From a virus (lineage: Duplodnaviria > Caudoviricetes): 64,000 nucleotides of DNA. This document shows, one piece after another, positions 1 to 64,000 of the stretch. How positions within the stretch are numbered: the first letter of the stretch is position 1; the number at the start of each line of letters is the position of its first letter. The position numbers and the translations under genes were made by a program. The DNA lies in IMG/VR virus record IMGVR_UViG_3300028591_000010, positions 1 to 64,000 of that record; one strand, 5' to 3'. The notes beneath the pieces were generated by a model. It searched no databases, was not told the DNA's origin, and saw only the letters and a list, made by a program, of their open reading frames with translations.

Positions 1-23
1 AAGAATAAAGAATTTAAACATAT

Positions 24-1547
24 ATGAATAATACTTTACTTAATAATCTCCAGCTGTATCGTGGACGTCGTTTCAGCGACCTGGTAGATGAGAACATGAT
101 TTCTAACGCTCTGCTGACCAAGCCTCATGAGGTATCTGGTCTGCTTTCACTGGTATTTGGTACTAAGGATGATGGTATTTCAACTACTATCGACCTGTTG
201 ACTGGTGGTCTGGGCAAGACTATGATTATTGAGAATCGTGAGTTTGAATGGAGTGTAATGGTTGACGCTGATCACGCTGTCAATATCCGCTGGGCTAAGT
301 GGAATGGTCAGGAGATCACATATTCTAACTATAACTCTATTACTCCTGGTTTGAACAATACTCCTATCTACCTGGCTCTCGAAGAGCGTTGGTTCGGTCC
401 TGGTGCAATTCTGTCGTTCGACGACTACAAGTTCCAGGTTCGTACAACTGGTCTTCCTTATCAGGATGGCAGCGCTTGGGTTTACGAGTGCTATGTTGTA
501 GATGGTTCACAGGCAGCTTATATTCCTGGTGAGTTCCTGATGCCTGGTCGTCAGGTAAGCCGTATCGGTTCTGCTTACGAGGAGTACAGTGATGAGGCTG
601 ATATCATCAACTATCAGACCCCATTCAAGATGCGCAATCATCTGCAGAATCTGCGTCTGACTTATGATATTACCGGTGATGCTTACAGCACAGTTCTGGC
701 TATCGCACTGAAGGATCCCGAGACTGGTAAGAGCTCTTATCTCTGGTCTGACTATCAGTACTGGAAGGCTCTACGTGAGTGGAAGAAGAGAGAGGAGACA
801 GCTCTCCTGTTCTCTAAGAGCAACCGTCTGAGCGATGGTACTTATATCAACAAGGGTACTAACGGTCGTCCTGTTCCTACGATGTCTGGTCTGTTCGAGC
901 AGATCTCTCCGGCTAACATCCGTTACTACACGACTCTTACAGCTGAGTTGTTCGAGGATTATCTGTTCGATCTCTGCTACAACATCCTGGGTACTAACGA
1001 GCGTAAGTTCGTTGCTCTGACCGGTGAGATGGGTATTCGTGAGTTCGACCGTATCCTGAAGGAGAAGGTTGCTAGCTTCAACCTGGTTGATAATATCTTT
1101 GTAACTGGTTCAGGTCAGAACCTGACTCTTGGTGGTCAGTTCACGACTTATAAGATGACTAACGGTATTGAGCTCTCTCTGAAGCGTTGTCCTATGTTCG
1201 ACAACATGGAGCTGTTCCGTCAGTTGCATCCTCTGACTGGTAAGCCACTGATGTCCTACACCTTCCTGTTTGTTAATATTAGCAACTTCGATGGTCAGGC
1301 TAACATCGTAAAGGTTTGTCGTAAGGGTCGTGAATTCGTTCAGTGGTACACTGGCGGTTCTGTAGCACCTAACGGTTATGCTAACAGCATCAACACTCTG
1401 CGTTCTAACAGCCGCGATGGTTACCAGGTTCACTTCCTTGGTGAAGTTGGTATCATGGTTCGTAACCCGCTGTCTTGCGGTATTCTGTACTGCGACGCTG
1501 AGGATACTGAAATTTCCAACAGTGGAATTCCTTCAGTTGGTGCGTAA
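24..1547 (+). CDS. Major capsid protein (crAss-like, HK97 fold)
   Basis: 507 aa with crAss MCP-like motifs (ENREFEW, GSAYEEYS, YWKALREWK, SNSRDGYQVHFLGEVG). No in-frame TAG, strongly biased codon usage, TAA stop, first gene of the structural module. Confidence 0.9.
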   Translation: MNNTLLNNLQLYRGRRFSDLVDENMISNALLTKPHEVSGLLSLVFGTKDDGISTTIDLLTGGLGKTMIIENREFEWSVMVDADHAVNIRWAKWNGQEITYSNYNSITPGLNNTPIYLALEERWFGPGAILSFDDYKFQVRTTGLPYQDGSAWVYECYVVDGSQAAYIPGEFLMPGRQVSRIGSAYEEYSDEADIINYQTPFKMRNHLQNLRLTYDITGDAYSTVLAIALKDPETGKSSYLWSDYQYWKALREWKKREETALLFSKSNRLSDGTYINKGTNGRPVPTMSGLFEQISPANIRYYTTLTAELFEDYLFDLCYNILGTNERKFVALTGEMGIREFDRILKEKVASFNLVDNIFVTGSGQNLTLGGQFTTYKMTNGIELSLKRCPMFDNMELFRQLHPLTGKPLMSYTFLFVNISNFDGQANIVKVCRKGREFVQWYTGGSVAPNGYANSINTLRSNSRDGYQVHFLGEVGIMVRNPLSCGILYCDAEDTEISNSGIPSVGA

Positions 1548-1564
1548 TATCTAATTAACACAAC

Positions 1565-1601
1565 ACGATCTCTTGGGGGCTTCGGCCCCCATACAGGTCG
1601 T
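1565..1601 (+). promoter_or_regulatory. Stable UUCG-tetraloop hairpin after the MCP gene (mRNA stabiliser or attenuator)
   Basis: GGGGGC-TTCG-GCCCCC (1575-1590), extendable by ACGATC/GGTCGT. No U-tract follows. Confidence 0.6.
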
Positions 1602-1623
1602 TATTACAACTCTAATGTAAATT

Positions 1624-2376
1624 ATGGTAGTTGAATTAAAAATTAAGAAGAAGAATCCCTGGATTGGGCTGATCAAGTATAAGAATTGTTTTGATTATAT
1701 TGCTCCTTATTTTACAAGATCCGGGTCGATATATACGGGTCTCACCCCAGAAGATGAGAAATATTTTGAGAAAGCTTTGGGTTATGAGGAAGGTCACCTC
1801 TCAAAGACGTCAGACTTTTGGCAGACATTCTGTGTAAAAGTAGGTACGCGTACGTTGCTGTTAGATGATTCTATTCCTCGTCAGGCTATGATTATTAAGT
1901 TCCTTAGCGGACATAAGCGTGTTGCTACGTCTCTCGATAAACTTGATGCAGGTAAAGACTATCTGTTGATCAATCGTGAGGCTGAAGCAGTAGAACAGAA
2001 CAAGCAGAATAAATTGCGTAGAGATGCTATCAAAGAGTTTGATAAACTGTCACTCGATCAGATGCGTCAGTGCTTACGCCTATTTGGTATGTCTTCAGAC
2101 CGTATGTCTAATGAACTCGTAGAATCTACATTGTTTAACTTGGTTGATAAGCAACCTAAGAAGTTCTTCGATAAGTGGGTTAATAATAAGTCTAAGGATA
2201 CTGAATACTTGCTTGAACAGGCCATTGCTAAAGGTGTAATTCGTAAAGACAAGACGCATTATTTTTATGGCACTGATATGTTTGCTGATTCGCTTGATGA
2301 TGCTATTGGATACTTAGACAGCAAAAAGAACCAAGATCTGAAGCTTGCAATCATAAACGAGACAAACAATAAGTGA
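1624..2376 (+). CDS. Conserved crAss-like protein immediately downstream of MCP (function unknown)
   Basis: 250 aa ORF without TAG, in the conserved position after MCP in the crAss capsid module. Confidence 0.75.
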   Translation: MVVELKIKKKNPWIGLIKYKNCFDYIAPYFTRSGSIYTGLTPEDEKYFEKALGYEEGHLSKTSDFWQTFCVKVGTRTLLLDDSIPRQAMIIKFLSGHKRVATSLDKLDAGKDYLLINREAEAVEQNKQNKLRRDAIKEFDKLSLDQMRQCLRLFGMSSDRMSNELVESTLFNLVDKQPKKFFDKWVNNKSKDTEYLLEQAIAKGVIRKDKTHYFYGTDMFADSLDDAIGYLDSKKNQDLKLAIINETNNK

Positions 2377-2398
2377 TATAATCACAAAAGAATGAGAT

Positions 2399-3994
2399 AT
2401 GACGCATAACAAGATATATACTAAATTCATGATAGAATATGACAAGGCAAATGTTACTTCGTCATATCCATCCCTTACAAAGTATGAAGCTGCGACTCTA
2501 TTAGACAGAGCGTATCTTGCTTTGATTTCAAGGAAACTTACGGGTAATAATACCCGTAGAGTTCCTTTCGAATATGATACAAAAGCAATAGAAGACTTAA
2601 GACCTCTTGTAACAACTAAGAGATTTGAGCAGAAAGGTGGTTCTAATATTGTACTAAATGAATATAAGTTTGGAATGCCAGATGATCTCTTATATTATAT
2701 AGAAGGTGTTGCTAATTATGGTTCAGAAAGAGAAATAGTACTTCCTGTAAATCATCAAATAGCTAGAAAGTTTAAGTATACTAATAGCAATATTCCTTGG
2801 GTTAATCACCCAGTATCTTATATAGAAGGATCTGAAATATATGTACTTATAGATCCGTTCTTACATACAAGTAGTCCAGATTTAGATGGTACTTATATAA
2901 AGAAACCCGCTAGTTTTGTAGTGTCTCTTAAGAAGATAGAAGACGATAACAATGACGGAAATAATTCTGGAGACAATGATGATGGTGGCGATAATAATGG
3001 AGGAGGAAATGATTCCGGAGGAGATAATGGCGGAGGTAATTCTGGAGGAGATGATCAAACTACAGTAACACCTCCAGTTATAACACCAGATGATCTTACT
3101 TTTGCAAACGTTCTTTACGTTAATATAACAGCTGCTAAAGCAGATCATATTGTCTATAGAGTGAATAATGGCACATGGAATGAATACACATGGCCTATAA
3201 CTATAACAGAAACGTCTACTATAGAAGCATACGTTGTATTAAATAATATTGTTAGTAGTACAGTAACTAAAACTTATACTAAACAATAGCAGCAACAGAC
3301 AACAATTAATCCTCCTAGACTTGTTGGTGCTACTTCGTTTATTGACAATACATACGTAGCCATGTATGCAGATGAAGGGTGCCAAATCAAATATACGAAA
3401 GATGGTAGCGATCCATTAACGTCTACTACGGTAAGTATTTATTCTGGATAGATAAAGATAGAAGAAACTACAATTATAAAAGCTGTTGCATGGAAAGACG
3501 ATCATCACAGTAAAGTAGTAACGTAGACTTATGTTAAACAATAGTTAGATTCGTCAACCACACCTACTGTTATTATAGAACAATGTAAATATGTACCGGC
3601 TAGTTCAAATCAGGCAGAAAGTATCTATATTAAACATCAAGTGAATTTAAATAATGTCGGTGTTCGTGTATATTTACACACAATGATTACTGACGACAAT
3701 AAGACGCAGCATGGAGAAATTATTCCTATAATATACGATGTGGAAAGCAAAGTATATGAATAGCTTTTGCCTTATACAAACGGCGATAAAAAAGTAAGAA
3801 TAAGATTGCGTGGTAGAGATAATGACATATTATATAGTGAAGTTTTTGCAGATATAACTGACTTGCCATCTAACGCTCCAGAAGCACCAGATCCAGAAGA
3901 AGGATTCGATTACGATCCATCTGCACCAACATTAGAAGAACTTACATCAAACGTATTAGGCGAAGCTACGCTTGGCGAAATAATATTACAATAA
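2399..3994 (+). CDS. Tail ring protein N-terminal part fused to a Gly/Asp/Asn linker and two Fn3-associated/CHB_HEX_C-like domains (TAG=Gln, 531 aa)
   Basis: Fragments 2399-3289 and 3767-3994 share a frame and are separated only by 5 TAGs. Ring motifs FEYDTKAIEDL and YIKKP, then IKYTKDGSDP...IEETTIIKAVAW. TAA stop. Confidence 0.75.
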
Positions 3995-3997
3995 TAT

Positions 3998-5587
3998 ATG
4001 GATAAATTAAACTTAACATTTAAAGAGGGAGATGTTTTACATGCATCTTCATTGACATCTATTGTACAGACTCTCAATAGTGTAATAGACAATATAAATA
4101 CTGCGATCGAGAGTATTTCGTCTGGAAGCGCAGCAGCTACGTATGATTATACTTTCGAATTTCACGAAGGTTACTCATTAGGATACAATCTTGTTATTCG
4201 TAAATATCAGGATGGTAAAACATACAGAGAAAAAGTAGTTCCTTATTATGAAAGCGTGACCACGATGGAAAATGCTTTAAAGGAGAAAGGTCTTTGTACA
4301 TCGTTTAATCTTACTGTGAAAGTTTAGGAAAGAACTACAGATGGCGAACTTAGTTTTACAACAGAAGGAAATCCTAAATTTATACGATGCGGAACTGATA
4401 TTCAAAATAATGGTTGGAAATTATCAGAAGGAACCAAAGCCGGACAAGGTAAAGGTTCTTTCGAATATATTCAAAGTCATTACTACTACAGTGCAGGAAG
4501 AAAACCTTGGAACGAAGGTCTTGATATAGGTGATGACAATGTCGTATATAATCCTCCTACAGAGTTTGAAGTTTATTCTAATCCAAAAATATACAAGATA
4601 ACACCGTGGTCAAGTAGTATGGACGGAATAGAATTTAATGTGGCAGAAAATGTCGAAGGTCTTAGTCTTATTAAAGCGATAAGAAATACTCTTACGACTA
4701 CTGTAGATAATGTACCTTCTACTTATACTCATGATACATATGTACACGTAGCAAAGGACAACATTCTTATGGAAGGATTTACTGTATTTAGAAGTTCTGA
4801 ATTAGATTGGAGTAAATTTATAGATCTGACTACTGTTGGAAACGAAACCAGCCCGAACATTATATTTGGAAATAACTTCAATTTTGATAGATGGTGTCGT
4901 GCGTATTTAAGTGATCCAGAATACTATCCAGATCCTTCTAATGGTTCTTACAGAGGGTATGTAAAATATTTTAAGAGAAATCCAAAAACTGGACAAGGAG
5001 GTTATGATTTTCTATAGGACGGAAATATAACTTTGAATAAAGGTGATATTTTTGTATACTTTAAAAAGAAAGAAAATATAGTTGGCACAAGAATTAATCC
5101 TACAGCAAAAATCTATATAGATGACATATGGATTAATCCTAGAGATTATGGTTGGGAAGGAGATACTTGGTAGTTTAACGCGTGTATAGATTTTATTATG
5201 TACGCCGCTCACAACGATCTCATAGGTTCTGATGGAAACATATATAGAGATGTCGATACAATTCCTGAAGGAATTACTACTATTCCAGCATGGATAAGTT
5301 ATTATGATTAGGCACATCACCTTCCAGATGGCACTATAATAGGTGTACTGGATGATGTAAACAACATTTATACTCCAAGTAAACCAAATGTTCATTATCA
5401 CGGAAAGTGGGTTAGACAATACAATTCGCTTGTAGGCACTGTACCTACTCATATATATACTATTCCTTGGGAAGAATATGTGTATAAATCAAATGGGGAA
5501 AGATGCAATAGATTTGGTGGAGATAACTACGAAATAATGGCCTTTTGTGCTAATCAAAAGATCGAGTTTAAAAATATCCAATTCTGA
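3998..5587 (+). CDS. Putative fiber/receptor-binding-like protein (TAG=Gln, 529 aa)
   Basis: Fragments 3998-4327 and 4619-5017 are in one frame, continuous through 4 TAGs to TGA 5585-5587. N-terminal FKEGDVLHA...LNSV motif resembles phage fiber N-termini. Function is inferred. Confidence 0.65.
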
Positions 5588-5736
5588 TGAAGTACGAATT
5601 TAGTGATACAGTTCAGTTCGAACTGTCAGATACAATGGCAGAAGAGCTTATAAGTCTTGCTGTAGCTATGGCACTTGAGAACGTAGAGTCTACTAGATTA
5701 CAAACTAAACTATCAACATTACCACTTGAAGGATGA
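5587..5736 (+). CDS. Separately encoded C-terminal helix of the tail ring protein (49 aa)
   Basis: MKYEFSDTVQFELSDTMAEELISLAVAMALENVESTRLQTKLSTLPLEG matches the C-termini of the two downstream ring paralogs. TGATG overlap upstream, ATGA overlap downstream. Confidence 0.7.
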   Translation: MKYEFSDTVQFELSDTMAEELISLAVAMALENVESTRLQTKLSTLPLEG

Positions 5737-6467
5737 GTTTAAAAGAAACAAGACAGCTTGGTATAGAGTTTGAACGTAGGGTACAGACTATGATACCTGA
5801 GACAGAGATTGTTTCAAAGCTGGACACTGACACTATATATTCTTTCTTAAACTAGTATCAAGATAAGTTTATAAGAGATATATATAAAGTGATGGACAAT
5901 ATCCCTACTCCTTCAAAGCCATCTAGCTATGTTGAGTCTATTATACAAGATTTAATTGTACATAAGAAATATACAGTTAATTCTAAGAATAATTAGTTCT
6001 CTATAGAAGTTCCTGATGATTTTGGATTGTATATCGATAGCACCACAAGCGTTAAAGATTCTAGTAGATATAAGACTTACGATAAAGGTTCTTTTAACGG
6101 CAATGGAGAGCTTCCTGTTACGCTTGTGTCTAAAACTAAGGCTCAAGAGTTTATTACTAGGCCATAGGATAATATGCGTATAATGAGGCAACCTATTGCA
6201 TTCTTGGATGGAAACGATAAGACTGGATATATTAAAGTGTATCATGATAGATATACAAAACCAGAATATTTCAATCTGTCTTATTATAGATATCCTAGAT
6301 ATATGAAACTTGCTTCAGGATCAGAATGCGAACTCGATCCGAAAGTATTCGATGATCTTGTAACTGGAGCAGTAGATTTATATGTATAGTATGTTGCTGG
6401 TGCTGAGGCTAGAAAGAGGTAGATGTCAGAACAGTAGAAACGAAACAATAAGGAGGATGAACAATGA
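5733..6467 (+). CDS. Tail ring protein paralog (TAG=Gln, 244 aa)
   Basis: MSLKETRQLGIEFERR...YYRYP...CELDPKVFDDLVTGAVDLY. Contains fragment 6174-6389. ATGA overlaps at both ends. Confidence 0.75.
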
Positions 6468-7207
6468 TAGGTGTAGATATACTAACAGCGTTTGAACTTG
6501 AGATAAACAAGATCAACGATACATTAGAGAAGCCTCTAACAGACGATTCGTTATACTGGCTTAATCAGGCTATAGTAAAGTTTACCAAAGATAGGTTTAA
6601 TGGTAACGCTCCTAAACGTACATCTTATGAATAGAACGAGAAACGTACAAGAGATTTGATAAACCTGTTTAGAAGTATAGATATTGAACCAGAAGAAGTT
6701 TTACAGCAAGCTGGTACTAAAGGAGGTCATCCTTACTATGTACACGTTAAAGGTCCTGAATAGCACGAAAGTTATGATGCATACGTATATAATTATCCAA
6801 CAGATATGATGTTCGTTCTCAGTGAAGATGTAGTTATATCTGACTTTGATGATAATTATAAGATGGATACGTGCGTGTTTGAATGTACGGCCGATAGTTT
6901 CATGTATAGAGTAAACAATAAGCTTACAGACTTTCACTATCGCTTTCATAGAGCAAGACCTCTCCGTATAAGAACCAAAGAGGGATTTAAGCTTCTTACT
7001 GATAAGAAATATAAGATTAATAGATATACTCTGGGCTACCTTAAGGTCCCAGAAGAAATAACAAGTGAAGATCCTTTTAAAGAATATAAGGACTTCGAAG
7101 ATTACACTTGGTTGGAAATAATTAAGATAGCCGCATAGATGTATGTAGAGAATCAATCAGATCCTCGCTACAAGACTATCACACAAGAAGTTCTAACACA
7201 AGAATAA
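6464..7207 (+). CDS. Tail ring protein paralog (TAG=Gln, 247 aa)
   Basis: WLNQA...SYE(TAG)NEKRTRDL...YLKVP...EIIKIAA(TAG)MYVEN. Contains fragment 6806-7138. TAA stop. Confidence 0.8.
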
Positions 7208-7283
7208 TTTTTAACGTGGAAACCCCAGCTAGTTAGGTCTAGCCTTAGAAATAGAGGGGGAGTAGAAAAAAATTAAATAAATT

Positions 7284-8492
7284 ATGGTAAATTATGTAAA
7301 TACTGTGCTCGTTAGCAATCTGTCTTCGGGCGCCGTTTTGAGTGCAGCTCCTGCAGCAGCTGCTAGTTTGAATGCTGCTTCTGATGATGCTGGTAAGTTC
7401 ATTCTGATGAACTGTGATCCTAATGTAGATTCTAACAAGATCTACGAGGTTACCGCTGCTAATGCTGCTAACATCAACACAATTAAGGTTGGTATCGTTA
7501 CAAAGAAGAACTCTGTTCTCCGTAATGCAGACGGTACTGTTACTTATACTCCAATCGTAAAGTGGTCAAACGAAATCAAAGCTGCTGATATTAAGAGTTA
7601 CAACGCTCTGACATACGCTGCTGACACTGAGGATTGTGTATACATCGACCTCAACAGTCTGACGGATATTGTCGGTAACGGCAATAGCGCTAAGGCCGGC
7701 ATTCGTGTTATCGTTCGTCTGACTTACAAGGATATGCCCCACCGTTATCGTAAGTGGACTGAGAGCTATGAGTATGTAACTGCACAGGGTGATACTAAGG
7801 CTAAGATTGCTGAAGGTATTGCTAAGATAATCAATAAGGAGTGGAAGCGCGCTCGCGTTCAGGCTACTCAGGGTACTGTTACTCTGTCTTCTGGCGCATT
7901 TGCAAGCTTCTCTTCTAGCAATTCCGGTACAGGTGTTAAGATTGAGGCCCTGCCTTACGACGATGACGACAGCGTAGATTCACTGAACTGGGCTAACAAG
8001 GTTCGCTTCAATGCAAACATCTACTGGACCGATCCTTCTGCTGAAGGTTGGGAGTCTCTGAATAAGCACTTCCCGAAGGGCGCTGCTGTTGTTAAGGTTC
8101 CTGGTCAGACATATCCTGCTTCTGCTAAGCTCGTCCGTGATCGTGAGAGCTGGGCTATGGGTTATCTGGGAATCCTGAACCGTGGTGAAGGTACGTGGCC
8201 TATCATCAAGCCTGCTATGGAGACCGATCTGACTGCGCACTACGATGCTCTTACTCTCGAGTTTGAGAATATGTATCGTGCAGCTGATGATATCCAGCGC
8301 AAGACGAAGCAGACCCTTGAAGTCTATGGTAAGACTGGTCAGCTGAGTGATATCAAGGCTATCCTTGACGCATTTGTAGAGGGTGTTGTTTCAAGCTCTG
8401 ATGCTGCACAGAATGCTGCTCTTGATCCTACTGTAGAAGGATCTCTTGCTGCTCGTGTTGCTGCTCTCGAGACTACTGTTAGCAACCTTTAA
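7284..8492 (+). CDS. Auxiliary capsid protein (crAss001 gp36-like)
   Basis: 402 aa, no TAG, MCP-like codon bias, motifs VRDRE..AMGYLG and YDALTLEFEN.Y, position after the ring genes. Confidence 0.7.
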   Translation: MVNYVNTVLVSNLSSGAVLSAAPAAAASLNAASDDAGKFILMNCDPNVDSNKIYEVTAANAANINTIKVGIVTKKNSVLRNADGTVTYTPIVKWSNEIKAADIKSYNALTYAADTEDCVYIDLNSLTDIVGNGNSAKAGIRVIVRLTYKDMPHRYRKWTESYEYVTAQGDTKAKIAEGIAKIINKEWKRARVQATQGTVTLSSGAFASFSSSNSGTGVKIEALPYDDDDSVDSLNWANKVRFNANIYWTDPSAEGWESLNKHFPKGAAVVKVPGQTYPASAKLVRDRESWAMGYLGILNRGEGTWPIIKPAMETDLTAHYDALTLEFENMYRAADDIQRKTKQTLEVYGKTGQLSDIKAILDAFVEGVVSSSDAAQNAALDPTVEGSLAARVAALETTVSNL

Positions 8493-8509
8493 TTAAACTA
8501 ACGATATAA

Positions 8510-8548
8510 GACTAGGGGTGGGGCAACTGCCCTATTCCTAGTTTTTTA
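8510..8548 (+). terminator. Rho-independent terminator
   Basis: GACTAGGGGTGGG...CCTATTCCTAGTT stem followed by a T run. Confidence 0.8.
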
Positions 8549-8562
8549 TTAAACAACAGCTT

Positions 8563-9462
8563 ATGGAAACAAAGAAGATTAGAATTGGAAACGACATAAG
8601 GCTTGCTGTGGACCTTCGTTAGTATATCAAAGATAAAAATCCGTATCTCTACGAAAGACGTGTGTATTTTCCAGGAGACGATGAGTTTGAACGCTTAGAT
8701 GACAATGAGTTTGTAAATAAGAAGACAGAACTCTATTATCCACCTCTTTATGATGAGGATGACGATAATCAGAATGGATCTGGAATTGCTTTTGATCCTA
8801 GTAATATACATCTTTGTATAAGAGAGGTAAAGGCAATATTAATAAACACGTCGCTTTAGAAGAAGCTAATCGATAAGCATAGAAAAGAAAGTAGATTTAT
8901 CGGTAGATTTCCTGTAGAACCTGGAATTCCTCCATTCTATCCTACACATCACGATCTGTGTTGTAGCGGATTTCCTGGATGGAGAGCTTATCCTGGCTTC
9001 GGAGTATATCCTCACTGGGGAGCTTTGTATCATCGCATGCCTAAAGTAAACCCTGTAGAATACTAGGCAGAAGCAATGGCTACTAACAAACAAAACGTTG
9101 TAGAAGTTATGTTTCCAGCTGAAGCTCAGCTTTATACAGGAAAATATAAGCTCGTTATTGTTGCAAAAGTATTTGCTCCAGGTTTTAACAATAAAAACCT
9201 CAAAACAATAACGCTCGATGTTCCAGATGTATTTGAACTCGTTGGTTCTACAGAAGAAGGTATAGATACTGGATTTAAGATTAACGTTTCAGAAGTAATA
9301 GATATTCTTCCAGATGAGAATTACTTCTATACTCCACCTGAGTTAGATGTATTCGTAAATGAAGGAGAGATTGGAGACAACCACTTATTGCTCAATAGAA
9401 CAGACAGTAATGTCGTAGATGTAGACTTGAGTAGCGTAGTTGGTTGGCATGATGAAAATTGA
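8563..9462 (+). CDS. Hypothetical virion-module protein (TAG=Gln, 299 aa)
   Basis: Starts METKKIRIGNDIRL and joins fragments 8662-8859 and 9076-9462 in frame through TAGs. TGA stop. Confidence 0.7.
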
Positions 9463-9465
9463 CCT

Positions 9466-9753
9466 ATGGAAAAGTGGAAAGATATTACTCAGTATAGTAC
9501 AGCTGTAACAGCCTTTTTAAGTGGTGTTGCGCTGGCGTTTATACAGTATTTTGAAACTGGCGATCTTACCAGCGGAGTGTTAGGTTATGTTGCTCAGGTA
9601 TTAGTATATGCTGCTGGTATCTTTGGAGTAACGATGTATTGGAATGGAAAGTATCGTGAGACGATGAACGTCTTGGATAACAGATATAAACGATTAGAGA
9701 AAGCGATAAATGATAGGAACAACACTGACGTGGTTAGTGGTCCATCGAAATAA
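9466..9753 (+). CDS. Holin-like membrane protein
   Basis: 95 aa, two hydrophobic helices and a charged C-terminus, next to a spanin-like gene. Confidence 0.6.
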   Translation: MEKWKDITQYSTAVTAFLSGVALAFIQYFETGDLTSGVLGYVAQVLVYAAGIFGVTMYWNGKYRETMNVLDNRYKRLEKAINDRNNTDVVSGPSK

Positions 9754-10342
9754 GCTCGTAAAGGCCATTTTAGGCCTCTCTGTGGGCATTTTATTAGCTT
9801 GGGGGATAATGCTAAGCAAACAGAATAAAAAGCTGTCAGAAAGCCTAGAAAGGGCTTAGAATAACATTGAGGCCTATTAGGGCTCCTTATAGGGGTCCTA
9901 GTAGGCTAATAATGTTTTAAGGCTTACCGTAGATGAGCTACAAACCTATAATGATAAATTAGTTCATCAGCTTGATAGTGTTAGGGAAAAACTCAAAATA
10001 AAACCCAAACACGTTCATACTGCTGCAACTTAGACGTAGTTTATAAACGTTATATAGACTGTAGAGAATGATAGTACTTATAACGGTACTATAAATTTTA
10101 ATGATTTAACTACTGCTAACTATAGTATATCTAAAGATAGTGTTACTATAGGTTTAGATATAAGAAATACTTAGTACTTGTATGTATTTGGAGATAGACA
10201 CTATAAGAACAAAAAGAACTTCTTCTAGAGACTATTTACTTGGGATTTTAAGAAAGTAACTACATATGAGTATGTAATAGAAAATACTAACGATCTCATA
10301 CAAACAGATAGTGTGAGAGTTATAGAATTAACAGAAAAATAA
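9710..10342 (+). CDS. Spanin-like membrane-anchored coiled-coil protein (TAG=Gln, 210 aa)
   Basis: Absent from the ORF track because of many TAGs. N-terminal TM segment (AILGLSVGILLAWGIML) then a coiled coil. TAATG overlap with the next gene. Confidence 0.6.
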
Positions 10343-11076
10343 TGGCGAAGATTTCATTGAAGACTATAACCGATGATATCCTTCTCCTAGTAAGAAACAA
10401 CAACATAAGTGAGAGCGAAGACCTTTCTAGATCTCAGATTCATGCTTGGATAAAGGCATATAAGAATCAGATATGGAAAGAGTATCAAGATCGTAAAAAG
10501 TAGCTTGCTTTTTAGCAAGGATGGGATGCTGAGGACATTGCCGACGACGAGTTCTTTAAAGTCATAGAAGTAGGTCCTTTGGAGCTTGAAGAGGTTAAGT
10601 CTAATTCAGAAATCCCCATACATACAAAACGAACTGTAGAGCCTCTTGCAGATGTCTATGACAATGCTGCAGCTAGTATTCTTGCCATACATGATTAGTA
10701 GGGCGAGAATATTTAGTATATGGATCATATCAGAAGACATTATAATTACTGGAGAAAATATACGTTCGGAGAGCTTACTGCTCATTATAAAGACGACGGT
10801 CATGTATACATACAAGGACTTGTAGATGGAGGAGAACTTGATTATATCTATGTACTGTATTTGATGGAAGTACCTGATGATACAGCTGATGGAGATGGAG
10901 AAGATGATCCAGCAGACGAAGATGATGTACAGATTCCAGCATGGATGATTCCTCCTATCAAGGAACGTATAATAAAGAATGAGCTTGCATTCATGCTCAA
11001 TAGACCGTCTGATGATAGCAATAATGCTACCTTGGCTTCTGTCAAGCCACATGGACCACAAGATGATGAAGAGTAA
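10342..11076 (+). CDS. Tail ring/tubular protein (TAG=Gln, 244 aa)
   Basis: MAKISLKTITDDILLLVRNNNISESEDLSRSQIHAWI...IPAWMIPPIK...PSDDSNN. Includes fragment 10720-11076. Confidence 0.7.
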
Positions 11077-11509
11077 ACAATCGGTGACATTTAGAGATAT
11101 GTACCGTATGAAGCCAATAGAGGCTGATTACGGGCTCTACAAGCGCGTTTTAGACGAGATGTGTAATGTTATCCTAGAATACGTACTAATGCGCTCAGAA
11201 GGCTTTAAAATGCCTTATGGACTAGGTTTTATACAGATAGGTAAGTATAGACCTAAAGCACTTATAGAGCAATCTCTATCTGTTGATTATAAAGCTAGTA
11301 AAGAATACGATAAACGTATATTCCACCTCAATGAACACTCTGATGGGTATAAGTATAGATTATACTGGTCTAAACTCCCTAGAACATTCCCTGACAGATA
11401 TAAATATTAGCTGTCTTTAGTAAGGTAGAATAAACGCAAACTAGCACAACTTATCTTTAATAAACAAGATTATTTAGACATAAATGATATACAATTATAC
11501 AAAGTGTGA
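11063..11509 (+). CDS. HU/IHF-like small basic protein of the crAss tail module (TAG=Gln, 148 aa)
   Basis: FKMPYGLGFIQIGK HU/IHF-like arm motif and HLNEHSDGYKY. Extends past TAG 11408-11410 to TGA 11509. Confidence 0.55.
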
Positions 11510-12431
11510 ATCAGTCATTGCTAAAATTATGGCTGATTTAGATTCTTCTGAAGTTAGACAAAGGACTTCTGACATCAGGGAATGGATATTTGAAGCCGTA
11601 GACAAGATTGGTGCTCCTATGTAGTATATCAGTAAAGAATCTGGGGCAGATGGTGTTCCAGTATTCCCAATATAGGATAATCAAATTCCTATGCCTTCAG
11701 ATTTAGAAGTGCTTGACGGGGTAGCTTATTCGAATAACCCTAAAGGACCTTGGGTGCCTGTATAGCCTACCAGCAAGGTATTTAAAGAGCCTAGGAGACA
11801 TCATCATGGAGAAAAGCCACTGATAATGGAAACTCCTGCCCACGACCCTGAGAACTACGCTATAGAAGATCGTAAGGATATTATATTTCCACACCAGCCA
11901 ATGAGACATAAGTTAATGACTTCATAGTCATAGTTCTACACAATGAACACTATGAAGTACATAGATACTATGTTTGGTAAAGATAGACTACATGAGAAGC
12001 CCGAATATTTTATTAAGCCTGGCTGGATGGTATTCAATAGACCTAAAGGATTCGTTAAGCTTGCGTACAAAGCTATTGCTACAGACGAGAGAGGCTATCC
12101 TCTGATACCAGATTTAGAGTCATATAGAGAAGCTATCTACTGGTATGTTATAATGAAGCTTACGTTCCCTAAGTTTATTAGTGGAAAGGTAGGAGGTAAC
12201 TCTAAATATGCTATGAAGTACGCTAGAGACACTTACTTCTATACACAATAGCAATGGAACTTCTATAGAAACCAAGCATATGCTGAAGCAATGATGCCTA
12301 CAGCTGGTGATATGGAGAACATAAAGAACGAATGGAATAGACTTATCCCTGAGATTGAAGCTAGTGATACGTTCTTTAAAGATATAAATTCTAGAGATCA
12401 CATATATAACGATTACTACTATGGTTATTAA
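11484..12431 (+). CDS. Tail tubular/ring protein (P22 gp4-like; TAG=Gln, 315 aa)
   Basis: VIAKIMADL...IREWIFEAVDKIG...DERGYPLIPDLESYREAIYWY...WNFYRNQAYAEAMMP. Includes fragment 11943-12251. Confidence 0.75.
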
Positions 12432-15400
12432 TGAGAATAATTCACATATAAACTCCTTTACCAAAGGAATGAATTCTGATACTGCATATGATCAGATATA
12501 GAATGTGCAGTACACATACGGTAAAAATATCAGAATTACGAAGAATCAGATGCTTGGAGGAGCTAGTGATTATTCTACTATTCGCGAAGGTGTAGTTTCT
12601 CCAGTGCCCATAGGAAGAGATGAAGAGCCTTTTGTATTTAAAACTAACGAAATAGGCCAATATCCAGAAATAATAGCTACAGATTCTATAGATGACATAA
12701 GCATAGTAATATGTTCTGATGATACCGACGATATTGCTGTATTTAAAATAAATCCGGATTCTCCGAGCAACCCAGAGTTGATATGGTTTTCAGAACAATT
12801 CTTTAACGGTAAGTCGAAAGATATATCTACTGTATTATATAAGGAGTTAGATAATGTAATAAAACTATATATAGCGAGCGATGTATGTCCTATTATAACA
12901 TTGAGGGTTGAAGATGGACATCCTGACTATTATTCCCCATAGACACATTGGAGAGATAAAGATTATCTTATAAACAATAGGATAATGCCTAAAGATCCTG
13001 TATACATAGATGACGTAATAGACGGTAGACTTATTACATCATAGGTGCAGTATACATACAGATTTTATAACAAATATGGCAACTCTACTTAGCTTGCTCC
13101 TCTTACTAACAAAATACAAGTAATAAGTCCTATAAGAGATAAAGAAGTAGGTAACGCTGAGAATACAGAGACTTCTATTGGATTCACTATAAAAATTCCC
13201 ATAAAAGATAGTAATAACTTTGACTACATGGAAGATTTTGACAGAATGTAGGTGTTTAGATTGTCTTTTATTAAACCCAATGAAGACTCCGAAGTAGCTC
13301 TTATTTACGATGATAAAATAAAAAAGGTATCTGGCAACAACTTTATTCTCAACGATGTTGGCATAGAACCTTTACAGGTATTGACTATCGAAGAGTTTTC
13401 CTCTATGTCAGGTCTTATACTTACTCCGAGGACAATAGAAATAAATCAACAATATATGTTTTGTTCGAACATAGAAGATGACACAATCATTACTGATTTA
13501 CGTTTGAACGGAGTTGACGGAAATACGACAATACCTATTGTACATACTAGCGTTACTATATCAGATACAGTAGATGGAACAATACCAACTGTAACTGGAG
13601 AAAAATTCAAAAGTAGTGATTATATATACGAAAATAATGATAGCCCTTTGATGTCTGTAACAGATTATTTTGAAAATAGAGGTATAAATTCAAATCTACC
13701 AAAATCTACATACAATAATCTGTTTGCATCTAGTTTACTTAGATCTTTGAGAAGAGGAGAGGAATATAAATACGGTATTGTATATTATGATGATAAAGGA
13801 CGCAGATCTGATGTAATACCTATTGGAAATGTAAAAGTTGGTAAAATAGGAGTAGACATAAATCCCTTTACTATAGAAGGAGGAAAGTTAATAGCAAATC
13901 CAATAGGTGTAAAAATAACACTTCCTCAACCTAAAAATAAGTACGGAAACATATATCCAAATATAGTCGGATGTCAGATAGTAAGGCGGTCTTCTTCTGA
14001 AATATATTAGAATACTCTACTTCAAGTGGCATTGGCTAGACCAATTTAGCAAAACCTAGCCCTTTTGAACAAAGATTGGGAAACTGAAAACAAATCTCCA
14101 TTCTATCCGTCTGGATTTCTTTCTACCGACGATATTTATATATGCCCTACATATTATGAAGAGCTTACTAAATATGCAGACGGATATAGCACTGTTGCAG
14201 GATCAAATGACCTAGAAATAGAGAATGGAGTGGCTTTAAATCTAGGAAACAATATATATGTAATAAGATATTCACAAGAAGTACTAAAATATTTTTATAA
14301 ATTTTCTGCAAAAACTAAAAATAAACAACTTTTTTAGATCTTTTCTTCAGAAATAGATTTTAGAAGAGACGATGTTTTAGACAGATTGAACGTATCTGAC
14401 GTCGAAATAGAAAATTTATTATCAGTACAACCTTCTTATAAAAGATATGGAGATTTATCTGTTCCTACTTGGCAAACATCAAGCGAAACTTTAAGAAGAC
14501 GACACGATTGGGAAGAAGGTTTGAGATTCTTTGGAGAATTAGACGTAACAAACGAATATATAATTGATCCAAACAACGAAGACGGTATTACAAAAAGTGA
14601 TGTTATATTTCACAGAGATTAGGCTTATAAATTATCTACAACAGAAAAAACAAACGTACATTGGGTATTCAATTATTTTACTGCAGCTAGAGCCATAATT
14701 AATCCAAAACCTTCTGATAAAGTTTCTATAAAATCAATAAAAGATGTAAAAATACCTGGATGGAACGATGGGTTTACGAATATATTAAAAAATGACGATG
14801 GGTTAACAATAGGAGGTATAAAAAAATATCAACAATATACTACCAGCATAGACCACCATGTCTACAACAATTGGGCATCTTTTGGGAAATATAACTTCTA
14901 GACTGGAGGTATGGAAAGATTTCCGAATACAACTGCACATAAAGATGGCGGCGAATTTATAGACAAATCGGAGTGGTTGTATAGTTGGATAAATGATTGG
15001 AATGATTCAAGAGATGACTTCTTAAGATGTGGCTTTATCGGTCCTGGGCCATCATGCTTTCTTATTGCCACAAAAGGAGATTTTGGCACGTATTATGACA
15101 ATAATAAGTTACATACGCTTATATGCAATATAACACATTCTCCAAAAATAGAAAACGTTCAATCTGAGGAGCATACTACATATTTTGGATTTGGTAATTA
15201 TTTTAGATTGAAATTAGATAATAACTAGTACAAGATTGTAAATAAAAACAATTCTTTATCTACATATGCAGTAGTTTTCGACGGAGATATATATATTACG
15301 CCTCATGAGATAACTACTATGTATAAGACGTACAATTTTGAGTCAGTAGATACTCTACAATCCACATAGATTACTAACTACATTCCACTTGAGTCTAAGG

Positions 15401-16617
15401 TTAATACCTACTTTGACTATGGGCAAAATCTTAGAAACACAGAAAGTCCAAATCTAATATATGAACCAGGTTAGATAGAAGGTATTATAACACAAGAACG
15501 TCCTGCCCATCAGTATAATATGATATACTCTGATAATGACGCTTCCAACGATGTATTTACCCTTATATCTACAGATAAGAATGAAACTAATAAGTTCCCA
15601 CAGCGTACATATTTCTCTGAACCTAAGACAAATGGAGAGTTTATAGACAATTTCTTAATCTTTAAACCAGCTTCATTTATAGATGTTGAAGGTACTTATG
15701 GATAGATAACAGAGCTTGCTACAAACAAGAATATACTGTATTACTGGCAAGAACATGCATTTGGTAAGTTTAGTGTCAACGAGCGTTCTTTGGTCAACGA
15801 TACGAATGGTAATACTATAATGCTCGGACAAGCTGGTATTCTCTCTAGATACGACTATATTGATACTAGATACGGTATGAGAGAAGGTGATAGATGTGAA
15901 TGTCCTGTAGACGATATGGTATACTGGGTTGATATTAACAATAAGGCTGTTGTAGCTGGTAATACACAACAGGCTATCAACTATGGAGAACGTTTGGGTG
16001 TATAGAATATCATAAACGATACGATATCTACAAAGAAACCTTATGTTCATCATGATCTACAAAACGACGAATTGCTTTGTAAATGTTTAAGAGACGGGTA
16101 TTAGTTAGTTTTCAACACTAAGTATAATATGGCCACTTCTATATATACTAGAAGATATGATGACATGCTAAATGTAAAGAATCATCTATACACGGCATAT
16201 ATAACAGACAACGACGATCTTCAAGTAAACAAGATCAATTACCTAACCAACGTAGAAAATGTTTAGTTTTTGTCTCCAATACAACTTAAGTTTGTAGTCA
16301 ATCCAAATGCGTCTATAACAAAAGTGTTTGATTCTCAATAGATAGTTCCAATAAAGAGAAATATATCTAAAGAATCTTTTGATAATACACAGATGTATTT
16401 TGAAACTGACACATTTAGCAAAGTCATAGGAGACATGTAGGATCGTTATACTGATAGGGAAGGTAATATTATATACAACGTTCCTAGATGGGGTAACGAA
16501 CAATATGGAAATAGAATGAGAGGTAAATGGATGTTAGTAGACATGTATAACAATGATCCTACTGAATATAGTTGTTTATCTCACGTAATAACTAAATTTA
16601 GACAATCCTTCAGTTGA
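12421..16617 (+). CDS. Tail muzzle/stabilization protein (P22 gp10-like; TAG=Gln, ~1398 aa)
   Basis: Starts with NSFTKGMNSD. Seven ORF-track fragments lie in one frame. Motifs SLRRGEEYKYGIVYYD, FDGDIYI and RMRGKW. TGA stop. Confidence 0.8.
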
Positions 16618-16619
16618 TT

Positions 16620-19004
16620 ATGAAATAGAAAAAGAAATTGCCTAGATATTGGCTAGGTACAAGAAAACCCACAGGATTGGGTTACCAGCCCAACAGAGGG
16701 ATTGGTGATACTACATTTAATACTTAGAAAGGTATATCTGTATAGCCTGAAGCTAATGCGATGCGCTAGAACCAGTTACCCAATGCGTTAGGAAAGTTAA
16801 GTTCTGCCGCTTAGTATCCTATGTAGATGTTATAGAATCTTACTCCTTTATTAACTACAGAAGCAGCCAATGCTTTTAAAACAGCAGGATCTTAGATATT
16901 ACCTACCTCTACTAAAAACTGGGCAATAGGCACTGCATTAAAGGAGGTTGGAAAAAAGGCTCCTACCAAAGCGGGATTAAACACCATTGGTACAACAGCA
17001 GGGGCACTTGGTACAGCTTGGGGATTGTATAATATAGGTTCTGACATAGCACATGCTGGAGATACTATATCTCAAGGACAGATAGCTAATTCAGCTGCTA
17101 CAAATACTATAACTACCGCAGGAGGTAATACTTATACCGAGCGAGGAGGTCTTGATGCTCAAGGTATAATGGATTATGAGCACTAGATGGCTACTGCAAA
17201 GAAAGTGGGATTGACCACAGATGCTGTTGGTCTAGGTGCTTCTGCAGGCGGATTAGTTGGTTCTATTGTTCCTGGTGTAGGTACTGTACTTGGTACTGGA
17301 ATAGGAGCTGGTCTTGGATTATTAGCTGGAGGTGTAGCATCGTTACTTGGTTTCGGAGACAATGAAGAAGAAGTAGAACAGATGATGCGAAATCAAGAGG
17401 ATGTATTTGCTATGCAGAATAGATAGAGTAGAGCTACCGCACTAGATAAAGATACTAAAGCAGAGTTCTATAATCGTGCTGCAGATGGTAAACGTCCTGT
17501 ATGGACTCCAGCTGGTCTTATAGGAAAGAAAGCTACAGCTAGAGTATCTAATGGAGAAGTAGTAGGTAATTTTGAAGAAGGTATAGCTACAAGAATACCT
17601 GGATAGAAGAATAATAAAGACACCAAACTAGCCGCTCTTAAGGATGGTGATTTTGTAATAAGTAATAAATACGGTCTCTCTGACTATGCAGCGGCTACAG
17701 GAGACTATGCAGGAGCATTAAACCTGTAGGAAATGTTAATGGGTATGAGAAATTCAAAAGGATATAAATGTGGTAAGTTACCTGGATTTAAGTTTGGCTG
17801 GGATAGTGCTTTATCTATGCTTCCTCACGTAATGTCTTTCATGACCAACCAGAGTTAGTATAATAGAGCTAAGAATGCTGATACATATGCTCCAGATACT
17901 TACGTAGACAATGCAGAAGGGGCCAAGGCTGTCAATGAATTAGCACAGCTTAGGTATGATGCTACTCCATACTATAGAGAAGCTTAGAGAGGCTTAAATT
18001 AGGCTAATTGGGATGCTCGTAGACAAGTTGGTCTAGGTATGGGAGGTAGAGCTATAGCACAGAATGCTAACTTTAATGCTTATTTGAACAGTTTAGCTAA
18101 GATTAATGCAACTGAGAATGAAGCTAACACTGGATATAGAACAGCTTATGCTAATGCTTTAGCTCAGTTGGGTGCTAGAAATCAAGAAGCTCGTATTAAT
18201 AGTAATATACACAAATATGGTTGGCAACAGCAAGCTAATGCTGCTAAAGAGAACTGGATGGCACAGTATCTTAAGAATAGAGATACGAGCTTCCTCAATG
18301 GTGTTGCAGAATGGCTTAAACAGGGTCAGTATAAAGATTCTCTTGCTGCTCAGAATAGAATGCTGAATATCTATGAAATGCAAGCTAATACCGATCGAAT
18401 GAAAGTATTGAAAGGTCTTCCTGACGCAGTTATAACTAATCCTCCTTCTACTAGATCCACATACGTTCCACCAATGATAGCCAGACCGGAAGAAACAAGT
18501 CAATATGTAAAACCGGCCTCACAGTTATATACAGTGACAACTCCTACTACACTAAAGAGAGATTACAGGAATTGGAGTACGCCTGTATGGGGAGGTTTAG
18601 GTGGTTTTAAAAACGGCAAACTTCCAAGATGTGAAGATGGATTGGTAGATACTAGAAGTGATACAACATATCAAGGATATAATCCAAATCCGATACCATG
18701 GGGAGCTGGATCGGGTCCTGCAGGACAAGGTCCTCTAACTTTATTAGAAGGTGCAGATCAAGCATTAACTCTTCAAAGCGTACGTAATAATCCGCATTTG
18801 TAGACAGGCGTTGCTCCAAGCCCCATGTCTAGAGCAAAAAAGGTTTATGACGGAGCTAGAAAGTTTAATAATTTGAATGATTCGCGTTGGTGGAAGAATT
18901 ATGACAACTACTACGATCCAATGTCACCACTTATAGAAGGAATGAACATAGGTTTAGGCGGATATGGATTATACAACGTCTTAAAAGATAAGCAGAAGAA
19001 ATGA
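16620..19004 (+). CDS. Ejected cargo protein with Gly-rich transmembrane segments (TAG=Gln, ~794 aa)
   Basis: Fragments 17187 and 18039 are in frame. GxxxG-rich TM-like segments, ARVSNGEV motif, position after the muzzle gene. Confidence 0.65.
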
Positions 19005-20491
19005 CATTTTTAGGACTTGAAAGACCGGTCGAACAAGGAAGAGAGTAGGTGTTTGACCCAGTTACAGCTTAGATGGTCTTAAATGCCAATAGAGACTATA
19101 TAAATGCTGTATACAATGAATATCAATAGGCTAAGTAGGACATGAAGGACTTCAATAAAGAGTATGGAGATTTTCTTAGTCCTATAGCTAAAGATATGGA
19201 TTGGTATGCAAAGAATGTTACAGGAGCTGTAAGAGATAAAATAAATGACTTATACGCTAGAGGTATAGATCCTCTACGTAGTTCTGAAGGTAGAGCTGCT
19301 ATATCAATGTTCTTAAATTCTATAGATACTGCAGGTATTGCTAAGGTAAGATAGAGTGCAGAAGCTGCTAAAGAGTATATTAAGAATAGAGGTATATTGG
19401 AGGCATCTGGCAAATGGGATCCTAATTTTGAAAGATTTGCTAATAACGGACAGATGTTAGAAGATTGGGATACTATGGGTGGAGGATAGATTTGGACTAG
19501 AACTTCTCCTGTAGAACTTAAAACCCTTAAAGAAGTTACAGAACCTTGGTATAATAATAGAACGGCACACATGCTTGATAAGGCTGGCGTAGAGTCTTTT
19601 GGAATGGCGTATGATCCTAGATATTAGTACAGTGGATTTACCAATAAAGACCTTTTGGATATTGCAGCAGGATAGACGCCTGGATGGAACGGTAGTATAT
19701 ATGCAGATTATTATAGAAATGTTGCAAAACAAATGGTGGCGGCAAATAAACTTCTTAATGGAGATGACAGTCCTATTACTGCAGAAGAAGTAGAGAGGCA
19801 ACTACAATAGAATGTTGCTACTGCAAATAAAGAATATCTTATACAGCCTACTAAAGAAGCAGATCAGTTTGCATTAGATAATCATCGTACGGCAAATGAC
19901 ATTGGTGCATATAGAGCAAAACAGGCTATTGATTTTGAATATGATAAGAAACGACTAACTGATCCTGTATTTATGGCGGCTGCTGCGCAGAAAGGTAAAT
20001 CTGGAAAGGGAGGAAAAGTTGTAGAAAATCATAATATATTTAGAGAGGCCGAAATAAAAGCAAATTCGGCATTACCAAACAACCCATGGACAACAAATGT
20101 TGGTACTCATACAGGATACGTTCCTTCTGGATAGTATGGAGAATTGATAGATCCTATTATTCCTGGACAATATTTGTTAGGAAAAGATAAGAATTCTGGG
20201 TAGACCATTGAAATGTTCAAATTTAACAACGACGATATACTGGATCATATTTATACTGTAGAAAAGAACGGTGAACTTAGAAAACGAGAACTTGTTAATA
20301 ATTCTAACAGCGATGCGTTTACATTTACACCAGAAGGACAAATTGTTGCTACAAAAACTCCAAGTGGATACCGCTACTTTATATCAGGTACATTGAAAGG
20401 TAATAAGAGTAGAAATGACGTATACAGCAAAAAGAATAAATAGATCTGGATAGAAGTAACAGAAAGGGGTTATGTATATGACGGTAAATGA
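19001..20491 (+). CDS. Putative cargo/ejection protein (TAG=Gln, ~496 aa)
   Basis: Fragments 19142 and 20213 are in frame. ATGA overlap with the previous gene, TGA stop. Confidence 0.65.
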
Positions 20492-23400
20492 TATTGATAA
20501 CTTCAGAAAACTAAATGCAATGACGGCGCCATCCGACAATACTCGGGTGGTGTCGCCTTATCGCATAAGAGCAAAAGGGCAATCTAGACCAAATATAACT
20601 ACTGTAAATAGATAGGAATAGATTCGTAGAATACGAGAAGCTGGTCAAAAGCAAAAAGAAGACGCAGATCGTATAGAACAACTTAGACTGGAAAGAATTG
20701 CTAAAGCTTAGGCTGAAGAAGAAGTTAGAAGGAATGAGAGACGTCGTCTCGATGATATTGCAGCAGCTGAACGTAAACGTAGAGATGCGATTCAAAAGCA
20801 ATACGAAGAGCAGAAAAGCATAAACGAAGCTAACGCTGAAGCAGAAAAAAAGCTGGAAGAATAGACATACGAGAAGAATTATCAGGATTGGAAAGCTGAT
20901 ATAGCTAAAAACCCAGATGATTATAACCCATTTACAAGAGCTATTGCAAAAGCGTCAACTTTAGGATTAGGATACGATAGACTTGCTCGTACGCTGTTCG
21001 ATATGAAAAACAAGTTTGGTTCTGTAGCAACAAATTCTATAGATACAAACGGTACTAGATATCAAGGAGAGATATCTCTAAGACAACATGCTATAGATGC
21101 GGCGCAAGAGCATCAAAATAGAATTGGTCTTGAGCAATACAAATTAAATTTACAAGATGTATAGAAAGAATTTACTCCGGGAACAAAAGAGTATGGTGAC
21201 ATACAGCGCAACATAAACGATATAGACGGCCTCTTGAACAATCCTTTGTCAAAACAGCTGGACGATGATTATAAGCAAAATTATGTCATCAATAAATCTG
21301 GAGTATGGGATCTGATGAAGAAAACTTGGCGTAATTTTATGTCAGGCTTTACTTATGATCAATATAAAGATCTTATCGCAGAACGTAACTACAAACAAGA
21401 CGTAGACCAGTATTATGATACTCTTGTAGAAGTAAGAAACGATATCCAAAAAAGCAATACTAACAAAGACTTCTTATATGCTAAAGTAAATCCATATGCT
21501 CCTGGTGTAGGACAAAAAAGAATAGACAATAAGAGGACACTGGCTTCGTATACTCCGCAAGAATTACTTAATCTAGACGCACAGCAAACAAACAATAGGT
21601 TAAACGATCTTAATGAAGAGGTAAAAGCTTATTAGAAATTATATGCAGATAATAGACAACATTTGGCGGATAGTCAAAAATATTGGCAGATATCTGAATA
21701 TTTTAAACACGGAATAAATGCGCATCAAAACGATCCTTTAAATAGTCTTGGATATTGGGGATACGCTATATATCCTATGATAGGTAGTACATTCTCTTCT
21801 CCAGAGCAATTAGTGTCTACTGCAGCTTAGATTGGTTCTGCAGGAGGTTTTGCTTCTACTCCATGGACAGGCGGTGCTGGTGCTGCTATAGGTGCTGGTG
21901 CAGGACTTGTTGCTGGATATTATGGAATACAATCAGGTTTTGCTGAAAACAAAACGGAAGCTGGACAAAAACGTATAGATAACTTCAAAGAACTATTGCA
22001 GCAGAAAGGAGACAAGACACCAGATAAGACTATAGCAGAACTTATTGACAGATCTGGTTAGTATTGGAAAAAGCAAGGTTGGTCTGAAGAGTAGATAAAT
22101 GAGTATTTGAAAGGAGAAGAAGGAAAGAATCACGCCATAAACGACTATCTTACTGGATTGACAAAAAGCCTTGTAGATAAATCTGGGAATCCTTATGTAT
22201 TTGATGGAGAATCTAAGCGTCCATTATATACAAATCCAATAGCAGATCCTGTTGTGCAAAATGCAGAGTTGTATTCTACACAAGGTTTACAAGCTTTATA
22301 TGAAGCAGATAATGCTCGTACTGTGATAGGAAACCTATTCTAGACTTTAATTTCTATAACACCAACTGGGTCAATGCGTAAAGCCGCAAATATGTATCTT
22401 GGTGAACAAGGAGTAAAAATTTTAAGCGGAAATTACGCAAAAGGTGCAGCTATAGGTGAAATGGCTGGTTTTGGTGTCGCTGGTGAAGTGATTGGCGGTT
22501 CAGCATACACTTTAGGACATACTTTAGCAAAAGCTGGAATAGAACAACTGCCAACAAGAGCTAAAAACCTATTCAGAAGTATTGAACAAGGCGTTATGCA
22601 CAAATATCAAGACGTATACGACAAACTTCTACCGAGTAGTAAATTCGGAAAAGCTGCTGCTATATATGGAACTAGAGCTGCAAAGACAACATCTGCATCT
22701 ATGATGTCAGAAGGCGCAGAAGAAGCTGTTCAATATTTGAATAGTAAAGAAGATTATGCCAAGAAGTACGGATGGGATGGAATGTCTATATCTGATGCTA
22801 TATTTAATGATATATATCAAGGAGCTAGAGTATTTAATTCTTATGGTGCATTACTTGGTATTACTGAATCGGATCTTCTAAACGATGCAGAATATTGGTC
22901 TAATGTACAAGGAGGATTTGCTTTAGGTGGAATACACACTGGTACAGTAAGAGCTGGCGTGGAAGGATTTAATGCATATCGTGAGATTCCAGTTCATAAT
23001 GCTATTCTCGAAAGCGCTGTAATGAATCGTGAGCTCGATAAGAAAGATAGGGCTGCTAATGTAGAGTTTGCACGTTAGGCTATGCGCAGAAGAACTAATG
23101 AAACGCTAGAGGTTCTTGATTGGATGGAGCGAAATGATTCCAGAAGAGAAGAGCCGATGTTTACATCTGAAGACTACGCTGAAAAGAGGAAAGCAGTAGA
23201 GAGAATATCTCAGTTGGTAAACAATAAAGATATGCGCGCTAGACTTGAAGCAAAAGGTATTGTTTACGGTACAGAGGAATACGCAAATGCTATTGCAGAT
23301 AGATATAGTTTAGAGGAATAGTACAGACAAAATAAAGCAGAACAATAGGATAAGAATAACAGTATAAACGGGTTCTATAATACAAAAGAATATCAAGAAG

Positions 23401-26400
23401 AAGCTGATGCTATTGTTGAACAATATCTTAATTCTGACTTTGAAGAAATGATGGGCATGTCTGCCGCTATGGTTACTGCAGGTAATGAAGCTGTAGCAGC
23501 AGAAATACAGAGAGCAAATGAAGCTGGTGAAGACACTAGTACGTCAGACTTTAAAAAGCATCTCCAGACTATACGTAAAGATGCTTAGGAAGCACACAAT
23601 CAGCAAGTAAGAATGCAGTACAGAAACAATGTATTGCAGATGTCTCATATTGCTCATAAATTACAGTCTCTTTTAAAATTAAGAGCTCAGCATAAGTCTA
23701 TTAATGACTTTTTTAAATACATCAACGATAAGTTTAATCTTAGACCAAAGAGAGGTGATGCAAAACTCATTACGCAGAATGTAGATGAACAAATAAGATA
23801 GACTAAAGAACAACTTCGTCAGATTGCTGAAGAATTTGATCCAGAATTATCAGATGAAGCAACGTTGGAATTTATAAATCAGCTGCCTATTGTAAATGCT
23901 CATTCTGAGGAAATAGAACGTCATGAAATCGCAGCTGCTATGCTTCAAGCAGATAAAGCAGTAATAGACAGACATGCTGCTATGTTTGACGAAGGTCTTG
24001 TTAAGACGGCAGACGGAAAATATCAGTATAATCCTAAGCAATGGAAAGCTCAGAAAGAACATGCAAACAAACTTCTTGAAAAATTTAGAAAGAAAGAACT
24101 TACTTTTGAACAGTTTCAAGAGCAAATGGGTAACGCTCCTGCTGCAGAGCCTTACAATGAAGAGGATGTCAAGAACAATCCTTATGCAAGAAGAATAAAA
24201 GCTATTATTGATGCTAGAAAAGATGATGAATCTTTGGAGCACATGATGCGAGATATAGAGGAAGGCGACGGCGTTGTAAAAATTCTTGATGAATTAGCCA
24301 AAGAAGAAACAAAGGAAGCTACTTCAGATAAAGATAAAGAAGATGCTAGAGAAAGGTCTGAATCATTCGACTTTGAAACTGCAGAAACAAGCCCCGTAGA
24401 GGCTATTTCTAGCCCTTCTGAGAGCGTTTCTACTGCTCAGCCTACAATTACTCCAAGAGAGAAATACGAACGCCGTAAACAGCGTGCAAATGAGAATTAC
24501 AAGAAGCGTAAAAAGAGTCTTAGAGACTTAAGAAAGAGAGCGTACGCCACTATAGTTCCTATTCCTACTCCCTTATTGGATTTGGCTAATTATCTTATAA
24601 CAAAGGCTCAGATCGGAACCTATAAGATTGCTCAATTTGCAGAAGAACTTAAGAATTTAGCAAAGTCTAGAGGATTCAACGCAAACGATTTTGTATCTGG
24701 TATTAAGTCTTTCTATATAGATAATGCTGTTCAAGCTATATCTGAAAATCCAGAGCTATCAGAAAACTTCTCAGATACAAAAGAGATAGTATCGTTCCAT
24801 TTTGGAGATCAAATAGAAACGAGTTAGCCTACAACCACAGGAGCTGCTCAATCTATGCAGGATCAAATAAATAGAGAAACTGCAAAGATTAATACTACTC
24901 TTAGTACTCATTATGATACAGTTGTAAATATAGATGGTGGTATAGAAATATATCCTAATAGAGAGGCTATAGTAAATGCAAAGTTTGAGTCTAATGTAAT
25001 GTGGCAAAGTATCGTTGAAAAATTAGAATCTCTTAAAGATAACGAATCAGAATATAAAACTTATCTTGAAGATTTATTTAAGAATTTCTAGAATTTCAAT
25101 ATACCTATAAATGATTATGTAAAATATCGTAATGTGCACGGCATGTCTCAAGCTATAGCTAACATGCGTTGTAATCAAGAGAATACAGAAAGTGTACAGA
25201 ACGGTAAACATATAAGAAACGCTGTTGTTGCTATAATGCTTGGCAATGAGGACCAAATTGATAAGAGTTATTTCTTAGGGGATTATGAAGGTTTCAGACA
25301 ACAGATACTCAGACTTAGAGAACAACTTACATCTAAGGTAAACGGAAAAGGTCTTACTATTCTAGATACAGCTGTTCCTATATATGGTACAGATTACAAT
25401 GGAATGAGAATATCGTCCGAAGCAGATATCATAGCTACAGATGGTACTAAAATATATGTAATAGACGTAAGATATTCGTTTGATTCTCCAAGAAAAAACT
25501 GGAATATTAAATTTCCTAGAGCTACGTTTACTATTGGAGAACACGTAACTAAACGTGTAAAATAGATAGAGCAAATAGTAAATACTAAGTTTGGTCGTGG
25601 AGTAAATGGATTATATTGTCTTCCTATTATATACGATCCATCTTCAGAAACAACATTAGCTGATGGTACAACTATATAGGGATATTTAAGCGTTGACTAT
25701 AGCGAATCTGGGGCCGCTCTCAAGGAGATTAAGCCTGAGACGAATGATCCTATAGATGAGTCATTAGATACGCTCAGAGAGGCTGCAAATAGTCTTATAG
25801 ATGAAATAAATAAGAATATAGACGAATATAATACTATAGCAGAAGAAGCTAGAAAATATTCAGATTTATATCAACCAATAGATAATGTAGAAGTTCATAC
25901 ATTCGATTCTGCACAAGAGTATAAGAATTATATTAACACTATACATGCTCAGTACGATACATTGCAAGATCGTATCGATGAAATGAAGACTTTGATAAAT
26001 CAAAGGTCTAATTTGTATGACGAAGTATGGCAACAGAGACAGCAGAACGAAACAGATCAACAGCCAATAGAATACGAAACAAAGTTATCTATACTCAAAG
26101 ACGCATGTTCAGATCTTGAAGTATTGATCGACGAATTACCTGATGTTAGAGTTACTACAGATGTAGAACGCAATAACGTAGAAGCTTTTGTAGATGCTTT
26201 ATTTAAAGCACAACTTGCATTGGATGATGTACTATCTACACAAGGAATGGATGCTATAGATATTGCTTCAGAATAGCAGCTTATTGCTACAGCTATAGAA
26301 ATTCTTACCAAAAACGAAGAAGGCTTTGGTAAGCCTGCTGTATTTGCTAAACGTTGGTGGGCTACATAGTTTGCAATAGGAGTTACAAATAATACTTCTG

Positions 26401-29400
26401 AAAGAGTAAAGACCGAGAACGATATATATTTTGGTTATATAAATCGTATAGATTCTTGGGTATAGACTTGTGCAAAAGCATTTGATAACATGAACGGAGA
26501 CTATTCTTTACAAGAATGGTATAGTACGTTAATGAACAATTACTTTAGTGTTCTGTTAGATAATGCCGAAAAGTTTGCAAAAAATGTCGTTACTGATCCA
26601 GCTCAGCAAATATTACTCCTTAACTCAGTACAAGCTGGAAGAGGGTTAATCAATAGATTTAATAGTCTGTGGGATACAAGACCAGATGAAAAATACAACG
26701 GTCCTTCTTTCTCTCCAGATGTAGATAAAATTAATAGAATGCCAGTTCGTTGGAATGATTTGTATGGAGAAACTGATTCTATAATGCCTTCATTCAATGA
26801 GATGTCTGATAATAAAGGGGCAGGAAAGTTCTATTATTATTTATCCACGAGTCCTTGGTTCTTAGATGAAACAAAGACAAAGATGGTATTATCTCAGAGA
26901 AAAGATGGAAAACTGCAGATATACATAGAAGGTCCTACTAGAGACGGATCGATAAGAAACGTCACTTTGTCATTCGACAATGATATAACAAAGGCTAGAA
27001 CGTAGGATGTAGAGAGATGGGAGTATGTTAACACCGCTAGACAAAGATTTATTCGTAAAGCTATTGCCGCTCTTGAATTTGTAAGAAAGAATCCTGGATA
27101 TGAAGTGAGATTCGATAGATCTACAAATAAAGGACAAATCTTATATAACGAAGATGGCCATATATCTCCAGTAACTGATTTTGCGTTTAATGGCGAAAAT
27201 AATAAGTAGGATTTATATACTATTCGTTTATCTAAAGAGAATCGTCTTGGTGTACTTGTAAGATTAAGTGGAGATAATGTCGGTCCGGATACTTACAATG
27301 TAAGAGGTGGTAACAATCTGATGGACGATATTGGCGGTTTTGATAGAGATTATCAGAAGCAAAAAGTCCATATATATAGCGGAGCCTTGGTTTATTTCTA
27401 TGATACTGGAAACGGACAATATATAGGTATACCTATTCAGAGTCAACCTATTGGACAAGAGGATGCTGTAAAATTAGTAGATCTTATACAAAAATATATT
27501 GCTGGTGATCGAGTAGATCAACATGGTTTCAATATAATGGAACTGCTTAAGATGCGTTTATATATGGCAGATCCAGAACGCAGAATTACTCGTAGAAACA
27601 ATACCAACAATATGATTTCTATTGAAGATGGTCACGTTGTTATAGGAAAAGACGTATTTGATATAGTATCTCAGAAAGGAGATATTATAAACAGAATAGC
27701 TTCTATGTAGAACGTTACTAGAGCTGCTATGCTTAACCAATATATGCGTACATCTGACAATAGTATTATATCAAGAGTGCGTACTTTGTTTGGTAGTGGT
27801 TAGCAGAACAGAATGCAACTCACAAACGGTCTGATATTCGATAAGGACGACTTTACTCATCGTAATGAAGGAGTAGATGTACAGGACGGTTCTACGTGGC
27901 TCGGATATATGATGCGCAATGGTTTGCTTGGTACATCTGCAAAGGGTATTGGGTACAAAGAACTTAGAATATCTAATGTGAGAGTTGTTCCTAAAGGATT
28001 CTCAGAAGAACAACCTATATAGAAAGAGATAGAACAAATACAACAAAAACCAAAGGTTGTTGTAAAAGAAGATGATTTCTTCGATAAACTTGCCAAACTT
28101 AGAGGAGCTGCACCTAAAATTTTAGACGCATCTGAAATCGATATGAATCGTGGAGTAGAACAGCAAGAATCTTTCATGTAGGATGTAATAGACTATTTCG
28201 ATTCTGTTCTTGGCATAAACGGAAGAGTTGATTTTAGTCCTACGGATGAGAAAGTTTTAATGGAACTTACTAAGAACGAAAGAGTTGCTGGTATATGTAC
28301 TGCAGAATCTATCAAACTTACTAGATATGTTCCGATGAGTGTTGCATGGCACGAAGCATTCCATAAGATATTCGAACTTGTAATACCTGCAGAAGAGCGC
28401 GATAAATTTTATAGTGCTTACCGTTGGGGAAGACGTACAAAACCATCAGATAGAGCCGTTGCAGAAGCGTTTGCAGATATGTTTATGACGTATATGCAAA
28501 ACAAACAAGCAATAAAGAATAATAAGTTCTTTAAGAAAATTCGGCCGTGGATAAAGTCAGTAGGCTTTGCAATAGGAATGGTGTTTAAGATAGGTCCTCA
28601 TAGAGCCAAATAGATGTTTAGTATGTATCACGATATAAATAAAGGTTTGTATCGTAATACTGCAATCACCAAAGAACAAAATGACAGATTTGTTAAGCTA
28701 TTTAAAAATGGTCTATATTATACTGTAACAAATACAGATAACAAACATTCTGCAGAATTCTCACATATCGCTGATATAGGTGATAGAGACAAACTCGTAA
28801 GAGGTTTATCTTATTTTATCCTTAGAGCGTTTGGTATAGATGAATTGAATCCGAATGTAGCTAGGGTCAAGATTACTGGTGGTACGGATAAAATGAAGTC
28901 TACGGTAGACCGTCTTGCAGAAATAAACGACGGTAGTATAATAGATTATCTAAAGAGTCAACATCCTGTATTTGAAGAAGTCTTTGAAAAAGTTTAGAAA
29001 GAACATAAAGGAAAAGACGGCAAAGTTGTAATGTACAACTATTATCCTAAGTTTGATGCATTAAGTAGACATATTGCTGATTATATTAGTAGCATCTTTG
29101 ATACGATGCGTAAACCTAAGATAGAGGATGATGATACTCGTACACAAACGGATGGTCAAGATGAGCAGAGTGAAGGTATAGACTTCAAGGCTAACGATAC
29201 TGATTATTGGGATAAAGCTGCTTATGAGTTCTCTAAGCTCGACGGATTGATGGACGAAGTTAAACTGTTCTTTGGTACAATTCCTTACGGCGTATATGAA
29301 GACGTAAAAAACGCTGACGGTACTATTACTAGAACAGTTGTTACAGATTATAATAGAAATAAATTCGGTTGCCCAGAATTTAGACCTGCGGAAGAGGTTT

Positions 29401-32400
29401 GGAGCTTAATGGTAAATAAATTCCATACGGCGTCTTCTATTGAAGAACTCGATAAGATGTTAGAGGAATGCGTTGCCATAGATCCATTATATGCTCAAGT
29501 ATATCAGAAGTTCCATACTCTTATTTCTGGCATCTATAAGAAGAATGAATCTGGAGTAGTTGTAGTAGCTCAAACAAATTTCGACAAAGAAGCTTTCGCT
29601 TTACAGATACTGAGTGCTATATAGAGTTAGAAGAACATATTCTTAGTAGGCTTATCTGAAAAACAAAATTCTGATGAGAATGAAGGTAAATCTGTAAGAA
29701 TTGTAGAATCTTCAATGGACAGAGATTCTAGAACGTATCCAGACCAATGGAATAGGTATTTGGTTTCGGGTCAAATTGGTGTATTCTAGAGAGAGCGTGG
29801 CGAAGGAATGTAGCTTGACTCTGAAGGACGAAGAAAGAAAACTGTATTGTTATTTAGAGAAGGTATGGGTGGTAAGAATAGTGCTGATATATTCTCTAAA
29901 ACAGCTAAGTTCTTTGGAGATATGAGGCAAGCAATTACCTCAAATAATTCTGATATAACTGTAGACGGAATAAATTATAATCTACATTCTTTCGAAGATC
30001 TAGGTAGAATAAAAGACGAAATCGTGCATAAGCTTAATACCATAGGTATTATGTTTGAAAGAGGCGCTCTTGATTATATGCTGTCTGAACTTTACGGTGG
30101 TGTTGATGCAGATGCAGTTAGACGTTTTTTAAACGATTCTCCTGTTTCGAATGATGAAAACGTACTGGAAAGTGAAAAGAAAGCTACTCTACAATCCTTC
30201 ATAAATAGAATAAACACGTACGTGTCGAATGATGGTATTATTAACCAATATGCGATAGAACAGGAAGGATATGGAAAGATTGGTTTTGTTAATAAATTGG
30301 CAAACTGGCAAGGTAAGTATAAGAGAATGAACTCTCAGAATATGGCTTATGCTTTAAATGGTAAAAAGTTATATTCTATATCTTAGAATAATAGTATATC
30401 TCATATTGTAAAACAACTTAATAGTATGGATATGGAAAACCCAACTGTTAAGGTGTTATCTGGATTTGGATATAATGTTACTAGAAACGAAATGAACCTT
30501 CCTATGGGTTCTATAATACTTAAAGCTATAGCAAACAAAAAAAAGATAAAAATTAATACTTATACATATATTGGGTTCAAAACAGACAACAAACAAGATC
30601 AAGGTTCTGAATATACAGATGAATCTACTGTAGAAGATTATATAGCTAAATTAACTATGTTGCAGCAGGGGTATTTGATATTTCCGACATTAGCGGATAA
30701 AGGTACTTGGATGTTGATGGATGGTATTGATATTCCTGGAATGAAATTTATATAGCTTTCTAAAGACGAAGATAAGTAGGATGAATCAAGCTTAGAAGAA
30801 GATAATAAATCTGTAGATCGTATGATAGTTAAAGGTGCTCCAACTATTAGAATAATAGAAGGTAAACCTTATTTAATTCCAGATAGTACTGTTGTAGACT
30901 AGATGATTGAGTATGCTAAGACAGAATTACTTGGTATACAACAATGTATGGAAGATCTTGGGTATGAAGAGATACCTGGGTATTAGAAAACCGGTAGAAA
31001 GGTATTATCTGATTCAGAGAAGATAGAAAACTACCATACAAAAAATAAGAATGTAGAACCAAATGGTACTAGATTTTTATCACTTACAGCTATTACTACT
31101 TATGAATATGATTCTAAAGAAAAGAAGTATAAACTTGTTACACACAATCTAAATGATCCCAGAGAAAGCTCTGTAAACCTTTTAAAGCGTGCTCAGGAGC
31201 ATTTCTTTGCACGTCGTGAAGGAGAGACTGTATAGCAGATGATAGCTCGTTAGAGGGAAACTATGGCGCTTACGTTAGCCGTACAAACTCAAAATGAAGT
31301 TAATACTGCTGTACAATTAGGTATAGTTCAAAAGACTAATTATTCTGCTAAGTTTGGTAAGAATGATGTAAAAGTATCCGATAAGGATACAAATCTGATG
31401 AATCTTGATACTAAAGATCTCAACGCTCTACAAATACAAGCTTTATAGCGTCAATTCATGACTACTACACGTAGAAAAGATGGTACTTTATGGGATGATG
31501 TAAAAAATCCTGCCCAAAAAGCTTTCTATGCCAAGATGGCAAAGAGTCTCGCTATAGCTGCTATATTACAAGATGCCACTAATAGACATATTATATGCTC
31601 TCAAGAAATACAAAGATGCTTTAGTGGACATCCTGCTTTATTTAAAGTAAAGTATGGTAAGACTGGTATTTTGGATAGTGCGTATGATATTCAAAAACGT
31701 ATTGGTGGTCTTGTATCTACTGGTGAAGATAATATAACAACTCTTCCTGGTATAAAATCTACATATGTTTGTGCAGAATGCAACGATTACGAAGTAGCTA
31801 GTCAATCTAACATAGCAAATAGACTTGAAGACATGTTCTGTGATAGCAATGCTAGATATATCTACGGATGTGTTACGGGCAGATGGGATGATGCATATAG
31901 CAAATCTATAGAAGAACTTGAATCAGACGAAGATTACGGAGACGCTGTAGTAAAAGCTAAAAATAAAGGTAAGATCTTTGCTAAATCGTTTACAGGTGGT
32001 ATTAATGTTGCTGACGGTGCTTCTTATATTACTGCTGATATGTGCAGAGATATGCTCAGAATGCGTGGTGCATATAATAATAAAGTACGTAAAGCATTCA
32101 AGATATTGATGAGCAGTAGTAAGTATGATTGGACTAAGACAGCAGAAGCTTATAAAGAAGTCTATATGGCTCTTAATATAGTTCCTACTAAGTATACTGC
32201 TTACGGATTTAGACAACATTCTTTGAACGGTAACCAGGTTAGCGACGTTGCTGTAGCATATTATAATAAGTTCGCACTCTTCCCAATATTCCCATGTATG
32301 GCTACTGGTAAGATGGAAGCTGTATATTAGAAAATGGTAGACGAAAAAGTAGACATGTTACTCATGACTTCGGCTGTTAAGGTTGGTAGTCAAGGGGCCG

Positions 32401-35400
32401 TATCGTTCGACGGAGAGACTATAAGCGAACCATTTAATAAGTATGAACAAGATTATTCTTACTTACGCAGACAGTTGAATACTGATCCTGAAGATAAAGA
32501 TGAAAATCATATTGGTACACAGATGATGAAGATTGGTCTTTCTAATCTTGTTGCAGAACGTACATATATTGATATGGATGGCAATGAGATTACTGGAGAT
32601 CAGATACTCGAAACAATGATGTCTTCTATCAACGAGCTTGCTAACATAGGAGCTCAGGAGATAAAAGACATGTTTATGACAGTAGATACATAGACTGATG
32701 AAAACGGTAATATAATCTCTTCAGAAGAACGAATAGACTATAAGAAGTTGTCTGAATATCTGAATGAACAATTGACGTCTAGAAATGCTAATAAGACTAT
32801 CATACAGGCTATTCAAACTACTCCTGATGGCAAGAAACTTTCTTCACCTTTAGCAGCTACCCCAGATGCAGCTTGGATTGAGAGTATTTTTATATCTACA
32901 ATGAACAAACACATTGTTGATATAACCACTCCAGGTAAATCATTTGTGCAGCGTTCTGTTTGGGCAATGGAAGGAGATAGTAATATGTCTCCTACTCTCA
33001 ATAGGGGTTAGAAACTTCAGATGATCAACGAAGATCACAGTATGGATGCTGTTATCAGTATAGATTACTTTAAGGATATACTTCCAGAAGGATTATCCTT
33101 CGAATAGTCAAAACAATGGCTTATTGATAATGGTATTATCAGTGGTTATAGAACTAATGACGAAGATATGTCACAAGAATGGTTTGATGCTGAAGCCGTT
33201 ATGATAGGATATCGTATTCCAACTCAGGCTCAATCTTCTATTCATGCTTTACGTATTGTAGATGTATTACCAGCAACAAAGACCACTATTATACTTCCAG
33301 AAGAATTTACTAAAATTACAGGTTCTGACTTTGATATTGACCATTTGTATTTGGCTTCATTCAATTTTAGAAAAGGTGAAGACGGAATGATGACTAGGAG
33401 TTTTGATGTTGGTACAAAAGAATATCATCAAAATAAGATACTTGAAATGTTGATGGTTCTTTTGAAAGATACAGAACATTCTCTCAATCATCTATATAAA
33501 CCAATTGACAACGATACAGAACTTGTTACAGACGTATCAGATTATATTGAAGAGAGTGGAAGTACTAAAGATAGTCCTTATAACTTTGGAACTTTGCACG
33601 AGCAAGTAATACGTAAAAATGACTATATTACTGGTAAGAAAGGTATCGCTCCTTTTGCTTTGAATTCTACAAGTCACGTAATGTGTAGAAACTACGGCGT
33701 AAAGTTTAAAGGCACAAAACTTGTAAATAATACAAGGCTTAAGGATTTTGATAGTAGAACAGATAAGGATAATAATCCTGTAGAATCTTGGTTGTCTGGA
33801 TTTATCAACGCTCACGTAGATATCGTAAAAGATCCTTATATTTCTAGATTGAATGTAAATCCATTTACATACAATATGCTCAATCTTATGATACGTTGTG
33901 GATGGGGAGATACCGCATTGTGGTTCTTAGCTAATCCTATTATTAGATCTATGGCTCAAGCAAATGATCTTGCAGACAGTCAATATATGAGAAGACCTAA
34001 TAAGAATAAGACAGGTAAGTCATATAGAGAAGAGCTTATATTGAATGCTGTAAAAGAATATCTTACTGATGCAGAAGTATCTGATGAAAAGATAGAATGG
34101 CTGCTAACTAGTCCTCAAGCATCTGATCAACGTATAGCATACGTAAGAAAACTTGATCAAATACAATCTAAACTTCAAGATTGTGCAATTAAAGGTACAG
34201 TAGATCACGATACTGCGCTCACTGTTTTCTATGCTTGGAAGATTCTTGAAAAATATTCTAGAGCGTTGGGTAATCTTGTTTAGCATACAAAAGTTGATAC
34301 CAGAAAATATGGTAAAAACTTTATAGCTGTGCAGAAATACTACTCTGACTATAAGAAATTATTTAGACCTAAAGGAGAAGATGCTGAGAATAGTGTTTGG
34401 GATATAGAATCGTTAAAGAATCTTGAAGAAAATTCATGGATAGGTACAAAAACAGATCTTGTAGCTCAAATGCCAATGTAGATATTTGGTGGTCTTACGT
34501 TCAATGCAAACGAGAAATTCATAAACGCTGTAATTAAGTTCTCTAGAATACTCGAAAGGGGCGGAAAAGAATTATCTGCAGACGATGTTGTACAGTTGTC
34601 TAGACATATGCAAACAGCGATCAAGTCTAAGTATTTTGTGAAGTATGCTCACGATGTACTCAAAATGTCAGATAAAGACATAGCTGATTTGTTTACTGGT
34701 TGGAAGAGCATGAATAGACAATTAGTCTCGTTAAAAGACTTAATTGCTAATGATCCAAAATATGCTAGACTTGCTTCTAATACATTCTTAAATCAAATCT
34801 ACTCCATGCTTGAAGACAAACCCGTGTTCGCGAATGGTAGAGAAATGGCAGATAGACCTGGATTTGTTACTGTACTCGATAACGTAGATGACAGCAAACT
34901 CAATTCTGATTTATTGTCTGAAGGTTGGTTAGATCTTATGAATGATGAAGATACTAGAGTTCGAAAGTTTGCCAAGAAGATGGTACTATATGCCTTCTTT
35001 ACGTCTGGTGAATTTAAAGGTTGGAATAAACTTTTGAAGTATGTTCCGTACGAATGGATATCTGGTGAAGTAGATCCACAATACCAATCTTATTCTGAAT
35101 TTATTGAAGAAGAATTATAGAATATATCTGACGACTATTCTGATCTTTACGATGACATCGTTGCTAACAACTTCATGGATTATAGATTTGCTGAACAAAC
35201 GACTGTAATTAACGAAGACGATAGCAGGAATTTCTTAAACGACGATAGAGGGGTTAAGATTGGTAAAGGTGTTGTGTTTGATCAGATAGACGACCTTTCT
35301 GAATATGTAAGTATACTCAAAAAAGGTATGCGAGCAGGTCATCAAGATTCTTATGAACTATACAAGTTAATAGATGTTGTAAAACAAGGGAAGTTGTATT

Positions 35401-35774
35401 ACCCAGTATATGCAAAGATTAAGAAACGTGGTTATCATACACGTGGCAACGATATCTATGAATATGGATGGGATTTCAATTATGCTGAGAATGAAAGAAA
35501 AGGATCTGATACATTTGATTATGAGTCAGCTATACAAAGAGTTGTAGAATATCTGAACAATGGAGAATTGTATGGATTCTCAGATGCAGATGTAAGAGCT
35601 ATCAATAAGATATATATTAGACCAGAAAAAGAAGAGCAAGTTGCTCCAAAACCAAATGAAGATGGGGTTGAATACGATTGGTAGTATATGGAAGACTCTG
35701 GTTATTCTGGAGCACTTGAAGAATTCTCTGATGAAGATGTAAATTATGAATTTGTGAATCATTGTAAACATTAA
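20478..35774 (+). CDS. Giant virion RNA polymerase polyprotein (TAG=Gln, ~5098 aa)
   Basis: More than 20 ORF-track fragments share one frame and end in TAG. Catalytic GSDFDID (33321-33341), GYRIPTQ, KRIGG and ADG motifs, zincin HEAFH (28350-28364). First TAA seen is 35772-35774. Gaps were spot-checked, not exhaustively. Confidence 0.85.
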
Positions 35775-35779
35775 CGACT

Positions 35780-38700
35780 ATGATAATATGTCCTAATTTG
35801 AGTAACAAAGAAGTTGCTCAAGAATTTGATGAATTAAAGTCCGCTTTAATGGCGGCAGATCCTAAACATGGAGAAGCGATGGCATATTAGGTGTGGTCGC
35901 TTAACAATGGTAATGCTATAGATAAGGCCCCAAATGGGGCCGAATCTTAGCTTTTTAAAAGTTTAGTGGATTACTATGAAGGTGATCGTTCTAAAGCGAT
36001 TGTAGCCAAAGCTAAGACATATTCTACGAACTTTTTAAAATGGTTTGGTAATTGGACAGGAGAAAAAGACGCTTTACCTGAGTTTGAACAAGGAGAAGTA
36101 TCTAAAGTTGTAGATGAGAATGGAGAACCTCTTGTTGTATGGCATGGAAGCAGAATATCAAATAACATTGAAGAGTTTCAAAACGACAATACATTTTTTG
36201 CAGATAGATATACTGCGTTTTCATATACCCCATTTGATGCTGAAGACGAGAGTGAATATATGTATCCTTCTTTTTTAAGTATAAAAAATCCTAAAATTAT
36301 TGACGCAAATGGTAATTTTTGGAATAATATAGAAGGAGAATCTACTGATGATATAGCTAAGAGTCTATCGGGAAACGATGGGGCAATTATCTCAAATTTA
36401 AAAGATTATTCTGATTTTACTCCAGGAAATCCAGAACTTAGTGTTGAACTTTTAAACGAAGCACCGCTTCATACAGATTATATTACTTCTTCTTCAGATC
36501 AAATAAAACATATAGATAACCGTGATGGAGAATATACAGGATCAAATATATATCATAATTTGAAAGACGAAGATGGAAATTATGAAGACGAAGTTCCGTA
36601 CGATGAAGTTTTTTCTCCTTATCCAGAATATGACGAAGAAGCAAAGAAAATGTTTCAACGCCTTGATATATTACAAAAGGAATTTAATGACTTAAAAAAC
36701 AAACGATTAGAGCTAAATAAAAAGCTTCAAGAGGCAAAATGTGACACAATTTCTAAAAAAATAATAACACTTGGAGACGGAAGAATTAAGTTTGTAGAAA
36801 AGCCTAATCATTTATTACATATAGATAATGACCAACGTATATTTACACTTGTTTCTGCTTCTATGTAGCTTGATGGAAATGTGGTAACATTTCCGTTATT
36901 ATTTCCGTCTAGAAATGTCATAAATCCTTCGTATAATTATTATAGAACAGACAACTCTATACGCGACAATACAAATAGACTTGTATATGAAATGTTATCT
37001 GTTTTAAAAAATCATGGACACTCTATAATATATTCTCCTTGGCACGTAGTAACATCCGGACTTTATTCTGAACCAGATAATGCTGGAAAATAGATAGAAC
37101 GAATGTCAAAAGTTCTTGGCATAAAGTTATCAGATTTTGTAACGCATGAAGAAACTGTTGTAGAAGATGATCAACTAAACGGAAAAGTTAGATATTACAG
37201 AATTGTGTTTAATATAGACACAATGTTGAATAGACTTAATGTTATTGGACACAATAAAGAAATATATGACATAATCAATAAAGCTTACGAACAAAAACCG
37301 GTTTCTAAAAATAATGATCTTTTAATAAAAGCCTTATAGTCGGAAGAAAGAGATATAGATGAACGTCAATCTCAAATTCAAAAAGAGATGCGAGATATAA
37401 ATGAAGGTTTATATAAAAAAGAACAAGAAAATTCAGACTTACCGTTTAATGTAACACAAGGATCGTTAATATGGCTTGTCAAAAAATATATAAACGAAGG
37501 CAGATCTAAATAGGATTTGCAACATATATTAAATGAGATAAACTATATAAACGGATCTAAAATAAAAATTAATTGGAGTAATTTTGAAGTTTACGGTGAA
37601 TAGTTAAGTGGAAAAGATAACATAAAAAGAACAAACGACGATAATGAGGAACGCATAAAAGTTATTGTAAATTATCTAAATGAAAAATTTGGAAATAAAC
37701 TACAAGTAGAATATATAGACGAAGATGTTTGGTTAAGAGACGGTAGATTATATAATGGTTCTAATTCTTGTGTAATTGGAGATATTATATATCTTCGTAA
37801 ATCTAGAATGACTACGGAAATAGCAGCAGAAGAAATGCTTCATACTCTAATTCACGGGATGAAACATGGAAATAACGAACTCGGAAATAGATAGTTATTT
37901 GATAACCTTTTCGAAAAAGCTAAATAGTAGTTCCCAAAATTATGGGAAGAAATACAGTCTGTATATAAATATAATCATGATGAAGAACTTGTAACTTAGG
38001 TACTAGCTAGATATTTTAATAGAGATTTTGATAAACACGATACTTACAAATTAGAAGACCTTATAAACAAATTTAAAAACTGGTTTATAAAGCTATTTAA
38101 AGATTTATTAGAAGAATTTGCCGGAAATTATTATACTACTGTCGGTAATATAAACCCGTTAGTAGATTTCTAGGACATAAGTGATATGTTACTTGCAAAA
38201 AATCTAAAATTTGATATATAGACGATACCAGAAATACATAAGGAAAATTTATCTAACAAAACTTCTCATATATATTCAGAAGATCAAATATTACATAGTA
38301 TATCGACTCGTCAACAGGCTGCTCAAGATGAAGCGAACCGTCTTATTACTCGTATGAACGTATTATATAAACAATACGAAAAGATAAAAGACAAGACTCC
38401 TTCGCAAGAGAGATTAGCTAATCAAATATTTGAAACATTAAATAGACTTAAATAGCATAGAGATATATCTGCTGTACAGATAGCACTAGAACAGGCTAAG
38501 TTAACTCTTGGACAATATGATCCTACAACAGGAGAACCTGTTCAAATAAGTAGTATATACAAATATCTATACGATGCTCAGCAAAATGGATTCTCTGGAC
38601 TATCTCCACAGTCGTTAGTAGATATGTATAGAAACTCCATTAAGTTCTATAAAGACTTAATAGATAATATACCTTCTGAACAAGCTATTGATCTTACACA

Positions 38701-41700
38701 AGAAGATAAGGATTCTATAGCAAACTTGAAATCTCTTATAGACGATCATATAATGCCTATATGGACACAGGCTATTATGACTATAGGAGATCAGATAGTA
38801 GACGATTAGATAGACTCTGAAGTGTTTTCGTCTGAAGAAAATAAGGAAGATATGAAGAAAGTTGCTAAAGACTGGCTTCATAAGAATCTTATGTACGGCG
38901 ATATTACAGCAGTTACTAGCTATGTATATAACTACTCTAACTCTTCTAATCCTATAATTAAACAAGCTTTTCATCTTATACAATCTGCAGAATAGAAGAC
39001 TCTTGAAGAAGTACATGGAATAGCTCCAAAGTTAATGAAAGCTTATTAGAAAGCTAATAGTGGAACTAGGTCGTTTACTCCAGGATGGTAGTCTATGATG
39101 ATGGAATTCGATGATAAAGGTATTCCTACTGGAAACTTTGTAAGAGATATTAATTACGGTTTATATCAAAAAGACTTCAAAGAGTTTTTAGAAAAACTTA
39201 ATGAAGATTTTATACGTAAATATAAATACACATACGTTGTCGATGATACTGGCGCTATTACTAACAGCTTAACTGGTGAGTTTGCTGAAGATGAAGAATG
39301 GGGTTCAAACGGAGAAATGCCTAAATATATAGAGTATTTGCAAGAAATAGAAAACTTCAAATCAGATCGTGTACATAGGAGATATAAACCTCAATATTAT
39401 ATGGAAAGGTTGAGTAGACCTTATGATGGTACTATTGATCCTATGAATCCTGATTTCAAAGGTACGAAATTTCATCATGGTTTATCTCCAAAAACCCTGT
39501 CTAGATATTCATACTATCAGAGTAATATTAATTACTATCTGAACAAATGTTAGGATCCTGTTACGGGTTTAGTATATCCAGAAAAATTATCTAAAGACGA
39601 TTAGTTCTCCTTAGATAAATGGAAAGACAGACTCGATAAATTTACATCTATTTTTAATGAAGATGGTTCTTACAAGATTGGTGAGGATTTGAAAATGGCC
39701 TATGAAGTGCGTGCTTGGTAGAAGTGGCTTGGCCAACATACGAATGCAGAAGTGATGTAGGATGACTTTAATAGAGAGCGTGTACAAATATAGCAAGAAT
39801 CTATAAACACAGGAAATCCTAAACTGTTAGATGACTTCTTAAAGTATAACTCTAGAGCAGGTATAAATCCAGACTATATAAAACAGTCAGTAGGAAGTAT
39901 GCATTCTGATAAGATAGATACAGATACTTCATTTAGGGGTAAATTGTTAAGATCTTCATTATAGGGAATGGTTAGTAACCCTAGAATATTCGGAAGAGAG
40001 CTTTAGAAGATGATTAACAACCCATTATTCTGGTTGTAGTGTAAAGCATCTGATCAAGCTATAGAAGATGCAAACGATCCAACTAATACTAGCGGATGGA
40101 CAAAAGATCAAGTAGAAGCGTTCTAGAATGACTTTTATCAGAAAGACATTCTATATGTAGACGAGTACGGTTTTTATATTGATGAAAACGGAAATAAAAT
40201 AAACCCAAGTGATCCATCTGCGAAAGGATTAGAAGACGCTGGAAAACTTTTAACGTTTAGACAATATCTTATAAATAGATATACAGATGAAGCTTTACGT
40301 ACTGGTCAAGTTTCTGGTCTTATAGACGAATCTACAGGTACTCCAATAGACTTTAGTGGTTTAACACAAACTCAAATAAGAAAACAAATATCTAACTTAC
40401 TATCTTATAAGAAAACTTATTGGGATGAAGACGGTAATATTGATAGAATAGAAGACGAACCTCTTACTATATTCTCAATATTAGCCCCATCAAAAGACAA
40501 GTTCTTCAATACACGTACAAATAGAGAAGAGCCTACTGTTGTTTTAGTTGGAGATTCTAGATTTAAAGACTCTCAATCATTCTTGAGTGATACGTATTAT
40601 GAAAAATATAATAAAGGAAATCAAGTAGCAGAAATACCTGATATAAATTACGATAATGGCAGATACGATAATTCAGAAGCTTATAATAAAGTCATGCAAG
40701 ATGATGATGTACGCGAGTTGTATGAATTATTAGTATAGACTATGTAGGATATGCAGGCTATATACTCTACTAATAGAAAATTTAATTATAAACTTCCATA
40801 GATAAATGCTCGTACGTGTGCTTTATTCTCTAGATTACTAAAACGAGGATACACCAAGAAGTCTATACAAGGTATGTGGGATTCTATGACTAATATAGAA
40901 GCTAACGATGATTTATTGCGTACTAAGTAGGATTATTTTGTCGGTGTAGATGGAGAAGTAGGTAATGATGTACCTTTGAAGTTTATAAGAGATCTTAAAA
41001 ACAAAGAGGATTTATCTACAGATTTGGTTAGTTCTGTCATCATGTTTGTTGACATGGCTCTTAATTATAAGAACAAATCAGAAATAGATTCGAAACTCAA
41101 AGTGCTTAGATATAACATGGATAAAGATGTCCGTGAAGTATATGAGAGTAAACTTAAACCAAGACAAGAACAATCTGCAAAAGAGAATAGTAACTCCATA
41201 AAAATGTTTGATTCTATGATGGACGTGTCTATGTATGGTAATAAGTTCGGTAATACTTCTGAAGGAGGTCCAAGTCGAACTAGAGTTGCTTTACATAAAA
41301 CAGCAGATGTATTCCAAGAGGTAGAATCTACAGCAATGCTTGGTTTAAATATGTTTTCTATGGCAGTAGGGTTCGGAGATTCTATTACTCGTATCGTATC
41401 AGAGAGTGTAGCCGGTAAATATATGACAATTGGAGATTGTCTTTGGGCTTTAGGTAAATGCCTATATTATACTCCAGCGTGCATAAAAAATATGTTCAAT
41501 CCTTTAGCTAACAATAAGATGACTGCTCTCATGTAGATGAATGGTATATCTAAAGGAACATTCGGTACATATGTGAAAGCAGATTGGGGTAAAGGTAGAA
41601 AATTCTTAACGAGTATTCTTATGGGCGGCTGGTCTATGTTAGATTGGATGGCTAATGCTTTACTTATGATGTCTTTCTATCATAATTGTAGACTATACGA

Positions 41701-43087
41701 AGGTGCAGAAATACCAAAAGGATTCTATACTAAATATGAAATGCAATAGGCATTCATAAATGCTGGAAAAACAAAGTCTGATGGCACTAAAGCGTTCCAT
41801 AATTACTCGCATTTAGGTAATCGTATTACTCTGTGGGACGCATATGAATTCAAAGGAGGATAGGTATCTATTAAACCTCAATATGAACAATATGTAACAT
41901 AGAGGGTAAAGACTAACATTGCTACTAAAACTAAGAAACGTGGAGCTCTATACAATGGTATGAATCCAGATAATGATATCCCTCGTTGGAAACGTGATGT
42001 GATTGGTAGATTAGCTGGTGCATTACGTGCGTGGATTCAACAGCAAGTTCAACATCTTGTCGCAGGTGGAACAGATAGTATTGCAAGAGGCTAGCGCGAA
42101 GAACTTAGCTATGAGTCTAATACTAGCGGTACTAAATTAAAACGTAGATATAAGAATTTAACATAGGGTGAAATAGATGCGATTGACGCAGAAATAGCCC
42201 GCGCTAAAAGCGCTGGAGAAGATGTAAATTCTAAAGAGTTTTAGAAGAAACTTCGCACTATACAAAAACAAGCAAAAGATTTACAAAATGTTAGAAAAAT
42301 GGCGTGGGACTATGAAACTGGAACCCCATAGGATCAAATATTAGTCGGTTTAATAAGGTCTCTCAGAACTTTGTTTAGAGAAGCAAATCAAATGCTCTTA
42401 CATAAACCACGTACCGCTAAATTATCAGAAGTAGAAAAATATGCTTGGAAAGATACATTAATATTTATAGGAATGCTTTCTATGATGATGATAGGGTGGA
42501 CATTTATCCATGATGATGCAAGAGAAGTACCTAAACCTACTACAAGAGAAGAAGCTGGACCAGCATCAATGTTAAATCCTGTAGATTATTATGAGTATAT
42601 ACGCGACATTTATATTCCAAATCAATATTGGAAGTTAGCAACTGACGATATATATTTCAGAATAGTGGAAGCTAAAATATCAAGTGTAAACGTTCAACAG
42701 GTATTAGATATTGTGAACGCTCTTACAGCGTTGAAAAGCGGTTTCGATAATCAATTTGCTCTAATATTAAATGACGACGATGATTCTGAAGGTATATTAA
42801 AACAAGGAGGATATAAATTCTATACAAAAGGAGAAAAAGCTTTATACAAAGCAGTTGGTCCTGTGAATAATTTACATACCTTCTTGACATATTACGGTGC
42901 TACAGGTAACCTACGTTGGTATACAAATAAGTTCGGTAAAGTGTATAGAGCTTTTGGTTACGACTTTAAAGCAAAAGACAAAGCTGCAGATAAGAAAAAA
43001 TCAGCAGTAAATGAAGGATTCTCTGGAGGCGACTTCAGTGAAGGTGGATTTGAAGGCGGCGGATTTTCTGGAGGAGACTTCTTCTGA
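35780..43087 (+). CDS. Large ejected polyvalent protein with ART-PolyVal-like domain (TAG=Gln, ~2435 aa)
   Basis: Eight fragments in one frame. FLKWFGNW...SKVVDENGEPLVVWHGS...MYPSFLSIKNP near the N-terminus, degenerate zincin AEEMLH, TM segment near the C-terminus, TGA stop. Confidence 0.75.
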
Positions 43088-43133
43088 TTTTCAAAAAGCC
43101 TATAAAACTCTCATTATATATTTCCAATAAACG

Positions 43134-43171
43134 AAAAGGGAACAACATCTTATGATGCTGCTCCCTTTTTT
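43134..43171. terminator. Bidirectional terminator at the late/early convergence
   Basis: AAAAGGGAACAACATC-TTAT-GATGCTGCTCCCTTTTTT has A and T runs on both sides and lies between convergent gene blocks. Confidence 0.7.
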
Positions 43172-43641
43172 GGTATAGTTAAACCATCTTCTCCATAACT
43201 ATCTGGATAATAATCTTGTAATGGCATATCGTGGGAATACTGCGTCACTATTGACGAGTCTCCCACTAACTTATCTATAAGGTCCTTAGGAAAATTCCAG
43301 AACTGCAAAACTGAAATCTTCTGTTCTCCTGTAAGATGTACAATGCCATTTTGTTTTGCTATACCTGGTTTTATAGTAAACACATAAACATAATATGGAA
43401 CTCCTTTTACAAGTTTAACATATTTACGTTTAAGTGAACGTGAAGAATCTAAATGAATCGCTCTATTTGTAACATGATCATTTCGTATTCTATCATCGTA
43501 TACCAGATATAACTCCATATCTCCAGTAGGTTTATCTGGATCAAAGGTATAACTATCTATGAATCCTGCAGCGGCAGTGAAGTCAATCGAATTAACTCCA
43601 CCGTCGATGAAAGGAATTGTTAATTTTTCAAATGTACTCAT
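43150..43641 (-). CDS. Hypothetical protein
   Basis: 163 aa ORF, overlapping start/stop with the upstream nuclease gene. Confidence 0.7.
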   Translation of the reverse strand: MSTFEKLTIPFIDGGVNSIDFTAAAGFIDSYTFDPDKPTGDMELYLVYDDRIRNDHVTNRAIHLDSSRSLKRKYVKLVKGVPYYVYVFTIKPGIAKQNGIVHLTGEQKISVLQFWNFPKDLIDKLVGDSSIVTQYSHDMPLQDYYPDSYGEDGLTIPKKGAAS

Positions 43642-44666
43642 AGGTTCAATGACTCTGAGCCATCGCCTTCATAATATTCTCTACTATGCTCCCACTTGCC
43701 TGTAGACTGATGCCATGCTATTTCATCTAGAACATCGTGTATGATTGCTATTCTAGAATTAACAGTATATTCATCAATACAAAACACACGAATCTCATAA
43801 CTACCTGTAGTATCTATACCGATAATGTAGAATTCAAAGTCCCATGTTAATGGGTCTTCTCCACATTCATTTTTTAGATACCATAAAACAGCGTTTTTAT
43901 AATAACACAACTGTCTTAGATAGTCATACATCTCTATACTTTCCTCAAAGTGCCACAGTTTTGCTGTAGTCTTTAAGTCGTATATAATAGCTTTCTTATT
44001 CTTGAAATCAAGAGTAAGACCGTCTAACAGAGATTTACATTGTACGCCTCTGCATTCCCAGTTTATATGAAATTCGTGACTGTAAGTAAATCTTGCCCCT
44101 TCGTGATACGAAACCTTTACGTCGAACGAATCTTCAAATCCAAGTTCCGTGTCAAATGGCCAGATTATCTTACGAGCAAGCTTATGAGATTGAATGTTAT
44201 GCTTGATTTTTTCAAGCATTTTAACATCCCAAGGACTAATCATAATCCTTCCATCATTTTCTTTCAAGAAGTCTATATAATCCTTCAACGTAGAGGCTAT
44301 TTTAAGGCCTTCTGACAGCATTTTGTCTTCTGACTTTCCTGCTGTACTATATGCTTCTTTATAAGCGCTTAGAATGGCTCTATTTGGCTCTATTTCTAGT
44401 GAAGATGCTAAAGCCTGACAGAACTTCTCCTGCTGTGCAGAATTAGGTCTACTTTTGTCCCAGACTACATAGTCTTTTTGGAACTCTTCTGGCTGTAACA
44501 GATATTCGTGAATCATAGTTCCACGCTCCAACACAGGATTCTTTTCTTCTGGTGGAGGATCTGTTAGCATCTTATGTAAAAAGGCTGGTCCCTTCTGTAG
44601 AAACCAGCCTATGTTCGAATTTGAGATCCTCGAAAGGTCCTCGTAATATGGAATACTTATATCCAT
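43638..44666 (-). CDS. PD-(D/E)XK exonuclease (RecE/exonuclease VIII-like, DUF3799-type)
   Basis: ISNSNI, GTMIHEYLL, CKSLLD...IYDLKTT, YLRQLCYY motifs. Confidence 0.8.
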   Translation of the reverse strand: MDISIPYYEDLSRISNSNIGWFLQKGPAFLHKMLTDPPPEEKNPVLERGTMIHEYLLQPEEFQKDYVVWDKSRPNSAQQEKFCQALASSLEIEPNRAILSAYKEAYSTAGKSEDKMLSEGLKIASTLKDYIDFLKENDGRIMISPWDVKMLEKIKHNIQSHKLARKIIWPFDTELGFEDSFDVKVSYHEGARFTYSHEFHINWECRGVQCKSLLDGLTLDFKNKKAIIYDLKTTAKLWHFEESIEMYDYLRQLCYYKNAVLWYLKNECGEDPLTWDFEFYIIGIDTTGSYEIRVFCIDEYTVNSRIAIIHDVLDEIAWHQSTGKWEHSREYYEGDGSESLNL

Positions 44667-45448
44667 TATTTCTTAGCAATGTTAAGGAACTCCATGATTT
44701 CATCAAACGAATCGTCAGGATTGTTCTTCAACTCCTCACCGAAGATTATGACATTATCGTGAGACACAGTCGCAACGTTACTACAGAAGTATTCTGCAGC
44801 AGCATCAGACTTATCCTTGTTGTTGATTATATCATTCAATATACCAGCAACAGTCTCCTTAGTAAGTCCCTTAAAGGTCTTCTTATAACGAATACGAGAA
44901 CATCTATCGTTCAAGTACTCATCGATTTCCTTCTCGTTGTTACAAGTACATATTACAAGCTTCTTGCAAGTAGGCTTAACACCATCTAAGAAACCCAACA
45001 GATATCGTGTATTCCAATATTTGTCGATTTCATCAAATATAACACATACGTCAGTGTTCACATTAGCGAAGAATCCTTCTATATCATCTGCAAATACATT
45101 CTTATCTATTACAATAATAGGCAATCCAGATTCTACAGCTATCTTCTTAGCCATCAAAGTCTTACCACTACCTTTCATACCACTCAACAAGACACCCGTA
45201 GTCATCTTATCGGTGTTATTAAAAGTATTAATAGACTTAGTAATGAATTTATTATCCTTATCTGTCAGATAATAAGTCTTCGGAAATTCGAAATCCTTAT
45301 CCTCTGAAAGATAATCTAAACCTTCTCCTTTATCGTGAAGCAGATTATAAACTTTGCCATTTTGAAGAGTGCAATCAAGACCCTCAGGCTTTGGGATTAT
45401 ATGACCATTGTGCTGAATAAAATCACTTGTTTTCTTTATCTTTTCCAT
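44666..45448 (-). CDS. AAA+ ATPase
   Basis: Walker A GMKGSGKT, Walker B VIFDEIDK, arginine-finger region DRCSR. Confidence 0.85.
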   Translation of the reverse strand: MEKIKKTSDFIQHNGHIIPKPEGLDCTLQNGKVYNLLHDKGEGLDYLSEDKDFEFPKTYYLTDKDNKFITKSINTFNNTDKMTTGVLLSGMKGSGKTLMAKKIAVESGLPIIVIDKNVFADDIEGFFANVNTDVCVIFDEIDKYWNTRYLLGFLDGVKPTCKKLVICTCNNEKEIDEYLNDRCSRIRYKKTFKGLTKETVAGILNDIINNKDKSDAAAEYFCSNVATVSHDNVIIFGEELKNNPDDSFDEIMEFLNIAKK

Positions 45449-45830
45449 TTTGTCTCTGACTTAAAAGTTCTTGGATCATTTCATCTACCTGTTTATGATT
45501 TCTCACCAGATAGCAGCGCATCTTGGAATGATGACGCTTTAAATAATATTTGAAGAGTTTCCATCTTAAAGGGAACGAATCTCCCATAAGACCTTTACAT
45601 TCTACTATAAATCCACGACCTACAAAGTCTGGTAGATATGTAATAGCACGTATTTTCTCTCCTAAAAACTCGAACTTAGGTAACAGAGTAAAATGCTTTG
45701 GCTCATATTTCACAGGTATTCCTGCTTTCATAAAAGCTTCATAAGTATAGAGTTCGAGTTTACTCCTAAAATGGATTCCATACTTATCGACCGCTGTCGC
45801 ATTTTTTACTCTGCTTTTAGAGGATGTCAT
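45423..45830 (-). CDS. PD-(D/E)XK endonuclease (DUF1064/T7 endonuclease I-like)
   Basis: FRSKLE...YEP...TYLPDF...IVECKG motif. Confidence 0.75.
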   Translation of the reverse strand: MTSSKSRVKNATAVDKYGIHFRSKLELYTYEAFMKAGIPVKYEPKHFTLLPKFEFLGEKIRAITYLPDFVGRGFIVECKGLMGDSFPLRWKLFKYYLKRHHSKMRCYLVRNHKQVDEMIQELLSQRQNGKDKENK

Positions 45831-46074
45831 GAACAGCGTCTTTTACGCCATCCTTATCGAATCGAATAGCGGATACAATCTTACCGTCCTTACGGAGTGC
45901 AAGATAACTATTGTCTTCCTTTTCAAACTTCTTATCGATAGCAATCACCTCATAACCGTCTGACATCTGTTTAATGATGTAAGGCTGTTTGAGATATCTG
46001 TATGCTGCATATGCGGCTCCTGCACCAGTACATATCATACCAAGCAGAAAACCGAGGATCAAAGTCTCAATCAT
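45817..46074 (-). CDS. Small membrane-anchored hypothetical protein
   Basis: 85 aa with N-terminal hydrophobic helix, overlaps both neighbours. Confidence 0.6.
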   Translation of the reverse strand: MIETLILGFLLGMICTGAGAAYAAYRYLKQPYIIKQMSDGYEVIAIDKKFEKEDNSYLALRKDGKIVSAIRFDKDGVKDAVHDIL

Positions 46075-47041
46075 ATCGCTTTACTGTATTTGTAAACCAA
46101 GTTTTCACTTGGTCATAGTTATTATTCTTTACTGCGTCTGAAATATCTTTCGATTTAAATTTCTTGTGGACAAATATAGCGTCAAATTTATACTGTTTAC
46201 TGTAATCACGAGCTTTCAACATTCCTGTTGCATCTCGATCATACAATATAACAATATGTTTCCATTTACGTCGTAATGACTTAATTATATCTTCTGGTAT
46301 AAAGGTAGTTTCACTTGATGCAGCTATAGCATTAAATCCCATCTCATACAAACACATCACGTCTTTCAACGATTTTGTGATTATAAGCAGATTTCCCCCC
46401 TCATAGGGCAATTCGGCTAATCCCTGAACGTGCCGATTTGTCAGATTGGTACGCCATTTAGTATACTTTGAGGCTAAAGGACGATAAATCTTAAACTTAT
46501 CATAAACCTTATATGCATACATAGGACTATCTTCTTTGTAGGTTCCTCTGACGACTCTATTACATAAGAAGTATTTAATGCTAAATACATTGAATCGCTT
46601 TAATGTATCAATTGATATATGAAATTGCTTCCAATATCTCTTGTCTGCTTCAGTAAACGGTTGTCGAACTATTCCGATATCAGTATCTTCTCTAGGAGTA
46701 TATGATCGCGTCACTGTTGCCGCACTGCTGGTTGGATTAGATCGCCGTACGATCCTCAGCAATTCTTTCTCTAGTTCTTCTCTCGTTTGTATTCCTTTAT
46801 AGAGCTTCATAAACTTGAGAGCATTACCTGCTACTCCAGTTCCATGATCTTTGAAGAATAATGTACCTTCTTTATTTGGAAATATACAAAAAGAGGGCAT
46901 CTTATCATCACTTCGTAAAGGACTATTCATTAACTTACCAGGCTTAAATGGGCCTAAATAATATGAATAGATTGTATAGTCATCCACTTTTGACAACAAG
47001 TCTCTAAGACTCATTGTGATTGCTGTTTTTGTGCTATACAT
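46067..47041 (-). CDS. dnaG: DnaG-family primase (crAss type)
   Basis: SPLRSDDKMPSF...FKDHG N-terminal domain and TOPRIM motifs ITKSLKDVM and LYDRDATG. Confidence 0.85.
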   Translation of the reverse strand: MYSTKTAITMSLRDLLSKVDDYTIYSYYLGPFKPGKLMNSPLRSDDKMPSFCIFPNKEGTLFFKDHGTGVAGNALKFMKLYKGIQTREELEKELLRIVRRSNPTSSAATVTRSYTPREDTDIGIVRQPFTEADKRYWKQFHISIDTLKRFNVFSIKYFLCNRVVRGTYKEDSPMYAYKVYDKFKIYRPLASKYTKWRTNLTNRHVQGLAELPYEGGNLLIITKSLKDVMCLYEMGFNAIAASSETTFIPEDIIKSLRRKWKHIVILYDRDATGMLKARDYSKQYKFDAIFVHKKFKSKDISDAVKNNNYDQVKTWFTNTVKRYD

Positions 47042-47063
47042 GGCTTATAAGCTCTTTTGTATT

Positions 47064-47128
47064 GTTGTGTGTAGGGATTCGAACCCTATTACGTAATTTT
47101 TCATACGCAGCCTCCAGGATCACACTTC
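47064..47128 (-). ncRNA. tRNA-like element upstream of primase
   Basis: GTGTG/CACAC acceptor-like stem, perfect T-arm TAGGG-TTCGAAT-CCCTA, anticodon-like stem with a non-canonical 8-nt loop. Confidence 0.55.
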
Positions 47129-47399
47129 AGGTCATCTTAAACTCTTTTGTATATTCTTTGTCTTTTACACAGTTTGAATAAAACTTCCAACCCACATATC
47201 ACCATGTTTATTTCTAAGAGGAGTGATATGATTTGACCTCTTCGTTAGGGGCTGACAGGATTAACCTATCAGTCCTCCACCACTGACCGTTTTCATCAAC
47301 CACATATAGATATGAGGACAACTCCATCTCAATTTATAGAAATAAAGTTTATCCGTCCTATCTAAGTGGATGTATCTTATGATTTCCTTTTCAGGTATA

Positions 47400-47996
47400 T
47401 CAAAAAGGCAGGTCGTCAGCACCTGTTGAAGTCTCAGTCACCGGAGTAGCTGCTACGCTAAGCGGATCTGCAGCAGGCTCGTTGTCTGCTACAACTGGAC
47501 GCTCAAGAAGATCGTTCTTCCAGAGCTTAATCTGAGACTCTGTTACACTCATAGGTTCAACGAATGCACCAAGAGAACTTACTTTCGTAAATCCTTTCTT
47601 GTCATAAACCACCTTAAGACGAAGAGGAGTAGCCAACTGAACTGTTTCCAGCTGAGTTTTAACCCAATTTATCATTTCAATAAACGAGCTACCTTCAAAC
47701 TCATTATGACTACCGTTAACAGAATCTATTACCTGCAGAATACGACCGAACTGCTGATTATCGCGCTGCTGAAGTTCTTCATCAGTCTTAATCCACATAT
47801 TCTTCTCGTTCTTCCACTCAGTCATAGTTGCTGTCTGACCCTGTTCATTCTCAAAGATTATCTCCAAGAAATCACGTCCTTGAGGTGTTTTATTTACATT
47901 AACTTCTTTTAAAGTTACATTTTCGTTGATGCCTACAGGCATATAGGAGCTTGTAAACTCCTGATTATTTGTTGTTGCTGTTTTTGTACTATACAT
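47400..47996 (-). CDS. ssb: Single-stranded DNA-binding protein (putative)
   Basis: 198 aa with acidic C-terminal GADDLPF tip, located between the Sak4-like ATPase and primase. Confidence 0.7.
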   Translation of the reverse strand: MYSTKTATTNNQEFTSSYMPVGINENVTLKEVNVNKTPQGRDFLEIIFENEQGQTATMTEWKNEKNMWIKTDEELQQRDNQQFGRILQVIDSVNGSHNEFEGSSFIEMINWVKTQLETVQLATPLRLKVVYDKKGFTKVSSLGAFVEPMSVTESQIKLWKNDLLERPVVADNEPAADPLSVAATPVTETSTGADDLPF

Positions 47997-48022
47997 AATT
48001 TCCGATATTGACTCTAAGGTTC

Positions 48023-48766
48023 TTATTCAGGTTTATAAACACGATCCCAATAGGTTGTTATAGATCCATCATCGTTTCCGGTAGCAATGACAATGTCCTT
48101 GCCCGCGATATGTCTAGCGCGAGCTTCCATGATCGTTCCATCTCCTCCGGATTTAAAACTAATGTGCGTTTCATTATCCTTCCGATAGACGTATCCGACT
48201 GCATCAGCCATTCCGCAGACAATCTTTCCAAGTTTTCCAACGAGGTCGATTTCTTTGGCGTTGACCTCTTCGCCATCTTTATCGGTGATACTATCTTTGA
48301 CATGTCCTATTAGGATAAACTCGTCACACAAATCTTTGAACATATCGATTACTTTCTTTACAGCATCGCGTAAGTACTTATAACCTGCACCTCTTGCGAG
48401 TGTTGTAACATCAGTACCTTTCCAGTTTTTACCCAGTTCAGTCTGCTGATACAATTTGCAAGCATAAGACATACATATGTCCTCTAATCGTGTAGCATTA
48501 TCTATTGTTATATGTTTATAGAAATTATGTCCTACCTCATCGTTCTTAGCTCTAATGGCTTGTGCTATCTCTCCCAGATCATTGATGGTACGTGCCTGAA
48601 CAGCTAGCGCATCTATGAACTGAGATCCGCCTTCAAGGTCTATGATGAGATTATTCTCCAACTGTGCTACACACGAAGTCTTACCAGACTTAGGAAGTCC
48701 GTATAGGATTAAATATGTAGGATTAGTAGAGACTGCAGGAACTTTTTGAGTAGGTAATGTTATCAT
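48023..48766 (-). CDS. AAA_24/Sak4-like ATPase (recombination)
   Basis: YGLPKSGKT, IIDLEGG, ITIDN, ILIGH and MADAVGY motifs. Confidence 0.8.
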   Translation of the reverse strand: MITLPTQKVPAVSTNPTYLILYGLPKSGKTSCVAQLENNLIIDLEGGSQFIDALAVQARTINDLGEIAQAIRAKNDEVGHNFYKHITIDNATRLEDICMSYACKLYQQTELGKNWKGTDVTTLARGAGYKYLRDAVKKVIDMFKDLCDEFILIGHVKDSITDKDGEEVNAKEIDLVGKLGKIVCGMADAVGYVYRKDNETHISFKSGGDGTIMEARARHIAGKDIVIATGNDDGSITTYWDRVYKPE

Positions 48767-48787
48767 ATTGACTTAAAGTTCTAATAA

Positions 48788-49282
48788 TTAAAGGATGTTA
48801 ATATTAATGTTCTTAGCACCCTTAATATAAATGTCGATGATAGTCTTCTTCTTGTTCTCAGCAAGAGAATTCAGGAAGGAAATATTACCGAAGTCCTCGT
48901 AATCGAAGAAATCGTAACCAATCTGAATATTATTCTCGTAGAAAACAATAGGAGTACCATCTGACAGAGTATAACACTTACCGATAATGTACGGGAGCTT
49001 ATACTTCTTGGTATACAACTTATAATTGGTAAGGAACTTACCAGCATCATACAACTTGGGACCGCCCGTCAGGATAATATCACCTGAAGTTTTGCTGAGG
49101 AAATAATCAGCGTCCTCATTCTTTGTACTCAGATTCTTGAACAAATACTGGTTCTTGTCGATTATATCAGTAAGAATGATATCATCGAGAATCTTAGAAT
49201 AGTTTGTACTGCTGGGATTAGCCAGAAAGGAATAATTCTTATTGTTGTTCTTAGTCTTACCAAAAGTGAAAGTCTTTGTCAT
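48788..49282 (-). CDS. Hypothetical protein
   Basis: 164 aa ORF in the replication operon. Confidence 0.65.
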   Translation of the reverse strand: MTKTFTFGKTKNNNKNYSFLANPSSTNYSKILDDIILTDIIDKNQYLFKNLSTKNEDADYFLSKTSGDIILTGGPKLYDAGKFLTNYKLYTKKYKLPYIIGKCYTLSDGTPIVFYENNIQIGYDFFDYEDFGNISFLNSLAENKKKTIIDIYIKGAKNININIL

Positions 49283-49327
49283 AATTCAGCCTAAATTTAA
49301 AAGTTAATACTTGTCATCCACAACGTA

Positions 49328-50251
49328 TTAGCTTTCAATCAGATTATTAAACATAAGGTCATTCTCGAATTCAAGTATACAAGGTTTACCTGCATCTCTG
49401 TTTTTCAACATATGCATGTAGACTTTGTTTTGTGTAGGTAGATGATTCGGACCATATTCTTGTATGTTCAAAATCTCTGGTCTATGCATTACGAGCACAT
49501 AATCACTCGCTTGAAACATTGCATCGGATGACGATAAATCGCTGCGCATTGGGTAATGACTCAGCGGATTGTTTATCCTTTCTGAAGATTCAATGTTTCT
49601 ATTCATCTGTGCTATTTGCACTACTGACGTTAACGGGAACTTTTTAGCTTGTATGAAAACACGCTCAAGTTCTGCTGTTGTCTCTATTACAGAACCAACT
49701 TGTTTCGTCAGCAGAGTATGGTCATACACTATTAAGAAGTGCTTGCCCGTATCTTTCACATAGGTGAAATAGAATTCATTTATAATACGTCTTACATCTT
49801 CAGGAGTACCTGGATTATCTACAAAATAGATAGGATATTCCTTTAGCTGATTAGATACTCTAATGACTTCCTTAAAGGTATTGTCATCGAGGTCCGTCTC
49901 CGAACTATACAAGGTAGAAGTCGTTTTACGAAGTTTATTCGAAAGCGTTCTTCCAACTTGCCTAAATCCAACCATCTCTAATGAGAATGATAAGATGATT
50001 ATATCTTCATTAGGATTCAAATCAATCACATCAGTAGTTAGCTCATTAACAAACGAGCTCTTACCGGAACCAGAGATACCAGCTATGGTATAAACGGTAT
50101 TTGGTTCAATACCTCCCATACACTGCTTATTAAACTTAGACCACCTAGTTTTCAATGAAACAATATTATGTTCCCTTCTACCTCTGATATAGTTGATAGC
50201 TTCTTGAGCTACAACACTCATTGGACGTACTTTAGATGATATCTGTTCCAT
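49328..50251 (-). CDS. dnaB: DnaB-like replicative helicase
   Basis: AGISGSGKS, FSLEM, VYDH, AQMNR, QASD and LKNR SF4 helicase motifs. Confidence 0.9.
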   Translation of the reverse strand: MEQISSKVRPMSVVAQEAINYIRGRREHNIVSLKTRWSKFNKQCMGGIEPNTVYTIAGISGSGKSSFVNELTTDVIDLNPNEDIIILSFSLEMVGFRQVGRTLSNKLRKTTSTLYSSETDLDDNTFKEVIRVSNQLKEYPIYFVDNPGTPEDVRRIINEFYFTYVKDTGKHFLIVYDHTLLTKQVGSVIETTAELERVFIQAKKFPLTSVVQIAQMNRNIESSERINNPLSHYPMRSDLSSSDAMFQASDYVLVMHRPEILNIQEYGPNHLPTQNKVYMHMLKNRDAGKPCILEFENDLMFNNLIES

Positions 50252-50798
50252 AAGAATTTACTGCTATTTTGTTCGTATCTTCCATTTCTTCCTCGATGGC
50301 CTCCCATTGGCTTCTAGTGAGCCAATTCCACATAGTCATCATATAACTAAGGGAGCCTTCTCTCATGCGCTTAGACACCTCGTAGTCGAGGCATTTAATT
50401 ATATGCTCTGCCATAGCGGAGCTTTTACCACATTTAGTATTGAAGAAATGCCGACATTTATTTACATTGGCACGAAGATAGCTTTTAGTGCCATCTTTAC
50501 GCATCACATATACTGGATACATATCGTAAAACAAGTCGAAATAGCTCTTATTAGGAGTTATTGCTTTATTCAACTTGTCTGTTGGTTGATATGTCACAGA
50601 GTCTCCTCTCTCTATCGACTCGACTAATAAATTATCGATTAAGTATGATATCTCGTCGTCGCTGATTAGGCTGACAATCTTGCGGACGTCTTGATATGAT
50701 GGTTGATTCTTATCCAATACCATACTTAAGAACAGTAATTGATTTGAGTTTAGCTCTGGAAATTCATCCAAGAGCTTAGTGTTTACTTCAATAATCAT
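50232..50798 (-). CDS. Putative replication initiator/helicase loader
   Basis: 188 aa between PolB and DnaB, wHTH-like N-terminus, FDLFYDMYP...WLTRSQWE. Confidence 0.5.
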   Translation of the reverse strand: MIIEVNTKLLDEFPELNSNQLLFLSMVLDKNQPSYQDVRKIVSLISDDEISYLIDNLLVESIERGDSVTYQPTDKLNKAITPNKSYFDLFYDMYPVYVMRKDGTKSYLRANVNKCRHFFNTKCGKSSAMAEHIIKCLDYEVSKRMREGSLSYMMTMWNWLTRSQWEAIEEEMEDTNKIAVNSYGTDII

Positions 50799-50827
50799 AC
50801 TGTTGACTCGGGGTTCTAAGTTGGTTA

Positions 50828-52693
50828 CTAAAATAATGATAGCTGTTGTTCAGTGAAGTCCGCTATCACTTTTTTGGCTTCACTGATATAGTACCGATAG
50901 TTAATCTTTCGATCTTCTATCTTGCGATCATCAAACTTATTCAGGATTGTTACTCCTGATTTTGTTAACATATTTGTTCGGTCTCTATCGTCTTCAGGAT
51001 TATCCTTGAAGAGATATGCTCCGTTTGTACTTGCGTAAAATCTATTGATACGTTGTACAGGTTTATCACCATGTATAACTTTAAACTTCTTGTCTACTGC
51101 TTGTGACATCAAGAAATCACGGATTTCTCTATCCTTCTCAATAGTTTCTGTCACTGGAATATGATGAACAAAGTAATTTATAACTGCCTTAGGTATGACT
51201 ACAGGTGCTAGTCCCTTACCTAATTTGTTTTTAGTTATAAACATACCTTTTTCTTCTATCTCACCATTCTTCAAGACCCCAAAGTAGTCGTTGATAGCGT
51301 ATTGATAGAATGCTTCGTACTCATCGGTTTCAAACATAAGCTGTGTAATCTGTTCAACCTCTGAGATGGCTTCCTGAATTCCTTCTCTAAGGCTGTTTTT
51401 AGCCCTGTAGACGACGCCATCGGTGTTGACCTGTATAATCTCACATCCGAGCTCTAAAAGCCTGTCTACGAGCATTAAAAGGATTAGCTGACCGTTTATT
51501 CTAATCTTAAAAACATTGAACGGATCATACATCCAGCTTACCTCCTGTTGCATTTTACCTGTAGGAGAATTAAGCACGATCTTTAGAAACAAGTTCTTAA
51601 TCTTTTGACCTGTACGTTTTGCTTCTACTCGCTCAGCATATAAGTCAGCGAATATATCACAAAAGATTTTTCCTAAGTGGCGAGGTCCCCATTGATATTT
51701 AATCAAGAAGGACGGATACATCGAAGTCACATCTGCGTGACCTATAAACTCGTCATCTTTAGGTAGGAATATCTGCGGTGTGTGGATGGAGTGTATACCA
51801 CCCACGCCTACAGAGTATACCACGTTTGAGAGAACAAACTTCTTCTCATAGCCTTTGCGTTCTTTAGAGTATACGACTTGTTTCTTCATATCTTCTAGAA
51901 CGTCTTGTAACTTTGGATTTTTGTATTTTATATATGGCAATATGACATCCTTCAATGGAATATAATCCATTGGAGAACGCATCTCCTTTATAACATTTTT
52001 AGGAATACCTGTTCTCTTAGAATATTCTTCTAACAGAAAGGTTTCTGCCATCTTCACACTATCCATAGACAAACAGTCTATGCCGTGTTCTTGTTCAATG
52101 AACAAACGCAATTCAATATCTGGTTTCAAACGGTTTAATAACTCTTCTGTTGAATCTACGTCGTTTATATTATATGCAATCATCTCATCGATGTCATCAT
52201 CTTTGATAGGAGCATTAAAGTCACCATCATACTCCTGCACATTTCTATAATGCATTGTCACCTGCATAGTCTTAAGACCAACACGTAGTTTTCTACTGAA
52301 TTGCATTGTGAGCAAATCCATCGATTCGAAGTAATGTGCATACTTCCATCGCTTAATCCGCTCGTATTTTTCATCCTCCGTTTCCACTATATATTTCGAT
52401 AAGTTGTAAAGAGACTGACATATCTTTAAATAAGACATATTAGACAACTTATAATAGTAATCTATTATATAGTTAATTACAACATCATCATAGTGATGAT
52501 TATTATAACCACAGAACATCTTTTCAGAACTATCATAATAGAAAAAATCAACTAGACTGTCTAGCTGATTCTTTCTATTAGATATTTCGAATTTATGTAT
52601 TTGTCCACTTTCAGTATCTTTACAGCAACAGTGGAATGCGTTAGGGAAGATCTCTACGTCATATACGTAGACTCGTCGATTTCGTATCCACAT
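50828..52693 (-). CDS. polB: Family B DNA polymerase
   Basis: Exo motif YDVE, polymerase motifs DVTSMYPS, KIVLNSPTGK and NTDG. C-terminal QLSLF. Ends TAG followed immediately by TAA. Confidence 0.9.
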   Translation of the reverse strand: MWIRNRRVYVYDVEIFPNAFHCCCKDTESGQIHKFEISNRKNQLDSLVDFFYYDSSEKMFCGYNNHHYDDVVINYIIDYYYKLSNMSYLKICQSLYNLSKYIVETEDEKYERIKRWKYAHYFESMDLLTMQFSRKLRVGLKTMQVTMHYRNVQEYDGDFNAPIKDDDIDEMIAYNINDVDSTEELLNRLKPDIELRLFIEQEHGIDCLSMDSVKMAETFLLEEYSKRTGIPKNVIKEMRSPMDYIPLKDVILPYIKYKNPKLQDVLEDMKKQVVYSKERKGYEKKFVLSNVVYSVGVGGIHSIHTPQIFLPKDDEFIGHADVTSMYPSFLIKYQWGPRHLGKIFCDIFADLYAERVEAKRTGQKIKNLFLKIVLNSPTGKMQQEVSWMYDPFNVFKIRINGQLILLMLVDRLLELGCEIIQVNTDGVVYRAKNSLREGIQEAISEVEQITQLMFETDEYEAFYQYAINDYFGVLKNGEIEEKGMFITKNKLGKGLAPVVIPKAVINYFVHHIPVTETIEKDREIRDFLMSQAVDKKFKVIHGDKPVQRINRFYASTNGAYLFKDNPEDDRDRTNMLTKSGVTILNKFDDRKIEDRKINYRYYISEAKKVIADFTEQQLSLF

Positions 52694-52719
52694 GACTCAA
52701 AGGTTCTTTAGTTTATACT

Positions 52720-52841
52720 AGTAGAATGGTGAGGAGTCGAACCTCACATCACCGATTGGAGGGAAACCTTATTAAAGGAAATATTGAGTTTCTCGAATAT
52801 CTTTACACCATCCCCGTTCTTACCTTTAAATGACATTCTAC
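52720..52841 (-). ncRNA. tRNA-like element with expanded central arm upstream of polB
   Basis: 8-bp GTAGAATG/CATTCTAC stem, T-arm GTGAGG-TTCGACT-CCTCAC, D-loop-like AAGGTAAGAAC. Confidence 0.55.
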
Positions 52842-53081
52842 ACTTGCGCACACCGTGGAATTCAACCACTCTCCGTTTCGAATGAGACGCTTGGCGACTC
52901 ACGAAGAACTGCGCGGTCACCCCCGATTCTTTCGAATCTGCCGATGTCGTGACATGCAGTAGTGTGCTACACAGTTACGTTTTAGTTCCGCTATCGGGGA
53001 GCTCAACTCTCGTATTACATTTTTTCCGTTTGCTACGAATTTCACGTAGCGATGGTGTACTAAAAGAGGCTTTACTGTGCA

Positions 53082-53933
53082 TTATGCGGCTTGAGGCAAG
53101 ATCATACGACCCTTCTTACGCTTATGGTCTTTCAGGTTTGATGCTACAAGCTTCTTATTCAGAGCTTTAGCCTCGTTCGTAATCTTCTGTGCCTTTCTCA
53201 GCAGCTTAGAGTTTTTATCCAGCTCATTCACACGATGACCATCACCGTTGATGTCTTTCAACTCTGCTATTTGCTTTTCCTGATACTGTGCAGTACCAGA
53301 TTCACTGATTTTGTACCGACCAGTGAGCGGTAACTTGTCAAACATAGAGACAACGAAGTCTCTTATTCGTATCAAAGCCTGTTCCTTCTCAGCTTCCCAA
53401 GCAGGAATCAATTCGTCCTTAAACAAATCGTCGTCAGGACAAGGCTTCGGATGTTTCTTCTCCCATTTCTTGAGCTTATCTTGAGTATAAAACTCCATCT
53501 TGGCTGCTTTGCCTAGATTCTTCCACAGTTTCTTTTGATAATCCTGTGAGTTGGGATACTCTGATGGATAGTCCCATTTCTTAAGTTCGACTGTTCCATC
53601 CTTATGTTTTATCCACTTCTCTCCGCGTATTCTCTTATAAAGAGACTTGCACTGTGGATACTTCTCGTGTTTCCAATTACAAGTGAGTTGATGATACGTT
53701 AATCCGTATTTATCAGGTTTATCGTTAATCACCATATATGCTCCAGCCATATTAGGTCCTACATTGAATCTAGATAGCTTATTTGTTATTGTATTCCACG
53801 GAACCTGATATATCTTCTTATCAGAAAACTTTTTAGGTACGGTACAATTTCTAACGGAGAATTGACGACTCATGGCTGCAAGATGCGCTACTTTTCTTCT
53901 ACGCACCTTAGGACGTACACTGCGACTTCCCAT
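53082..53933 (-). CDS. Basic hypothetical protein ending LPQAA
   Basis: 283 aa Lys/Arg-rich ORF. Confidence 0.7.
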   Translation of the reverse strand: MGSRSVRPKVRRRKVAHLAAMSRQFSVRNCTVPKKFSDKKIYQVPWNTITNKLSRFNVGPNMAGAYMVINDKPDKYGLTYHQLTCNWKHEKYPQCKSLYKRIRGEKWIKHKDGTVELKKWDYPSEYPNSQDYQKKLWKNLGKAAKMEFYTQDKLKKWEKKHPKPCPDDDLFKDELIPAWEAEKEQALIRIRDFVVSMFDKLPLTGRYKISESGTAQYQEKQIAELKDINGDGHRVNELDKNSKLLRKAQKITNEAKALNKKLVASNLKDHKRKKGRMILPQAA

Positions 53934-53962
53934 ATCAGTTTAGCTATTAAATCTAACATAGG

Positions 53963-54661
53963 TTATGCGGCCTTTTTAAGGCCTTCTGAGCTCTTTTTAG
54001 AGTTCAGCTGGACAGTTGTACTACCCTTCTTCTTTGCTGCCTTCTCAGTGGCCCATTTGTCGCGTAGAGATTTTACTTGAGCTTTGAAGTTTTTACGATT
54101 CTTCTTGCTCATATTAGCAACATTATAGCGCTTTTTGAGAACGTTCTTACCCTTTGGGCGGCTATGTGGAACGTTCTTGTTCTTGGGTTTCTTCGGAATC
54201 TCCTCTTTGGATATGACTGATTCCATCTTCTTAGCATATGGATATATCTTTGCTTTCGGAGGAGCAATCTCACGAATCTTCGCGAGTATATCCTGATTAC
54301 CATCTATAGAGAAGTACGTATCTCCGTGATACTTATACTGAATCTTGGCTTTTGCCAAAGCCTCCTTCATCATAGCACTATCCTTTGTGTCTAGCATTAC
54401 GAGGATGCTATATTCCTTCGGAGCATTAAGTTGCTCTATGAGTTTCTTAACCAACTCCTCTGTCTTCTCTTCCGTAAACTTCATACGAGCACAACGGCGA
54501 CGTAGTGCATTAATTCGGAAATTACGGAACTGTTCTTCACGAGCCTTTTTACGAGCTTCTGCGTCTTTAATAGACTTTACCTTACCTGTAGGAACATTAG
54601 ATGTATTCTTATTGGTAGCCTGACCATTCTTGGCAGTTTCTACCTGCGTATTCTTATTCAT
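53963..54661 (-). CDS. Basic hypothetical protein ending GLKKAA
   Basis: 232 aa Lys-rich ORF with AT-rich leader. Confidence 0.7.
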   Translation of the reverse strand: MNKNTQVETAKNGQATNKNTSNVPTGKVKSIKDAEARKKAREEQFRNFRINALRRRCARMKFTEEKTEELVKKLIEQLNAPKEYSILVMLDTKDSAMMKEALAKAKIQYKYHGDTYFSIDGNQDILAKIREIAPPKAKIYPYAKKMESVISKEEIPKKPKNKNVPHSRPKGKNVLKKRYNVANMSKKNRKNFKAQVKSLRDKWATEKAAKKKGSTTVQLNSKKSSEGLKKAA

Positions 54662-54684
54662 ATTGATTATGATGTTTTTAAAAG

Positions 54685-54855
54685 TTAAAATAATTTGTTA
54701 ATTGTACGCGCAAACCAATTCATGCGCTTGAGCATATAGACTATATTATTGTGGTCATTATAGACACCAATAACTTTGTAGTCTTTTGACAGCTCTTCGA
54801 GACGAGTATTACTGATAATACCGTCACTGGTTATTTGGATATATTTTTGTTTCAT
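54685..54855 (-). CDS. Small hypothetical protein (56 aa)
   Basis: MKQKYIQITSDG...WFARTINKLF, below the ORF-track cutoff. Fills the gap and has an AT-rich leader like its neighbours. Confidence 0.55.
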   Translation of the reverse strand: MKQKYIQITSDGIISNTRLEELSKDYKVIGVYNDHNNIVYMLKRMNWFARTINKLF

Positions 54856-54892
54856 ATTGATTACGATTTAAAAGTTTTGGGAAATATTTTTG

Positions 54893-54952
54893 TGATCGGT
54901 TACGGGAACGATCCGCTCATACATAGAAATGTATGCACCAACATTCCGATCG
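54893..54952 (-). ncRNA. Degenerate tRNA-like element
   Basis: GATCGG/CCGATC outer stem, TGTTGG D-loop-like segment, CATACA/TGTATG hairpin, GCGG-ATCGTTC-CCGT T-arm-like hairpin. Confidence 0.4.
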
Positions 54953-54960
54953 GTTTTCGC

Positions 54961-55515
54961 TTATATAGCGAAATCCTGCTCAAACATAGTAGCAGTCTTA
55001 TCGTCAAGAGTAATCTCAGTATTGTTATTGAAATTCTCCATATTAGTGTCAAACTTATTAGCCTTCAACTGCAAATCCTTAATCAGAGCTGCAATCTTAG
55101 CACTTGTGAAAATCTCCTCCTTACCAATATTCTTAAGACCCTTCTGAGCCTTAGTCTTCTGGTCAAGCGTAGGAATCATCTTAAGCTGTGCAATAGCCTC
55201 CTTCATCTCACAAGCCATGAAGATGCTATAATTGTTGGTCTTCTTGAAATCCTCAGCATTGAACGTATCAATACCCATATTTAAATAAAACAACATACCT
55301 TTAATATACACCAGCTTCTCTGCCATCTGAGTAATCTCGTTATAGAGAGCCTTCAGATCGTGTGTACGGAAGCCATTCTTAATCTCTTTCTTAGAGAGCA
55401 GATTCTCTGCCTTAATATAGCTCCAATACTTCTTCTTCTTACTATTAATATCATCACGCATATTAATAATCTTACCTGAGTTCAACTTAATTGATTTCGT
55501 CATATATATAAACAT
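54961..55515 (-). CDS. Hypothetical protein
   Basis: 184 aa ORF. The true start may be the ATG four codons in (MTKSIK). Confidence 0.7.
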   Translation of the reverse strand: MFIYMTKSIKLNSGKIINMRDDINSKKKKYWSYIKAENLLSKKEIKNGFRTHDLKALYNEITQMAEKLVYIKGMLFYLNMGIDTFNAEDFKKTNNYSIFMACEMKEAIAQLKMIPTLDQKTKAQKGLKNIGKEEIFTSAKIAALIKDLQLKANKFDTNMENFNNNTEITLDDKTATMFEQDFAI

Positions 55516-55621
55516 TTGATTTAGTTAGACTTCGTGTTAATTAAATTGAATTCGAGTATCATCTACCTGTGACTTATAGCAAATCGCTTCACTATAAATC
55601 TAAACAAATCTCTGTGAGGGC

Positions 55622-55979
55622 AGAATCCCGCAAGATTCTACCCTCAAACTCCCGCAAGAGTTATAGACGAGATAAGTTTTATGAAAATAGCATTATCGAC
55701 AATGACCTAGATATATTCATTGCTCAGTTCATCAAGATGTTATTATACTACCGCAATAATATAACAACTAAATCCCGCAAGATTTATTAGTCTCGACTAA
55801 TATGAGCTCCGACTACACCCATTTCAAGGTCAATAAATGCTCTACCAGTTGCGTCTGGAAAACGATACGTATGAGTACGTGTACGAGTATTAACGTTAAC
55901 GACAATGTTTGTGTCATTGGCAGGTGTCTCAGTGACTACAACCCTTGAGCCCGACTTCCTCTGGTCTCCCGCAAGAGAC
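55622..55979. repeat. Five hairpins with invariant CCGCAA loop
   Basis: Stems AGAATC/GATTCT, AACTC/GAGTT, TTATACTA/TAATATAA, TAAATC/GATTTA and GTCTC/GAGAC each enclose CCGCAA. Confidence 0.75.
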
Positions 55980-56377
55980 GATTGTCCGTCACCATTACAC
56001 ACATGTCTATAACAATCCATCAGACGATTAACTACATCGTTATACTTTTCCGCACGTTGTGCTTCCTTAGCTATTTCAACACTCAAACCTTCTTCCAATG
56101 CTTTCGCATTTAATCCTGAAGAAAGGTCAACCAGGGCATCCCATACAGCGAGAGCCCAACTTTCAAATGTAAGTTCGCGCTTACATCCGATCAGCTGATT
56201 CCAGAACCAATGAGTTGTTTCACCAAGAATCACGGTTCCTTCTACATCGTCAATACGATACGTCTTGTATGATCTACCCTCTTTGCCAGCAGCTTTTACC
56301 TTATTGGCAATAGTTTCATTGTTCATCAGAATCTCCATATATTTTACGGAGTCTGGAACGAGGGCTGTTTTCGGCAT
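55787..56377 (-). CDS. Hypothetical protein
   Basis: 196 aa ORF, tightly packed with the upstream gene. Confidence 0.7.
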   Translation of the reverse strand: MPKTALVPDSVKYMEILMNNETIANKVKAAGKEGRSYKTYRIDDVEGTVILGETTHWFWNQLIGCKRELTFESWALAVWDALVDLSSGLNAKALEEGLSVEIAKEAQRAEKYNDVVNRLMDCYRHVCNGDGQSSLAGDQRKSGSRVVVTETPANDTNIVVNVNTRTRTHTYRFPDATGRAFIDLEMGVVGAHISRD

Positions 56378-56379
56378 AA

Positions 56380-57033
56380 CTATTCAGTTACGTGAACATT
56401 TACAATTGCATCTGCGTTTACGTCAGACTTAATATCGAGATTATCGATCTTAGACTCTGACCACTGACGCTTGTACTCAGCAGCCTTACGGAGATTTTCC
56501 GTAATAGCAGTCTCTACAGACTGACGCTGACTCTGAAGAGTCTTAATCAGCGCATCGATCTCTGCCAGAGTACCCTTATTGGCCTCATTCAGGACAGATA
56601 CAGTTTCGTCAACTGCGACAAAGAAGTTCTTACCTGTGCCACGCAGAGCATCATTGATAGCATCGCGCATAGACTTCTCTACAACCAGAGGGTTAGTGCC
56701 ATTCAAGGGGCACTTGAAGTCACTTTCGCCATTATCCTTCAAGTTAACAGCAATACATACACGCTGGGAGTCGCCAAGACCTTCCGTCACATAGTTGACA
56801 CCTTTGATGTCAATCAGACGAATGGTGTAACGCTTTGGCGACTGGTTCACCATCAAAGTATTACTTGCAGTAGCAAGATTCTTAGCCTCTTCAAACTTGT
56901 CCTTACCACCAGGCCATGTGGGCTGACATTCTACTTTACCAAAAGTCTTACCGAGAAGACCACCGATGAAACTCGCCGACTGACGAGTGCTTGCAATCAC
57001 CTCATTGAGGTTAATTTCTACGTTTTTATCCAT
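56380..57033 (-). CDS. Hypothetical protein (coiled-coil C-terminus)
   Basis: 217 aa ORF with high-expression-type codon usage. Confidence 0.7.
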   Translation of the reverse strand: MDKNVEINLNEVIASTRQSASFIGGLLGKTFGKVECQPTWPGGKDKFEEAKNLATASNTLMVNQSPKRYTIRLIDIKGVNYVTEGLGDSQRVCIAVNLKDNGESDFKCPLNGTNPLVVEKSMRDAINDALRGTGKNFFVAVDETVSVLNEANKGTLAEIDALIKTLQSQRQSVETAITENLRKAAEYKRQWSESKIDNLDIKSDVNADAIVNVHVTE

Positions 57034-59175
57034 TTTTACTTATCCTTTTTGATACCGTGGTTGATCCACCAACGATAAGTTAGAATATTTCCTACTTCAG
57101 GGTGTAGGTTCACCGCTATAGAGAGATTTACGTCCGGCTCGGCGGCTCTATGTCTGGACGGTGTTCGTCATACTTATTTTTACTTCGGTAGCTGTGCTAA
57201 TGGGAAGCTTCGTTTGCTTACTAGATTGTTACACTTCTATATTCCTTAAAATGAAGCTCAACTCATGTAACGGGAGCGAAATGGTATCGCATGTATACCC
57301 ATAGACTAATAATATTCGAAGCTTTAAATGCCGAATGTGTAAATTCAATTTCTAAGTTTTCTTGAACAAGATATTTATTGTTTGTAAAATATTCACTAAA
57401 TACTTTCCCTTACGGTACTAAATCCAGAGTTTATACTTGTCCGTTGGCAAAATTTTGGCTAGGCCAACTAATGCTCATAGGACCCCACAAAAATTCGCGT
57501 AATTTCTTCGTTAGTATATTTCCCGTTGTCTATCGAATCATTACTGCGACGATTGTTGCTTAACCACAGATTTTCTCTGATGTTGCATGGTTTAAGGCCC
57601 ACACTACTATTTACCTATATTCCCTTTTAATCATGACGTGCGTGTGTCATTGCACGGGACGTGCTTCATTATCGAACGATCTAGGCTCCAGAACCAAATA
57701 ACCTTACGGCTTGTTTTCTTCTATTGGCATATTGCTTGCCTCATTGTTTATAGTGCACGAATACTGGAGGAATTCCACCTCATACGTCTAGATTTATCAC
57801 CCACCTAAAGATTCATTTTTATCGGTTTCCATTACTACTACTTACACACTAGGTATAAGGTTCATGCAGGTCGCTTTACCCCTCCTAGACAGGGAGGTGA
57901 TTACTAATTTCACGATAGGCTGCCTTGCATCTGGATTTCTCCTTTGTCACGTATATTGCTTCATGGTCCGAACGCACCATCTAGATTTGCTGTCTAGACT
58001 TCTGGTCTACCATCTTGCTACTTGCTTCTCAGGAACGGTTGGCACTCGAACTTCCCGACTTCAACTGCTTCTCATACAACGAGAGCTAAGGTCTTCTACA
58101 CCTTTTTCTATTATTACGTCTATCGGGGGACATCAATTTTTGTTAAACATGTTAATTAACTCTACGGCACGTTTTTCTACTCACATTTAGTTTCATCAGA
58201 ATCTACTACATCGATATGTTGTTCACGTATAGTATACAGTTTACTACTCTGCCGGGACTATATGATATAGTAACATAAGGAATCATCTGATTATATTCAT
58301 GCTTTTGAGGAAGCGGACTTAAGTCTGTACTGGTGTGTACAGGGTCGGATCAACTCCCTAGATAAGTAAATTTGGCTGTCACGTTGCCATCGTACCACAG
58401 GACATTTCCTTTTACTGTGGGTCCTTCTATAGAATCATACTCGCTTACCAGTACTATCTACCTTTGAAATAGCGTTTCTACGCGCGCTTCATCCGCGTAT
58501 TGTAGGCACCTGTCCTACAAGTTAAGTAGTGCATCTACCCGCTGTCCTTTTACTTTTATATACCGCATAAATGACGAAAGCCTGGCGGTCAACATTTTCC
58601 TCAGTACCCCATCCCCGGTGACCCATTGAAACCTTAGCTTCAAAGGTGGTCATTCTGTCTCGACACAGAAAGGATTTCTTCAAGGACCATATTTACGATA
58701 TGGCGCAGACAGTCAAACCTTCTGCTAGGCACATATGTTATTTCTTCATCCCTTTATACACGCTGTGGAGGCGTGAAACACTAGATTACAGCTAATTGAT
58801 ACATCATTACAAGTCATGGTCAAATGTAATGTTGCGACTCCTGTCTCGTTATACTACCCTTATGTATCCTCAGATAGCATGTCGAATACGGCATCATTCT
58901 GCGCTTCTTGCGACTTACTCGTTTTTATGGTAATCCCTCACCAAACGGTTCTCAGGGGCCAAAGGACTTGATACAAACGCTCTGTCCTCTTACTATGAAC
59001 TTTTCTGTTATGGAGTATGCATAACATCATAGCATTTCATCCTACCTTTTGGATATCTCACCTTTTGAGAAGGCTAACATATTCTCGGATCAAGTTATAC
59101 TCTTCGCACCTGGGCTAATGAGACCCATCTGAAATGTGCTAAGCAGGTGCCACTCTGGCTGGAGCCACAGTAATC
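57034..59175. other. ~2.1-kb gene-free, hairpin-rich region (candidate long ncRNA or origin)
   Basis: No ORF of 60 aa or more on the co-transcribed - strand, and many short inverted repeats. Confidence 0.5.
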
Positions 59176-59676
59176 CTACTGTGACTCCCCTGTGGAGTGA
59201 TTAACGTTTTTAGAGTATACAACTTCACCGTCGACAGTGAGCTGTATAGCAGATTCTTTAGAAGAACCTACATCACACTCTCCAGTTTTCTCCTCACGAA
59301 CTGGAGCTCCTTTGTTGCTAACAGTATCCACAGATGTCGGCTTTGGAGTAAGCATCATCCATGAATAGTCTGTCACTCTCGCGGGCGAGCTAACCCTTGA
59401 GAATTTTGTTTTAATAACTAGGATCTGCGGACGGTCCACATACGCAGTATCGTGTATGTACAGAGTATCTCTGCTGACCGTTGAATCCATTTGTACCGGC
59501 TGCTTCAGGGATGCCTGAAGGTCGTATGGCAACTTAGATATCTCCAGTGGAGATAACGTAGCTGCACTGAGAGTCTGATGCTTAGCAAAAGAACTCCCTG
59601 TACTATTTGACATTGCCAGGAATCCGCCAGCTAAGGCGAATGCAATGCAACAAATAATTGTTGTTACGTATTTCAT
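59176..59676 (-). CDS. Membrane-anchored or secreted hypothetical protein
   Basis: 166 aa with N-terminal hydrophobic segment. Ends in TAG. Confidence 0.65.
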   Translation of the reverse strand: MKYVTTIICCIAFALAGGFLAMSNSTGSSFAKHQTLSAATLSPLEISKLPYDLQASLKQPVQMDSTVSRDTLYIHDTAYVDRPQILVIKTKFSRVSSPARVTDYSWMMLTPKPTSVDTVSNKGAPVREEKTGECDVGSSKESAIQLTVDGEVVYSKNVNHSTGESQ

Positions 59677-59716
59677 CTTTGATAGATTAATTTACCTAGT
59701 TGCCGTAGTATACAGA

Positions 59717-61105
59717 TTACTTCTGCTCTTCAGCAGGAGTCTCTGCCTGGGCAATTTCGGTGATGTTACTTTCTGAGTAAGCAATCGACTGAGAAAGAGG
59801 ATCACGGAACAGGTTAACGATGATGCCGGCACGCTGCTGTACGTTGTGCAACAGTGAATCCATATCAACCTTAGTCAGATCAGTACCCTTATAATAGGTG
59901 TTGATGATCTGGTCAACAATCAGGTGAGCACGCTTGTAGTCAGCGTCGGTGTCATCCTTCTTGTTGAAGTTGTCGATGAGGTTGTCAACGTCCTCGATAG
60001 AGGGGTTGTTCATACCAATAACAATGCCGTTCATCTCATTGATAGTGTTGTTACATTTCTCAATGTAATCCTTGTGGGTTTTGATGTCAGTCTTTGCAAT
60101 GTTCACCTCAGTTGCATCTTTGTTTTCCTTAACAATTTCCTCTTTCTTCTTGATGATGCGCTCATTCTCCTTAATTCCCTTCTCTGCCTTAGAGATTTCC
60201 TCTTTACAGGACCAAGTGATCATGATACGGACCAAGTCGGCAATGAAGTCGTTGGTGAGAGCACCTTTGGTGTCGATCTTATCCGCATTGCGGCGATACA
60301 TACAGAAAGGACCAATGATTGTACCAACGTTGACGAAGTTCTTGCGGAACAAGCCAGCGTTACCAACCAGACCAACGGGACACGGACCTACGACAGCAGC
60401 CATTTCAGAGAGAAGGTCAGAATAGCTCTTATTCTTCACCTCTTCAAGAGCAGCCTTCTTGTCTTCAGCCTTGTTTGCCTGAATAGTCAGATAACCACGA
60501 TAGAAATCGGTAGCACGACGCATGCGGGCAATAATGCCCTCATTACCTCTACTGATAAGCAGAGTCAACGATGCAGCGAGTTGCTCGGGACTAGTAACTT
60601 CTGCAGGGTTGGTCACACCTTCCAACTTCTCTTCGGCAGCAATCTTCTTCTTCATGTCATCACTTACCTTTACGGCAGTGGACGGAATCTGAACATCACC
60701 CTTCTCATTAGGAGCGGGCAAAGCCTTCACATCAATTGCTACGCCAGTGAACTCGCTGATGGCGTTTACAGCTTCTACCTGGTTCTTCAGCATCATTTGT
60801 GCAAATGGGCTCTTATTTTCATGAACCTCAATAGCCAATACTGTTGCAAAGCCAGTCAATGTGAATACATTGATACTGTGAATCGTGTCTTCAGACAGAT
60901 TATAATATGCAGCAGCGTTAGGATTGTCGTGGATCATACCTTTCAAGCCATTCAACGCCGTTACAGTCGCATCGGGGCTTAATCCACTCTTTATCCCATT
61001 TACCACTGTCTTAACAGCTGGATTTTCTACTTTTGGAGTCTGCTGTGCTGCAGCCTCTTCTGCAGCCTGCTGTGCAGGACTCTTCTTGTTATTCTTGTTT
61101 GCCAT
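59717..61105 (-). CDS. Hypothetical protein, likely highly expressed
   Basis: 462 aa, biased codon usage, coiled-coil segment. Confidence 0.75.
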   Translation of the reverse strand: MANKNNKKSPAQQAAEEAAAQQTPKVENPAVKTVVNGIKSGLSPDATVTALNGLKGMIHDNPNAAAYYNLSEDTIHSINVFTLTGFATVLAIEVHENKSPFAQMMLKNQVEAVNAISEFTGVAIDVKALPAPNEKGDVQIPSTAVKVSDDMKKKIAAEEKLEGVTNPAEVTSPEQLAASLTLLISRGNEGIIARMRRATDFYRGYLTIQANKAEDKKAALEEVKNKSYSDLLSEMAAVVGPCPVGLVGNAGLFRKNFVNVGTIIGPFCMYRRNADKIDTKGALTNDFIADLVRIMITWSCKEEISKAEKGIKENERIIKKKEEIVKENKDATEVNIAKTDIKTHKDYIEKCNNTINEMNGIVIGMNNPSIEDVDNLIDNFNKKDDTDADYKRAHLIVDQIINTYYKGTDLTKVDMDSLLHNVQQRAGIIVNLFRDPLSQSIAYSESNITEIAQAETPAEEQK

Positions 61106-61188
61106 TTTGATAACGGTTTTAAAGATTAAATACTTGTAGCTGGTTAGACTACTTAACTATAACCAATTGCCGAAAGTAGACGTTTCTT

Positions 61189-61593
61189 TCAAGAATCATC
61201 TATAATTGCAACCGAGTTTGGTGGATTCGGCAAGATATGGATGTATCCCTGAGTCACCTCAGAGACATTACTCAAGGTAAAATTACGCTCATAAGCAGGT
61301 ACTATTGCCTGACTCACAGGTTCTGAAGTTACCTTCTTAGGTGCTGGTAGACCATCATCTGCTAAAAGGTATACTAATGAACCTGATGAAGCCGCCAGCC
61401 CCTGTGTGGGCTGTACCTGCATGAACGTCGTCTTACCTTCATCTTTAGCGAAGCTATCATGGATAAGCTTAACGCCTGCAAAGCCCAACACATAACATGT
61501 GAGCAATGCCCAGAACAGCTTATTACTTTCATTGTATCGAGCAATGAGAGTAATTAATACTATTCCGAGAATGAAAGTGAACAATGTCAACAT
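61189..61593 (-). CDS. Membrane protein (two N-terminal TM helices)
   Basis: 134 aa, directly downstream of the sigma factor gene. Confidence 0.65.
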   Translation of the reverse strand: MLTLFTFILGIVLITLIARYNESNKLFWALLTCYVLGFAGVKLIHDSFAKDEGKTTFMQVQPTQGLAASSGSLVYLLADDGLPAPKKVTSEPVSQAIVPAYERNFTLSNVSEVTQGYIHILPNPPNSVAIIDDS

Positions 61594-61596
61594 AAC

Positions 61597-62154
61597 TTAA
61601 ACGTTAATTTTGGTTTTTAATTTGCGTCTAGTTCTCGACAACGTTGACTTTATAGTTCCTGTTGGGATTTTTAACGCTTTACTAATCTTTTTAACTGGTA
61701 AATTATCGACATAAAACAACTCAAAGATCTTACGAGTGACCTCTGGTAGTTTTTCGAATTCAGCGACAACTTGTTTATACGTCAAATGATTGACTAGATC
61801 ATCCTCCGCTGATACTTGAACATTTTTAAGTGACAGTCTATCACCTTCATCTTCAAGTACAAGTCGCTTATTACGCGTCTCACGTAAATAATCTACAGCT
61901 GTATGATTAGCTATAATTCTCAGCCAACCTCCAAAGGAGTTGTAAGCTGTGAATGTCGAGAGTTTATCATACACTTTAAGAAATACAATATTAGCGATAT
62001 CTTTCGCTTCATCCATATCTCTAAGATATTGGAATAACACACTTTCAACAAACGGTTTGTATCTTCTATAGAGTGTATTAAAAGCAAGCTCATCGCCTGC
62101 TTGCGCCTTTTTGATTAGACCAATTTCAACATCGGTGATTCTAGGATTCTTCAT
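61597..62154 (-). CDS. ECF-type sigma-70 factor
   Basis: AQAGDELAFNTLY, DIANIVFLKVY, FGGWLRIIANHTAVDYLR (region 2) and ISKALKIPTGTIKSTLSRTR (region 4). ATG at 62154 preferred over TTG at 62166. Confidence 0.9.
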   Translation of the reverse strand: MKNPRITDVEIGLIKKAQAGDELAFNTLYRRYKPFVESVLFQYLRDMDEAKDIANIVFLKVYDKLSTFTAYNSFGGWLRIIANHTAVDYLRETRNKRLVLEDEGDRLSLKNVQVSAEDDLVNHLTYKQVVAEFEKLPEVTRKIFELFYVDNLPVKKISKALKIPTGTIKSTLSRTRRKLKTKINV

Positions 62155-62377
62155 AATCAAAAACAATTAGCCGGTTATTAAGGTGTCACTCCTGTAACAG
62201 ACGGTGCTGCATATAGTGTAAGAAGTATGAGCAGGGTTCAATTGGACTTATCTTTAGGATTAGAGTACCTTCACTAGTTGCCAACCATCGCTCTGTACTC
62301 CCAGATCGACTGCTACGAATCTTTCATACTTCTTAATTGTGGGCAGTTGCTATCAAAAGCTACCTCAAGGGACTGCC

Positions 62378-62800
62378 CTAGAACGGGAGATCTTCAGTAT
62401 TTATCTCTGACATCTCCTGCCTTATGTTAGAAGTTAAGTTATGATGTATCTTTTTCGCGATGTCATCTGGTACATACCAATCGTCTACTAGCTTATTTAA
62501 TGTACTTGTAAATATACGAATTCGTACATCTATAGCACGATAATCCGTTATTCCAATAGCTAATACAATACGATCGTTAACCCACTTTAAGAGATTTCTT
62601 AAATGTGAGTTTGTACAAATGGCATATATAACATCTTCATCTAACTTCTCGTCTCCAGAAACAAATATTCGTGGACATTCTAATGCGCAATTGCGCCTTG
62701 ATTGTATGATACGCAACTGGGCGTACTGTTCACTAACTTTTGTTTCATCAGTAATTGTGACTCCTAAGAGTCTTAAATAGTAGGAAAATATACTAAACAT
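62378..62800 (-). CDS. Hypothetical protein with SSB-like C-terminal tip (EDLPF)
   Basis: 140 aa, TAG stop. Confidence 0.65.
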   Translation of the reverse strand: MFSIFSYYLRLLGVTITDETKVSEQYAQLRIIQSRRNCALECPRIFVSGDEKLDEDVIYAICTNSHLRNLLKWVNDRIVLAIGITDYRAIDVRIRIFTSTLNKLVDDWYVPDDIAKKIHHNLTSNIRQEMSEINTEDLPF

Positions 62801-62806
62801 ATTCCT

Positions 62807-63304
62807 TTAATACTTACCTTCTATACAACATATCAAGAATTCTGCTAAGTTATCAACATACTGATACTTTGCTTCTTTCTCCTCCTGCGTACAATTGGGA
62901 GAAGGTAATAGCCAAGAAAGATAATCTCGAATGATTTCAATCTGTATATCAAAATCATCTTTACCTTTCTGTTTAGAGATACTGTATGCATGTTCAATGC
63001 ACTGAAATTCTTTCATGAACCATTTAACCCATTTAGAGATACGTTCCCAATATTCTTTTTCTTCATTGGTTAAATCGTCCCAATTAATAGTTTTATCAAA
63101 CTCAAATTGATATTTACCATGTTCAGCAATGCCCAATGCTATACGAGTAGCATTATTACGCTGATCTTTATCACGATATATACCAATAAAATTTGAATAA
63201 ACATGATCTATCCACTTTTCTTTAGCTTTACGCCATTTAAGTGCATAGTTTACCATCTTGGGACAACGGTCCCGTAACATTTCTTTGTATCCTAATTTCT
63301 TCAT
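62807..63304 (-). CDS. Hypothetical protein
   Basis: 165 aa ORF starting just after the tRNA-Arg 3' end. Confidence 0.7.
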   Translation of the reverse strand: MKKLGYKEMLRDRCPKMVNYALKWRKAKEKWIDHVYSNFIGIYRDKDQRNNATRIALGIAEHGKYQFEFDKTINWDDLTNEEKEYWERISKWVKWFMKEFQCIEHAYSISKQKGKDDFDIQIEIIRDYLSWLLPSPNCTQEEKEAKYQYVDNLAEFLICCIEGKY

Positions 63305-63308
63305 ATTG

Positions 63309-63382
63309 TGATTCCTAATGGATTCGAACCATTGACCGACAGATTAGAAATCTGTTGCTCTATCCAGCTGAGCTAAGGAACC
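63309..63382 (-). tRNA. tRNA-Arg(TCT)
   Basis: Full cloverleaf GGTTCCT...AGCTCAGCTGGATAGAGC, ACAGA-TT(TCT)AA-TCTGT, AATGG-TTCGAAT-CCATT, AGGAATC-A. CCA not encoded. Confidence 0.9.
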
Positions 63383-63454
63383 GTTACGTCAGCGGCTACT
63401 ATTATTCACCGCTGACTACTATTACAAATCGTTCATTAGACATTGCCTCACGGC

Positions 63455-63503
63455 AGGAGTGAGGTAGGGATTCGAACCCCATACTCCAACATAGTCCTCA
63501 CTC
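63455..63503 (-). ncRNA. Mini tRNA-like element (acceptor stem + T-arm, no anticodon arm)
   Basis: GAGTGAGG/CCTCACTC stem, 14-nt linker containing TGTTGG, TGGGG-TTCGAAT-CCCTA. Confidence 0.6.
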
Positions 63504-63509
63504 TGTCTG

Positions 63510-63722
63510 GGCACTTAGGTAGCCCGTAACACCGACTTTACGCTGCCTCCTTGAGGCCCGTATAGTCTGCAATGTTAATATTGCCAGTTAATTTTATATC
63601 AGAGCGCTTCACGACTTACCGTCTACCGCTGTCAAATCCAAATAGGCCCAGATACTCATGTTAGACTGGTGGACCTAGAGGGATTCGAACCCTCGTCCAA
63701 ACGGCTTATTCTCAGTCACGCT
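63510..63722 (-). ncRNA. ssrA: Circularly permuted (two-piece) tmRNA
   Basis: 3' acceptor piece (GGACGAGGGTTCGAATCCCTCTAGGTCCACCA, ends 63667) precedes the 5' piece (GGGCCTATTTGGATTTGACAGCGG, starts 63649). 7-bp stem with G3.U70. TAACT then tag frame 63585-63538, GNINIADYTGLKEAA*. Outer ends approximate. Confidence 0.85.
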
Positions 63723-64000
63723 AAGATTCTTTTGATGTGATGTTGTCAAATCATGCTACATCTCTTGTGAACTCTATGATGATCAGTCACAGAATTCGAT
63801 TTAAGGCCATTTTCAGCCGTTCTAAGGCGTTTTCTAACCTCTAATGGGTAGCTAATCCATAAGCGGTTATTAAACGCTTCAAAACGGCTTTTTGGGACCC
63901 CATAAAAAGCACATTGCCCTACTACTGACTCTAAGGTTCTGAATAGAATATGCTTGCATTCTTGATATACAATGCAGTGTCAATATGTTGATACAATCTC

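What the first reader, a model, noticed from the sequence alone, without database searches (positions are those of the whole stretch)
24..43087. Two genetic codes in one genome: TAG=Gln in late genes, TAG=stop in early genes
Seen: + strand fragments line up in single frames broken only by TAG, and the joined genes end in TAA/TGA with ATGA or TAATG overlaps. TAG sits where Gln is expected, e.g. SYE*NEKR (6632) and KQ*QQQ (3287). The MCP, the gene after it, the auxiliary capsid and the holin have no in-frame TAG, while the spanin-like, tail and cargo genes have many. On the - strand TAG still terminates genes (59176, 62378), and polB ends TAG-TAA, which is safe in either code. Established: amber-to-Gln recoding of late genes is reported in some crAss-like phages. 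Inference: recoding acts as a timing switch for tail, cargo and lysis genes. No canonical CTA suppressor tRNA was found in this window.
Basis: partly seen in the sequence, partly recalled or inferred. Interest (0 to 1): 0.7.

Follow-up and report, generated by a model that had tools for sequence, protein, structure and literature searches.

The report
TAG-as-glutamine late genes, crAss-like phage
This complete 106-kb crAss-like gut phage writes its virion, tail, cargo and lysis genes with the stop codon TAG meaning glutamine, keeps its replication genes in the standard code and carries its own glutamine-type suppressor tRNA, which is a clean but already published habit of this phage group.

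Summary
Reading TAG as sense raises coding density of the + strand block (1-43100) from 0.53 to 0.98. Control recodings (TGA=W, TAA=Q) give 0.58-0.62. Fragments fuse into genes of up to 5100 codons, and a 1398-aa product matches the crAss muzzle-protein model end to end across 19 TAGs.

TAG means glutamine. In cr272_1 and nine IMG/VR relatives, Gln codons or TAG itself face most TAG sites, and Gln beats every other residue by 89 log-likelihood units.

Its 5' half is identical to bacterial tRNA-Gln.

The 22 minus-strand replication genes in the window have 0 in-frame TAG in 5317 codons, and four of them end in TAG.

Three corrections:
- The split is by gene module, not strictly by strand. One minus-strand gene outside the window carries five Gln-TAGs.
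- The TAG-free capsid genes also avoid CAA, so codon optimisation explains them better than timing does.
- The timing switch is inferred, not shown.

The phenomenon, the glutamine assignment, the spanin bias and the timing hypothesis are all published for delta-group (~105 kb) crAss-like phages (Yutin 2021; Borges 2021 preprint; Peters 2022). This scan has logged the same kind 133 times in at least 89 genomes. Verdict: real, correctly read, already known.

The parts
24..1547 (+). Major capsid protein, 507 aa, 0 TAG; all 16 Gln codons are CAG
   Evidence: phrog_11589 E 1.9e-125; codon counts
1624..2376 (+). Gene after MCP, 250 aa, 0 TAG (7 CAG, 2 CAA)
   Evidence: 88% identical to cr272_1 homolog
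2399..3994 (+). 531-aa gene with 5 TAGs, the first at 3287. The CHB_HEX_C_1/Fn3_assoc domain (residues 317-378) lies after that TAG and spans another (residue 351)
3998..5587 (+). 529-aa gene, 4 TAGs; absent from cr272_1
5733..6467 (+). 244-aa gene, 6 TAGs
6464..7207 (+). 247-aa gene, 3 TAGs; the TAG at 6632 faces Gln codons in 8 of 8 relatives
7284..8492 (+).
8518..9462 (+). 314-aa gene, 4 TAGs
9466..9753 (+). 95-aa holin-like ORF with two hydrophobic segments, 0 TAG (too few Gln codons for this to be significant)
9710..10342 (+). Spanin-like gene, 210 aa, and the most recoded gene: 10 of 14 Gln are TAG. Five TAGs sit in 16 codons (9857-9902), and four of them stay TAG in 6 to 9 of 9 relatives
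   Evidence: weak Rz-like spanin hit, phrog_89
10342..11076 (+). Virion structural protein, 244 aa, 5 TAGs
   Evidence: phrog_9863
10979..11509 (+). 176-aa gene, 2 TAGs
   Evidence: phrog_12177
11484..12431 (+). 315-aa gene, 6 TAGs (50% of its Gln codons)
   Evidence: phrog_33740
12421..16617 (+). Muzzle protein, 1398 aa, 19 TAGs; one continuous protein
   Evidence: PF25731 crAss_MUZ, residues 8-1259 on model positions 2-1221 of 1224, E 1.9e-108, plus crAss_MUZ_C
16614..19004 (+). 796-aa tail/cargo gene, 16 TAGs
19001..20491 (+). 496-aa gene, 12 TAGs
20472..35774 (+). Giant 5100-aa gene, 50 TAGs; homolog of the 6386-aa cr272_1 gp23
35780..43087 (+). 2435-aa polyvalent cargo-type protein, 39 TAGs; ART-PolyVal domain at residues 112-251
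43150..63304 (-). Replication/early block: 22 genes, 5317 codons, 0 in-frame TAG (170 CAA/CAG); stops are TAA 13, TGA 5, TAG 4
50828..52693 (-). Family B DNA polymerase ending TAG-TAA; its last residue aligns with the last residue of the cr272_1 polymerase
   Evidence: phrog_1252
56380..57033 (-). Early gene ending in TAG, with the ATG of the next gene starting 3 nt after it
59176..59676 (-). Early gene ending in TAG (read-through would add 27 aa)
62378..62800 (-). Early gene ending in TAG (read-through would add 15 aa and cross a second TAG)

Best explanation
The window is part of a complete, circularly assembled 106-kb crAss-like phage (Crassvirales, Suoliviridae/Oafivirinae, the 'delta' group).

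Shown:
- Its long + strand block runs from genome 77338 through the contig end to window 43087. It holds the packaging, capsid, tail, muzzle, cargo and lysis genes and uses TAG as a glutamine codon, for 27% of all Gln positions.
- The decoder is a phage-encoded tRNA with anticodon CUA, built on a bacterial tRNA-Gln body. It sits at genome 76681-76755, co-oriented with the recoded block and just upstream of it.
- The minus-strand replication block is written so that it reads correctly in the host's standard code: it has no in-frame TAG, and TAG is still used as a stop.

Inferred:
- The host GlnRS charges the suppressor tRNA.
- Early genes are translated on arrival.
- TAG-bearing genes can give full-length products only once the suppressor has accumulated. 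Recoding therefore acts as a translational licence for late genes. It is tightest for the spanin-like lysis gene, whose five-TAG cluster is kept as TAG across relatives.
- Abundant capsid proteins avoid TAG and CAA alike, because TAG is a poor codon.
- Single ORFs carry 36-50 TAGs, so per-codon read-through must exceed roughly 0.95-0.99. This implies that host RF1 is outcompeted or disabled late in infection by an unidentified means.
For: Open frames and domain continuity:
- Coding density rises from 0.53 to 0.976 only when TAG is read as sense.
- 291 in-frame TAGs against 0 TAA/TGA in 23,962 codons.
- The muzzle Pfam model matches full length across 19 TAGs, and the CHB_HEX_C_1 domain spans a TAG.

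Glutamine identity, scored with X at every TAG:
- In HSPs of at least 50% identity to cr272_1, 26 of 46 sites face Gln and 9 face TAG. Log-likelihood for Gln is -447 against -536 for the next best residue, Lys.
- In nine IMG/VR relatives, 103 Gln codons and 53 TAGs make up 266 facing codons.
- In the portal, the conserved columns are Gln in the standard-code ProJPt-Bp1 phage.

Suppressor tRNA:
- ARAGORN calls anticodon cta, and Rfam tRNA scores 31.4 bits against a gathering score of 29.
- Its 5' 20 nt match bacterial tRNA-Gln in 118 of 119 typed genome hits, mostly Bacteroidota.
- 19 viral loci (9 distinct sequences) keep every stem pair, with compensatory changes in 5 of 7 acceptor pairs and one T-stem pair.

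Early block:
- 0 TAG among 170 Gln positions. Late genes with similar CAA bias have 23% TAG.
- polB ends where its homolog ends.

Literature: the same phenomenon is reported in delta-group crAss-like phages (PMC7886860), the spanin bias and timing model in 10.1101/2021.08.26.457843, and peptides with Q at TAG in PMC9523058.
Against: - Nothing here measures timing. The promoter scan was uninformative, and it is unknown whether the suppressor is expressed early, middle or late.
- The suppressor scores barely above the Rfam threshold and has an irregular T stem, although that irregularity is conserved.
- One minus-strand gene (genome 73629-74129) is recoded, so 'strand equals code' is too simple.
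- No release factor, GlnRS/GluRS or recognisable anti-RF1 gene was found, so the means of efficient suppression is unexplained.
- Only four early genes end in TAG. For two of them (59176, 62378) no homolog confirms the C-terminus.
Confidence: 0.9

Rival explanations
1. The code is uniformly TAG=Gln throughout infection, with no temporal switch. The suppressor would be available from the start, the TAG 'stops' of early genes would simply be read through into short extensions, and the early genes would lack TAG for some other reason.
For: Read-through of the four TAG-ended early genes would add only 1-27 residues. The RefSeq annotation of cr272_1 applies TAG=Gln to the whole genome. One minus-strand gene does use TAG as Gln.
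Against: There are 0 TAGs among 170 Gln positions in 22 early genes, against 23-27% in late genes (P below 1e-19). This is not explained by codon bias. polB ends at TAG exactly where its homolog ends and has a TAA backup. The TAG at 56380 is followed 3 nt later by the next gene's start codon. Metaproteomics of other crAss-like phages found no recoding in proteins of the standard-code genome region (PMC9523058).
Confidence: 0.07
2. TAG distribution reflects translational cost rather than a clock. TAG would be just a slow, leaky Gln codon that drifts into weakly expressed genes and is purged from highly expressed ones. Early genes would lack it only because they need efficient translation.
For: Among late genes the TAG share tracks the CAA share (Spearman 0.50, P 0.007). 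MCP, 7284-8492 and 90142-91023 are almost pure CAG.
Against: Early genes have an intermediate CAA share (35%) yet zero TAG. The spanin-like gene is an outlier, with 71% TAG at a 50% CAA share. Four of the five TAGs in its cluster are conserved as TAG in 6-9 of 9 relatives, where synonymous CAA/CAG would be free. This rival explains the TAG-free capsid genes but not the module boundary.
Confidence: 0.25
3. TAG encodes another amino acid (Glu, Lys, Tyr and so on), or the TAG-broken ORFs are decaying pseudogenes or separate small genes.
For: Some TAG sites face Lys or Glu in relatives. Other notes of this scan report phages in which TAG seems to mean Glu.
Against: Gln wins the likelihood comparison by 89 units over Lys and 99 over Glu. 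The tRNA body is Gln-type. There are no TAA/TGA in 23,962 codons, and Pfam domains run across TAGs.
Confidence: 0.02
4. Recoding mainly serves conflict rather than timing. The suppressor would damage host or competitor translation by reading through their TAG stops, or TAG-laden genes would be unusable to hosts and rival elements.
For: Suggested in PMC7886860. The cargo protein carries an ADP-ribosyltransferase domain typical of host-takeover proteins.
Against: This does not by itself explain why replication genes stay in the standard code or why the spanin-like gene is the most recoded. It is compatible with the best explanation rather than exclusive of it.
Confidence: 0.2

Closest known systems
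TAG-recoded delta-group crAss-like phages (Suoliviridae), e.g. cr272_1 / Buhlduvirus porcinus NC_055903 (Yutin et al. 2021, PMC7886860)
   Same: Collinear genome with 77-88% protein identity in MCP, portal and terminase. TAG=Gln in the late block. A tRNA-CUA at the same position before the dUTPase gene. Standard-code replication block.
   Different: A different genus-level lineage (nucleotide identity only about 78% over 16% of the first 20 kb). The suppressor has a different body with an irregular T stem. There is an extra 2.3-kb insertion at 3290-5587.
[quoted passage not shown] (10.1101/2021.08.26.457843; published in Nat Microbiol 2022, from my own knowledge)
   Same: Same genome size. Late structural and lysis block in the alternative code and replication genes in the standard code. 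Spanin and a nearby tail gene preferentially use TAG over CAA/CAG. Same timing-switch hypothesis.
   Different: I could not check whether this genome belongs to their set. The CAG-only, TAG-free class of abundant capsid genes and the recoded minus-strand gene did not appear in the passages I read.
[quoted passage not shown] 2022, PMC9523058)
   Same: Same recoding. That study observed peptides with Gln at TAG in structural and tail proteins, and none in the standard-code region.
   Different: Those are different phages from human samples. There are no protein data for this genome.
Dual-coded phage genomes as handled by Mgcod (10.1101/2022.06.29.495998)
   Same: Genome divided into blocks that use different codes (abstract).
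   Different: I did not run that tool. Here one recoded gene sits inside a standard-code block.

Membership tests
Code-15 (TAG to Gln) late-gene-recoded crAss-like phages | In-frame TAG, and only TAG, interrupts conserved phage genes; reading it as sense restores full-length ORFs | tested here: met
   Density 0.53 to 0.976; controls 0.58 and 0.62. Muzzle model matches full length over 19 TAGs.
Code-15 (TAG to Gln) late-gene-recoded crAss-like phages | TAG positions correspond to glutamine in homologs | tested here: met
   Gln is the best residue by 89 log-likelihood units. 103 Gln codons and 53 TAGs among 266 facing codons in nine relatives. Portal columns.
Code-15 (TAG to Gln) late-gene-recoded crAss-like phages | Phage-encoded suppressor tRNA with anticodon CUA | tested here: met
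   Genome 76681-76755. Gln-type body. Covarying stems in 19 loci. Published surveys find a suppressor in only a minority of recoded genomes, so this feature is supportive rather than obligatory.
Code-15 (TAG to Gln) late-gene-recoded crAss-like phages | Recoding confined to the structural/lysis module; replication module in the standard code | tested here: met
   0 TAG in 5317 early codons against 181 in the window's late genes. One exception lies outside the window.
Code-15 (TAG to Gln) late-gene-recoded crAss-like phages | Peptides carrying Gln at TAG positions | not testable with these tools
   Needs proteomics; shown for other crAss-like phages in PMC9523058.
Code-15 (TAG to Gln) late-gene-recoded crAss-like phages | Temporal change of code during infection | not testable with these tools
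   Needs a time course in a cultured host; it is also only a hypothesis in the literature.
Crassvirales, Suoliviridae | Signature genes (MCP, portal, terminase, muzzle) and gene order | tested here: met
   phrog_11589; PF25731. Best nucleotide and portal hits are Suoliviridae/Oafivirinae records. Collinear with cr272_1.

The most novel reading that the evidence does not exclude
In this clade TAG may work as a graded translational dial, not just an on/off licence:
- absent from the most abundant capsid proteins;
- moderate in tail and cargo genes;
- fixed as a conserved five-TAG cluster at the start of the spanin-like lysis gene.

The clade-specific suppressor, with its conserved irregular T stem, may be tuned for this role (for example through EF-Tu affinity or escape from host tRNA surveillance). 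ORFs with up to 50 TAGs need near-complete read-through, which would require an unrecognised phage factor that neutralises host RF1. Finding that factor would be new.
Probability: 0.2. Interest if true: 0.55.

Novelty: already known. Interest (0 to 1): 0.15.

Why it matters
For annotation, this genome must be called with TAG=Gln in its late block and the standard code in its replication block. Otherwise 40-odd fragments replace 16 real genes, or early genes are over-extended.

Biologically it adds a well-resolved example to a published class, and nothing about the class changes.

The open question it illustrates is how a phage achieves near-complete suppression at up to 50 TAGs per ORF in a standard-code host, with no release factor or synthetase of its own.

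Tried and rejected
Rejected readings:
- Control recodings TGA=W and TAA=Q do not restore ORFs.
- Searches of the whole phage genome for release-factor domains (PF03462, PF00472) and the GlnRS/GluRS catalytic domain (PF00749) found nothing, while the control genomes rang.
- The Glu, Lys and other readings of TAG lose on likelihood.
- The sigma-70-type promoter and terminator scan around the suppressor gave no more sites than shuffles and does not cover Bacteroidota promoters.

Searches that gave nothing:
- PHROGs and Pfam gave no function for the recoded minus-strand gene or for the TAG-ended early genes.
- Pfam found nothing in the 5100-aa protein.

Of limited use:
- The 119 near-identical portal homologs show Gln at 7 of the 10 TAG columns in most or all sequences. 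They may themselves have been translated with TAG=Q, so I did not count them as independent. I fetched DNA of named relatives instead.

Calls that failed:
- One homolog search failed because I joined two genes in different frames.
Full report
**What the DNA is.** The window is bases 1-64000 of a single 106,373-bp contig with a 128-bp terminal overlap. The collection rates it a complete virus record.
- Nucleotide and protein searches place it among crAss-like phages of Suoliviridae/Oafivirinae. Nearest named records are cr272_1, cr131_1, cr273_1 and a Bohxovirus.
- It is collinear with cr272_1.
- Genes are arranged as one long + strand block (genome 74684 to the contig end, continuing at window 24-43087) and one minus-strand block (43150-74545).

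**Checking the observation.**
- Under table 11 the + strand of 1-43100 is a litter of 40 ORFs of at least 100 aa with density 0.53. With TAG read as sense it becomes 16 genes with density 0.976.
- Reading TGA or TAA as sense instead gives 0.58 and 0.62. The minus-strand part of the window barely changes, 0.78 to 0.80.
- The + block holds 291 in-frame TAGs and no TAA or TGA in 23,962 codons, although TAA/TGA occupy about 7% of codons in the off-frames.
- The joined products are real proteins. The 1398-aa product of 12421-16617 matches the Pfam crAss muzzle model from position 2 to 1221 of 1224 (E 1.9e-108) across 19 TAGs. In 2399-3994 a CHB_HEX_C_1 domain lies downstream of the TAG at 3287 and spans another TAG.
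- The contexts quoted for 3287 and 6632, the TAG stops at 59176 and 62378, and the TAG-TAA end of polB are all as stated.

**Which residue TAG stands for.** I masked TAG as X so that alignments could not be biased.
- Against cr272_1, 198 TAG sites aligned. In segments of at least 50% identity, 26 of 46 face Gln, 9 face TAG, and no other residue appears more than three times.
- A likelihood comparison of the facing-residue profile with the substitution profile of each amino acid in the same alignments gives Gln -447, Lys -536, Thr -541, His -542 and Glu -546.
- In nine IMG/VR relatives fetched around 10342-11076, 34 in-window TAG sites face 266 codons: CAA 58, CAG 45, TAG 53, Lys 24, Glu 14, the rest scattered. 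The site at 6632 faces Gln codons in 8 of 8.
- In the portal, TAG columns that are conserved are Gln in other Suoliviridae, including the standard-code Azobacteroides phage ProJPt-Bp1.
- Recoding is widespread in the family. In-frame portal TAG counts are 4 in cr272_1, 15 in cr53_1, 17 in cr114_1, and none in ProJPt-Bp1 or crAss001.

**The decoder.**
- The window holds only tRNA-Arg(TCT) and a permuted-tmRNA call. The rest of the genome holds tRNA-Glu, tRNA-Met and a 75-nt tRNA with anticodon CTA at 76681-76755 on the + strand.
- Rfam's tRNA model scores the CTA tRNA at 31.4 bits (gathering score 29), because the T stem has a G opposite GA in place of one pair.
- It is nevertheless a maintained tRNA. 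19 viral contigs (9 distinct sequences) share its anticodon arm and the same irregular T arm. Every proposed pair is standard in every sequence. Compensatory changes occur in five of seven acceptor pairs and in T-stem pair 48-63, CG to TA.
- Its 20-nt stretch spanning the end of the acceptor 5' strand and the D arm is found exactly in bacterial genomes, mostly Bacteroidota. Of 119 such hits typed by ARAGORN, 118 are tRNA-Gln.
- The tRNA therefore derives from, or mimics, host-type tRNA-Gln. This agrees with the protein evidence independently.
- cr272_1 has its own CUA tRNA at the syntenic place before the dUTPase gene.
- The phage encodes no release factor and no GlnRS/GluRS. Charging by host GlnRS is inferred.

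**The standard-code block.**
- The 22 minus-strand genes in the window (polB, primase, helicase, exonuclease and others, named from PHROGs and the cr272_1 annotation) have 170 CAA/CAG and no TAG in 5317 codons. They end in TAA 13 times, TGA 5 times and TAG 4 times.
- polB's last residue before TAG-TAA aligns with the last residue of the cr272_1 polymerase.
- The TAG at 56380 is followed three bases later by the next gene's ATG.
- Late genes with a similar CAA/CAG balance carry 23% TAG, so the absence in early genes is not codon bias (P about 5e-20).

- The rule is not strictly by strand. The minus-strand gene at genome 73629-74129 is 55% identical over its full length to cr272_1 gp63. It has five in-frame TAGs, four of which face Gln.
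- There are two kinds of TAG-free gene. Early genes exclude TAG regardless of codon bias. MCP (16 CAG, 0 CAA), 7284-8492 (8 CAG, 0 CAA) and a few other abundant virion genes exclude TAG together with CAA. Among late genes the TAG share follows the CAA share (Spearman 0.50, P 0.007). For these genes TAG looks like a poor codon purged by selection for efficient translation, not a sign that they are made before the switch.
- The spanin-like gene 9710-10342 is the outlier. Ten of its 14 Gln are TAG. Five lie within 16 codons just after the N-terminal membrane segment, and four of these five remain TAG in 6 to 9 of 9 relatives.
- In-frame TAG is followed by A in 42% of cases, against 32% for CAA/CAG (P 0.02). 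From my own knowledge, that is the direction that favours amber suppression in E. coli.

**Mechanism.**
- Shown: the recoding, the glutamine meaning, the Gln-type suppressor, and the module boundary.
- Inferred: host GlnRS charges the suppressor. Early genes are translated by the unmodified host apparatus. TAG-bearing genes yield full-length protein only after the suppressor accumulates, which delays tail, cargo and above all lysis functions.
- With 50, 39 and 36 TAGs in single ORFs, a full-length yield of even 10% needs about 95% read-through per codon. Ordinary bacterial amber suppressors are well below this (own knowledge). Host RF1 must therefore be outcompeted or disabled by something not recognisable in the sequence.

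**Comparison with the literature.**
- Yutin et al. [quoted passage not shown] They state that reassignment is usually seen only in the parts of the genome holding putative late genes, and that suppressor tRNAs are often but not always present.
[quoted passage not shown] They find the replication machinery in the standard code and the structural and lysis unit in the alternative code. A spanin, an amidase and a tail-tube gene are preferentially recoded. They propose exactly the timing and lysis-control model.
- Peters et al. detected peptides with Gln at TAG in crAss-like structural proteins, and none in proteins from the standard-code region.
- A gene finder for such dual-coded genomes exists.
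- This scan has recorded the same kind of finding 133 times in at least 89 genomes.
- Other notes on this genome describe the anticodon-less tRNA-like elements and the permuted tmRNA that I also ran into.

**Verdict.** The finding is an additional example of a published phenomenon in the very clade where it was described. Its value is practical (correct annotation) and illustrative. The only threads with some novelty potential are the conserved irregular suppressor T arm, the recoded gene inside the standard-code block, the two classes of TAG-free genes, and the unexplained need for near-complete suppression.

Noticed in passing
genome 76681-76755 (L004:12681-12755), outside the window: The suppressor tRNA(CUA) has a conserved irregular T stem (three pairs, a G opposite GA, then one closing pair). 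19 related viral contigs share it. A sister group of contigs has the same anticodon arm but a regular T stem.
   Followed up: partly
genome about 76540-76680 (L004:12540-12680): Two anticodon-less tRNA-like elements (an acceptor-like end plus a GGTTCGAWTCC T arm) sit directly upstream of the suppressor tRNA. The proximal one ends in ACCAACCA and shows covarying stems in four relatives. They belong to the family that another note on this genome describes.
   Followed up: partly
genome 73629-74129, minus strand (L004:9629-10129): A 166-aa gene of unknown function inside the otherwise TAG-free minus-strand block carries five in-frame TAGs, four facing Gln in cr272_1 gp63. It has no PHROG or Pfam match.
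   Followed up: partly
window 63538-63729, minus strand: Match to Rfam tmRNA_permuted (RF04321, 58.2 bits, gathering score 47) next to tRNA-Arg(TCT). ARAGORN also calls a permuted tmRNA at 63282-63760. cr272_1 is annotated with a tmRNA as well.
   Followed up: no
window 3290-5587: Relative to cr272_1 this phage has about 2.3 kb extra. This is a C-terminal extension of gene 2399-3994 with a CHB_HEX_C_1/Fn3_assoc carbohydrate-binding-type domain, plus a 529-aa gene with no family match. The extension starts at the TAG at 3287, about where the cr272_1 homolog (294 aa) ends.
   Followed up: partly
window 35780-43087: The 2435-aa protein has an ADP-ribosyltransferase domain of polyvalent proteins (PF18760, residues 112-251), which fits an injected cargo protein.
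   Followed up: no
L003:47215-48339 (cr272_1 gp01, record 97215-98339): The RefSeq annotation of cr272_1 reads TAG as Gln genome-wide. One minus-strand CDS runs through two TAGs and corresponds to two separate genes here (62807-63304 and 62378-62800). It may be an over-extended early gene.
   Followed up: no
protein P0119 (portal homolog from the database): A 1194-aa portal relative, 83% identical, carries Hint_2 and homing-endonuclease domains, that is an intein inside the portal gene of a close relative.
   Followed up: no
all + strand recoded genes: In-frame TAG is followed by A in 42% of cases against 32% for CAA/CAG, and by C in 12% against 17% (chi-square P 0.02). This is a mild context bias.
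   Followed up: partly
genome 87669-89894 (L005:7669-9894): A 741-aa BspA-type leucine-rich-repeat protein (PF13306, E 2.7e-68) is among the most recoded genes: 18 TAGs, 55% of its Gln positions.
   Followed up: no

Follow-up and report, generated by a model that had tools for sequence, protein, structure and literature searches.

The window analysed here is a 64,000-nt stretch of IMG/VR record IMGVR_UViG_3300028591_000010, the genome of a gut crAss-like phage; this record is complete and carries terminal repeats. Downstream of the MCP gene, the locus carries a 250-aa gene, gene A, gene B, a 49-aa mini-ORF, two genes designated D and E, and a 402-aa gene (Table 1). Translation with table 11 fragments the region from 2399 to 7207, and the long frames are broken by TAG only. 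Reading of TAG as Gln in this phage genome is supported, since a tRNA with a CTA anticodon (tRNA(CUA)) is encoded at genome position 76681–76755 and CAA/CAG is the commonest partner of TAG in strain comparisons (21 of 47). Gene coordinates are given with TAG read as Gln, and on that reading the core observation of the initial annotation, a tail ring gene split in two by a large cassette with both halves translatable, was confirmed.

Table 1. Features of the split ring-gene locus and its neighbours (window coordinates; TAG read as Gln).
Feature	Coordinates	Strand	Details
MCP gene	24–1547		Pfam PF23898, E 3e-208
Gene A, 531 aa	2399–3994	+	TAA stop
Ring-domain body (aa 1–176): N-terminal helices and beta-sandwich, R3/R4/R5-type, without last helix	2399–2926	+	Colinear with unsplit orthologs
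G/D/N-rich low-complexity linker, start of insert, in gene A frame	2927–3058	+	Translation
Two tandem Ig-like domains (CHB_HEX_C_1 / Fn3_assoc)	3119–3532	+	Pfam; second significant, first below threshold
Beta-rich region and acidic/Pro-rich tail of A	3533–3994	+	Ends ...LGEATLGEIILQ; TAA at 3992–3994
Gene B, orphan, fibre-like, 529 aa	3998–5587	+	TGA stop
TGATG stop/start overlap, B to mini-ORF	5585–5589	+
Mini-ORF, 49 aa, detached C-terminal helix of ring protein	5587–5736	+
Ring paralog D, 244 aa, unsplit	5733–6467	+	hhalign, conserved synteny
Ring paralog E, 247 aa, unsplit	6464–7207	+	hhalign; PF25710 E 1.2e-5, below cut-off

The first 176 residues of gene A are colinear with unsplit orthologs in related phages, the closest of which (P0087) is 68% identical to the body, and the break falls at about nt 2927, in agreement with the divergence after YIKKPASFV that had been described initially. 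Where unsplit orthologs carry just 2–20 residues, gene A runs into its low-complexity linker. Two Fn3-associated-like domains had been proposed downstream of it. The second of these stood (Fn3_assoc/CHB_HEX_C_1 at aa 317–378, Pfam E 1e-14, above the cut-off), and the upstream Ig-like copy at about aa 241–290 remained below the Pfam cut-off (E 5e-4; 20.3 bits against 22). The 296-aa product that table 11 yields for gene A has no exact sequence on record.

The missing C-terminal helix is encoded by the mini-ORF, residues 5–49 of which align with residues 179–223 of the unsplit ortholog. With gene A residues 1–176 covering ortholog residues 1–177, the two collinear ORFs, both retained, jointly span an otherwise single ring gene, and only one of 223 residues is left uncovered. 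The insert can therefore be bounded at about 2927–5598, or 2.67 kb within the ring gene. The homology of the 49-aa ORF to ring C-termini thus held up, as did its coupling to gene B through TGATG in a different frame (−1 relative to B). Genes A and B themselves share one frame and are separated by TAA-TAT alone, which corrects the earlier description. At its other end, the mini-ORF shares ATGA (5733–5736) with the start of D.

Assignment of the locus to the crAss ring family draws on profiles, fold and gene order. Family A matched D (hhalign probability 93%, E 4e-8) and E (88%, E 4e-7), with the YxxxP motif and C-terminal helices aligned, so the proposed paralogy of the three genes was borne out; profiles were needed because pairwise BLASTP comparisons among A, D and E were not significant. 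A Pfam scan gave no PF25710 match for gene A at E ≤ 0.01. This family is matched by 32 of 98 orthologs of the gene A body (best E 1.8e-10) and strongly by E orthologs of related contigs. PHROGs returned nothing for A, B, the mini-ORF, D or E, and PDB sequence searches with the A body, D, E and a 98-sequence profile were likewise empty, so that 7QOJ was reached by fold comparison only. The fold assignment rests on a model of the unsplit ortholog P0087 (pLDDT 86), a single-sequence AlphaFold prediction for the window's own gene A having reached pLDDT 31. Foldseek placed the P0087 model with 7QOJ_D/E/F (TM 0.71–0.75, E 3e-12), and VIA-align against 7QOJ_E gave Z 16.3 with an rmsd of 2.9 Å over 206 residues, the next match standing at Z 10.9. 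The superposition spans model residues 1–216, including the C-helix at 189–213, and this helix forms an integral element of the ring fold in both the ortholog model and 7QOJ. In phicrAss001, the ring fold consists of three conserved helices and a beta-sandwich, and the R3–R5 genes lie between the MCP and auxiliary capsid genes (PMC10172136). The tandem-paralog position between these two genes shows the same order in the relatives and in phicrAss001.

Close relatives carry the gene in unsplit form, and the ends of the insertion map cleanly. Unsplit orthologs are found in cr7_1, Dulem virus 42, cr272_1, cr131_1, cr130_1 and L029, and P0121 and P0123 were checked by eye as unsplit proteins. The sister strains L024 (split) and L027 (unsplit) are 93–94% identical at the DNA level, and the split strain has 821 nt in place of 16 nt; the change from TAATATTAAT to TAACATGAAC gives a stop and a start together. 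Six cassette architectures are known among the split forms. In all of them the ATG of the mini-ORF adjoins the upstream stop, and the cargo at the split site is unrelated in sequence between lineages. Split forms are scattered among unsplit ones in the ring-gene tree, with at least four changes in this quick tree of 180 residues of a recombining gene. The same ring-gene linker also tolerates in-frame inserts of 20–60 aa.

A stop codon and frame change in a metagenome-assembled genome could in principle reflect an assembly chimera or sequencing error. Such an artefact is exceedingly improbable here: both junctions are common to independent assemblies (L006 and L007 are 100% identical across them), the same architecture recurs in diverged strains and lineages, and the record is complete to its terminal repeats.

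Removal of the insert by a self-splicing intron or ribosomal bypassing, to restore a one-piece ring protein, has some precedent in the neighbourhood. Group I introns occur in crAss-like phages of this group (PMC7886860), and in several relatives HNH/NUMOD4 endonuclease ORFs break up the MCP gene. At this locus, several features argue against it. An Rfam scan of positions 1–9000 at E ≤ 1 found no intron or ribozyme family, only two noise matches, and the insert is without endonuclease or maturase; endonuclease domains were likewise absent from the A extension, B and the cargo of five other lineages. Instead, the frame of the insert is open and continuous with the upstream body, encodes Ig-like structural domains, and contains in-frame TAG codons of the sort usual in translated late genes. 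With no sequence shared between the inserts of separate lineages, a common RNA core is absent, and each mini-ORF has its own ATG beside the stop codon. Splicing or bypassing, for which the initial annotation had likewise seen no intron hallmarks, is accordingly disfavoured and very unlikely.

Recoding could join the pieces at the protein level. TAA read-through between A and B, coupled with −1 frameshifting at the end of B, would fuse A, B and the helix into a chain of ~1,110 aa, an in-loop insertion resembling the 790-aa protein of cr273_1, where the same gene carries an in-frame insertion of ~500 aa. The shared frame of A and B, with TAA-TAT between them, and the A-rich run TTTAAAAAT before the B stop codon in the window are consistent with this. 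The junctions of other lineages are not: the mini-ORF lies in the −1 or +1 frame depending on lineage, with overlaps of 1 nt (TAATG), 4 nt (ATGA) or 8 nt, or gaps of 1–2 nt, and other two-gene forms have A and B in separate frames. The sequence upstream of the mini-ORF is wholly different in three B alleles, with no common slippery site, and the start ATG is conserved beside the upstream stop in all stand-alone forms. The cr273_1 insertion, moreover, sits in a different loop. Recoding is thus only slightly more credible than an intron. Protein-level joining by a split intein (trans-splicing) was considered and rejected as well. By inspection, the body runs into ...SLKKIEDDNN without a Cys/Ser block, and just four mini-ORF residues precede the homologous region, where a C-intein of ~35 aa ending in HN and followed by Cys/Ser/Thr would be expected.

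Gene B is probably a fibre, judging from its position, N-terminal motif and variability; no fibre or receptor-binding family was matched. Pfam, PHROG and GenBank phage (tblastn) searches gave no match, use of B as a query in a search for related IMG/VR loci found nothing, and only five representatives exist among 1.84 billion clusters. The N-terminus is conserved (F..GDVL.A..L.SIV, followed by a heptad-like stretch), while the body is hypervariable. A role of the motif as this phage's general fibre-docking element was rejected, as it is found nowhere else in the genome. Two-gene split forms of other lineages have an upstream gene that ends in a tail similar to that of A (...LDxSxLxxxxKIR/Q).

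At least three alleles of B are known, of 509–515, 529 and 576 aa. They share ~60% identity on backbones whose D and E genes are 96–98% identical, and the first 60 aa of B are 100% identical to strain L005, dropping to 34–56% beyond. Identity at the DNA level is mosaic. The final ~50 nt of A belong to an island at 3943–4240 that reaches into B and is ~98–100% identical to L005, and at nt 5587 identity jumps from 60–70% to 98–100%. These sharp steps coincide with highly conserved DNA anchors, of which there are three: the 5′ end of gene A, the junction between the end of A and the start of B, and the mini-ORF. Gene B is thus hypervariable and recombines as a mosaic while its backbone stays conserved, as would be expected of a tail fibre or receptor-binding protein. 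With the different B alleles on near-identical backbones and unrelated cargo at the same site in other lineages, the description of the module as swappable is borne out directly.

The same anchors raise the possibility that the mini-ORF does not encode a functional protein. The truncated body would then work alone, and the 150 nt would be kept as DNA or RNA, for instance as a recombination anchor or for coupling translation into D. In keeping with this, the segment is an island of 98–100% DNA identity beside sequence of 60–70%, acts as a recombination boundary, and overlaps the start of D. This reading is improbable, although less so than recoding, in view of selection on the mini-ORF. Among diverged lineages near synonymous saturation (dS 0.7–2.2), dN/dS is 0.10–0.35, which indicates purifying selection on the encoded protein. 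Stand-alone homologs form ~77 clusters of 45–50 aa with 66–94% identity and 14 invariant positions, and the invariant residues are those of the helix in unsplit orthologs, where it is integral to the fold. The exact mini-ORF sequence occurs on 18 contigs together with at least three B alleles, although these contigs were found by that sequence and their 100% mini-ORF protein identity is partly an ascertainment effect.

Taken together, the favoured explanation, and a fairly probable one, is fission of an R3/R4/R5-type ring gene at the loop between the beta-sandwich and the last helix, which would yield a two-polypeptide subunit, assembled in trans, from which a swappable module hangs on the tail barrel. 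This supports the interpretation in the initial annotation, and those of its proposed checks that were carried out all agreed with it. The mini-ORF would be translated by coupled re-initiation, and its helix would complete the subunit by packing in trans on the N-terminal helices of gene A, in a ring that, by analogy with 7QOJ, may be a dodecamer. Breakage of the chain would free the C-terminal end of the body, such that an elongated appendage could reach outward from the barrel, whereas an insertion within the loop would have to come back to where it began. Gene B, in the two-gene forms, may dock on the conserved tail of gene A. Homologous recombination at the conserved anchors could then swap cargo and diversify host or surface binding.

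Receptor binding by the module is itself inferred, and the Ig-like domains of A could equally serve in mucus or glycan adherence. The architecture may thus be right and the cargo something other than a binder of host receptors, namely a structural brace or, under the BAM model, a decoration for mucus/glycan adherence. The Ig-like CHB_HEX_C/Fn3_assoc domains in the A extension and the InlB B-repeats of cr273_1 point in this direction, as do gut-phage proteins with Ig-like domains, crAss-like ones included, that mediated adherence to epithelium/mucus once presented on phage K1F (bioRxiv 10.64898/2026.02.02.702849). In contrast, the turnover of alleles and the mosaicism seen among near-identical backbones are usual for host-range determinants, though not exclusive to them. 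On balance, cargo of this kind is less likely than not.

A broader reading extends the preferred explanation, fission of the ring gene, to a clade. One ring paralog may have, ahead of its last helix, a loop that acts as a dedicated plug-in slot across the Oafivirinae-like gut crAss clade, at which a break and a trans-complementing helix of 48–50 residues let any elongated or oligomeric module hang on the distal barrel. The ultra-conserved helix gene and the 5′ end of the body would be recombination anchors that move cassettes between co-infecting phages and switch tails between “bare” and “armed” states. The distal barrel would then offer an attachment site not seen in phicrAss001. This generalization is offered tentatively, at slightly short of even chances.

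Several known systems share parts of this arrangement. The rings of phicrAss001, R3 (gp35) and R4/R5 (gp34) (PDB 7QOJ; PF25710, CrAss_Ring_3_4; Bayfield et al. 2023, PMC10172136), share position, tandem paralogs and the fold of the unsplit ortholog. Each ring protein of that phage is one chain, and hub proteins at rings R1/R2 serve as docking sites for the fibres, whereas here one R3–R5-type paralog is two ORFs with ~880 aa of variable extra sequence at the break. In Aeromonas phage Aeh1, NrdA is split by the homing-endonuclease gene mobE into a “gene in pieces”, and the separately translated parts were shown to reassemble into a working protein (Crona et al., PMC3045599). In both cases DNA inserted into a phage gene has divided it into two reading frames, and both parts are retained. 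The present insert differs in being structural, fibre-like cargo, partly fused to the upstream half, rather than an endonuclease; the downstream piece amounts to a single helix, the split is polymorphic, and its cargo can be exchanged. A two-protein “split nozzle” is reported for phage A1002 (PMC13730344) and is a precedent for a tail component made from two polypeptides. Use of the same ring protein as a platform for extra surface domains is seen in cr273_1 gp21 (790 aa, InlB B-repeats), and shorter in-frame inserts occur in cr272_1, P0094 and P0185. All of these in-frame forms are single polypeptides, and cr273_1 carries its large insertion in another loop, ahead of YIKxP. The next-best structural matches to the ortholog model are the adaptors of SU10, cyanophage A4, Pa223, GP4 and VP1 (Z 9–11). 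These podovirus head-to-tail adaptors, which have a fibre-docking beta-domain, each consist of one chain to which fibres attach non-covalently, unlike the split ring, and T7-type adaptors dock fibres through this beta-domain region. We know of no case in which the last helix is a separate mini-protein, and no description of a split ring gene was found in the literature searched.

crAss-like phages are the most abundant human gut viruses, yet most are uncultured and the parts by which they recognize hosts are poorly known. For annotators, a stop and frame change within a conserved structural gene are not necessarily signs of a pseudogene, intron or assembly error. If the proposed fission is correct, the slot would explain the “orphan” 48-aa genes and truncated ring genes of existing annotations, and could guide the engineering of display sites on such phages. 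The locus would also offer, within a virion, a natural case of split-protein complementation, where a mini-protein of one helix makes a structural protein whole, and the polymorphic ring slot would mark determinants of host range or adherence across the whole subfamily.

The window covers the opening 64 kb of an IMG/VR phage record that is complete at 106,373 bp and has terminal repeats. The major capsid protein encoded here (MCP; PF23898, E 3e-208) is that of Crassvirales, and the nearest named relatives of the phage are the Suoliviridae/Oafivirinae members cr272_1, cr273_1, cr7_1, cr124_1, cr131_1, and cr130_1. When translated with table 11, nt 2399-7207 yields many short ORFs, with TAG as the sole interruption of long frames. 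A tRNA with anticodon CTA, labelled Pyl by ARAGORN, occurs beyond the window and is the likely amber suppressor, and the commonest partner of TAG in strain comparisons is CAA/CAG (21 of 47). TAG therefore codes for Gln, a reassignment documented in many crAss-like phages (PMC7886860), and genes A, B, D, E, and the mini-ORF were called with this code.

Features of the phage genome (window coordinates unless marked as genome)
Feature	Position	Strand	Remarks
MCP gene	24-1547		intact
250-aa gene	1624-2376		conserved between MCP and ring genes
Gene A	2399-3994	+	interrupted ring gene, 531 aa, TAA stop
Gene B	3998-5587	+	529 aa, TGA stop
Mini-ORF	5587-5736	+	49 aa; first base is the last base of B's stop
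Gene D	5733-6467	+	ring paralog, 244 aa
Gene E	6464-7207	+	ring paralog, 247 aa
402-aa gene	7284-8492		auxiliary-capsid position
'tmRNA*' (ARAGORN)	63282-63760	-	tag VAADVTVP; probably a false permuted-tmRNA call
tRNA-Arg(TCT)	63308-63382		enclosed by 'tmRNA*'
tRNA-Glu(TTC), tRNA-Met(CAT)	genome 66107-66317
tRNA, anticodon CTA	genome 76681-76755	+

In-frame TAG is absent from the MCP and 402-aa genes versus 3-10 per neighbouring late gene, which suggests that the recoded codon is avoided by abundant capsid proteins; their GC content is 45-52% versus 31-36% in the genes between. The 250-aa gene is labelled "RecA protein" in RefSeq crAss records, a name that looks doubtful; it has no Pfam match, and its PHROG match is of unknown function only.

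The initial annotation held that a tail ring gene is split, with its C-terminal helix displaced into a 49-aa ORF homologous to ring C-termini, and the analysis bears this out. In tblastn searches of GenBank phages, A residues 1-179 and the mini-ORF match the same relatives, and the matches abut inside one 234-244-aa gene in cr7_1, cr124_1, Dulem virus 42, cr130_1, and cr131_1. In a multiple alignment, A is colinear with unsplit orthologs up to YIKKPASFV and divergent beyond, while the mini-ORF aligns with their C-terminal helix (FELSDxMAEELIxLA...VES.RL). Finally, the closest unsplit genome (L029; MCP 98.6% identical, adjacent 250-aa gene 95.6%) supplies the unsplit relative and the insertion ends: A 1-176 corresponds to its ortholog's residues 1-177 and mini-ORF 5-49 to 179-223. 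No part of the ring protein was lost, and the insert spans approximately nt 2927-5598. Paralogy with D and E, also proposed earlier, is recovered by profile-profile comparison (probability 93%, E 4e-8 and 88%, E 4e-7, respectively), with the YxxxP motif and terminal helices aligned in both. At 305 aa, the third ring paralog of L029 (6403-7320) exceeds its 247-aa counterpart in the window, to which it is 78% identical over 247 aa; this paralog, too, may have taken up an in-frame insert.

Pfam CrAss_Ring_3_4 is matched by 32 of 98 orthologs of A's ring body (residues 1-176). An AlphaFold model of P0087, the closest unsplit ortholog, was built on the 98-sequence alignment (pLDDT 86). In it, three helices (3-18, 28-48, and 61-70) precede a beta-sandwich (71-169), after which come a short helix (174-177) and a long C-terminal one (189-213). 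The model's top Foldseek matches are the phicrAss001 tail-barrel chains 7QOJ_D/E/F (TM 0.71-0.75, E 3e-12). VIA-align likewise places it on 7QOJ_E (Z 16.3, rmsd 2.9 A, 206 residues, model range 1-216), followed by podovirus adaptors at Z 9-11. Ring proteins comprise three conserved helices and a beta-sandwich (Bayfield et al., PMC10172136), and the phicrAss001 R3 and R4/R5 genes sit between the MCP and auxiliary capsid protein genes (PMC10172136), the same position as in the window. By this modelling, A is a ring protein and the C-terminal helix is part of its fold; given the ortholog model and the described ring fold, the break falls in the loop (ortholog residues ~178-188) leading into one conserved helix.

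The split is real and widespread. An assembly chimera is improbable, since independent contigs carry the same junctions: the identical 49-aa product occurs on 18 contigs from independent samples, two of them 100% identical to the window over both junctions. Others among the 18 belong to diverged strains that keep this layout but have different B alleles (509-515 and 576 aa). Homology searches with the mini-ORF gave short proteins (66-94% identity) that form 77 clusters at a 90% identity threshold; table-11 fragments of unsplit genes account for a few of the longer sequences. Most are 45-50 aa, begin M-x-(Y)-x-F-[SG]-x-T-x-x-FEL, and share 14 invariant positions. Six architectures were found, all within the order MCP, 250-aa gene, A, B where present, mini-ORF, D, E.

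Architectures of the split ring gene in the window and related contigs
Source	Products	Junction	Mini-ORF frame
Window, L005	A 531 + B 509-576 + 49 aa	TGATG or TAATG (1-nt overlap)	-1
L022	A 227 + B 279 + 48 aa	ATGA (4-nt overlap)	-1
L017	A 282 + B 377 + 48 aa	8-nt overlap	+1
L025	A 430 + 50 aa	ATGA (4-nt overlap)	-1
L024	A 462 + 48 aa	TAA + 1 nt	+1
L019-L021	A 720-723 + 49 aa	TGA + 2 nt	-1

In each case the mini-ORF starts at an ATG of its own adjoining the upstream stop. Its dN/dS of 0.10-0.35 between these lineages (dS 0.7-2.2) argues against the segment being a non-coding anchor, which ranks low. Fusion of the pieces by frameshifting or read-through is likewise unlikely, as no slippery site is shared and the mini-ORF frame varies between lineages; joining by a split intein is disfavoured by the absence of intein motifs. 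As the initial annotation anticipated, there is little to recommend an intron: the insert has no Rfam match, its cargo is coding, and inserts lack a common core. Several relatives have an HNH/NUMOD4 endonuclease ORF interrupting the MCP gene, as expected of the group I intron type (L003 541-2574, L019 1598-3973, L020/L021 1477-3983).

A's extension begins with a G/D/N-rich linker, followed by tandem Ig-like CHB_HEX_C_1/Fn3_assoc domains; of the two initially claimed, one is significant and the other falls below threshold. A beta-rich segment and an acidic proline-rich tail ending ...LGEATLGEIILQ complete it, and a weakly similar LDxSxLxxxxKIR/Q tail ends two-gene split forms elsewhere. B carries an N-terminal F..GDVL.A..L.SIV motif, which is conserved, and a heptad-like stretch. 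Five representatives of it occur in 1.84 billion clusters, and it lacks a match in Pfam, PHROG, or GenBank phages, making it an orphan beyond its N-terminal part. Its position, motif, and variability suggest a fibre or receptor binder, while a live alternative to receptor binding is that the Ig-like domains mediate adherence to mucus or glycans. A and B share a frame, with TAA-TAT their sole separation (3992-4000); this junction, kept in all strains of the window's lineage and absent from other two-gene lineages, may be left over from a gene that was once single.

The cargo is exchangeable, in keeping with the "swappable" module first proposed. B is only ~60% identical on backbones with D and E at 96-98% identity to the window, and DNA identity rises from 60-70% to 98-100% precisely where the mini-ORF begins. 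Comparison with L005 shows more islands of ~98-100%, at the 5' end of A and across the A-end/B-start junction (3943-4240). Outside the ring body and, in two-gene forms, the N-terminal ~33 residues of B, inserts of different lineages lack similarity. A quick tree of the ring body intersperses split with unsplit forms, and its well-supported branches force at least four changes. Most tellingly, split L024 (462 + 48 aa) and unsplit L027 (243 aa) share flanking DNA at 93-94% identity, with 16 nt of L027 replaced by 821 nt in L024. The change from TC T AAT ATT AAT TAC to TAA C ATG AAC TAC supplies both A's stop and the mini-ORF's start. The same linker also accepts in-frame insertions of 20-60 aa (cr272_1 and homologous proteins P0094 and P0185). 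Furthermore, the ring gene of cr273_1 (1498-3870) carries InlB B-repeat (Flg_new_2) domains as a ~500-aa in-frame insertion that is missing from the gene of same-genus cr272_1 (2257-3141); it lies in another loop, before the YIKxP motif.

No paper describing a split ring gene was found in the literature searched; gene fragmentation in crAss-like phages is mentioned and left unexplained by Yutin et al. (PMC7886860). The nearest parallel in principle is the splitting of Aeh1 NrdA by mobE (PMC3045599).

A two-polypeptide ring subunit is the most likely reading; the gene structures, together with their conservation and mosaicism, are demonstrated, and the steps of translation, assembly, and binding are inferred. 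The mini-ORF would be translated through coupled re-initiation and would supply, in trans, the helix that completes the helical domain of A's body. With the chain broken, the C-terminal end of that body would be free, so that an elongated module projects from the barrel, with B docking on A's conserved tail in two-gene forms. Cassettes would be moved in and out through recombination at conserved anchors.

Follow-up and report, generated by a model that had tools for sequence, protein, structure and literature searches.

The 64,000-nt stretch analysed here (the window) belongs to a crAss-like phage of the Suoliviridae, Oafivirinae-like, from the ruminant gut, in which late genes read TAG as Gln. 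Its replication module encodes a family-B DNA polymerase (PolB), a 188-aa protein (ScpB-like or replisome organizer in the annotation of relatives), an AAA_24 (Sak4/RecA-like) protein, a 198-aa protein, a Toprim primase, an AAA ATPase and a 163-aa protein, as well as PD-(D/E)XK proteins; an ECF-type sigma is also encoded. The 198-aa gene, labelled ‘ssb’ in the initial annotation, has no family match. Each of the seven genes is preceded by a 14–15-nt bulged mini-hairpin on the - strand (mRNA sense; Table 1), the exact consensus of the motif being AGAAC-N4/5-AGTCA. Full-text literature searching found no description of the motif, and E-value scans against Rfam of positions 43000–64000 and genome positions 63001–76000 returned only tRNA, permuted tmRNA and chance-level matches, none over the hairpins or the array described below.

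Table 1 Hairpin copies and associated features (coordinates marked ‘genome’ lie past the end of the window).
Feature	Position	Strand	Sequence	Context
Hairpin, PolB	52694–52707	-	AGAAC-CTTTG-AGTC	abuts ATG of family-B DNA polymerase gene (50828–52693); 25.5 bits
tRNA-like T-arm	52734–52743			~26 nt upstream of PolB hairpin
Hairpin, 188-aa gene	50805–50817	-	AGAAC-CCCG-AGTC	6 nt before ATG (gene 50232–50798)
Hairpin, AAA_24 gene	48770–48782	-	AGAAC-TTTA-AGTC	3 nt before ATG (gene 48023–48766)
Hairpin, 198-aa gene	48010–48023	-	AGAAC-CTTAG-AGTC	13 nt before ATG (gene 47400–47996); 26.5 bits
Hairpin, primase	47042–47055	-	AGAGC-TTATA-AGCC	abuts ATG of Toprim primase gene (46067–47041)
tRNA-like T-arm	47076–47085			~20 nt upstream of primase hairpin
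Hairpin, AAA ATPase	45458–45471	-	AGAAC-TTTTA-AGTC	9 nt before ATG (gene 44666–45448); inside 3′ end of DUF1064 gene
Hairpin, 163-aa gene	43643–43656	-	AGAGT-CATTG-AACC	1 nt before ATG at 43641 (gene 43150–43641); inside 3′ end of exonuclease gene; 21.8 bits
Hairpin, g217	57136–57149	-	AGAGC-CGCCG-AGCC	3′ edge of 2.1-kb ORF-free stretch, 102 nt upstream of 217-aa gene (g217)
Consensus match	61311–61324	-		inside 134-aa gene; 17.9 bits
Possible hairpin, sigma	62137–62150	-	AGAAT-CCTAG-AATC	codons 2–6 of ECF-type sigma gene (61597–62154)
Permuted tmRNA gene	63538–63729	-		downstream of array; RF04321, 58.2 bits (gathering 47)
Array copy 4 of 4	63927–63940	-
Array copy 3	genome 64014–64027
Array copy 2	genome 64098–64111
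Array copy 1	genome 64198–64211
168-aa gene	genome 64239–64745			upstream of array

Distribution of the copies

The motif at replication-gene starts, as described in the initial annotation, proved to be real, being overrepresented, restricted to one strand and conserved in relatives; six of the seven positions then listed were exact, while the seventh had been placed out of register (43634–43648 instead of 43643–43656). The exact consensus is present in seven sense-strand copies in the early/replication arm and in no antisense copy (~0.3 expected), with five N5 and two N4 copies, all on the - strand, against shuffle expectations of 0.16 and 0.18, respectively. The ten best covariance-model matches in 77 kb all fall in the early arm and have the sense orientation, and among 82 related loci (1.1 Mb of relatives) sense matches outnumber antisense 144 to 4. 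Additional copies (57136–57149, 61311–61324, 62137–62150, 63927–63940 and three at genome 64014–64211) extend the original list, all seven members of which do lie at starts, and bring the total to ~14 per genome, confined to ~21 kb (43.6–64.2 kb). The function of the match at 61311–61324 is doubtful, because its pairing is not conserved in relatives.

At the seven gene-linked copies, 0, 0, 1, 3, 6, 9 and 13 nt separate the last paired base from the ATG, in agreement with the earlier description of copies overlapping the ATG or within 13 nt of it, and the zero gap is kept in PolB and primase orthologs. The proposed enrichment at starts was borne out, with 7/14 copies ≤25 nt upstream of a start codon (binomial tail ~5e-8). 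Every gene-linked copy falls within the 30S footprint, and wherever a gene lacks translational coupling to its predecessor the hairpin takes the Shine-Dalgarno position. The other half of the copies lie away from start codons and include a four-copy non-coding array, located in a conserved ~500-nt non-coding leader between the 168-aa gene and the permuted tmRNA gene and maintained with compensatory changes in seven genomes.

The PolB and primase copies have tRNA or tRNA-like elements, themselves processing sites, 10–26 nt upstream, and the array copies are followed by a stable RNA that must be processed. The hairpin might be a signal for a phage or host endoribonuclease that cuts the early transcript into units with short or no leaders and trims the tmRNA precursor leader, a reading that we regard as unlikely. 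Cleavage at the zero-gap PolB and primase copies would then leave leaderless AUG ends, the two-fold symmetric bulge-helix-bulge arrangement is reminiscent of dimeric endonuclease substrates, and the module includes PD-(D/E)XK proteins. However, cleavage at the two copies inside coding 3′ ends (DUF1064 and exonuclease genes) would destroy those messages, gaps of 1–13 nt elsewhere would yield no uniform product, and it is hard to see why one leader should need four sites. Neither an RNase family nor a match to the tRNA-intron endonuclease family was detected among the early proteins, and archaeal bulge-helix-bulge substrates of EndA-family endonucleases differ in having two 3-nt bulges and a 4-bp helix, compared with 1-nt bulges 2 bp apart here. 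Two ruminant-gut metatranscriptome runs contain the stretch, but as assembled contigs with break points coinciding with those of the DNA run, and are therefore uninformative on starts, ends and processing.

Pairing, covariation and the strand that folds

The mini-helix comprises 4 bp (pairs 2–14, 4–13, 5–12 and 6–10), with a bulged A on each strand (positions 3 and 11), in place of the single invariant bulged A first proposed. The loop is small, as noted before, but ranges over 2–4 nt, not 2–3 nt, and may be of any sequence. Both strands of the helix read R-A-R-Y-Y, giving the element approximate two-fold (pseudo-)symmetry. The minimum free energy (MFE) is 0 kcal/mol in 7/8 hairpin copies; a partner would have to hold the hairpin, because its own stability is nil. 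In the N4-spacer copies only 2 nt would remain in the loop closed by the inner Y-R pair, a sterically strained arrangement unless a partner is bound. The copies do not resemble intrinsic terminators, in which a stable G+C-rich stem precedes a U tract: their MFE is 0, and what lies 3′ of them is an ATG or mixed sequence lacking a T run.

Covariation of the spacer pair and at the primase copy had been noted from the window, and covariation in homologs had been set beforehand as a test; both instances are genuine, and compensatory double changes at orthologous sites were found for all four pairs, single-side changes being rare (37, 45, 6 and 27 distinct double compensatory instances for the four pairs versus 0–9 per single-side variant). 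Both pairing partners have changed in 48 cells of the seed alignment, compared with 10.8 in shuffles. The PolB orthologous site alone has seven stem versions with pairing kept in all; when the ATG sets the register there and each genome is assigned to its class from its remaining sites, all four pairs are formed in 12/15 distinct sequences, alternating between C-G and U-A and between A-U and G-C, a result reached by 0/2000 shuffles. At the primase site in fixed register 27/48 cells pair (reached by 40/2000 shuffles), variable spacers and offsets blurring the signal. The copy at 43643–43656 has two compensatory pairs that are conserved as such in relatives.

GAAC and GTC resemble ECF promoter elements. 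A double-stranded promoter for the phage ECF-type sigma, with these as its -35 and -10, is nevertheless excluded by covariation and spacing: copies within one genome differ yet stay complementary (AGAGT..AACC, AGAAG..ACTC, GUAUC..GUAUC), which no sigma could read, the two parts are 4–6 nt apart, not 16–17 nt, and a transcription start would not fit before the start codons.

Covariation does not separate RNA from single-stranded DNA, because single changes forming G.U are no commoner than those forming A.C in a controlled count; an early impression of frequent G.U was traced to one lineage, and the asymmetry was discarded as a strand test. A hairpin in unwound DNA could be a phage RNA polymerase promoter, as in N4, or a one-strand priming or loading site, either of which seems quite improbable. 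The crAss-like virion RNA polymerase does transcribe single-stranded or denatured DNA, and phi14:2 has no known early promoter motif (10.1101/2020.03.07.982082). The copies, 1–2 kb apart on one strand, would suit such a role, and N4, which has a giant virion RNA polymerase, likewise uses small hairpin promoters read single-stranded. However, N4 promoters are few and situated on the template strand, with 5–7 uninterrupted bp, a 3-nt loop and a transcription start a few nt downstream. The stem here is far weaker (4 interrupted bp, two bulges), and at PolB and primase, where the ATG follows it directly, a start site would fit only if the messages were leaderless. Limitation of the elements to ~21 kb, their tie to start codons and a related lineage that transcribes and replicates without them also argue against a DNA signal.

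Relatives and the search for a partner

In Burzaovirus (cr124_1 and cr7_1) all eight copies are GUAUC-N3-GUAUC, with both bulges U and on the sense strand only; the U-bulge type is also found at PolB in L066. This concerted switch of both bulges points to a co-evolving, probably dimeric, trans-acting factor. The g217 site is conserved in G002 and is of the U-bulge type in cr124_1 and cr7_1, and the sigma-gene hairpin is of the U-bulge type at the same place in Burzaovirus but has been lost via synonymous codons in some relatives. No such element was found in cr6_1 (Bearivirinae). The G005-like lineage has ordinary A-rich leaders at the same replication genes and no gene-linked hairpins, although its array copies are kept, and on these sequences the hairpin appears dispensable for expression of the replication genes.

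Shine-Dalgarno pairing is not used in the Bacteroidota, the host phylum, where translation control is poorly understood, and this phage shows no Shine-Dalgarno sequences. A hairpin in the Shine-Dalgarno place at uncoupled genes could, with or without a phage factor, recruit or position the ribosome on replication messages. We consider such a positive role improbable: a helix ending at -1 must melt before the start codon enters the P site, the MFE is 0, relatives use plain A-rich leaders for the same genes, and there is no start codon for the array copies to serve, nor for the g217 copy with its 102-nt distance.

Among ~35 early proteins no match to an RNA-binding family was found (Pfam, PHROGs, NCBIfam), including RegA-like families, and CsrA was not matched even at E<=5 by any early protein, the 62-aa and 78-aa basic ones included. 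Phylogenetic profiling ≤10 kb from PolB gave no candidate, every window gene having a homologue in genomes without gene-linked hairpins. Genome-wide, only the 168-aa gene tracks gene-linked hairpins: 12 genomes carry it and the complete G005 and G007 lack it, a co-occurrence that would amount to one loss event at most. The search yielded two good structural models (pLDDT 80 and 91). The 168-aa protein is modelled as a long, beta-tipped helical hairpin and a conserved basic 184-aa protein, confidently (pLDDT 91), as a helical bundle; neither gave an informative fold match, and for the latter the ESM Atlas returned hypothetical proteins only.

A candidate operator for replication messages

The compensatory changes seen at orthologous sites, the lack of any intrinsic stability and the genome-wide bulge switch together make a base-paired, strand-specific, start-adjacent element needing a trans-acting partner well supported by comparative sequence data, and the hairpin is very probably the binding site of a candidate regulator of phage gene expression. 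The initial annotation went further, to an RNA operator coordinating replisome translation. Pairing, strand specificity, linkage to starts and the need for a trans partner agree with that proposal, whereas the failure to find a binder and the copies away from starts do not. A protein-bound RNA operator regulon on early and replication transcripts, most likely repressing translation of the replisome genes together, is given about an even chance. Such a translational regulon is the leading hypothesis and is kept as one because no binder was found, half of the copies are off starts and one lineage has the array without gene copies. Four of its components are inferences: the RNA identity of the paired strand, a protein as the partner, a repressive effect and the function of the array.

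The motif would then act in cis, as an RNA module carried by early and replication transcripts in this Oafivirinae crAss-like phage. A trans-acting protein, probably dimeric and phage-encoded, would clamp the hairpin by reading the two bulged bases and the helix shape, and its occupancy 0–13 nt before the AUG would block 30S binding and jointly repress the seven replication genes; operator logic fits because every gene-linked copy is inside the 30S footprint. The four leader copies beside the tmRNA may bind the same factor as a decoy, a reservoir or an assembly platform. In the G005 lineage, array copies without gene copies are odd for a pure decoy.

Parts of this arrangement are familiar from other systems. 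T4 RegA is also one phage factor acting on many early messages, including replisome genes, through sites overlapping the initiation region, but those sites are unstructured AU-rich sequences over the AUG, not a paired bulged helix with covariation, T4 has no multi-copy non-coding array, and no RegA-like or other RNA-binding family was found here. Coat-protein operators of MS2, Q-beta and PP7 are small bulged-A hairpins at a replication-gene start, dimer-bound and unstable without the dimer; they differ in having one bulge, specific loop bases (conserved loop adenines in the MS2 type) and one site per genome in ssRNA phages (Leviviricetes coat protein), compared with two symmetric bulges, a free 2–4-nt loop and ~14 sites in a dsDNA crAss-like phage. 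Lambda N-boxB and LicT/SacY-RAT are 15–30-nt hairpins that fold only when protein-clamped, and RAT is quasi-symmetric with bulged A's and read by a dimer, but here there are no adjacent terminators or boxA, copies are many per operon, and they are linked to start codons, not terminators.

CsrA/RsmA with CsrB/RsmZ likewise combines a short hairpin at many ribosome-binding sites, a multi-copy non-coding RNA and a dimeric binder, as implied here. A counterpart of the non-coding RNA is present, from sequence alone, as the four copies in the ~500-nt leader of seven genomes. In Csr, however, the hairpin presents GGA in its loop, whereas here the loops are free and lack GGA, with the bulged stem putatively recognised; no CsrA homologue was found, and one lineage has the array without gene targets. 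A self-contained Csr-like circuit, in which a new dimeric RNA-binding protein would switch translation of the replisome set (perhaps also sigma) on or off in a host phylum without Shine-Dalgarno pairing, with a four-site decoy RNA made together with tmRNA and a co-evolving A/U-bulge code, is a tentative extension, possible but doubtful.

To our knowledge, crAss-like phages are the dominant gut viruses and the post-transcriptional timing of their expression is almost wholly uncharted. The element is a compact, covariation-backed motif that occurs naturally with two specificities, A-bulge and U-bulge, and one lineage is without gene-linked copies; together these features offer a testable handle and may lead to a new RNA-binding protein family. 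Annotation of uncultured Suoliviridae gains as well, since the element identifies genuine start codons and the members of the replication regulon.

Early gene module of the phage

The record is a 106-kb virus sequence whose closest named relatives are Suoliviridae/Oafivirinae crAss-like phages (cr272_1, cr131_1, Bohxovirus and Burzaovirus), and the public runs containing the window sequence are ruminant-gut samples. On the + strand (window 2399–43087; late genes), long frames are open only when TAG is taken as a sense codon, assumed to specify Gln; two of them are very long, one of 5100 aa and one of 2435 aa, likewise TAG-recoded. The early arm (- strand, 43–64 kb) uses the standard code and encodes a family-B DNA polymerase (PolB), a DnaB-like helicase, an AAA_24 protein (Sak4/RecA-like), a Toprim primase, an AAA ATPase, a PD-(D/E)XK-like exonuclease, a DUF1064 nuclease-like protein and an ECF-type sigma factor. 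Shine-Dalgarno sequences are not discernible in front of the phage genes, as expected for a host among the Bacteroidota, to which the phage family points.

Main features of the phage and its hairpin elements. Positions refer to the window unless marked genome (whole record); L and G numbers are handles for related loci or genomes.
Feature	Position	Strand	Remarks
5100-aa frame	20472–35774	+	Open with TAG recoded; likely virion RNA polymerase region
Element AGAGT-CATTG-AACC	43643–43656	-	1 nt before ATG of 163-aa gene; recurs at orthologous place in relatives
tRNA-like T-arm elements	52734–52743, 52858–52867, 47076–47085	-	Just upstream of PolB and primase hairpins
AAC/T-TTTTAAA motif	~12–16 nt before ATGs 54661, 54855, 49282, 61105	-	Several early genes without hairpin
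Stretch without credible ORF (2.1 kb)	57050–59170	-	Within packed operon
Further element copy	57136–57149	-	At edge of the 2.1-kb stretch; conserved in G002 and Burzaovirus
ECF-type sigma factor, regions 2 and 4	61597–62154	-	Early arm; conserved in Oafivirinae and Bearivirinae relatives
tRNA-Arg(TCT)	63308–63382	-	After permuted tmRNA; a tRNA-like element also follows the tmRNA
Permuted (two-piece) tmRNA, phage-encoded	63538–63729	-	RF04321, 58 bits; conserved in 5/5 relatives searched
Four-copy element array	genome 63927–64211	-	~290 nt; only last copy inside window
168-aa gene	genome 64239–64745 (= L106:1239–1745)	-	Highly charged product; next to array
Hairpin AAGC-UUAA-GCUU	L049:16964–16986, L056:16039–16061, L016:15878–15900		Abuts primase start

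Gene-linked copies and base pairing of the element

AGAAC-N5-AGTCA has five matches (0.16 expected from shuffles) and AGAAC-N4-AGTCA two (0.18 expected), all on the - strand. Six of the seven copies (6/7) that the initial annotation had listed at replication gene starts match its sequences and places exactly; the seventh, put at 43634–43648, was mis-registered, the real element being that before the 163-aa gene. Distances from the last paired base to the A of the ATG are 0 (PolB), 0 (primase), 1, 3, 6, 9 and 13 nt, bearing out the proposed closeness to the start codon across all seven copies (gaps of 0–13 nt). The seven genes (PolB, a 188-aa gene, AAA_24, a 198-aa gene, primase, AAA ATPase and the 163-aa gene) are the module's genes without overlap with the gene before them, the one exception being the 163-aa gene (its start and the exonuclease stop overlap). 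There is no copy at the helicase, exonuclease, DUF1064 and 85-aa genes, each of which overlaps its upstream neighbour. At the three T-arm elements no full tRNA is detectable; real tRNA genes occupy the corresponding places upstream of PolB and primase in relatives. The AAC/T-TTTTAAA motif could be a promoter or leader element, and a TTAAAA box akin to it precedes many early genes of cr6_1 (Bearivirinae).

The element has the structure N1 G2 [A3] N4 N5 Y6 - loop - R10 [A11] N12 N13 C14, with base pairs 2-14, 4-13, 5-12 and 6-10 and thus two bulges (positions 3 and 11), not the single invariant bulged A first described. The covariation claimed at the outset was recovered as compensatory changes at orthologous sites in 4/4 pairs: pair 2-14 changes from G-C to U-A (UUAAC..AGUA) and to A-U (AAAAU..AAUU), pair 4-13 from A-U to G-C (AGAGC..AGCC) and to U-A (AGAUA..AUAC), pair 5-12 from C-G to U-A (AGAAU..AAUC), to G-C (AGAAG..ACUC) and to A-U, and pair 6-10 alternates between C-G and U-A around a freely variable loop. 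All seven stem versions at the PolB site (7/7) are able to pair. In an unbiased test at this site, with the register set by the ATG and genomes called positive from their other sites only, all four pairs formed in 12/15 distinct leaders, and 52/60 cells were paired, a value reached by 0/2000 column shuffles. Over all loci, double compensatory variants are common (37, 45, 6 and 27 distinct instances) and the six single-transition variants are each rare (0–9 distinct instances). A seed alignment of 51 sequences, selected for pairing and so illustrative only, has 48 cells changed on both sides vs 10.8 in shuffles, and its signal is lost when the partner is slid by one to three columns. A covariance model, a check suggested in the initial annotation, was built from it; in 77 kb its best-ranked matches are the seven gene-linked copies together with those of the array, all of them on the sense strand.

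Counts over all loci show no preference for G.U-forming over A.C-forming changes, so that the covariation does not distinguish RNA from DNA; a signal acting as single-stranded DNA, with which it is compatible as it is with RNA, is considered improbable. A double-stranded promoter for the phage ECF sigma factor was rejected on spacing (4–6 nt) and because, within one genome, complementarity is kept and sequence is free, and a terminator was rejected on the lack of stability and of a U tract. No Rfam family matches the element, and in a study of phi14:2 no motif was found at early transcripts and sigma-70-like promoters were found at middle genes (10.1101/2020.03.07.982082).

In the 5′ to 3′ direction, both strands of the element (G-A-A-C-Y and R-A-G-U-C) fit R-A-R-Y-Y with the second base bulged, which makes the helix approximately two-fold symmetric. 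Its MFE is 0 kcal/mol in 7/8 copies; the primase copy reaches -1.1, and no copy does better than shuffles. The structure is under selection yet unable to fold alone, and therefore needs a partner holding it.

Relatives, tmRNA leader array and bulge switch

Among 80 related loci (1.1 Mb) obtained with the polymerase as query, the exact consensus occurs 144 times in sense vs 4 times in antisense orientation. Orthology mapping places the element before the same seven gene families, and away from their starts it is essentially absent from the mapped loci. Related genomes are bimodal: most, including distant ones at 59–62% polymerase identity, carry it at 4–7 of the seven sites, and a clade of G005/L049 type carries it at none, with plain A-rich leaders there. 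The covariance model also detects it before the same genes in Bohxovirus, Dulem virus 42, cr272_1 and cr131_1; no element was found in cr6_1. A full-text literature search returned no description of the motif, which is a new RNA motif of a familiar general type, so far known only from Oafivirinae crAss-like phages. The different, perfect hairpin AAGC-UUAA-GCUU at the primase start is seen both in the G005-type clade and in L016/L059.

The four-copy array occupies a non-coding stretch between the 168-aa gene and the permuted tmRNA. This leader is alignable across seven genomes, with hairpins at fixed positions and compensatory differences (copy 3: CGAGC..AGCC, UGAGU..AACC and CGAAC..AGUC), and the clade that lacks gene-linked copies retains three of the array. 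Relatives do not preserve the pairing of the copy at 61311. The 2.1-kb ORF-free gap, also found in the annotated relatives cr272_1, cr131_1, cr124_1 and cr6_1, possibly represents a large non-coding RNA.

The covariance model gave no match in cr124_1 and cr7_1, the two Burzaovirus genomes. Inspection revealed eight sense-strand copies of GUAUC-N3-GUAUC there and none in antisense, forming the same helix with U replacing A at both bulges. All lie at homologous places: four in the tmRNA leader, one at sigma gene codons 2–6, one upstream of a g217-like gene, one directly at the start of AAA_24 and one 7 nt ahead of the AAA ATPase gene. In fragment L066, the U-bulge type abuts PolB. A conserved peptide accounts in part for the sigma gene copy, which synonymous codons remove in some relatives; it may be real, because in Burzaovirus both peptide and codons differ, still yielding a U-type element. 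The bulge change is concerted, both bulges being altered in every copy of a genome, as would result from co-evolution with a trans factor that is symmetric and probably dimeric. This speaks for recognition of the bulged bases themselves.

Candidate operator regulon and its partner

The search for a protein partner of the element failed: no RNA-binding family matches were obtained among the roughly 35 early proteins of the phage. In gene-content comparison, only the 168-aa gene beside the array tracks the gene-linked copies, being found in 12 genomes that have them and missing from two complete genomes that do not, a pattern that is a single evolutionary event. Its product carries two motifs, a conserved RRRE and a C-terminal YEGxY..W, and has ~150 homologues, all without a functional name; its predicted model (long helical hairpin plus beta tip) is uninformative, as is that of a conserved basic 184-aa protein (helical bundle). 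The RNA-operator regulon initially proposed stands as a plausible candidate and as the best available reading.

The main rival is an RNA processing signal, which would accord with the two-fold symmetry, the tRNAs or tRNA-like elements that closely precede the PolB and primase copies and the link to tmRNA; it is rather unlikely, and some copies lie inside upstream coding regions, which speaks against it. Because one lineage lacks gene-linked copies, the element is dispensable for expression, as would sooner be expected of a regulatory addition than of a signal essential for initiation. There is little chance that it recruits ribosomes directly.

The reading favoured here, with about an even chance of being right, is a regulon of protein-bound operators repressing the replisome genes together. 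A factor clamping the helix would occlude initiation, because every gene-linked copy lies within the region covered by the 30S subunit and the helix ends at position -1 at two genes. The array would serve as a multi-site binding RNA, and in this it looks like those of Csr/Rsm systems.

What the first reader, a model, noticed from the sequence alone, without database searches (positions are those of the whole stretch)
55622..55979. Cluster of five hairpins with variable stems and invariant CCGCAA loop
Seen: hairpins at 55622-55639, 55647-55662, 55743-55764, 55769-55786 and 55964-55979 (the last inside a CDS). Stems differ in sequence but keep pairing, and the loop is constant (UUGCGG in mRNA sense). 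Inference: multivalent binding sites for one protein. Options are a CsrB-like RNA sponge, an autoregulatory leader of the gene at 55515, or template-strand ssDNA hairpins as in N4 virion-RNAP promoters or a priming origin.
Basis: partly seen in the sequence, partly recalled or inferred. Interest (0 to 1): 0.7.

Follow-up and report, generated by a model that had tools for sequence, protein, structure and literature searches.

The report
Tetraloop-capped RNA hairpin cluster, crAss-like phage
A crAss-like gut phage and its relatives keep, at one spot between their early genes and their DNA-replication genes, a folded stretch of messenger RNA. Its five to six small hairpins all end in the same four-base cap (U/C-G-A/C-G), which points to an unknown factor that reads the cap, though nothing has been tested at the bench.

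Summary
All five reported hairpins exist. The 10-mer TCTTGCGGGA (gene sense) occurs four times in the 106-kb genome, all within 350 bases.

They fold on the gene-sense (window minus) strand. Each is a stem of 6 or more pairs, closed by Y-G pairs, with a tetraloop YGMG (UGCG, CGAG or UGAG), a member of the YNMG/UNCG class.

Non-Watson-Crick stem positions are 39 G·U against 2 A·C, so the selected structure is the sense strand, most simply RNA.

The layout recurs in 16 related loci (Suoliviridae: the window's clade plus Oafivirinae), with many compensatory changes:
- hairpin A inside the 196-aa gene;
- B and C just after its stop codon;
- D and E inside a three-way junction followed by a U-rich tract.

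It is absent from four other Suoliviridae subfamilies and matches no Rfam family.

Loop position 2 is G in 43 of 45 YNMG loops. Equally stable loops never appear, so stability alone does not explain the cap.

Best reading (about 0.45): several docking sites for one cap-reading factor that controls the transcript at the boundary between early and replication genes. N4-type single-stranded-DNA promoters and a CsrB-like sponge are not supported.

The scan had noted this stretch in overlapping windows, and UGCG-capped hairpin sets in other phages.

The parts
55964..55979 (-). Hairpin A: GUCUCU[UGCG]GGAGAC, inside the 196-aa gene, where it codes S-L-A-G-D in a linker predicted to be disordered.
   Evidence: In 16 loci it is 100% paired, with changes on both sides in 4 of 6 pairs. 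In 120 protein clusters the matching tripeptide is always [L/S/P]-[A/E]-G.
55785..55802 (-). Hairpin B0 (doubtful): UAUUAGU[CGAG]ACUAAUA, spanning the TAA stop codon at 55787-55789.
   Evidence: The closing pair is broken in the closest relative L001, so it is not counted as a conserved member.
55769..55786 (-). Hairpin B: UAAAUCU[UGCG]GGAUUUA, starting just after the stop codon. It is the short member of the first short-plus-long pair.
   Evidence: A hairpin lies 0-30 nt after the stop codon in nearly all 17 loci.
55739..55768 (-). Hairpin C: 13 pairs, A/U-rich, 3 G·U pairs, UGCG loop. It is the long member of the first pair.
   Evidence: The loop is CGAG in L001. Equivalent long hairpins occur in L005 and L008.
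55669..55673 (-). Helix P, 5' strand (AUCUC). It closes the three-way junction around D and E.
   Evidence: It covaries: AUCCC/GGGAU in L019. In cr7_1 I read CAUCC/GGGUG by eye from the sequence.
55647..55662 (-). Hairpin D: AACUCU[UGCG]GGAGUU. It is the short member of the second pair.
   Evidence: helix 2: 97.6% paired, 4 of 6 pairs changed on both sides.
55615..55646 (-). Hairpin E: 14 pairs including 2 G·U, UGCG loop. It is the long member of the second pair.
   Evidence: compensatory changes against L001; helices 3 and 4.
55608..55612 (-). Helix P, 3' strand (GAGAU).
55601..55607 (-). U-rich tract (UUUGUUU) directly after helix P.
   Evidence: Seen in the sequence of the close relatives and of cr7_1. 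It does not meet the terminator scan's rule.
55571..55600 (-). Hairpin F: 13 pairs with a GCGA (GNRA-type) loop. It covaries, but its loop is not YGMG.
55516..55567 (-). Leader blocks conserved across the family (GGUAGAUGAU-CUCGAAUUCAA and GAAGUCUAACUAAAUCAA) in front of the next start codon.
   Evidence: They are single-copy in the genome. Their role is unknown.
55787..56377 (-). Gene for a 196-aa protein of unknown function. It carries hairpin A and co-occurs with the hairpin cluster.
   Evidence: No Pfam, PHROG or PDB match.
54961..55515 (-). Gene for a highly conserved 184-aa helical protein, the first gene after the cluster and upstream of the DNA polymerase gene.
   Evidence: The AlphaFold model has pLDDT 94, with no informative fold match.

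Best explanation
This is a conserved, cis-acting folded region of the phage's own polycistronic mRNA. It runs from the last third of the 196-aa gene to the leader of the next gene.

**Shown**
- The gene-sense strand carries one hairpin in the reading frame (A).
- It also carries two adjacent short-plus-long hairpin pairs (B-C and D-E).
- The second pair sits in a three-way junction closed by helix P, followed by a U-rich tract.
- Every one of these helices is capped by a YGMG tetraloop on Y-G closing pairs.

**Inferred**
- The caps adopt the UNCG/YNMG fold, in which loop base 2 points outward. That base is held at G, so one trans-acting factor, most likely a phage or host protein, reads the cap and binds at several sites.
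- Binding would decide the fate of the transcript at the boundary between the early unit and the replication genes. It could set read-through against termination at the P/U-tract element, or it could direct cleavage and end-protection.
- The logic resembles lambda nutR/boxB before tR1, or the five iron-responsive elements in the transferrin-receptor 3' UTR. No membership of either family is claimed.
For: - **Unique cluster.** The motif occurs only here in this genome. Apart from two strays, 6-pair YGMG hairpins also occur only at this locus in the first 100 kb of cr7_1.
- **Strand.** Under a strand-neutral selection, the non-Watson-Crick stem positions are 39 G·U against 2 A·C. The sense strand folds at -82.3 kcal/mol (z = -4.5); the antisense strand folds at -56.4 (z = -2.3).
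- **Covariation.**
  - Hairpin A is 100% paired, beaten by 0 of 500 shuffles.
  - The intergenic consensus fold has compensatory changes in 31 of 49 pairs.
  - The P/D/E junction is 92.7% paired, with 17 of 21 pairs changed on both sides, against 58% or less when the partners are slid.
- **Constraint on the protein.** The tripeptide coded by hairpin A is [L59/S58/P3]-[E63/A57]-G120 in 120 protein clusters, within an otherwise variable, disordered linker.
- **Cap held beyond folding needs.**
  - 43 of 45 YNMG loops have G at position 2.
  - The equally stable loops CUCG, UCCG and UACG appear in none of the counts listed for that census.
  - UGAG, which is used, ranks 229th of 256.
  - GC-rich capped hairpins elsewhere in the genome use UUCG and UACG.
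- **Fixed spacing.** The distance from B to D is 120-128 nt and from D to E 23-26 nt across genera.
- **Position.** The cluster lies between the sigma-factor and giant-RNA unit and the replication genes. Several other subfamilies carry a tRNA gene in the same gap, which fits a role as a processing or boundary site.
Against: - No binding protein was identified. Neither flanking protein gave an RNA-binding signature; the 184-aa model is confident, but the 196-aa model is too poor (pLDDT 61) to judge.
- No transcript ends or expression data exist for any Suoliviridae phage.
- UGCG on a C-G pair is among the most stable loops (rank 4 of 256), so part of the loop conservation could be thermodynamic.
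- The hairpins could share descent by duplication.
- The terminator scan does not call any of the hairpins.
- The alignment used for one search was fitted to the model, which favours the structure.
Confidence: 0.45

Rival explanations
1. These are passive structural hairpins. They would be a set of very stable capped hairpins serving only as terminators or 3'-end protectors of processed mRNAs, like the intercistronic C(UUCG)G hairpins of T4, and no specific reader of the loop would exist.
For: - UGCG on a C-G pair ranks 4th of 256 loops for stability.
- Helix P is followed by a U-rich tract.
- The genome uses UNCG-capped hairpins after genes elsewhere.
- The cluster lies at an operon boundary where relatives carry a tRNA gene.
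- The UUCG hairpin is described as autonomous and bound by no protein (PMC4371310).
Against: - Loop base 2 is G in 43 of 45 YNMG loops, although the fold allows any base there (PMC5633025).
- Equally or more stable loops are never used, while the weak UGAG is.
- About half of the closing pairs are U·G, not the stabilising C-G.
- One hairpin is kept inside a reading frame, where it constrains the protein.
- No hairpin passes the terminator rule.
Confidence: 0.25
2. This is a self-contained folded RNA that needs no dedicated protein. In this reading the two hairpin pairs act directly on the transcribing polymerase, as the HK022 put RNAs do, or the caps dock into receptors within a larger fold, as in a riboswitch-like element.
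For: - There are two adjacent short-plus-long hairpin pairs per genome.
- The three-way junction has long-range helices that covary.
- Spacing is fixed across genera.
- YNMG loops are reported to take part in tertiary contacts (Proctor et al. 2002, as cited in PMC5633025).
Against: - No receptor motif or ligand pocket was found.
- No Rfam family matches.
- Hairpin A lies about 190 nt away, inside a translated region that ribosomes would unfold.
- The A/C variation at loop base 3 within single genomes rules out plain base-pairing of the loops to one constant partner.
Confidence: 0.15
3. The hairpins form in single-stranded DNA of the gene-sense strand. They would serve as a priming or origin signal next to the replication genes, like the complementary-strand origin of phage G4 or the single-strand initiation signals of plasmids.
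For: - The locus is unique and lies directly upstream of the replication module.
- G·T pairs are tolerated in DNA hairpins (my own knowledge).
- The virion polymerase of a crAss-like phage prefers single-stranded templates in vitro (bioRxiv 10.1101/2020.03.07.982082).
Against: - The special stability of the YNMG/UNCG fold depends on ribose 2'-OH contacts (PMC4371310).
- Long-range helices and a junction are typical of RNA.
- The cumulative GC skew turns at 42-44 kb, with no inflection at 55-56 kb.
- The element is missing from four sister subfamilies that share the same replication genes.
Confidence: 0.07
4. The hairpins act as a decoy that soaks up a host RNA-binding protein, in the manner of CsrB or RsmZ, while embedded in a phage mRNA.
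For: - Five or six sites with the same cap lie within 370 nt.
- Earlier notes of this scan report hairpin arrays with a fixed CCGUAA loop in Bacteroidota. The reverse complement of that loop, U[UACG]G, would belong to the same loop class. These notes are unchecked leads.
Against: - No separate promoter or terminator was found.
- One site lies in a reading frame.
- The loops carry no GGA.
- My attempt to recover the CCGUAA arrays returned only unrelated repeats, so the link is untested.
- The genome holds no clear CCGUAA-capped hairpin; one 4-pair CCGTAA candidate at 68175-68188 was the only hit.
Confidence: 0.05
5. The hairpins are N4-type promoters: extruded from the template strand and recognised by the phage's virion RNA polymerase.
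For: - crAss-like phages inject a virion RNA polymerase that transcribes single-stranded DNA, and its early promoters are unknown (bioRxiv 10.1101/2020.03.07.982082).
- The hairpins lie upstream of a gene.
Against: - Selection acts on the non-template strand.
- On the template strand several relatives would have A·C mismatches next to the loop.
- The loop has 4 bases, not the 3 of N4 promoters (N4 features from my own knowledge).
- One hairpin is inside a gene.
- The site is in mid-genome, far from the terminal repeats.
- The element is absent from sister subfamilies.
Confidence: 0.03

Closest known systems
YNMG/UNCG tetraloop hairpins, in particular the stem-loop d tetraloop of the enterovirus oriL cloverleaf, bound by protein 3C (PMC5633025; PMC2346598).
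   Same: The loop consensus is the same: Y at position 1, A/C at 3, G at 4. UGCG itself is used by enteroviruses. A viral protein recognises the fold rather than a fixed sequence.
   Different: In enteroviruses position 2 varies freely and there is one site per genome, on an RNA genome. Here position 2 is fixed as G, there are five or six sites, and the element sits in the mRNA of a DNA phage. No binder is known.
Intercistronic C(UUCG)G hairpins of phage T4 mRNAs (Tuerk et al. 1988, as recounted in PMC4371310).
   Same: Both are small, very stable tetraloop-capped hairpins of the UNCG class in phage polycistronic mRNAs.
   Different: From my own knowledge the T4 hairpins are dispersed, and PMC4371310 describes the UUCG cap as bound by no protein. 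Here the hairpins form a single cluster per genome, never use UUCG, often have U·G closing pairs, and include one kept inside a reading frame.
Lambda nutR/boxB with N protein, and the HK022 put RNAs (processive antitermination; from my own knowledge).
   Same: Small hairpins with a tetraloop-like fold lie in the nascent early transcript just before a terminator that guards the replication genes. The put sites are two adjacent stem-loops, present twice per genome.
   Different: boxB has a GNRA-like pentaloop and one hairpin per site. No N-like protein, boxA element or Nus dependence was found here, and the polymerase that transcribes this region is unknown.
The five iron-responsive elements in the transferrin-receptor 3' UTR (from my own knowledge).
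   Same: Several hairpins with different stems and one conserved loop, placed after a reading frame, let a single protein control the fate of the mRNA.
   Different: That system is eukaryotic, with a different loop (CAGUGN) and a bulged C. It is an analogy of layout only.
CsrB/RsmZ protein-sponge small RNAs.
   Same: Both have many hairpins that present one loop motif.
   Different: Those are stand-alone small RNAs with GGA loops that bind CsrA. The element here is embedded in an mRNA and a reading frame and has no GGA loop.

Membership tests
YNMG/UNCG-class RNA tetraloop hairpin | A four-base loop with Y at position 1, any base at 2, A/C at 3 and G at 4. | tested here: met
   In an unbiased census, 45 of 90 four-base-loop hairpins at the locus are YNMG: 28 UGCG, 12 CGAG, 3 UGAG and 2 others.
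YNMG/UNCG-class RNA tetraloop hairpin | It forms in RNA, on one defined strand. | tested here: met
   39 G·U against 2 A·C at the non-Watson-Crick stem positions. Sense-strand fold z = -4.5, antisense z = -2.3. Whether the molecule is RNA or sense-strand DNA cannot be settled by computation.
YNMG/UNCG-class RNA tetraloop hairpin | The three-dimensional Z-turn fold, with a syn G at position 4 and base 2 pointing outward. | not testable with these tools
   This needs NMR or crystallography, or at least chemical probing.
Intrinsic (Rho-independent) terminator | A G+C-rich stem followed at once by a run of U. | tested here: inconclusive
   No hairpin of the cluster passes the scan. Helix P, which closes the D/E junction, is directly followed by UUUGUUU, and this is conserved in relatives.
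N4-type virion-polymerase hairpin promoter | The hairpin forms on the template strand of the genes it drives. | tested here: not met
   The selected structure is on the non-template (sense) strand.
N4-type virion-polymerase hairpin promoter | A stem of 5-7 pairs with a 3-base loop, upstream of early genes at the genome end that enters the cell first (features from my own knowledge). | tested here: not met
   The loops have 4 bases. One hairpin is inside a reading frame. The site is at 55.6 kb of a 106-kb genome with terminal repeats.
CsrB/RsmZ-type sponge small RNA | GGA motifs presented in the hairpin loops. | tested here: not met
   The loops are UGCG, CGAG or UGAG.
CsrB/RsmZ-type sponge small RNA | A stand-alone non-coding gene with its own promoter and terminator. 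| tested here: inconclusive
   The hairpins lie within and between co-directional genes. The scan finds no promoter signal above shuffled expectation and no terminator at the hairpins, but it does not cover Bacteroidota or phage promoter types.
Lambda-type nut/boxB antitermination site | A GNRA-like pentaloop hairpin with an adjacent boxA element and a cognate N protein. | tested here: not met
   The loops are YGMG tetraloops. No N-like protein was recognised among the neighbouring genes. Only the position before the replication genes is analogous.
Any Rfam family | A match to a curated covariance model. | tested here: not met
   The best hits are chance-level, with E-values of 1.9 or more and scores far below the gathering scores.

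The most novel reading that the evidence does not exclude
The cluster is the recognition platform of an undiscovered regulator that reads a UNCG-type tetraloop with an exposed G. That regulator, a protein or the polymerase itself, would switch a whole branch of crAss-like phages from early transcription into the replication genes. This would be a nut/boxB- or put-like antitermination system for phages of Bacteroidota, using several cap-reading sites, one of them written through a reading frame.
Probability: 0.2. Interest if true: 0.75.

Novelty: new variant of a known kind. Interest (0 to 1): 0.55.

Why it matters
crAss-like phages are among the most abundant viruses of mammalian guts, yet how they time their gene expression is largely unknown. 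For the one phage studied, no early-promoter motif could be found (bioRxiv 10.1101/2020.03.07.982082).

This element is a compact, strongly covarying RNA signal at the border between the early and replication genes. It therefore offers a concrete handle:
- the hairpins can serve as bait to fish for the factor;
- they can serve as a reporter for read-through;
- they can mark this phage branch.

It is also a clean natural case in which an RNA structure dictates a protein sequence: A/E and G are invariant in an otherwise free linker. And it is a case in which the 'free' base of a UNCG-type loop is not free, which suggests a mode of tetraloop recognition with few precedents.

Tried and rejected
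- **Rfam** scan of 54800-56500 at a permissive threshold: only chance-level hits.
- **Protein libraries.** Pfam and PHROGs on nine neighbouring proteins gave only the DNA polymerase and an ECF-type sigma factor.
- **ESM Atlas** on both flanking proteins: uninformative.
- **PDB sequence profiles** for both flanking proteins: nothing.
- **184-aa protein.** The AlphaFold model is good (pLDDT 94). Foldseek and VIA-align returned only generic helical bundles, Z of 8 or less.
- **196-aa protein.** The model is poor (pLDDT 61), so I made no fold search.
- **Closed or failed tools.**
  - The search for related loci with the 184-aa alignment failed for lack of a conserved block.
- **CCGUAA lead.** My single genome-contig scan for arrays of CCGTAA loops returned only unrelated tandem repeats. 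The possible link to the hairpins with a fixed CCGUAA loop noted elsewhere in this scan remains untested.
- **Dulem virus 42.** The three AGGA-loop hairpins in its homologous gene fall on conserved protein motifs and are probably driven by coding.
- **Promoter reading of the leader.** The GAAUUC and GUCUAA blocks could not be a -35/-10 pair, because their spacing varies between 11-12 and 16-17 nt (read).
- **Phyletic profiling** of neighbouring proteins by tblastn was too insensitive to single out a reader.

Full report
**1. What is there**

The window is the first 64 kb of a 106,373-bp phage genome with direct terminal repeats. Its relatives are crAss-like phages of the family Suoliviridae.

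From about 43 kb onward the genes lie on the minus strand. The reported region covers two things:
- the 3' third of a 196-aa gene (55787-56377);
- the 271-nt gap before a 184-aa gene (54961-55515).

The DNA polymerase gene and, by the annotated cr7_1 map, the rest of the replication module lie downstream. An ECF-type sigma factor gene and a 2.1-kb gene-free stretch lie upstream.

All five hairpins are real.
- The 10-mer TCTTGCGGGA (gene sense) occurs four times in the genome, all within this cluster.
- A genome-wide scan finds such hairpins essentially only here.
- The same holds for the first 100 kb of the relative cr7_1.

**2. Anatomy, read on the gene-sense strand**

Each element is a stem of at least 6 pairs. 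Its last two pairs are Y-G (C-G or U·G), and it is capped by a tetraloop, UGCG in this genome.

| Element | Window coordinates | Notes |
|---|---|---|
| A | 55964-55979 | inside the reading frame |
| B | 55769-55786 | starts just after the stop codon |
| C | 55739-55768 | 13 pairs |
| D | 55647-55662 | 6 pairs |
| E | 55615-55646 | 14 pairs |
| P | 55669-55673 with 55608-55612 | AUCUC/GAGAU; closes a three-way junction around D and E |
| U-rich tract | 55601-55607 | UUUGUUU, directly after P |
| F | 55571-55600 | covarying hairpin with a GNRA-type loop |

B-C and D-E are two adjacent short-plus-long pairs. A doubtful sixth capped hairpin spans the stop codon (55785-55802). Two sequence blocks conserved across the family lead to the next start codon.

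**3. Conservation**

I compared sixteen related loci with the window: ten from IMG/VR and six annotated Oafivirinae genomes. The flanking 196-aa protein is 33-83% identical among them. They show the same layout:
- A lies 169-190 nt before the stop codon.
- B lies 6-21 nt after it.
- D lies 120-128 nt after B.
- E lies 23-26 nt after D.

The stems differ and the loops follow the consensus YGMG. Some genomes use UGCG throughout, some use CGAG, and several mix UGCG, CGAG and UGAG.

Covariation is strong.
- Hairpin A is 100% paired, with changes on both sides in 4 of 6 pairs. None of 500 shuffles reaches this, and slid controls reach at most 74%.
- The consensus fold of the gap has compensatory changes in 31 of 49 pairs.
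- A covariance model of the P/D/E junction also finds cr124_1 (E = 7e-4), Bohxovirus (0.008) and cr7_1 (0.03), none of which was used to build it.
- The same model finds nothing elsewhere in 327 kb of held sequence.
- On the resulting alignment 92.7% of cells pair and 17 of 21 pairs change on both sides. That alignment was fitted to the model, which favours the structure.

**4. Which strand and which molecule**

I selected hairpins by a strand-neutral rule. Their non-Watson-Crick stem positions are then 39 G·U against 2 A·C.

On the opposite strand several relatives would have A·C mismatches next to the loop. The sense strand also folds much better than chance (z = -4.5 against -2.3).

The loop class (Y-N-A/C-G) is the UNCG/YNMG family, whose fold rests on ribose 2'-OH contacts (PMC4371310; PMC5633025). 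So the selected structure is on the sense strand and is most simply RNA. Sense-strand DNA cannot be excluded by computation.

**5. A footprint in the protein**

Hairpin A codes S-L-A-G-D, in a linker that AlphaFold leaves disordered (residues 129-165).

In 120 cluster representatives of the protein, the three residues coded across the loop are [L 59, S 58, P 3]-[E 63, A 57]-[G 120]. The neighbouring positions vary freely.

This fits the codon pattern N-Y-Y, G-(A/C)-G, G-G-N that the RNA motif demands. In the loci with DNA in hand, a change of loop from UGCG to CGAG comes with A to E.

**6. The cap is held more tightly than folding requires**

- Of 45 YNMG loops at the locus, 43 have G at position 2. 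The fold allows any base there, and enteroviruses use all of them (PMC5633025).
- By nearest-neighbour energies C(UGCG)G ranks 4th of 256, CGAG 39th and UGAG 229th.
- The equally stable loops CUCG, UCCG and UACG appear in none of the counts listed for that census.
- Elsewhere the genome caps GC-rich hairpins with UUCG and UACG.
- A and C both occur at loop base 3 within single genomes, which argues against the loops pairing with one constant RNA.

Together these points favour a factor that reads the fold plus the exposed G.

**7. Distribution**

- The 184-aa downstream protein is present in all Suoliviridae subfamilies sampled.
- Distant homologues of the 196-aa protein are also there.
- The capped hairpins are absent at the syntenic spot in Loutivirinae, Boorivirinae, Uncouvirinae and Bearivirinae.
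- Three of those genomes (cr4_1, cr125_1, cr115_1) carry an annotated tRNA gene in the same gap.

The element is therefore an innovation of one branch. It is not an obligatory partner of the 184-aa gene. It occupies a place that relatives use for a transcript-processing signal.

**8. Interpretation**

Best reading (about 0.45): several docking sites in the mRNA for one cap-reading factor. That factor would set termination against read-through at the P/U-tract element, or direct cleavage and end-protection, at the border between early and replication genes.

Rivals:

| Rival | Weight |
|---|---|
| Passive stable hairpins | 0.25 |
| Self-contained folded RNA acting without a dedicated protein | 0.15 |
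| Sense-strand DNA priming signal | 0.07 |
| Decoy for a host protein | 0.05 |
| N4-type promoters | 0.03 |

The crAss-like phage phi14:2 injects a polymerase that prefers single-stranded templates, and its early promoters are unknown (bioRxiv 10.1101/2020.03.07.982082). That made the promoter idea worth testing. However, the strand, the loop size, the position inside a gene and the mid-genome site all speak against it.

**9. Limits**

- No binder, no transcript data and no experiment are available.
- Neither flanking protein resembles a known fold or family.
- The attempt to test a link with the hairpins with a fixed CCGUAA loop that this scan noted in Bacteroidota failed.
- Earlier notes of this scan gave me the family name and the idea of transcript punctuation by tRNA-like elements. 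They also supplied the 'short-plus-long pairs' wording, which I checked directly.

Noticed in passing
window 55516-55567 (- strand) and the first codons of the gene ending at 55515: Blocks conserved at the nucleotide level across all Suoliviridae loci examined: GGUAGAUGAU-CUCGAAUUCAA, GAAGUYUAACUAAAUCAA, and the gene start AUGACGAAAUCAAUUAAGUUGAAYUCAGG. They are single-copy in the genome. The GAAUUC-containing word recurs about 75 nt apart in relatives. They may be an operator, a promoter or a translation signal.
   Followed up: partly
window 1574-1591 (+ strand), and genome position 91736-91755 (+ strand, outside the window): GC-rich hairpins capped by UUCG and UACG. The first lies right after the gene at 24-1547, and neither is followed by a U tract. 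They look like this phage's ordinary end-of-gene hairpins.
   Followed up: no
window 3300-43000 (+ strand): Under the standard bacterial code the + strand reading frames are short and broken, whereas the minus-strand genes are intact. This suggests a reassigned stop codon in the late genes, as known for some crAss-like phages.
   Followed up: no
window 61597-62166 (- strand): A phage-encoded sigma factor of the ECF type (Sigma70_r2 and r4 domains, E = 6e-14). cr7_1 annotates the equivalent gene as sigma-W.
   Followed up: no
window 63282-63760 and 63308-63382 (- strand): ARAGORN calls a tRNA-Arg(TCT) and an overlapping permuted-type tmRNA. cr7_1 annotates a tmRNA at the equivalent place.
   Followed up: no
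L032 2366-2440, L037 2276-2360, L039 2339-2425 (cr4_1, cr125_1, cr115_1): In other Suoliviridae subfamilies the gap that holds the hairpin cluster here holds a tRNA gene instead. Dulem virus 42 (L031, about 2360-2430) has a tRNA-like sequence there.
   Followed up: partly
L031 1816-2097 (Dulem virus 42): Three hairpins with different stems and the same AGGA loop lie inside the homologue of the 196-aa gene. They fall on conserved protein motifs, so they are probably a by-product of coding.
   Followed up: partly
window 49364-49446 (+ strand): Exact copies of two leader words, CTCGAATTCAA and GGTAGATGAT, lie 73 nt apart on the opposite strand inside the gene at 49328-50251. This is unexpected for words of this length and remains unexplained.
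   Followed up: no

Follow-up and report, generated by a model that had tools for sequence, protein, structure and literature searches.

Between two protein-coding genes of a crAss-like phage lies a stretch free of protein genes that probably encodes a very large structured non-coding RNA, about 2.1 kb long and made from the minus strand (we put the probability of this reading at roughly 0.6). It is very likely indeed, judging from the comparison of sequences, that selection has acted on this locus as structured RNA. The chances that the whole stretch is one RNA molecule seem about even, and a role for the RNA as a scaffold acting in trans is put forward here tentatively. The RNA appears to be new as a family, and in kind it would belong with the large ornate RNAs of phages.

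The window, that is, the whole stretch of DNA that was analysed, consists of bases 1 to 64,000 of a complete 106,373-bp IMG/VR record of a crAss-like phage, the ends of which carry direct terminal repeats of 127 nt. Its family-A DNA polymerase shares 76% identity with that of the crAss-like phage cr272_1 (Crassvirales, Suoliviridae, Oafivirinae), and near-identical sequence in public runs comes from sheep and bovine gut samples; the phage can be placed by such comparisons as an Oafivirinae-like member of the Suoliviridae from the ruminant gut. In human and animal guts, Suoliviridae rank among the most abundant phages, and we know of no cultured member. Up to about 43 kb the genes of the window are encoded on the plus strand; beyond that point they switch to the minus strand, and the GC skew turns (at about 43-44 kb) in the same place. 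The genes and RNAs to which we refer below are the following (window positions, unless stated otherwise):

57034-59175, minus strand: the conserved non-coding RNA locus as a whole (RNA 1-2142)
59176-59676, minus strand: upstream flanking ORF of 166 aa, syntenic in relatives
56380-57033, minus strand: downstream flanking ORF of 217 aa, with homologues in metagenomes only
59717-61105, minus strand: 462-aa protein, two genes upstream of the RNA and always present there
61597-62166, minus strand: sigma-70/ECF-type sigma factor, three genes upstream of the RNA
63282-63760, minus strand: permuted tmRNA (Rfam RF04321), with the tag peptide VAADVTVP according to ARAGORN, about 4 kb upstream of the 2.1-kb stretch
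63308-63382: tRNA-Arg(TCT), nested in the permuted tmRNA
76681-76755 of the genome, outside the window: tRNA with anticodon CTA

In the late plus-strand block (window 1-43000), TAG is apparently a sense codon. When it is read as such, coverage of this block by stop-free frames of at least 100 codons rises from 0.54 to 0.82 and 39 frames merge into 20; the minus-strand block is left unchanged by the same comparison and uses the standard code.

The stretch is conserved well beyond this one phage. Islands of it are found by blastn at 75-90% identity in eight crAss-like genomes, and a gene-free gap of 2.0-2.2 kb separates the same flanking genes in all seven reference Oafivirinae inspected. The exact 17-mer UAUUCGUGCACUAUAAA, used as a retrieval pattern against IMG/VR, returned 70 viral loci. 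Together with the reference genomes, these loci provided 56 full-length copies, with about 1.9-2.3 kb between anchors, from which we retained the 32 sequences below 96% identity that make up the alignment. Per-block conservation extends over the entire length of the stretch, with peaks of 0.8-0.9, and none of the full-length copies is missing a whole block. The Loutivirinae cr52_1 and cr4_1 have a syntenic gap of about 2.1 kb that is also recognized by nhmmer (E = 6e-21 and 1e-17, respectively), and in which four to five signature islands follow one another in the same order as in Oafivirinae. At least two subfamilies, Oafivirinae and Loutivirinae, thus maintain the locus at one genome position. 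A syntenic gene-free gap of 2.1 kb is likewise found in the Boorivirinae member cr10_1 (L080, 2582-4657), with no detectable similarity to the RNA of the Oafivirinae and Loutivirinae; it could be either the same RNA, diverged past sequence recognition, or a replacement.

Between this phage and cr272_1, the neighbouring 462-aa protein has an identity of only 32%, compared with 75-90% for the islands, so that the RNA is far better kept than the ORFans adjacent to it. No loci related through the 166-aa flanking ORF emerged from a search for close relatives, and the locus goes unmentioned in the crAss-like genomics papers and the 2023 Crassvirales review that were searched. The invariant islands can be used as family-specific markers, a single 17-mer having fetched 70 viral contigs. 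The invariant 19-mer of the RNA is also carried by two contigs of about 101 kb (L082 and L086) binned as Segatella copri MAGs; in assemblies of prokaryote genomes, it was matched only by contigs that look like phage. These two contigs are probably whole phage genomes that were binned with their host through co-abundance, and their binning hints at Segatella as the host genus of the human-gut relatives. For a Suoliviridae phage in general, Segatella or Prevotella is the probable host.

An earlier note on this DNA had described the stretch as devoid of minus-strand ORFs of 60 aa or more, as lying in an otherwise tightly packed genome and as less AT-rich than is typical of intergenic DNA there. 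All of this is borne out: the longest minus-strand ORF within 57034-59175 has 53 aa, the flanking minus-strand genes form a tight array, and the GC content of the stretch (0.36-0.44) equals or exceeds that of the neighbouring coding DNA. TAA, TAG and TGA each occur 13 to 22 times in every minus-strand frame, and no single stop reassignment can therefore open a frame. Among the 32 relatives, no ORF on either strand of the stretch is conserved in place or in frame. The plus strand contains an ORF of 108 aa (57864-58190), which is not conserved, has no codon periodicity and is broken in relatives by indels whose lengths are not divisible by three. When the window is compared with its five nearest relatives, the substitutions lack a three-base periodicity (p = 0.25-0.9), and only 11 of the 63 indels separating it from the nearest relative are multiples of three. 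Small sense ORFs of at least 30 aa pile up at RNA 581-687 only, with starts and stops that disagree between genomes; they do so because an invariant island without stops lies there, the variable 'codons' being the arms of a helix that covaries. On the antisense strand, ORFs of 60-168 aa are scattered and differ from genome to genome, and the relative L063 has none.

It could be argued that the stretch represents a protein gene that has decayed or been recoded, or one that is split by introns, as the late plus-strand block of this phage uses TAG as sense and as the delta-group crAss-like phages are intron-rich (Yutin 2021). However, the minus-strand block is on the standard code, the other two stops remain frequent in all frames whichever one is read through, and looking for small or recoded ORFs brought to light no frame conserved in the 32 relatives. 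As for introns, no group I or II model (RF00028, RF00029, RF02001 and their relatives) matches at E <= 10, and the flanking ORFs are separate and complete in all relatives. A protein gene is thereby refuted as far as these tools reach, and the probability that we would still give it is negligible.

The earlier note had also called the stretch hairpin-dense. Its folding energy is no better than chance, the three thirds of the RNA having MFE z-scores of -0.70, -0.04 and -0.43 against dinucleotide shuffles, and the case for structure therefore rests on comparative evidence rather than on the single sequence. Two of the five inverted repeats offered as examples, CCATAT/ATATGG (RNA 472-477:485-490, where the RNA coordinate is 59176 minus the window position) and TTCTGT/ACAGAA (RNA 507-510:519-522), do belong to helices supported by covariation; the other three fall outside the consensus structure.

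The comparative evidence includes the following: 1) a strict scan of the alignment, in which a helix had to show at least two double-sided changes, found 16 helices, against 0-2 in column-permuted controls; 2) RNAalifold, applied to the 32 sequences, predicted 268 pairs, 156 of them with double-sided (compensatory) changes, at an energy of -292 for the sense and -252 for the antisense strand, the consensus pairs taking in only about a quarter of the alignment columns; 3) in an alignment-free test, the invariant loops CYCAUUA, AGCGUUGUAUCA and GAGAACCGUCUGG were each closed by 15-17 different stems, which were longer than when flanks were swapped between genomes. The cells of the consensus structure are canonical in 90% of cases, and in 78% after the partners have been shuffled between sequences. 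Its covariation scores 0.388, compared with 0.176 after shuffling (none of 200 shuffles reaches 0.388) and with 0.08-0.11 after sliding the partners by 1-3 columns, values that are to be read in the light of cells that are not phylogenetically independent and of RNAalifold itself making use of covariation. A fresh MAFFT alignment of the 5' domain let RNAalifold recover only 2 helices, because the stems were misaligned by 1-2 columns. The recurrent architecture is a variable stem bearing a long invariant loop.

The 32 non-redundant homologues share conserved non-coding sequence longer than 500 nt, with a multi-helix structure that covariation supports. The proposal of one or more novel non-coding RNAs, with which the earlier note had ended, finds support here: more than 30 diverged phages conserve the place and the length of the stretch, both strands are non-coding, the many covarying helices stand well above the controls and Rfam offers no match.

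Which strand folds can be read from the wobble pairs. In helices picked by Watson-Crick pairs alone, G:U cells outnumber A:C cells by 129 to 76, which identifies the folded strand as the minus strand, on which the flanking genes are also encoded, and indicates pairing of RNA rather than a DNA structure. This asymmetry bears directly on the idea of an element acting at the DNA level, be it a packaging site or a replication origin (possibly RNA-primed), an origin being the other reading proposed in the earlier note. The stretch does lie just upstream of the block encoding the family-A DNA polymerase, primase and helicase, but the GC skew turns elsewhere, at 43-44 kb, the direct terminal repeats at the genome ends are far away, and the excess of G:U over A:C indicates selection on RNA pairing, on one strand. 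Neither a switch of GC skew nor iterons nor an AT-rich unwinding element was found in the stretch (GC 0.36-0.44); tandem repeats are absent as well, and no repeat family rises above chance. The origin is therefore not upheld, and a DNA-level element of any sort seems very improbable.

The individual elements of the predicted RNA structure, from 5' to 3' along the RNA except that the two arms of the long-range helix are kept together, are these:

59111-59127 (RNA 49-65), minus strand: 5' hairpin with the 7-nt loop CYCAUUA; loop in 32 of 32 sequences, on 15 distinct stems
59039-59090, minus strand: 5' domain, with helix RNA 86-89:134-137 around hairpin RNA 103-115 and the invariant strand CAAAAGGUAGGAUGAAAUG
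58963-58988 (RNA 188-213), minus strand: hairpin with the conserved 14-16-nt loop AGAGCGUU(U)GUAUCAA; 30 of 32 sequences, 17 stems
58935-58958 (RNA 218-241), minus strand: hairpin with the conserved loop UGAGAACCGUYUGGNGA; 28 of 32 sequences, 15 stems
58853-58878, minus strand: hairpin RNA 298-304:317-323, with double-sided changes in 7 of 7 pairs
58654-58775, minus strand: four hairpins, RNA 401-417, 451-471, 472-490 and 507-522, with 4-5 covarying pairs each
58542-58590, minus strand: most conserved island, GACCGCCAGGC...UAUAAAAGUAAAA, block conservation 0.89
58126-58154 (RNA 1022-1050), minus strand: invariant single-stranded island UAACAUGUUUAACAAAAAUUGAUGUCCCC, block conservation 0.88
58042-58046 (RNA 1130-1134), minus strand: 5' arm AGUGC of the long-range helix, pairing with RNA 1420-1424
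57752-57756 (RNA 1420-1424), minus strand: 3' arm GCACU of the long-range helix, within the invariant island UAUUCGUGCACUAUAAA
57979-57999, minus strand: hairpin RNA 1177-1183:1191-1197, capped by a conserved GCAA-type loop and covarying in 7 of 7 pairs
57228-57271, minus strand: hairpin RNA 1905-1910:1943-1948; 6 of 6 pairs covary
57038-57080, minus strand: 3'-terminal hairpin RNA 2096-2105:2129-2138, of 9 bp with 6 double-sided changes

Double-sided changes affect four of the five pairs of the CYCAUUA hairpin. In the 5' domain, the helix RNA 86-89:134-137 maintains AU/GC, UA/CG and CG/UA pairs in all 32 sequences, and the CCUU/AAGG hairpin has three covarying pairs. Stems are longer than in the controls with flanks swapped between genomes both for the AGAGCGUU(U)GUAUCAA hairpin (a mean of 6.1 bp versus 4.7) and for the UGAGAACCGUYUGGNGA hairpin (5.0 bp versus 3.5), the latter having a motif that is also present in Loutivirinae and five pairs that all covary. 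The most conserved island includes a helix of 12 bp, six of which covary (RNA 599-611:623-634), and its apparent conservation as peptide is due to this base pairing, starts and stops being inconsistent. No local stem closing the single-stranded island UAACAUGUUUAACAAAAAUUGAUGUCCCC was found. Non-canonical cells are rare in the hairpin RNA 1177-1183:1191-1197 (13 of 224) and in the 3'-terminal hairpin (10 of 285), for which the alignment also contains compensatory variants.

The long-range helix (RNA 1130-1134:1420-1424) spans 294 nt and closes a central domain of about 300 nt. It is paired in 34 of 34 sequences, and permuted controls yielded 0 candidates. A G:C pair has become C:G in the two Loutivirinae (cr52_1 and cr4_1) and A:U in cr131_1 (L004), and with these two independent compensatory changes the helix is solid, the one long-range helix of which this can be said. 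The pairing of islands RNA 93-101 and 1022-1030 proposed by RNAalifold shows no covariation and, as read from the alignment, is broken in 2-3 sequences, and the long-range pairings 393-397:2102-2106, 135-139:2101-2105 and 394-398:1412-1416 are rich in G:U, vary on one side and conflict with one another. With a single solid long-range helix and the others of this quality, one global fold is a possibility rather than an established fact.

Some further motifs deserve mention in their own right. The hairpin CACCUCCCUGUCUAGGAGGGG (window 57879-57899, minus strand; RNA 1277-1297) occurs, as read from the alignment, only in the subgroup of relatives to which the window belongs; its 5' arm seems to resemble the anti-Shine-Dalgarno sequence CCUCC at the 3' end of 16S rRNA, here paired to GGAGG. 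Reading of the alignment also revealed two T-loop-like motifs, GUUCGAUAA at RNA ~1499-1507 (window 57669-57677) and, in most relatives, G-UUCGAUU-C at consensus RNA ~511-520. Both look like the T-arms of tRNAs, modules that make tertiary contacts in other large RNAs.

Instead of one RNA, the locus could consist of several smaller, independent RNAs or elements (sRNAs, processing sites, leaders) lying side by side. Most of the supported helices are indeed local hairpins, the single solid long-range helix spans no more than 294 nt, the folding energy is unremarkable, and in the Cellulophaga phage phi14:2 two separate transcribed intergenic regions were reported (bioRxiv 10.1101/2020.03.07.982082). 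Set against this are the total length of 1.9-2.3 kb and the order of the islands, both constant across two subfamilies, as well as the absence of any relative without a whole block and of internal terminator-like sites on the minus strand. A collection of separate RNAs is in our view unlikely. The scan for terminator-like sites on the minus strand, whose counts are at chance level, found none inside the stretch or at its ends, and no promoter for the stretch was identified with a scanning tool that does not cover promoters of the Bacteroidota type.

At its 3' end the stretch adjoins the next gene, whose start region is covered by the terminal hairpin. The 3' arm of the terminal hairpin sits 5-14 nt upstream of the ATG of the 217-aa ORF (57033-57031), and the pairing of bases in this position suggests an effect in cis on that gene. 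Taken further, the same observation leads to the view that the entire stretch is a very long structured 5' leader, acting only in cis on the translation, stability or processing of downstream genes, with the replication module and the ORFs of 217 and 196 aa as its putative targets. The terminal hairpin, with six covarying pairs, occludes the region 5-14 nt upstream of the ATG, there is no terminator between the RNA and the downstream gene, and a contig from an RNA library bridges positions 55766-57257. The bridging contig may nevertheless represent DNA carry-over, and a length of 2.1 kb with more than 10 invariant islands, much better conserved than the flanking 462-aa protein, far exceeds the needs of any known leader. 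That the stretch is a leader and nothing else therefore seems improbable.

The proteins encoded nearby give no functional clue in Pfam, PHROG and structure searches. Neither the 166-aa nor the 217-aa flanking ORF has a Pfam or PHROG match. The 462-aa protein has more than 130 metagenomic homologues (132), none of them named; its AlphaFold model is all-alpha (pLDDT 74), with a best Foldseek match in the PDB at E = 0.1, and a search of the ESM Atlas produced no match. The sigma factor is syntenic in every reference genome whose fetched stretch reached that far upstream, and could direct transcription of this block of genes.

Metatranscriptome contigs covering the stretch are available from four ruminant-gut studies; being contigs, they carry neither strand nor ends, and their breaks are not transcript ends. 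In three of the four RNA libraries, the contig depth summed over 57005-59339 amounts to 2-10 times the depth of the flanks, a ratio inflated by the matching islands of relatives. In all four libraries, summed depth within the region is highest at the tmRNA; this does not amount to a ranking of expression, as relatives with matching conserved islands add to the contig depth. For the run holding the exact phage, the depth of perfect-match contigs is about equal inside and outside the stretch (75 and 52-63, respectively). The elevated depth fits, weakly, an abundant and stable RNA. As an anecdotal observation, a calf 'RNA virome' paper lists Suoliviridae among its top families.

In Rfam 15, cmscan found no match to the stretch, either at the gathering threshold over the whole window or at E <= 10 over 56800-59400. 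By the covariance models, this rules out GOLLD, ROOL, OLE, HEARO, raiA, introns and every other curated family. GOLLD (RF01998) and ROOL (RF03087) are reported from cryo-EM to form RNA-only multimeric assemblies (bioRxiv 10.1101/2024.12.08.627333). The 2.1-kb RNA resembles them in being a phage-borne, protein-free, large multi-hairpin RNA of unknown function, with conserved loops on variable covarying stems. GOLLD and ROOL are roughly 0.6-0.8 kb long, as opposed to about 2.1 kb here. They also differ in having no sequence or structure match to the 2.1-kb RNA and in belonging to Lactobacillales or rumen prophages rather than to crAss-like phages of Bacteroidota.

A nearer parallel in terms of the phages involved is found in the intergenic regions of g004-g006 of the Cellulophaga phage phi14:2, reported by Drobysheva et al. 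(bioRxiv 10.1101/2020.03.07.982082) to be long non-coding RNAs that early in infection are already transcribed above the level of most genes, and that persist. This is likewise a long gene-free region (about 1.7 kb) of a Crassvirales genome and of unknown function, but the phage belongs to the family Steigviridae, the region lies near the left end of the genome and was reported as two, and no structure or covariation was described for it. An nhmmer profile built from our 32-sequence alignment reached a best E of 0.87 on positions 1-9000 of phi14:2, where no signature motif or island was detected. The tmRNA of the phage itself is another stable structured RNA from the same block, very abundant in the same RNA libraries; it differs in its known family, its known function and its length of about 0.2-0.4 kb, and nothing resembling a tRNA or encoding a tag was detected in the 2.1-kb RNA.

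If the stretch is the gene of one large RNA, this RNA would be made in the direction of the surrounding early/middle block, which includes the sigma factor, the tmRNA and the replication genes, and would be stable and abundant. It might then serve as a scaffold or a decoy during infection, its invariant loops binding phage or host proteins or RNAs, or one another in the manner of GOLLD and ROOL, and its 3' end could damp translation of the downstream 217-aa gene in cis. A more far-reaching version, in which the whole 2.1 kb is one molecule of defined three-dimensional architecture, possibly a multimer or the core of an RNP, with a role in host takeover (for example, through the capture of ribosomes, RNases or RNA polymerase), must be considered doubtful; such a role would fit the position of the RNA by a phage sigma factor and a tmRNA, in a phage that recodes TAG.

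Should it prove to be one molecule of this kind, no larger structured RNA would be known from bacteria or their viruses, the ribosomal RNAs excepted. Its length of about 2.1 kb would widen the range of sizes seen in structured non-coding RNAs other than those of the ribosome, and it would be a natural target for cryo-EM and for benchmarks of RNA-structure prediction. The genomes of Suoliviridae would seem to devote 2% of their length to an RNA better conserved than the proteins adjoining it, which implies that infection by these phages includes an essential and unexplored RNA-based step.
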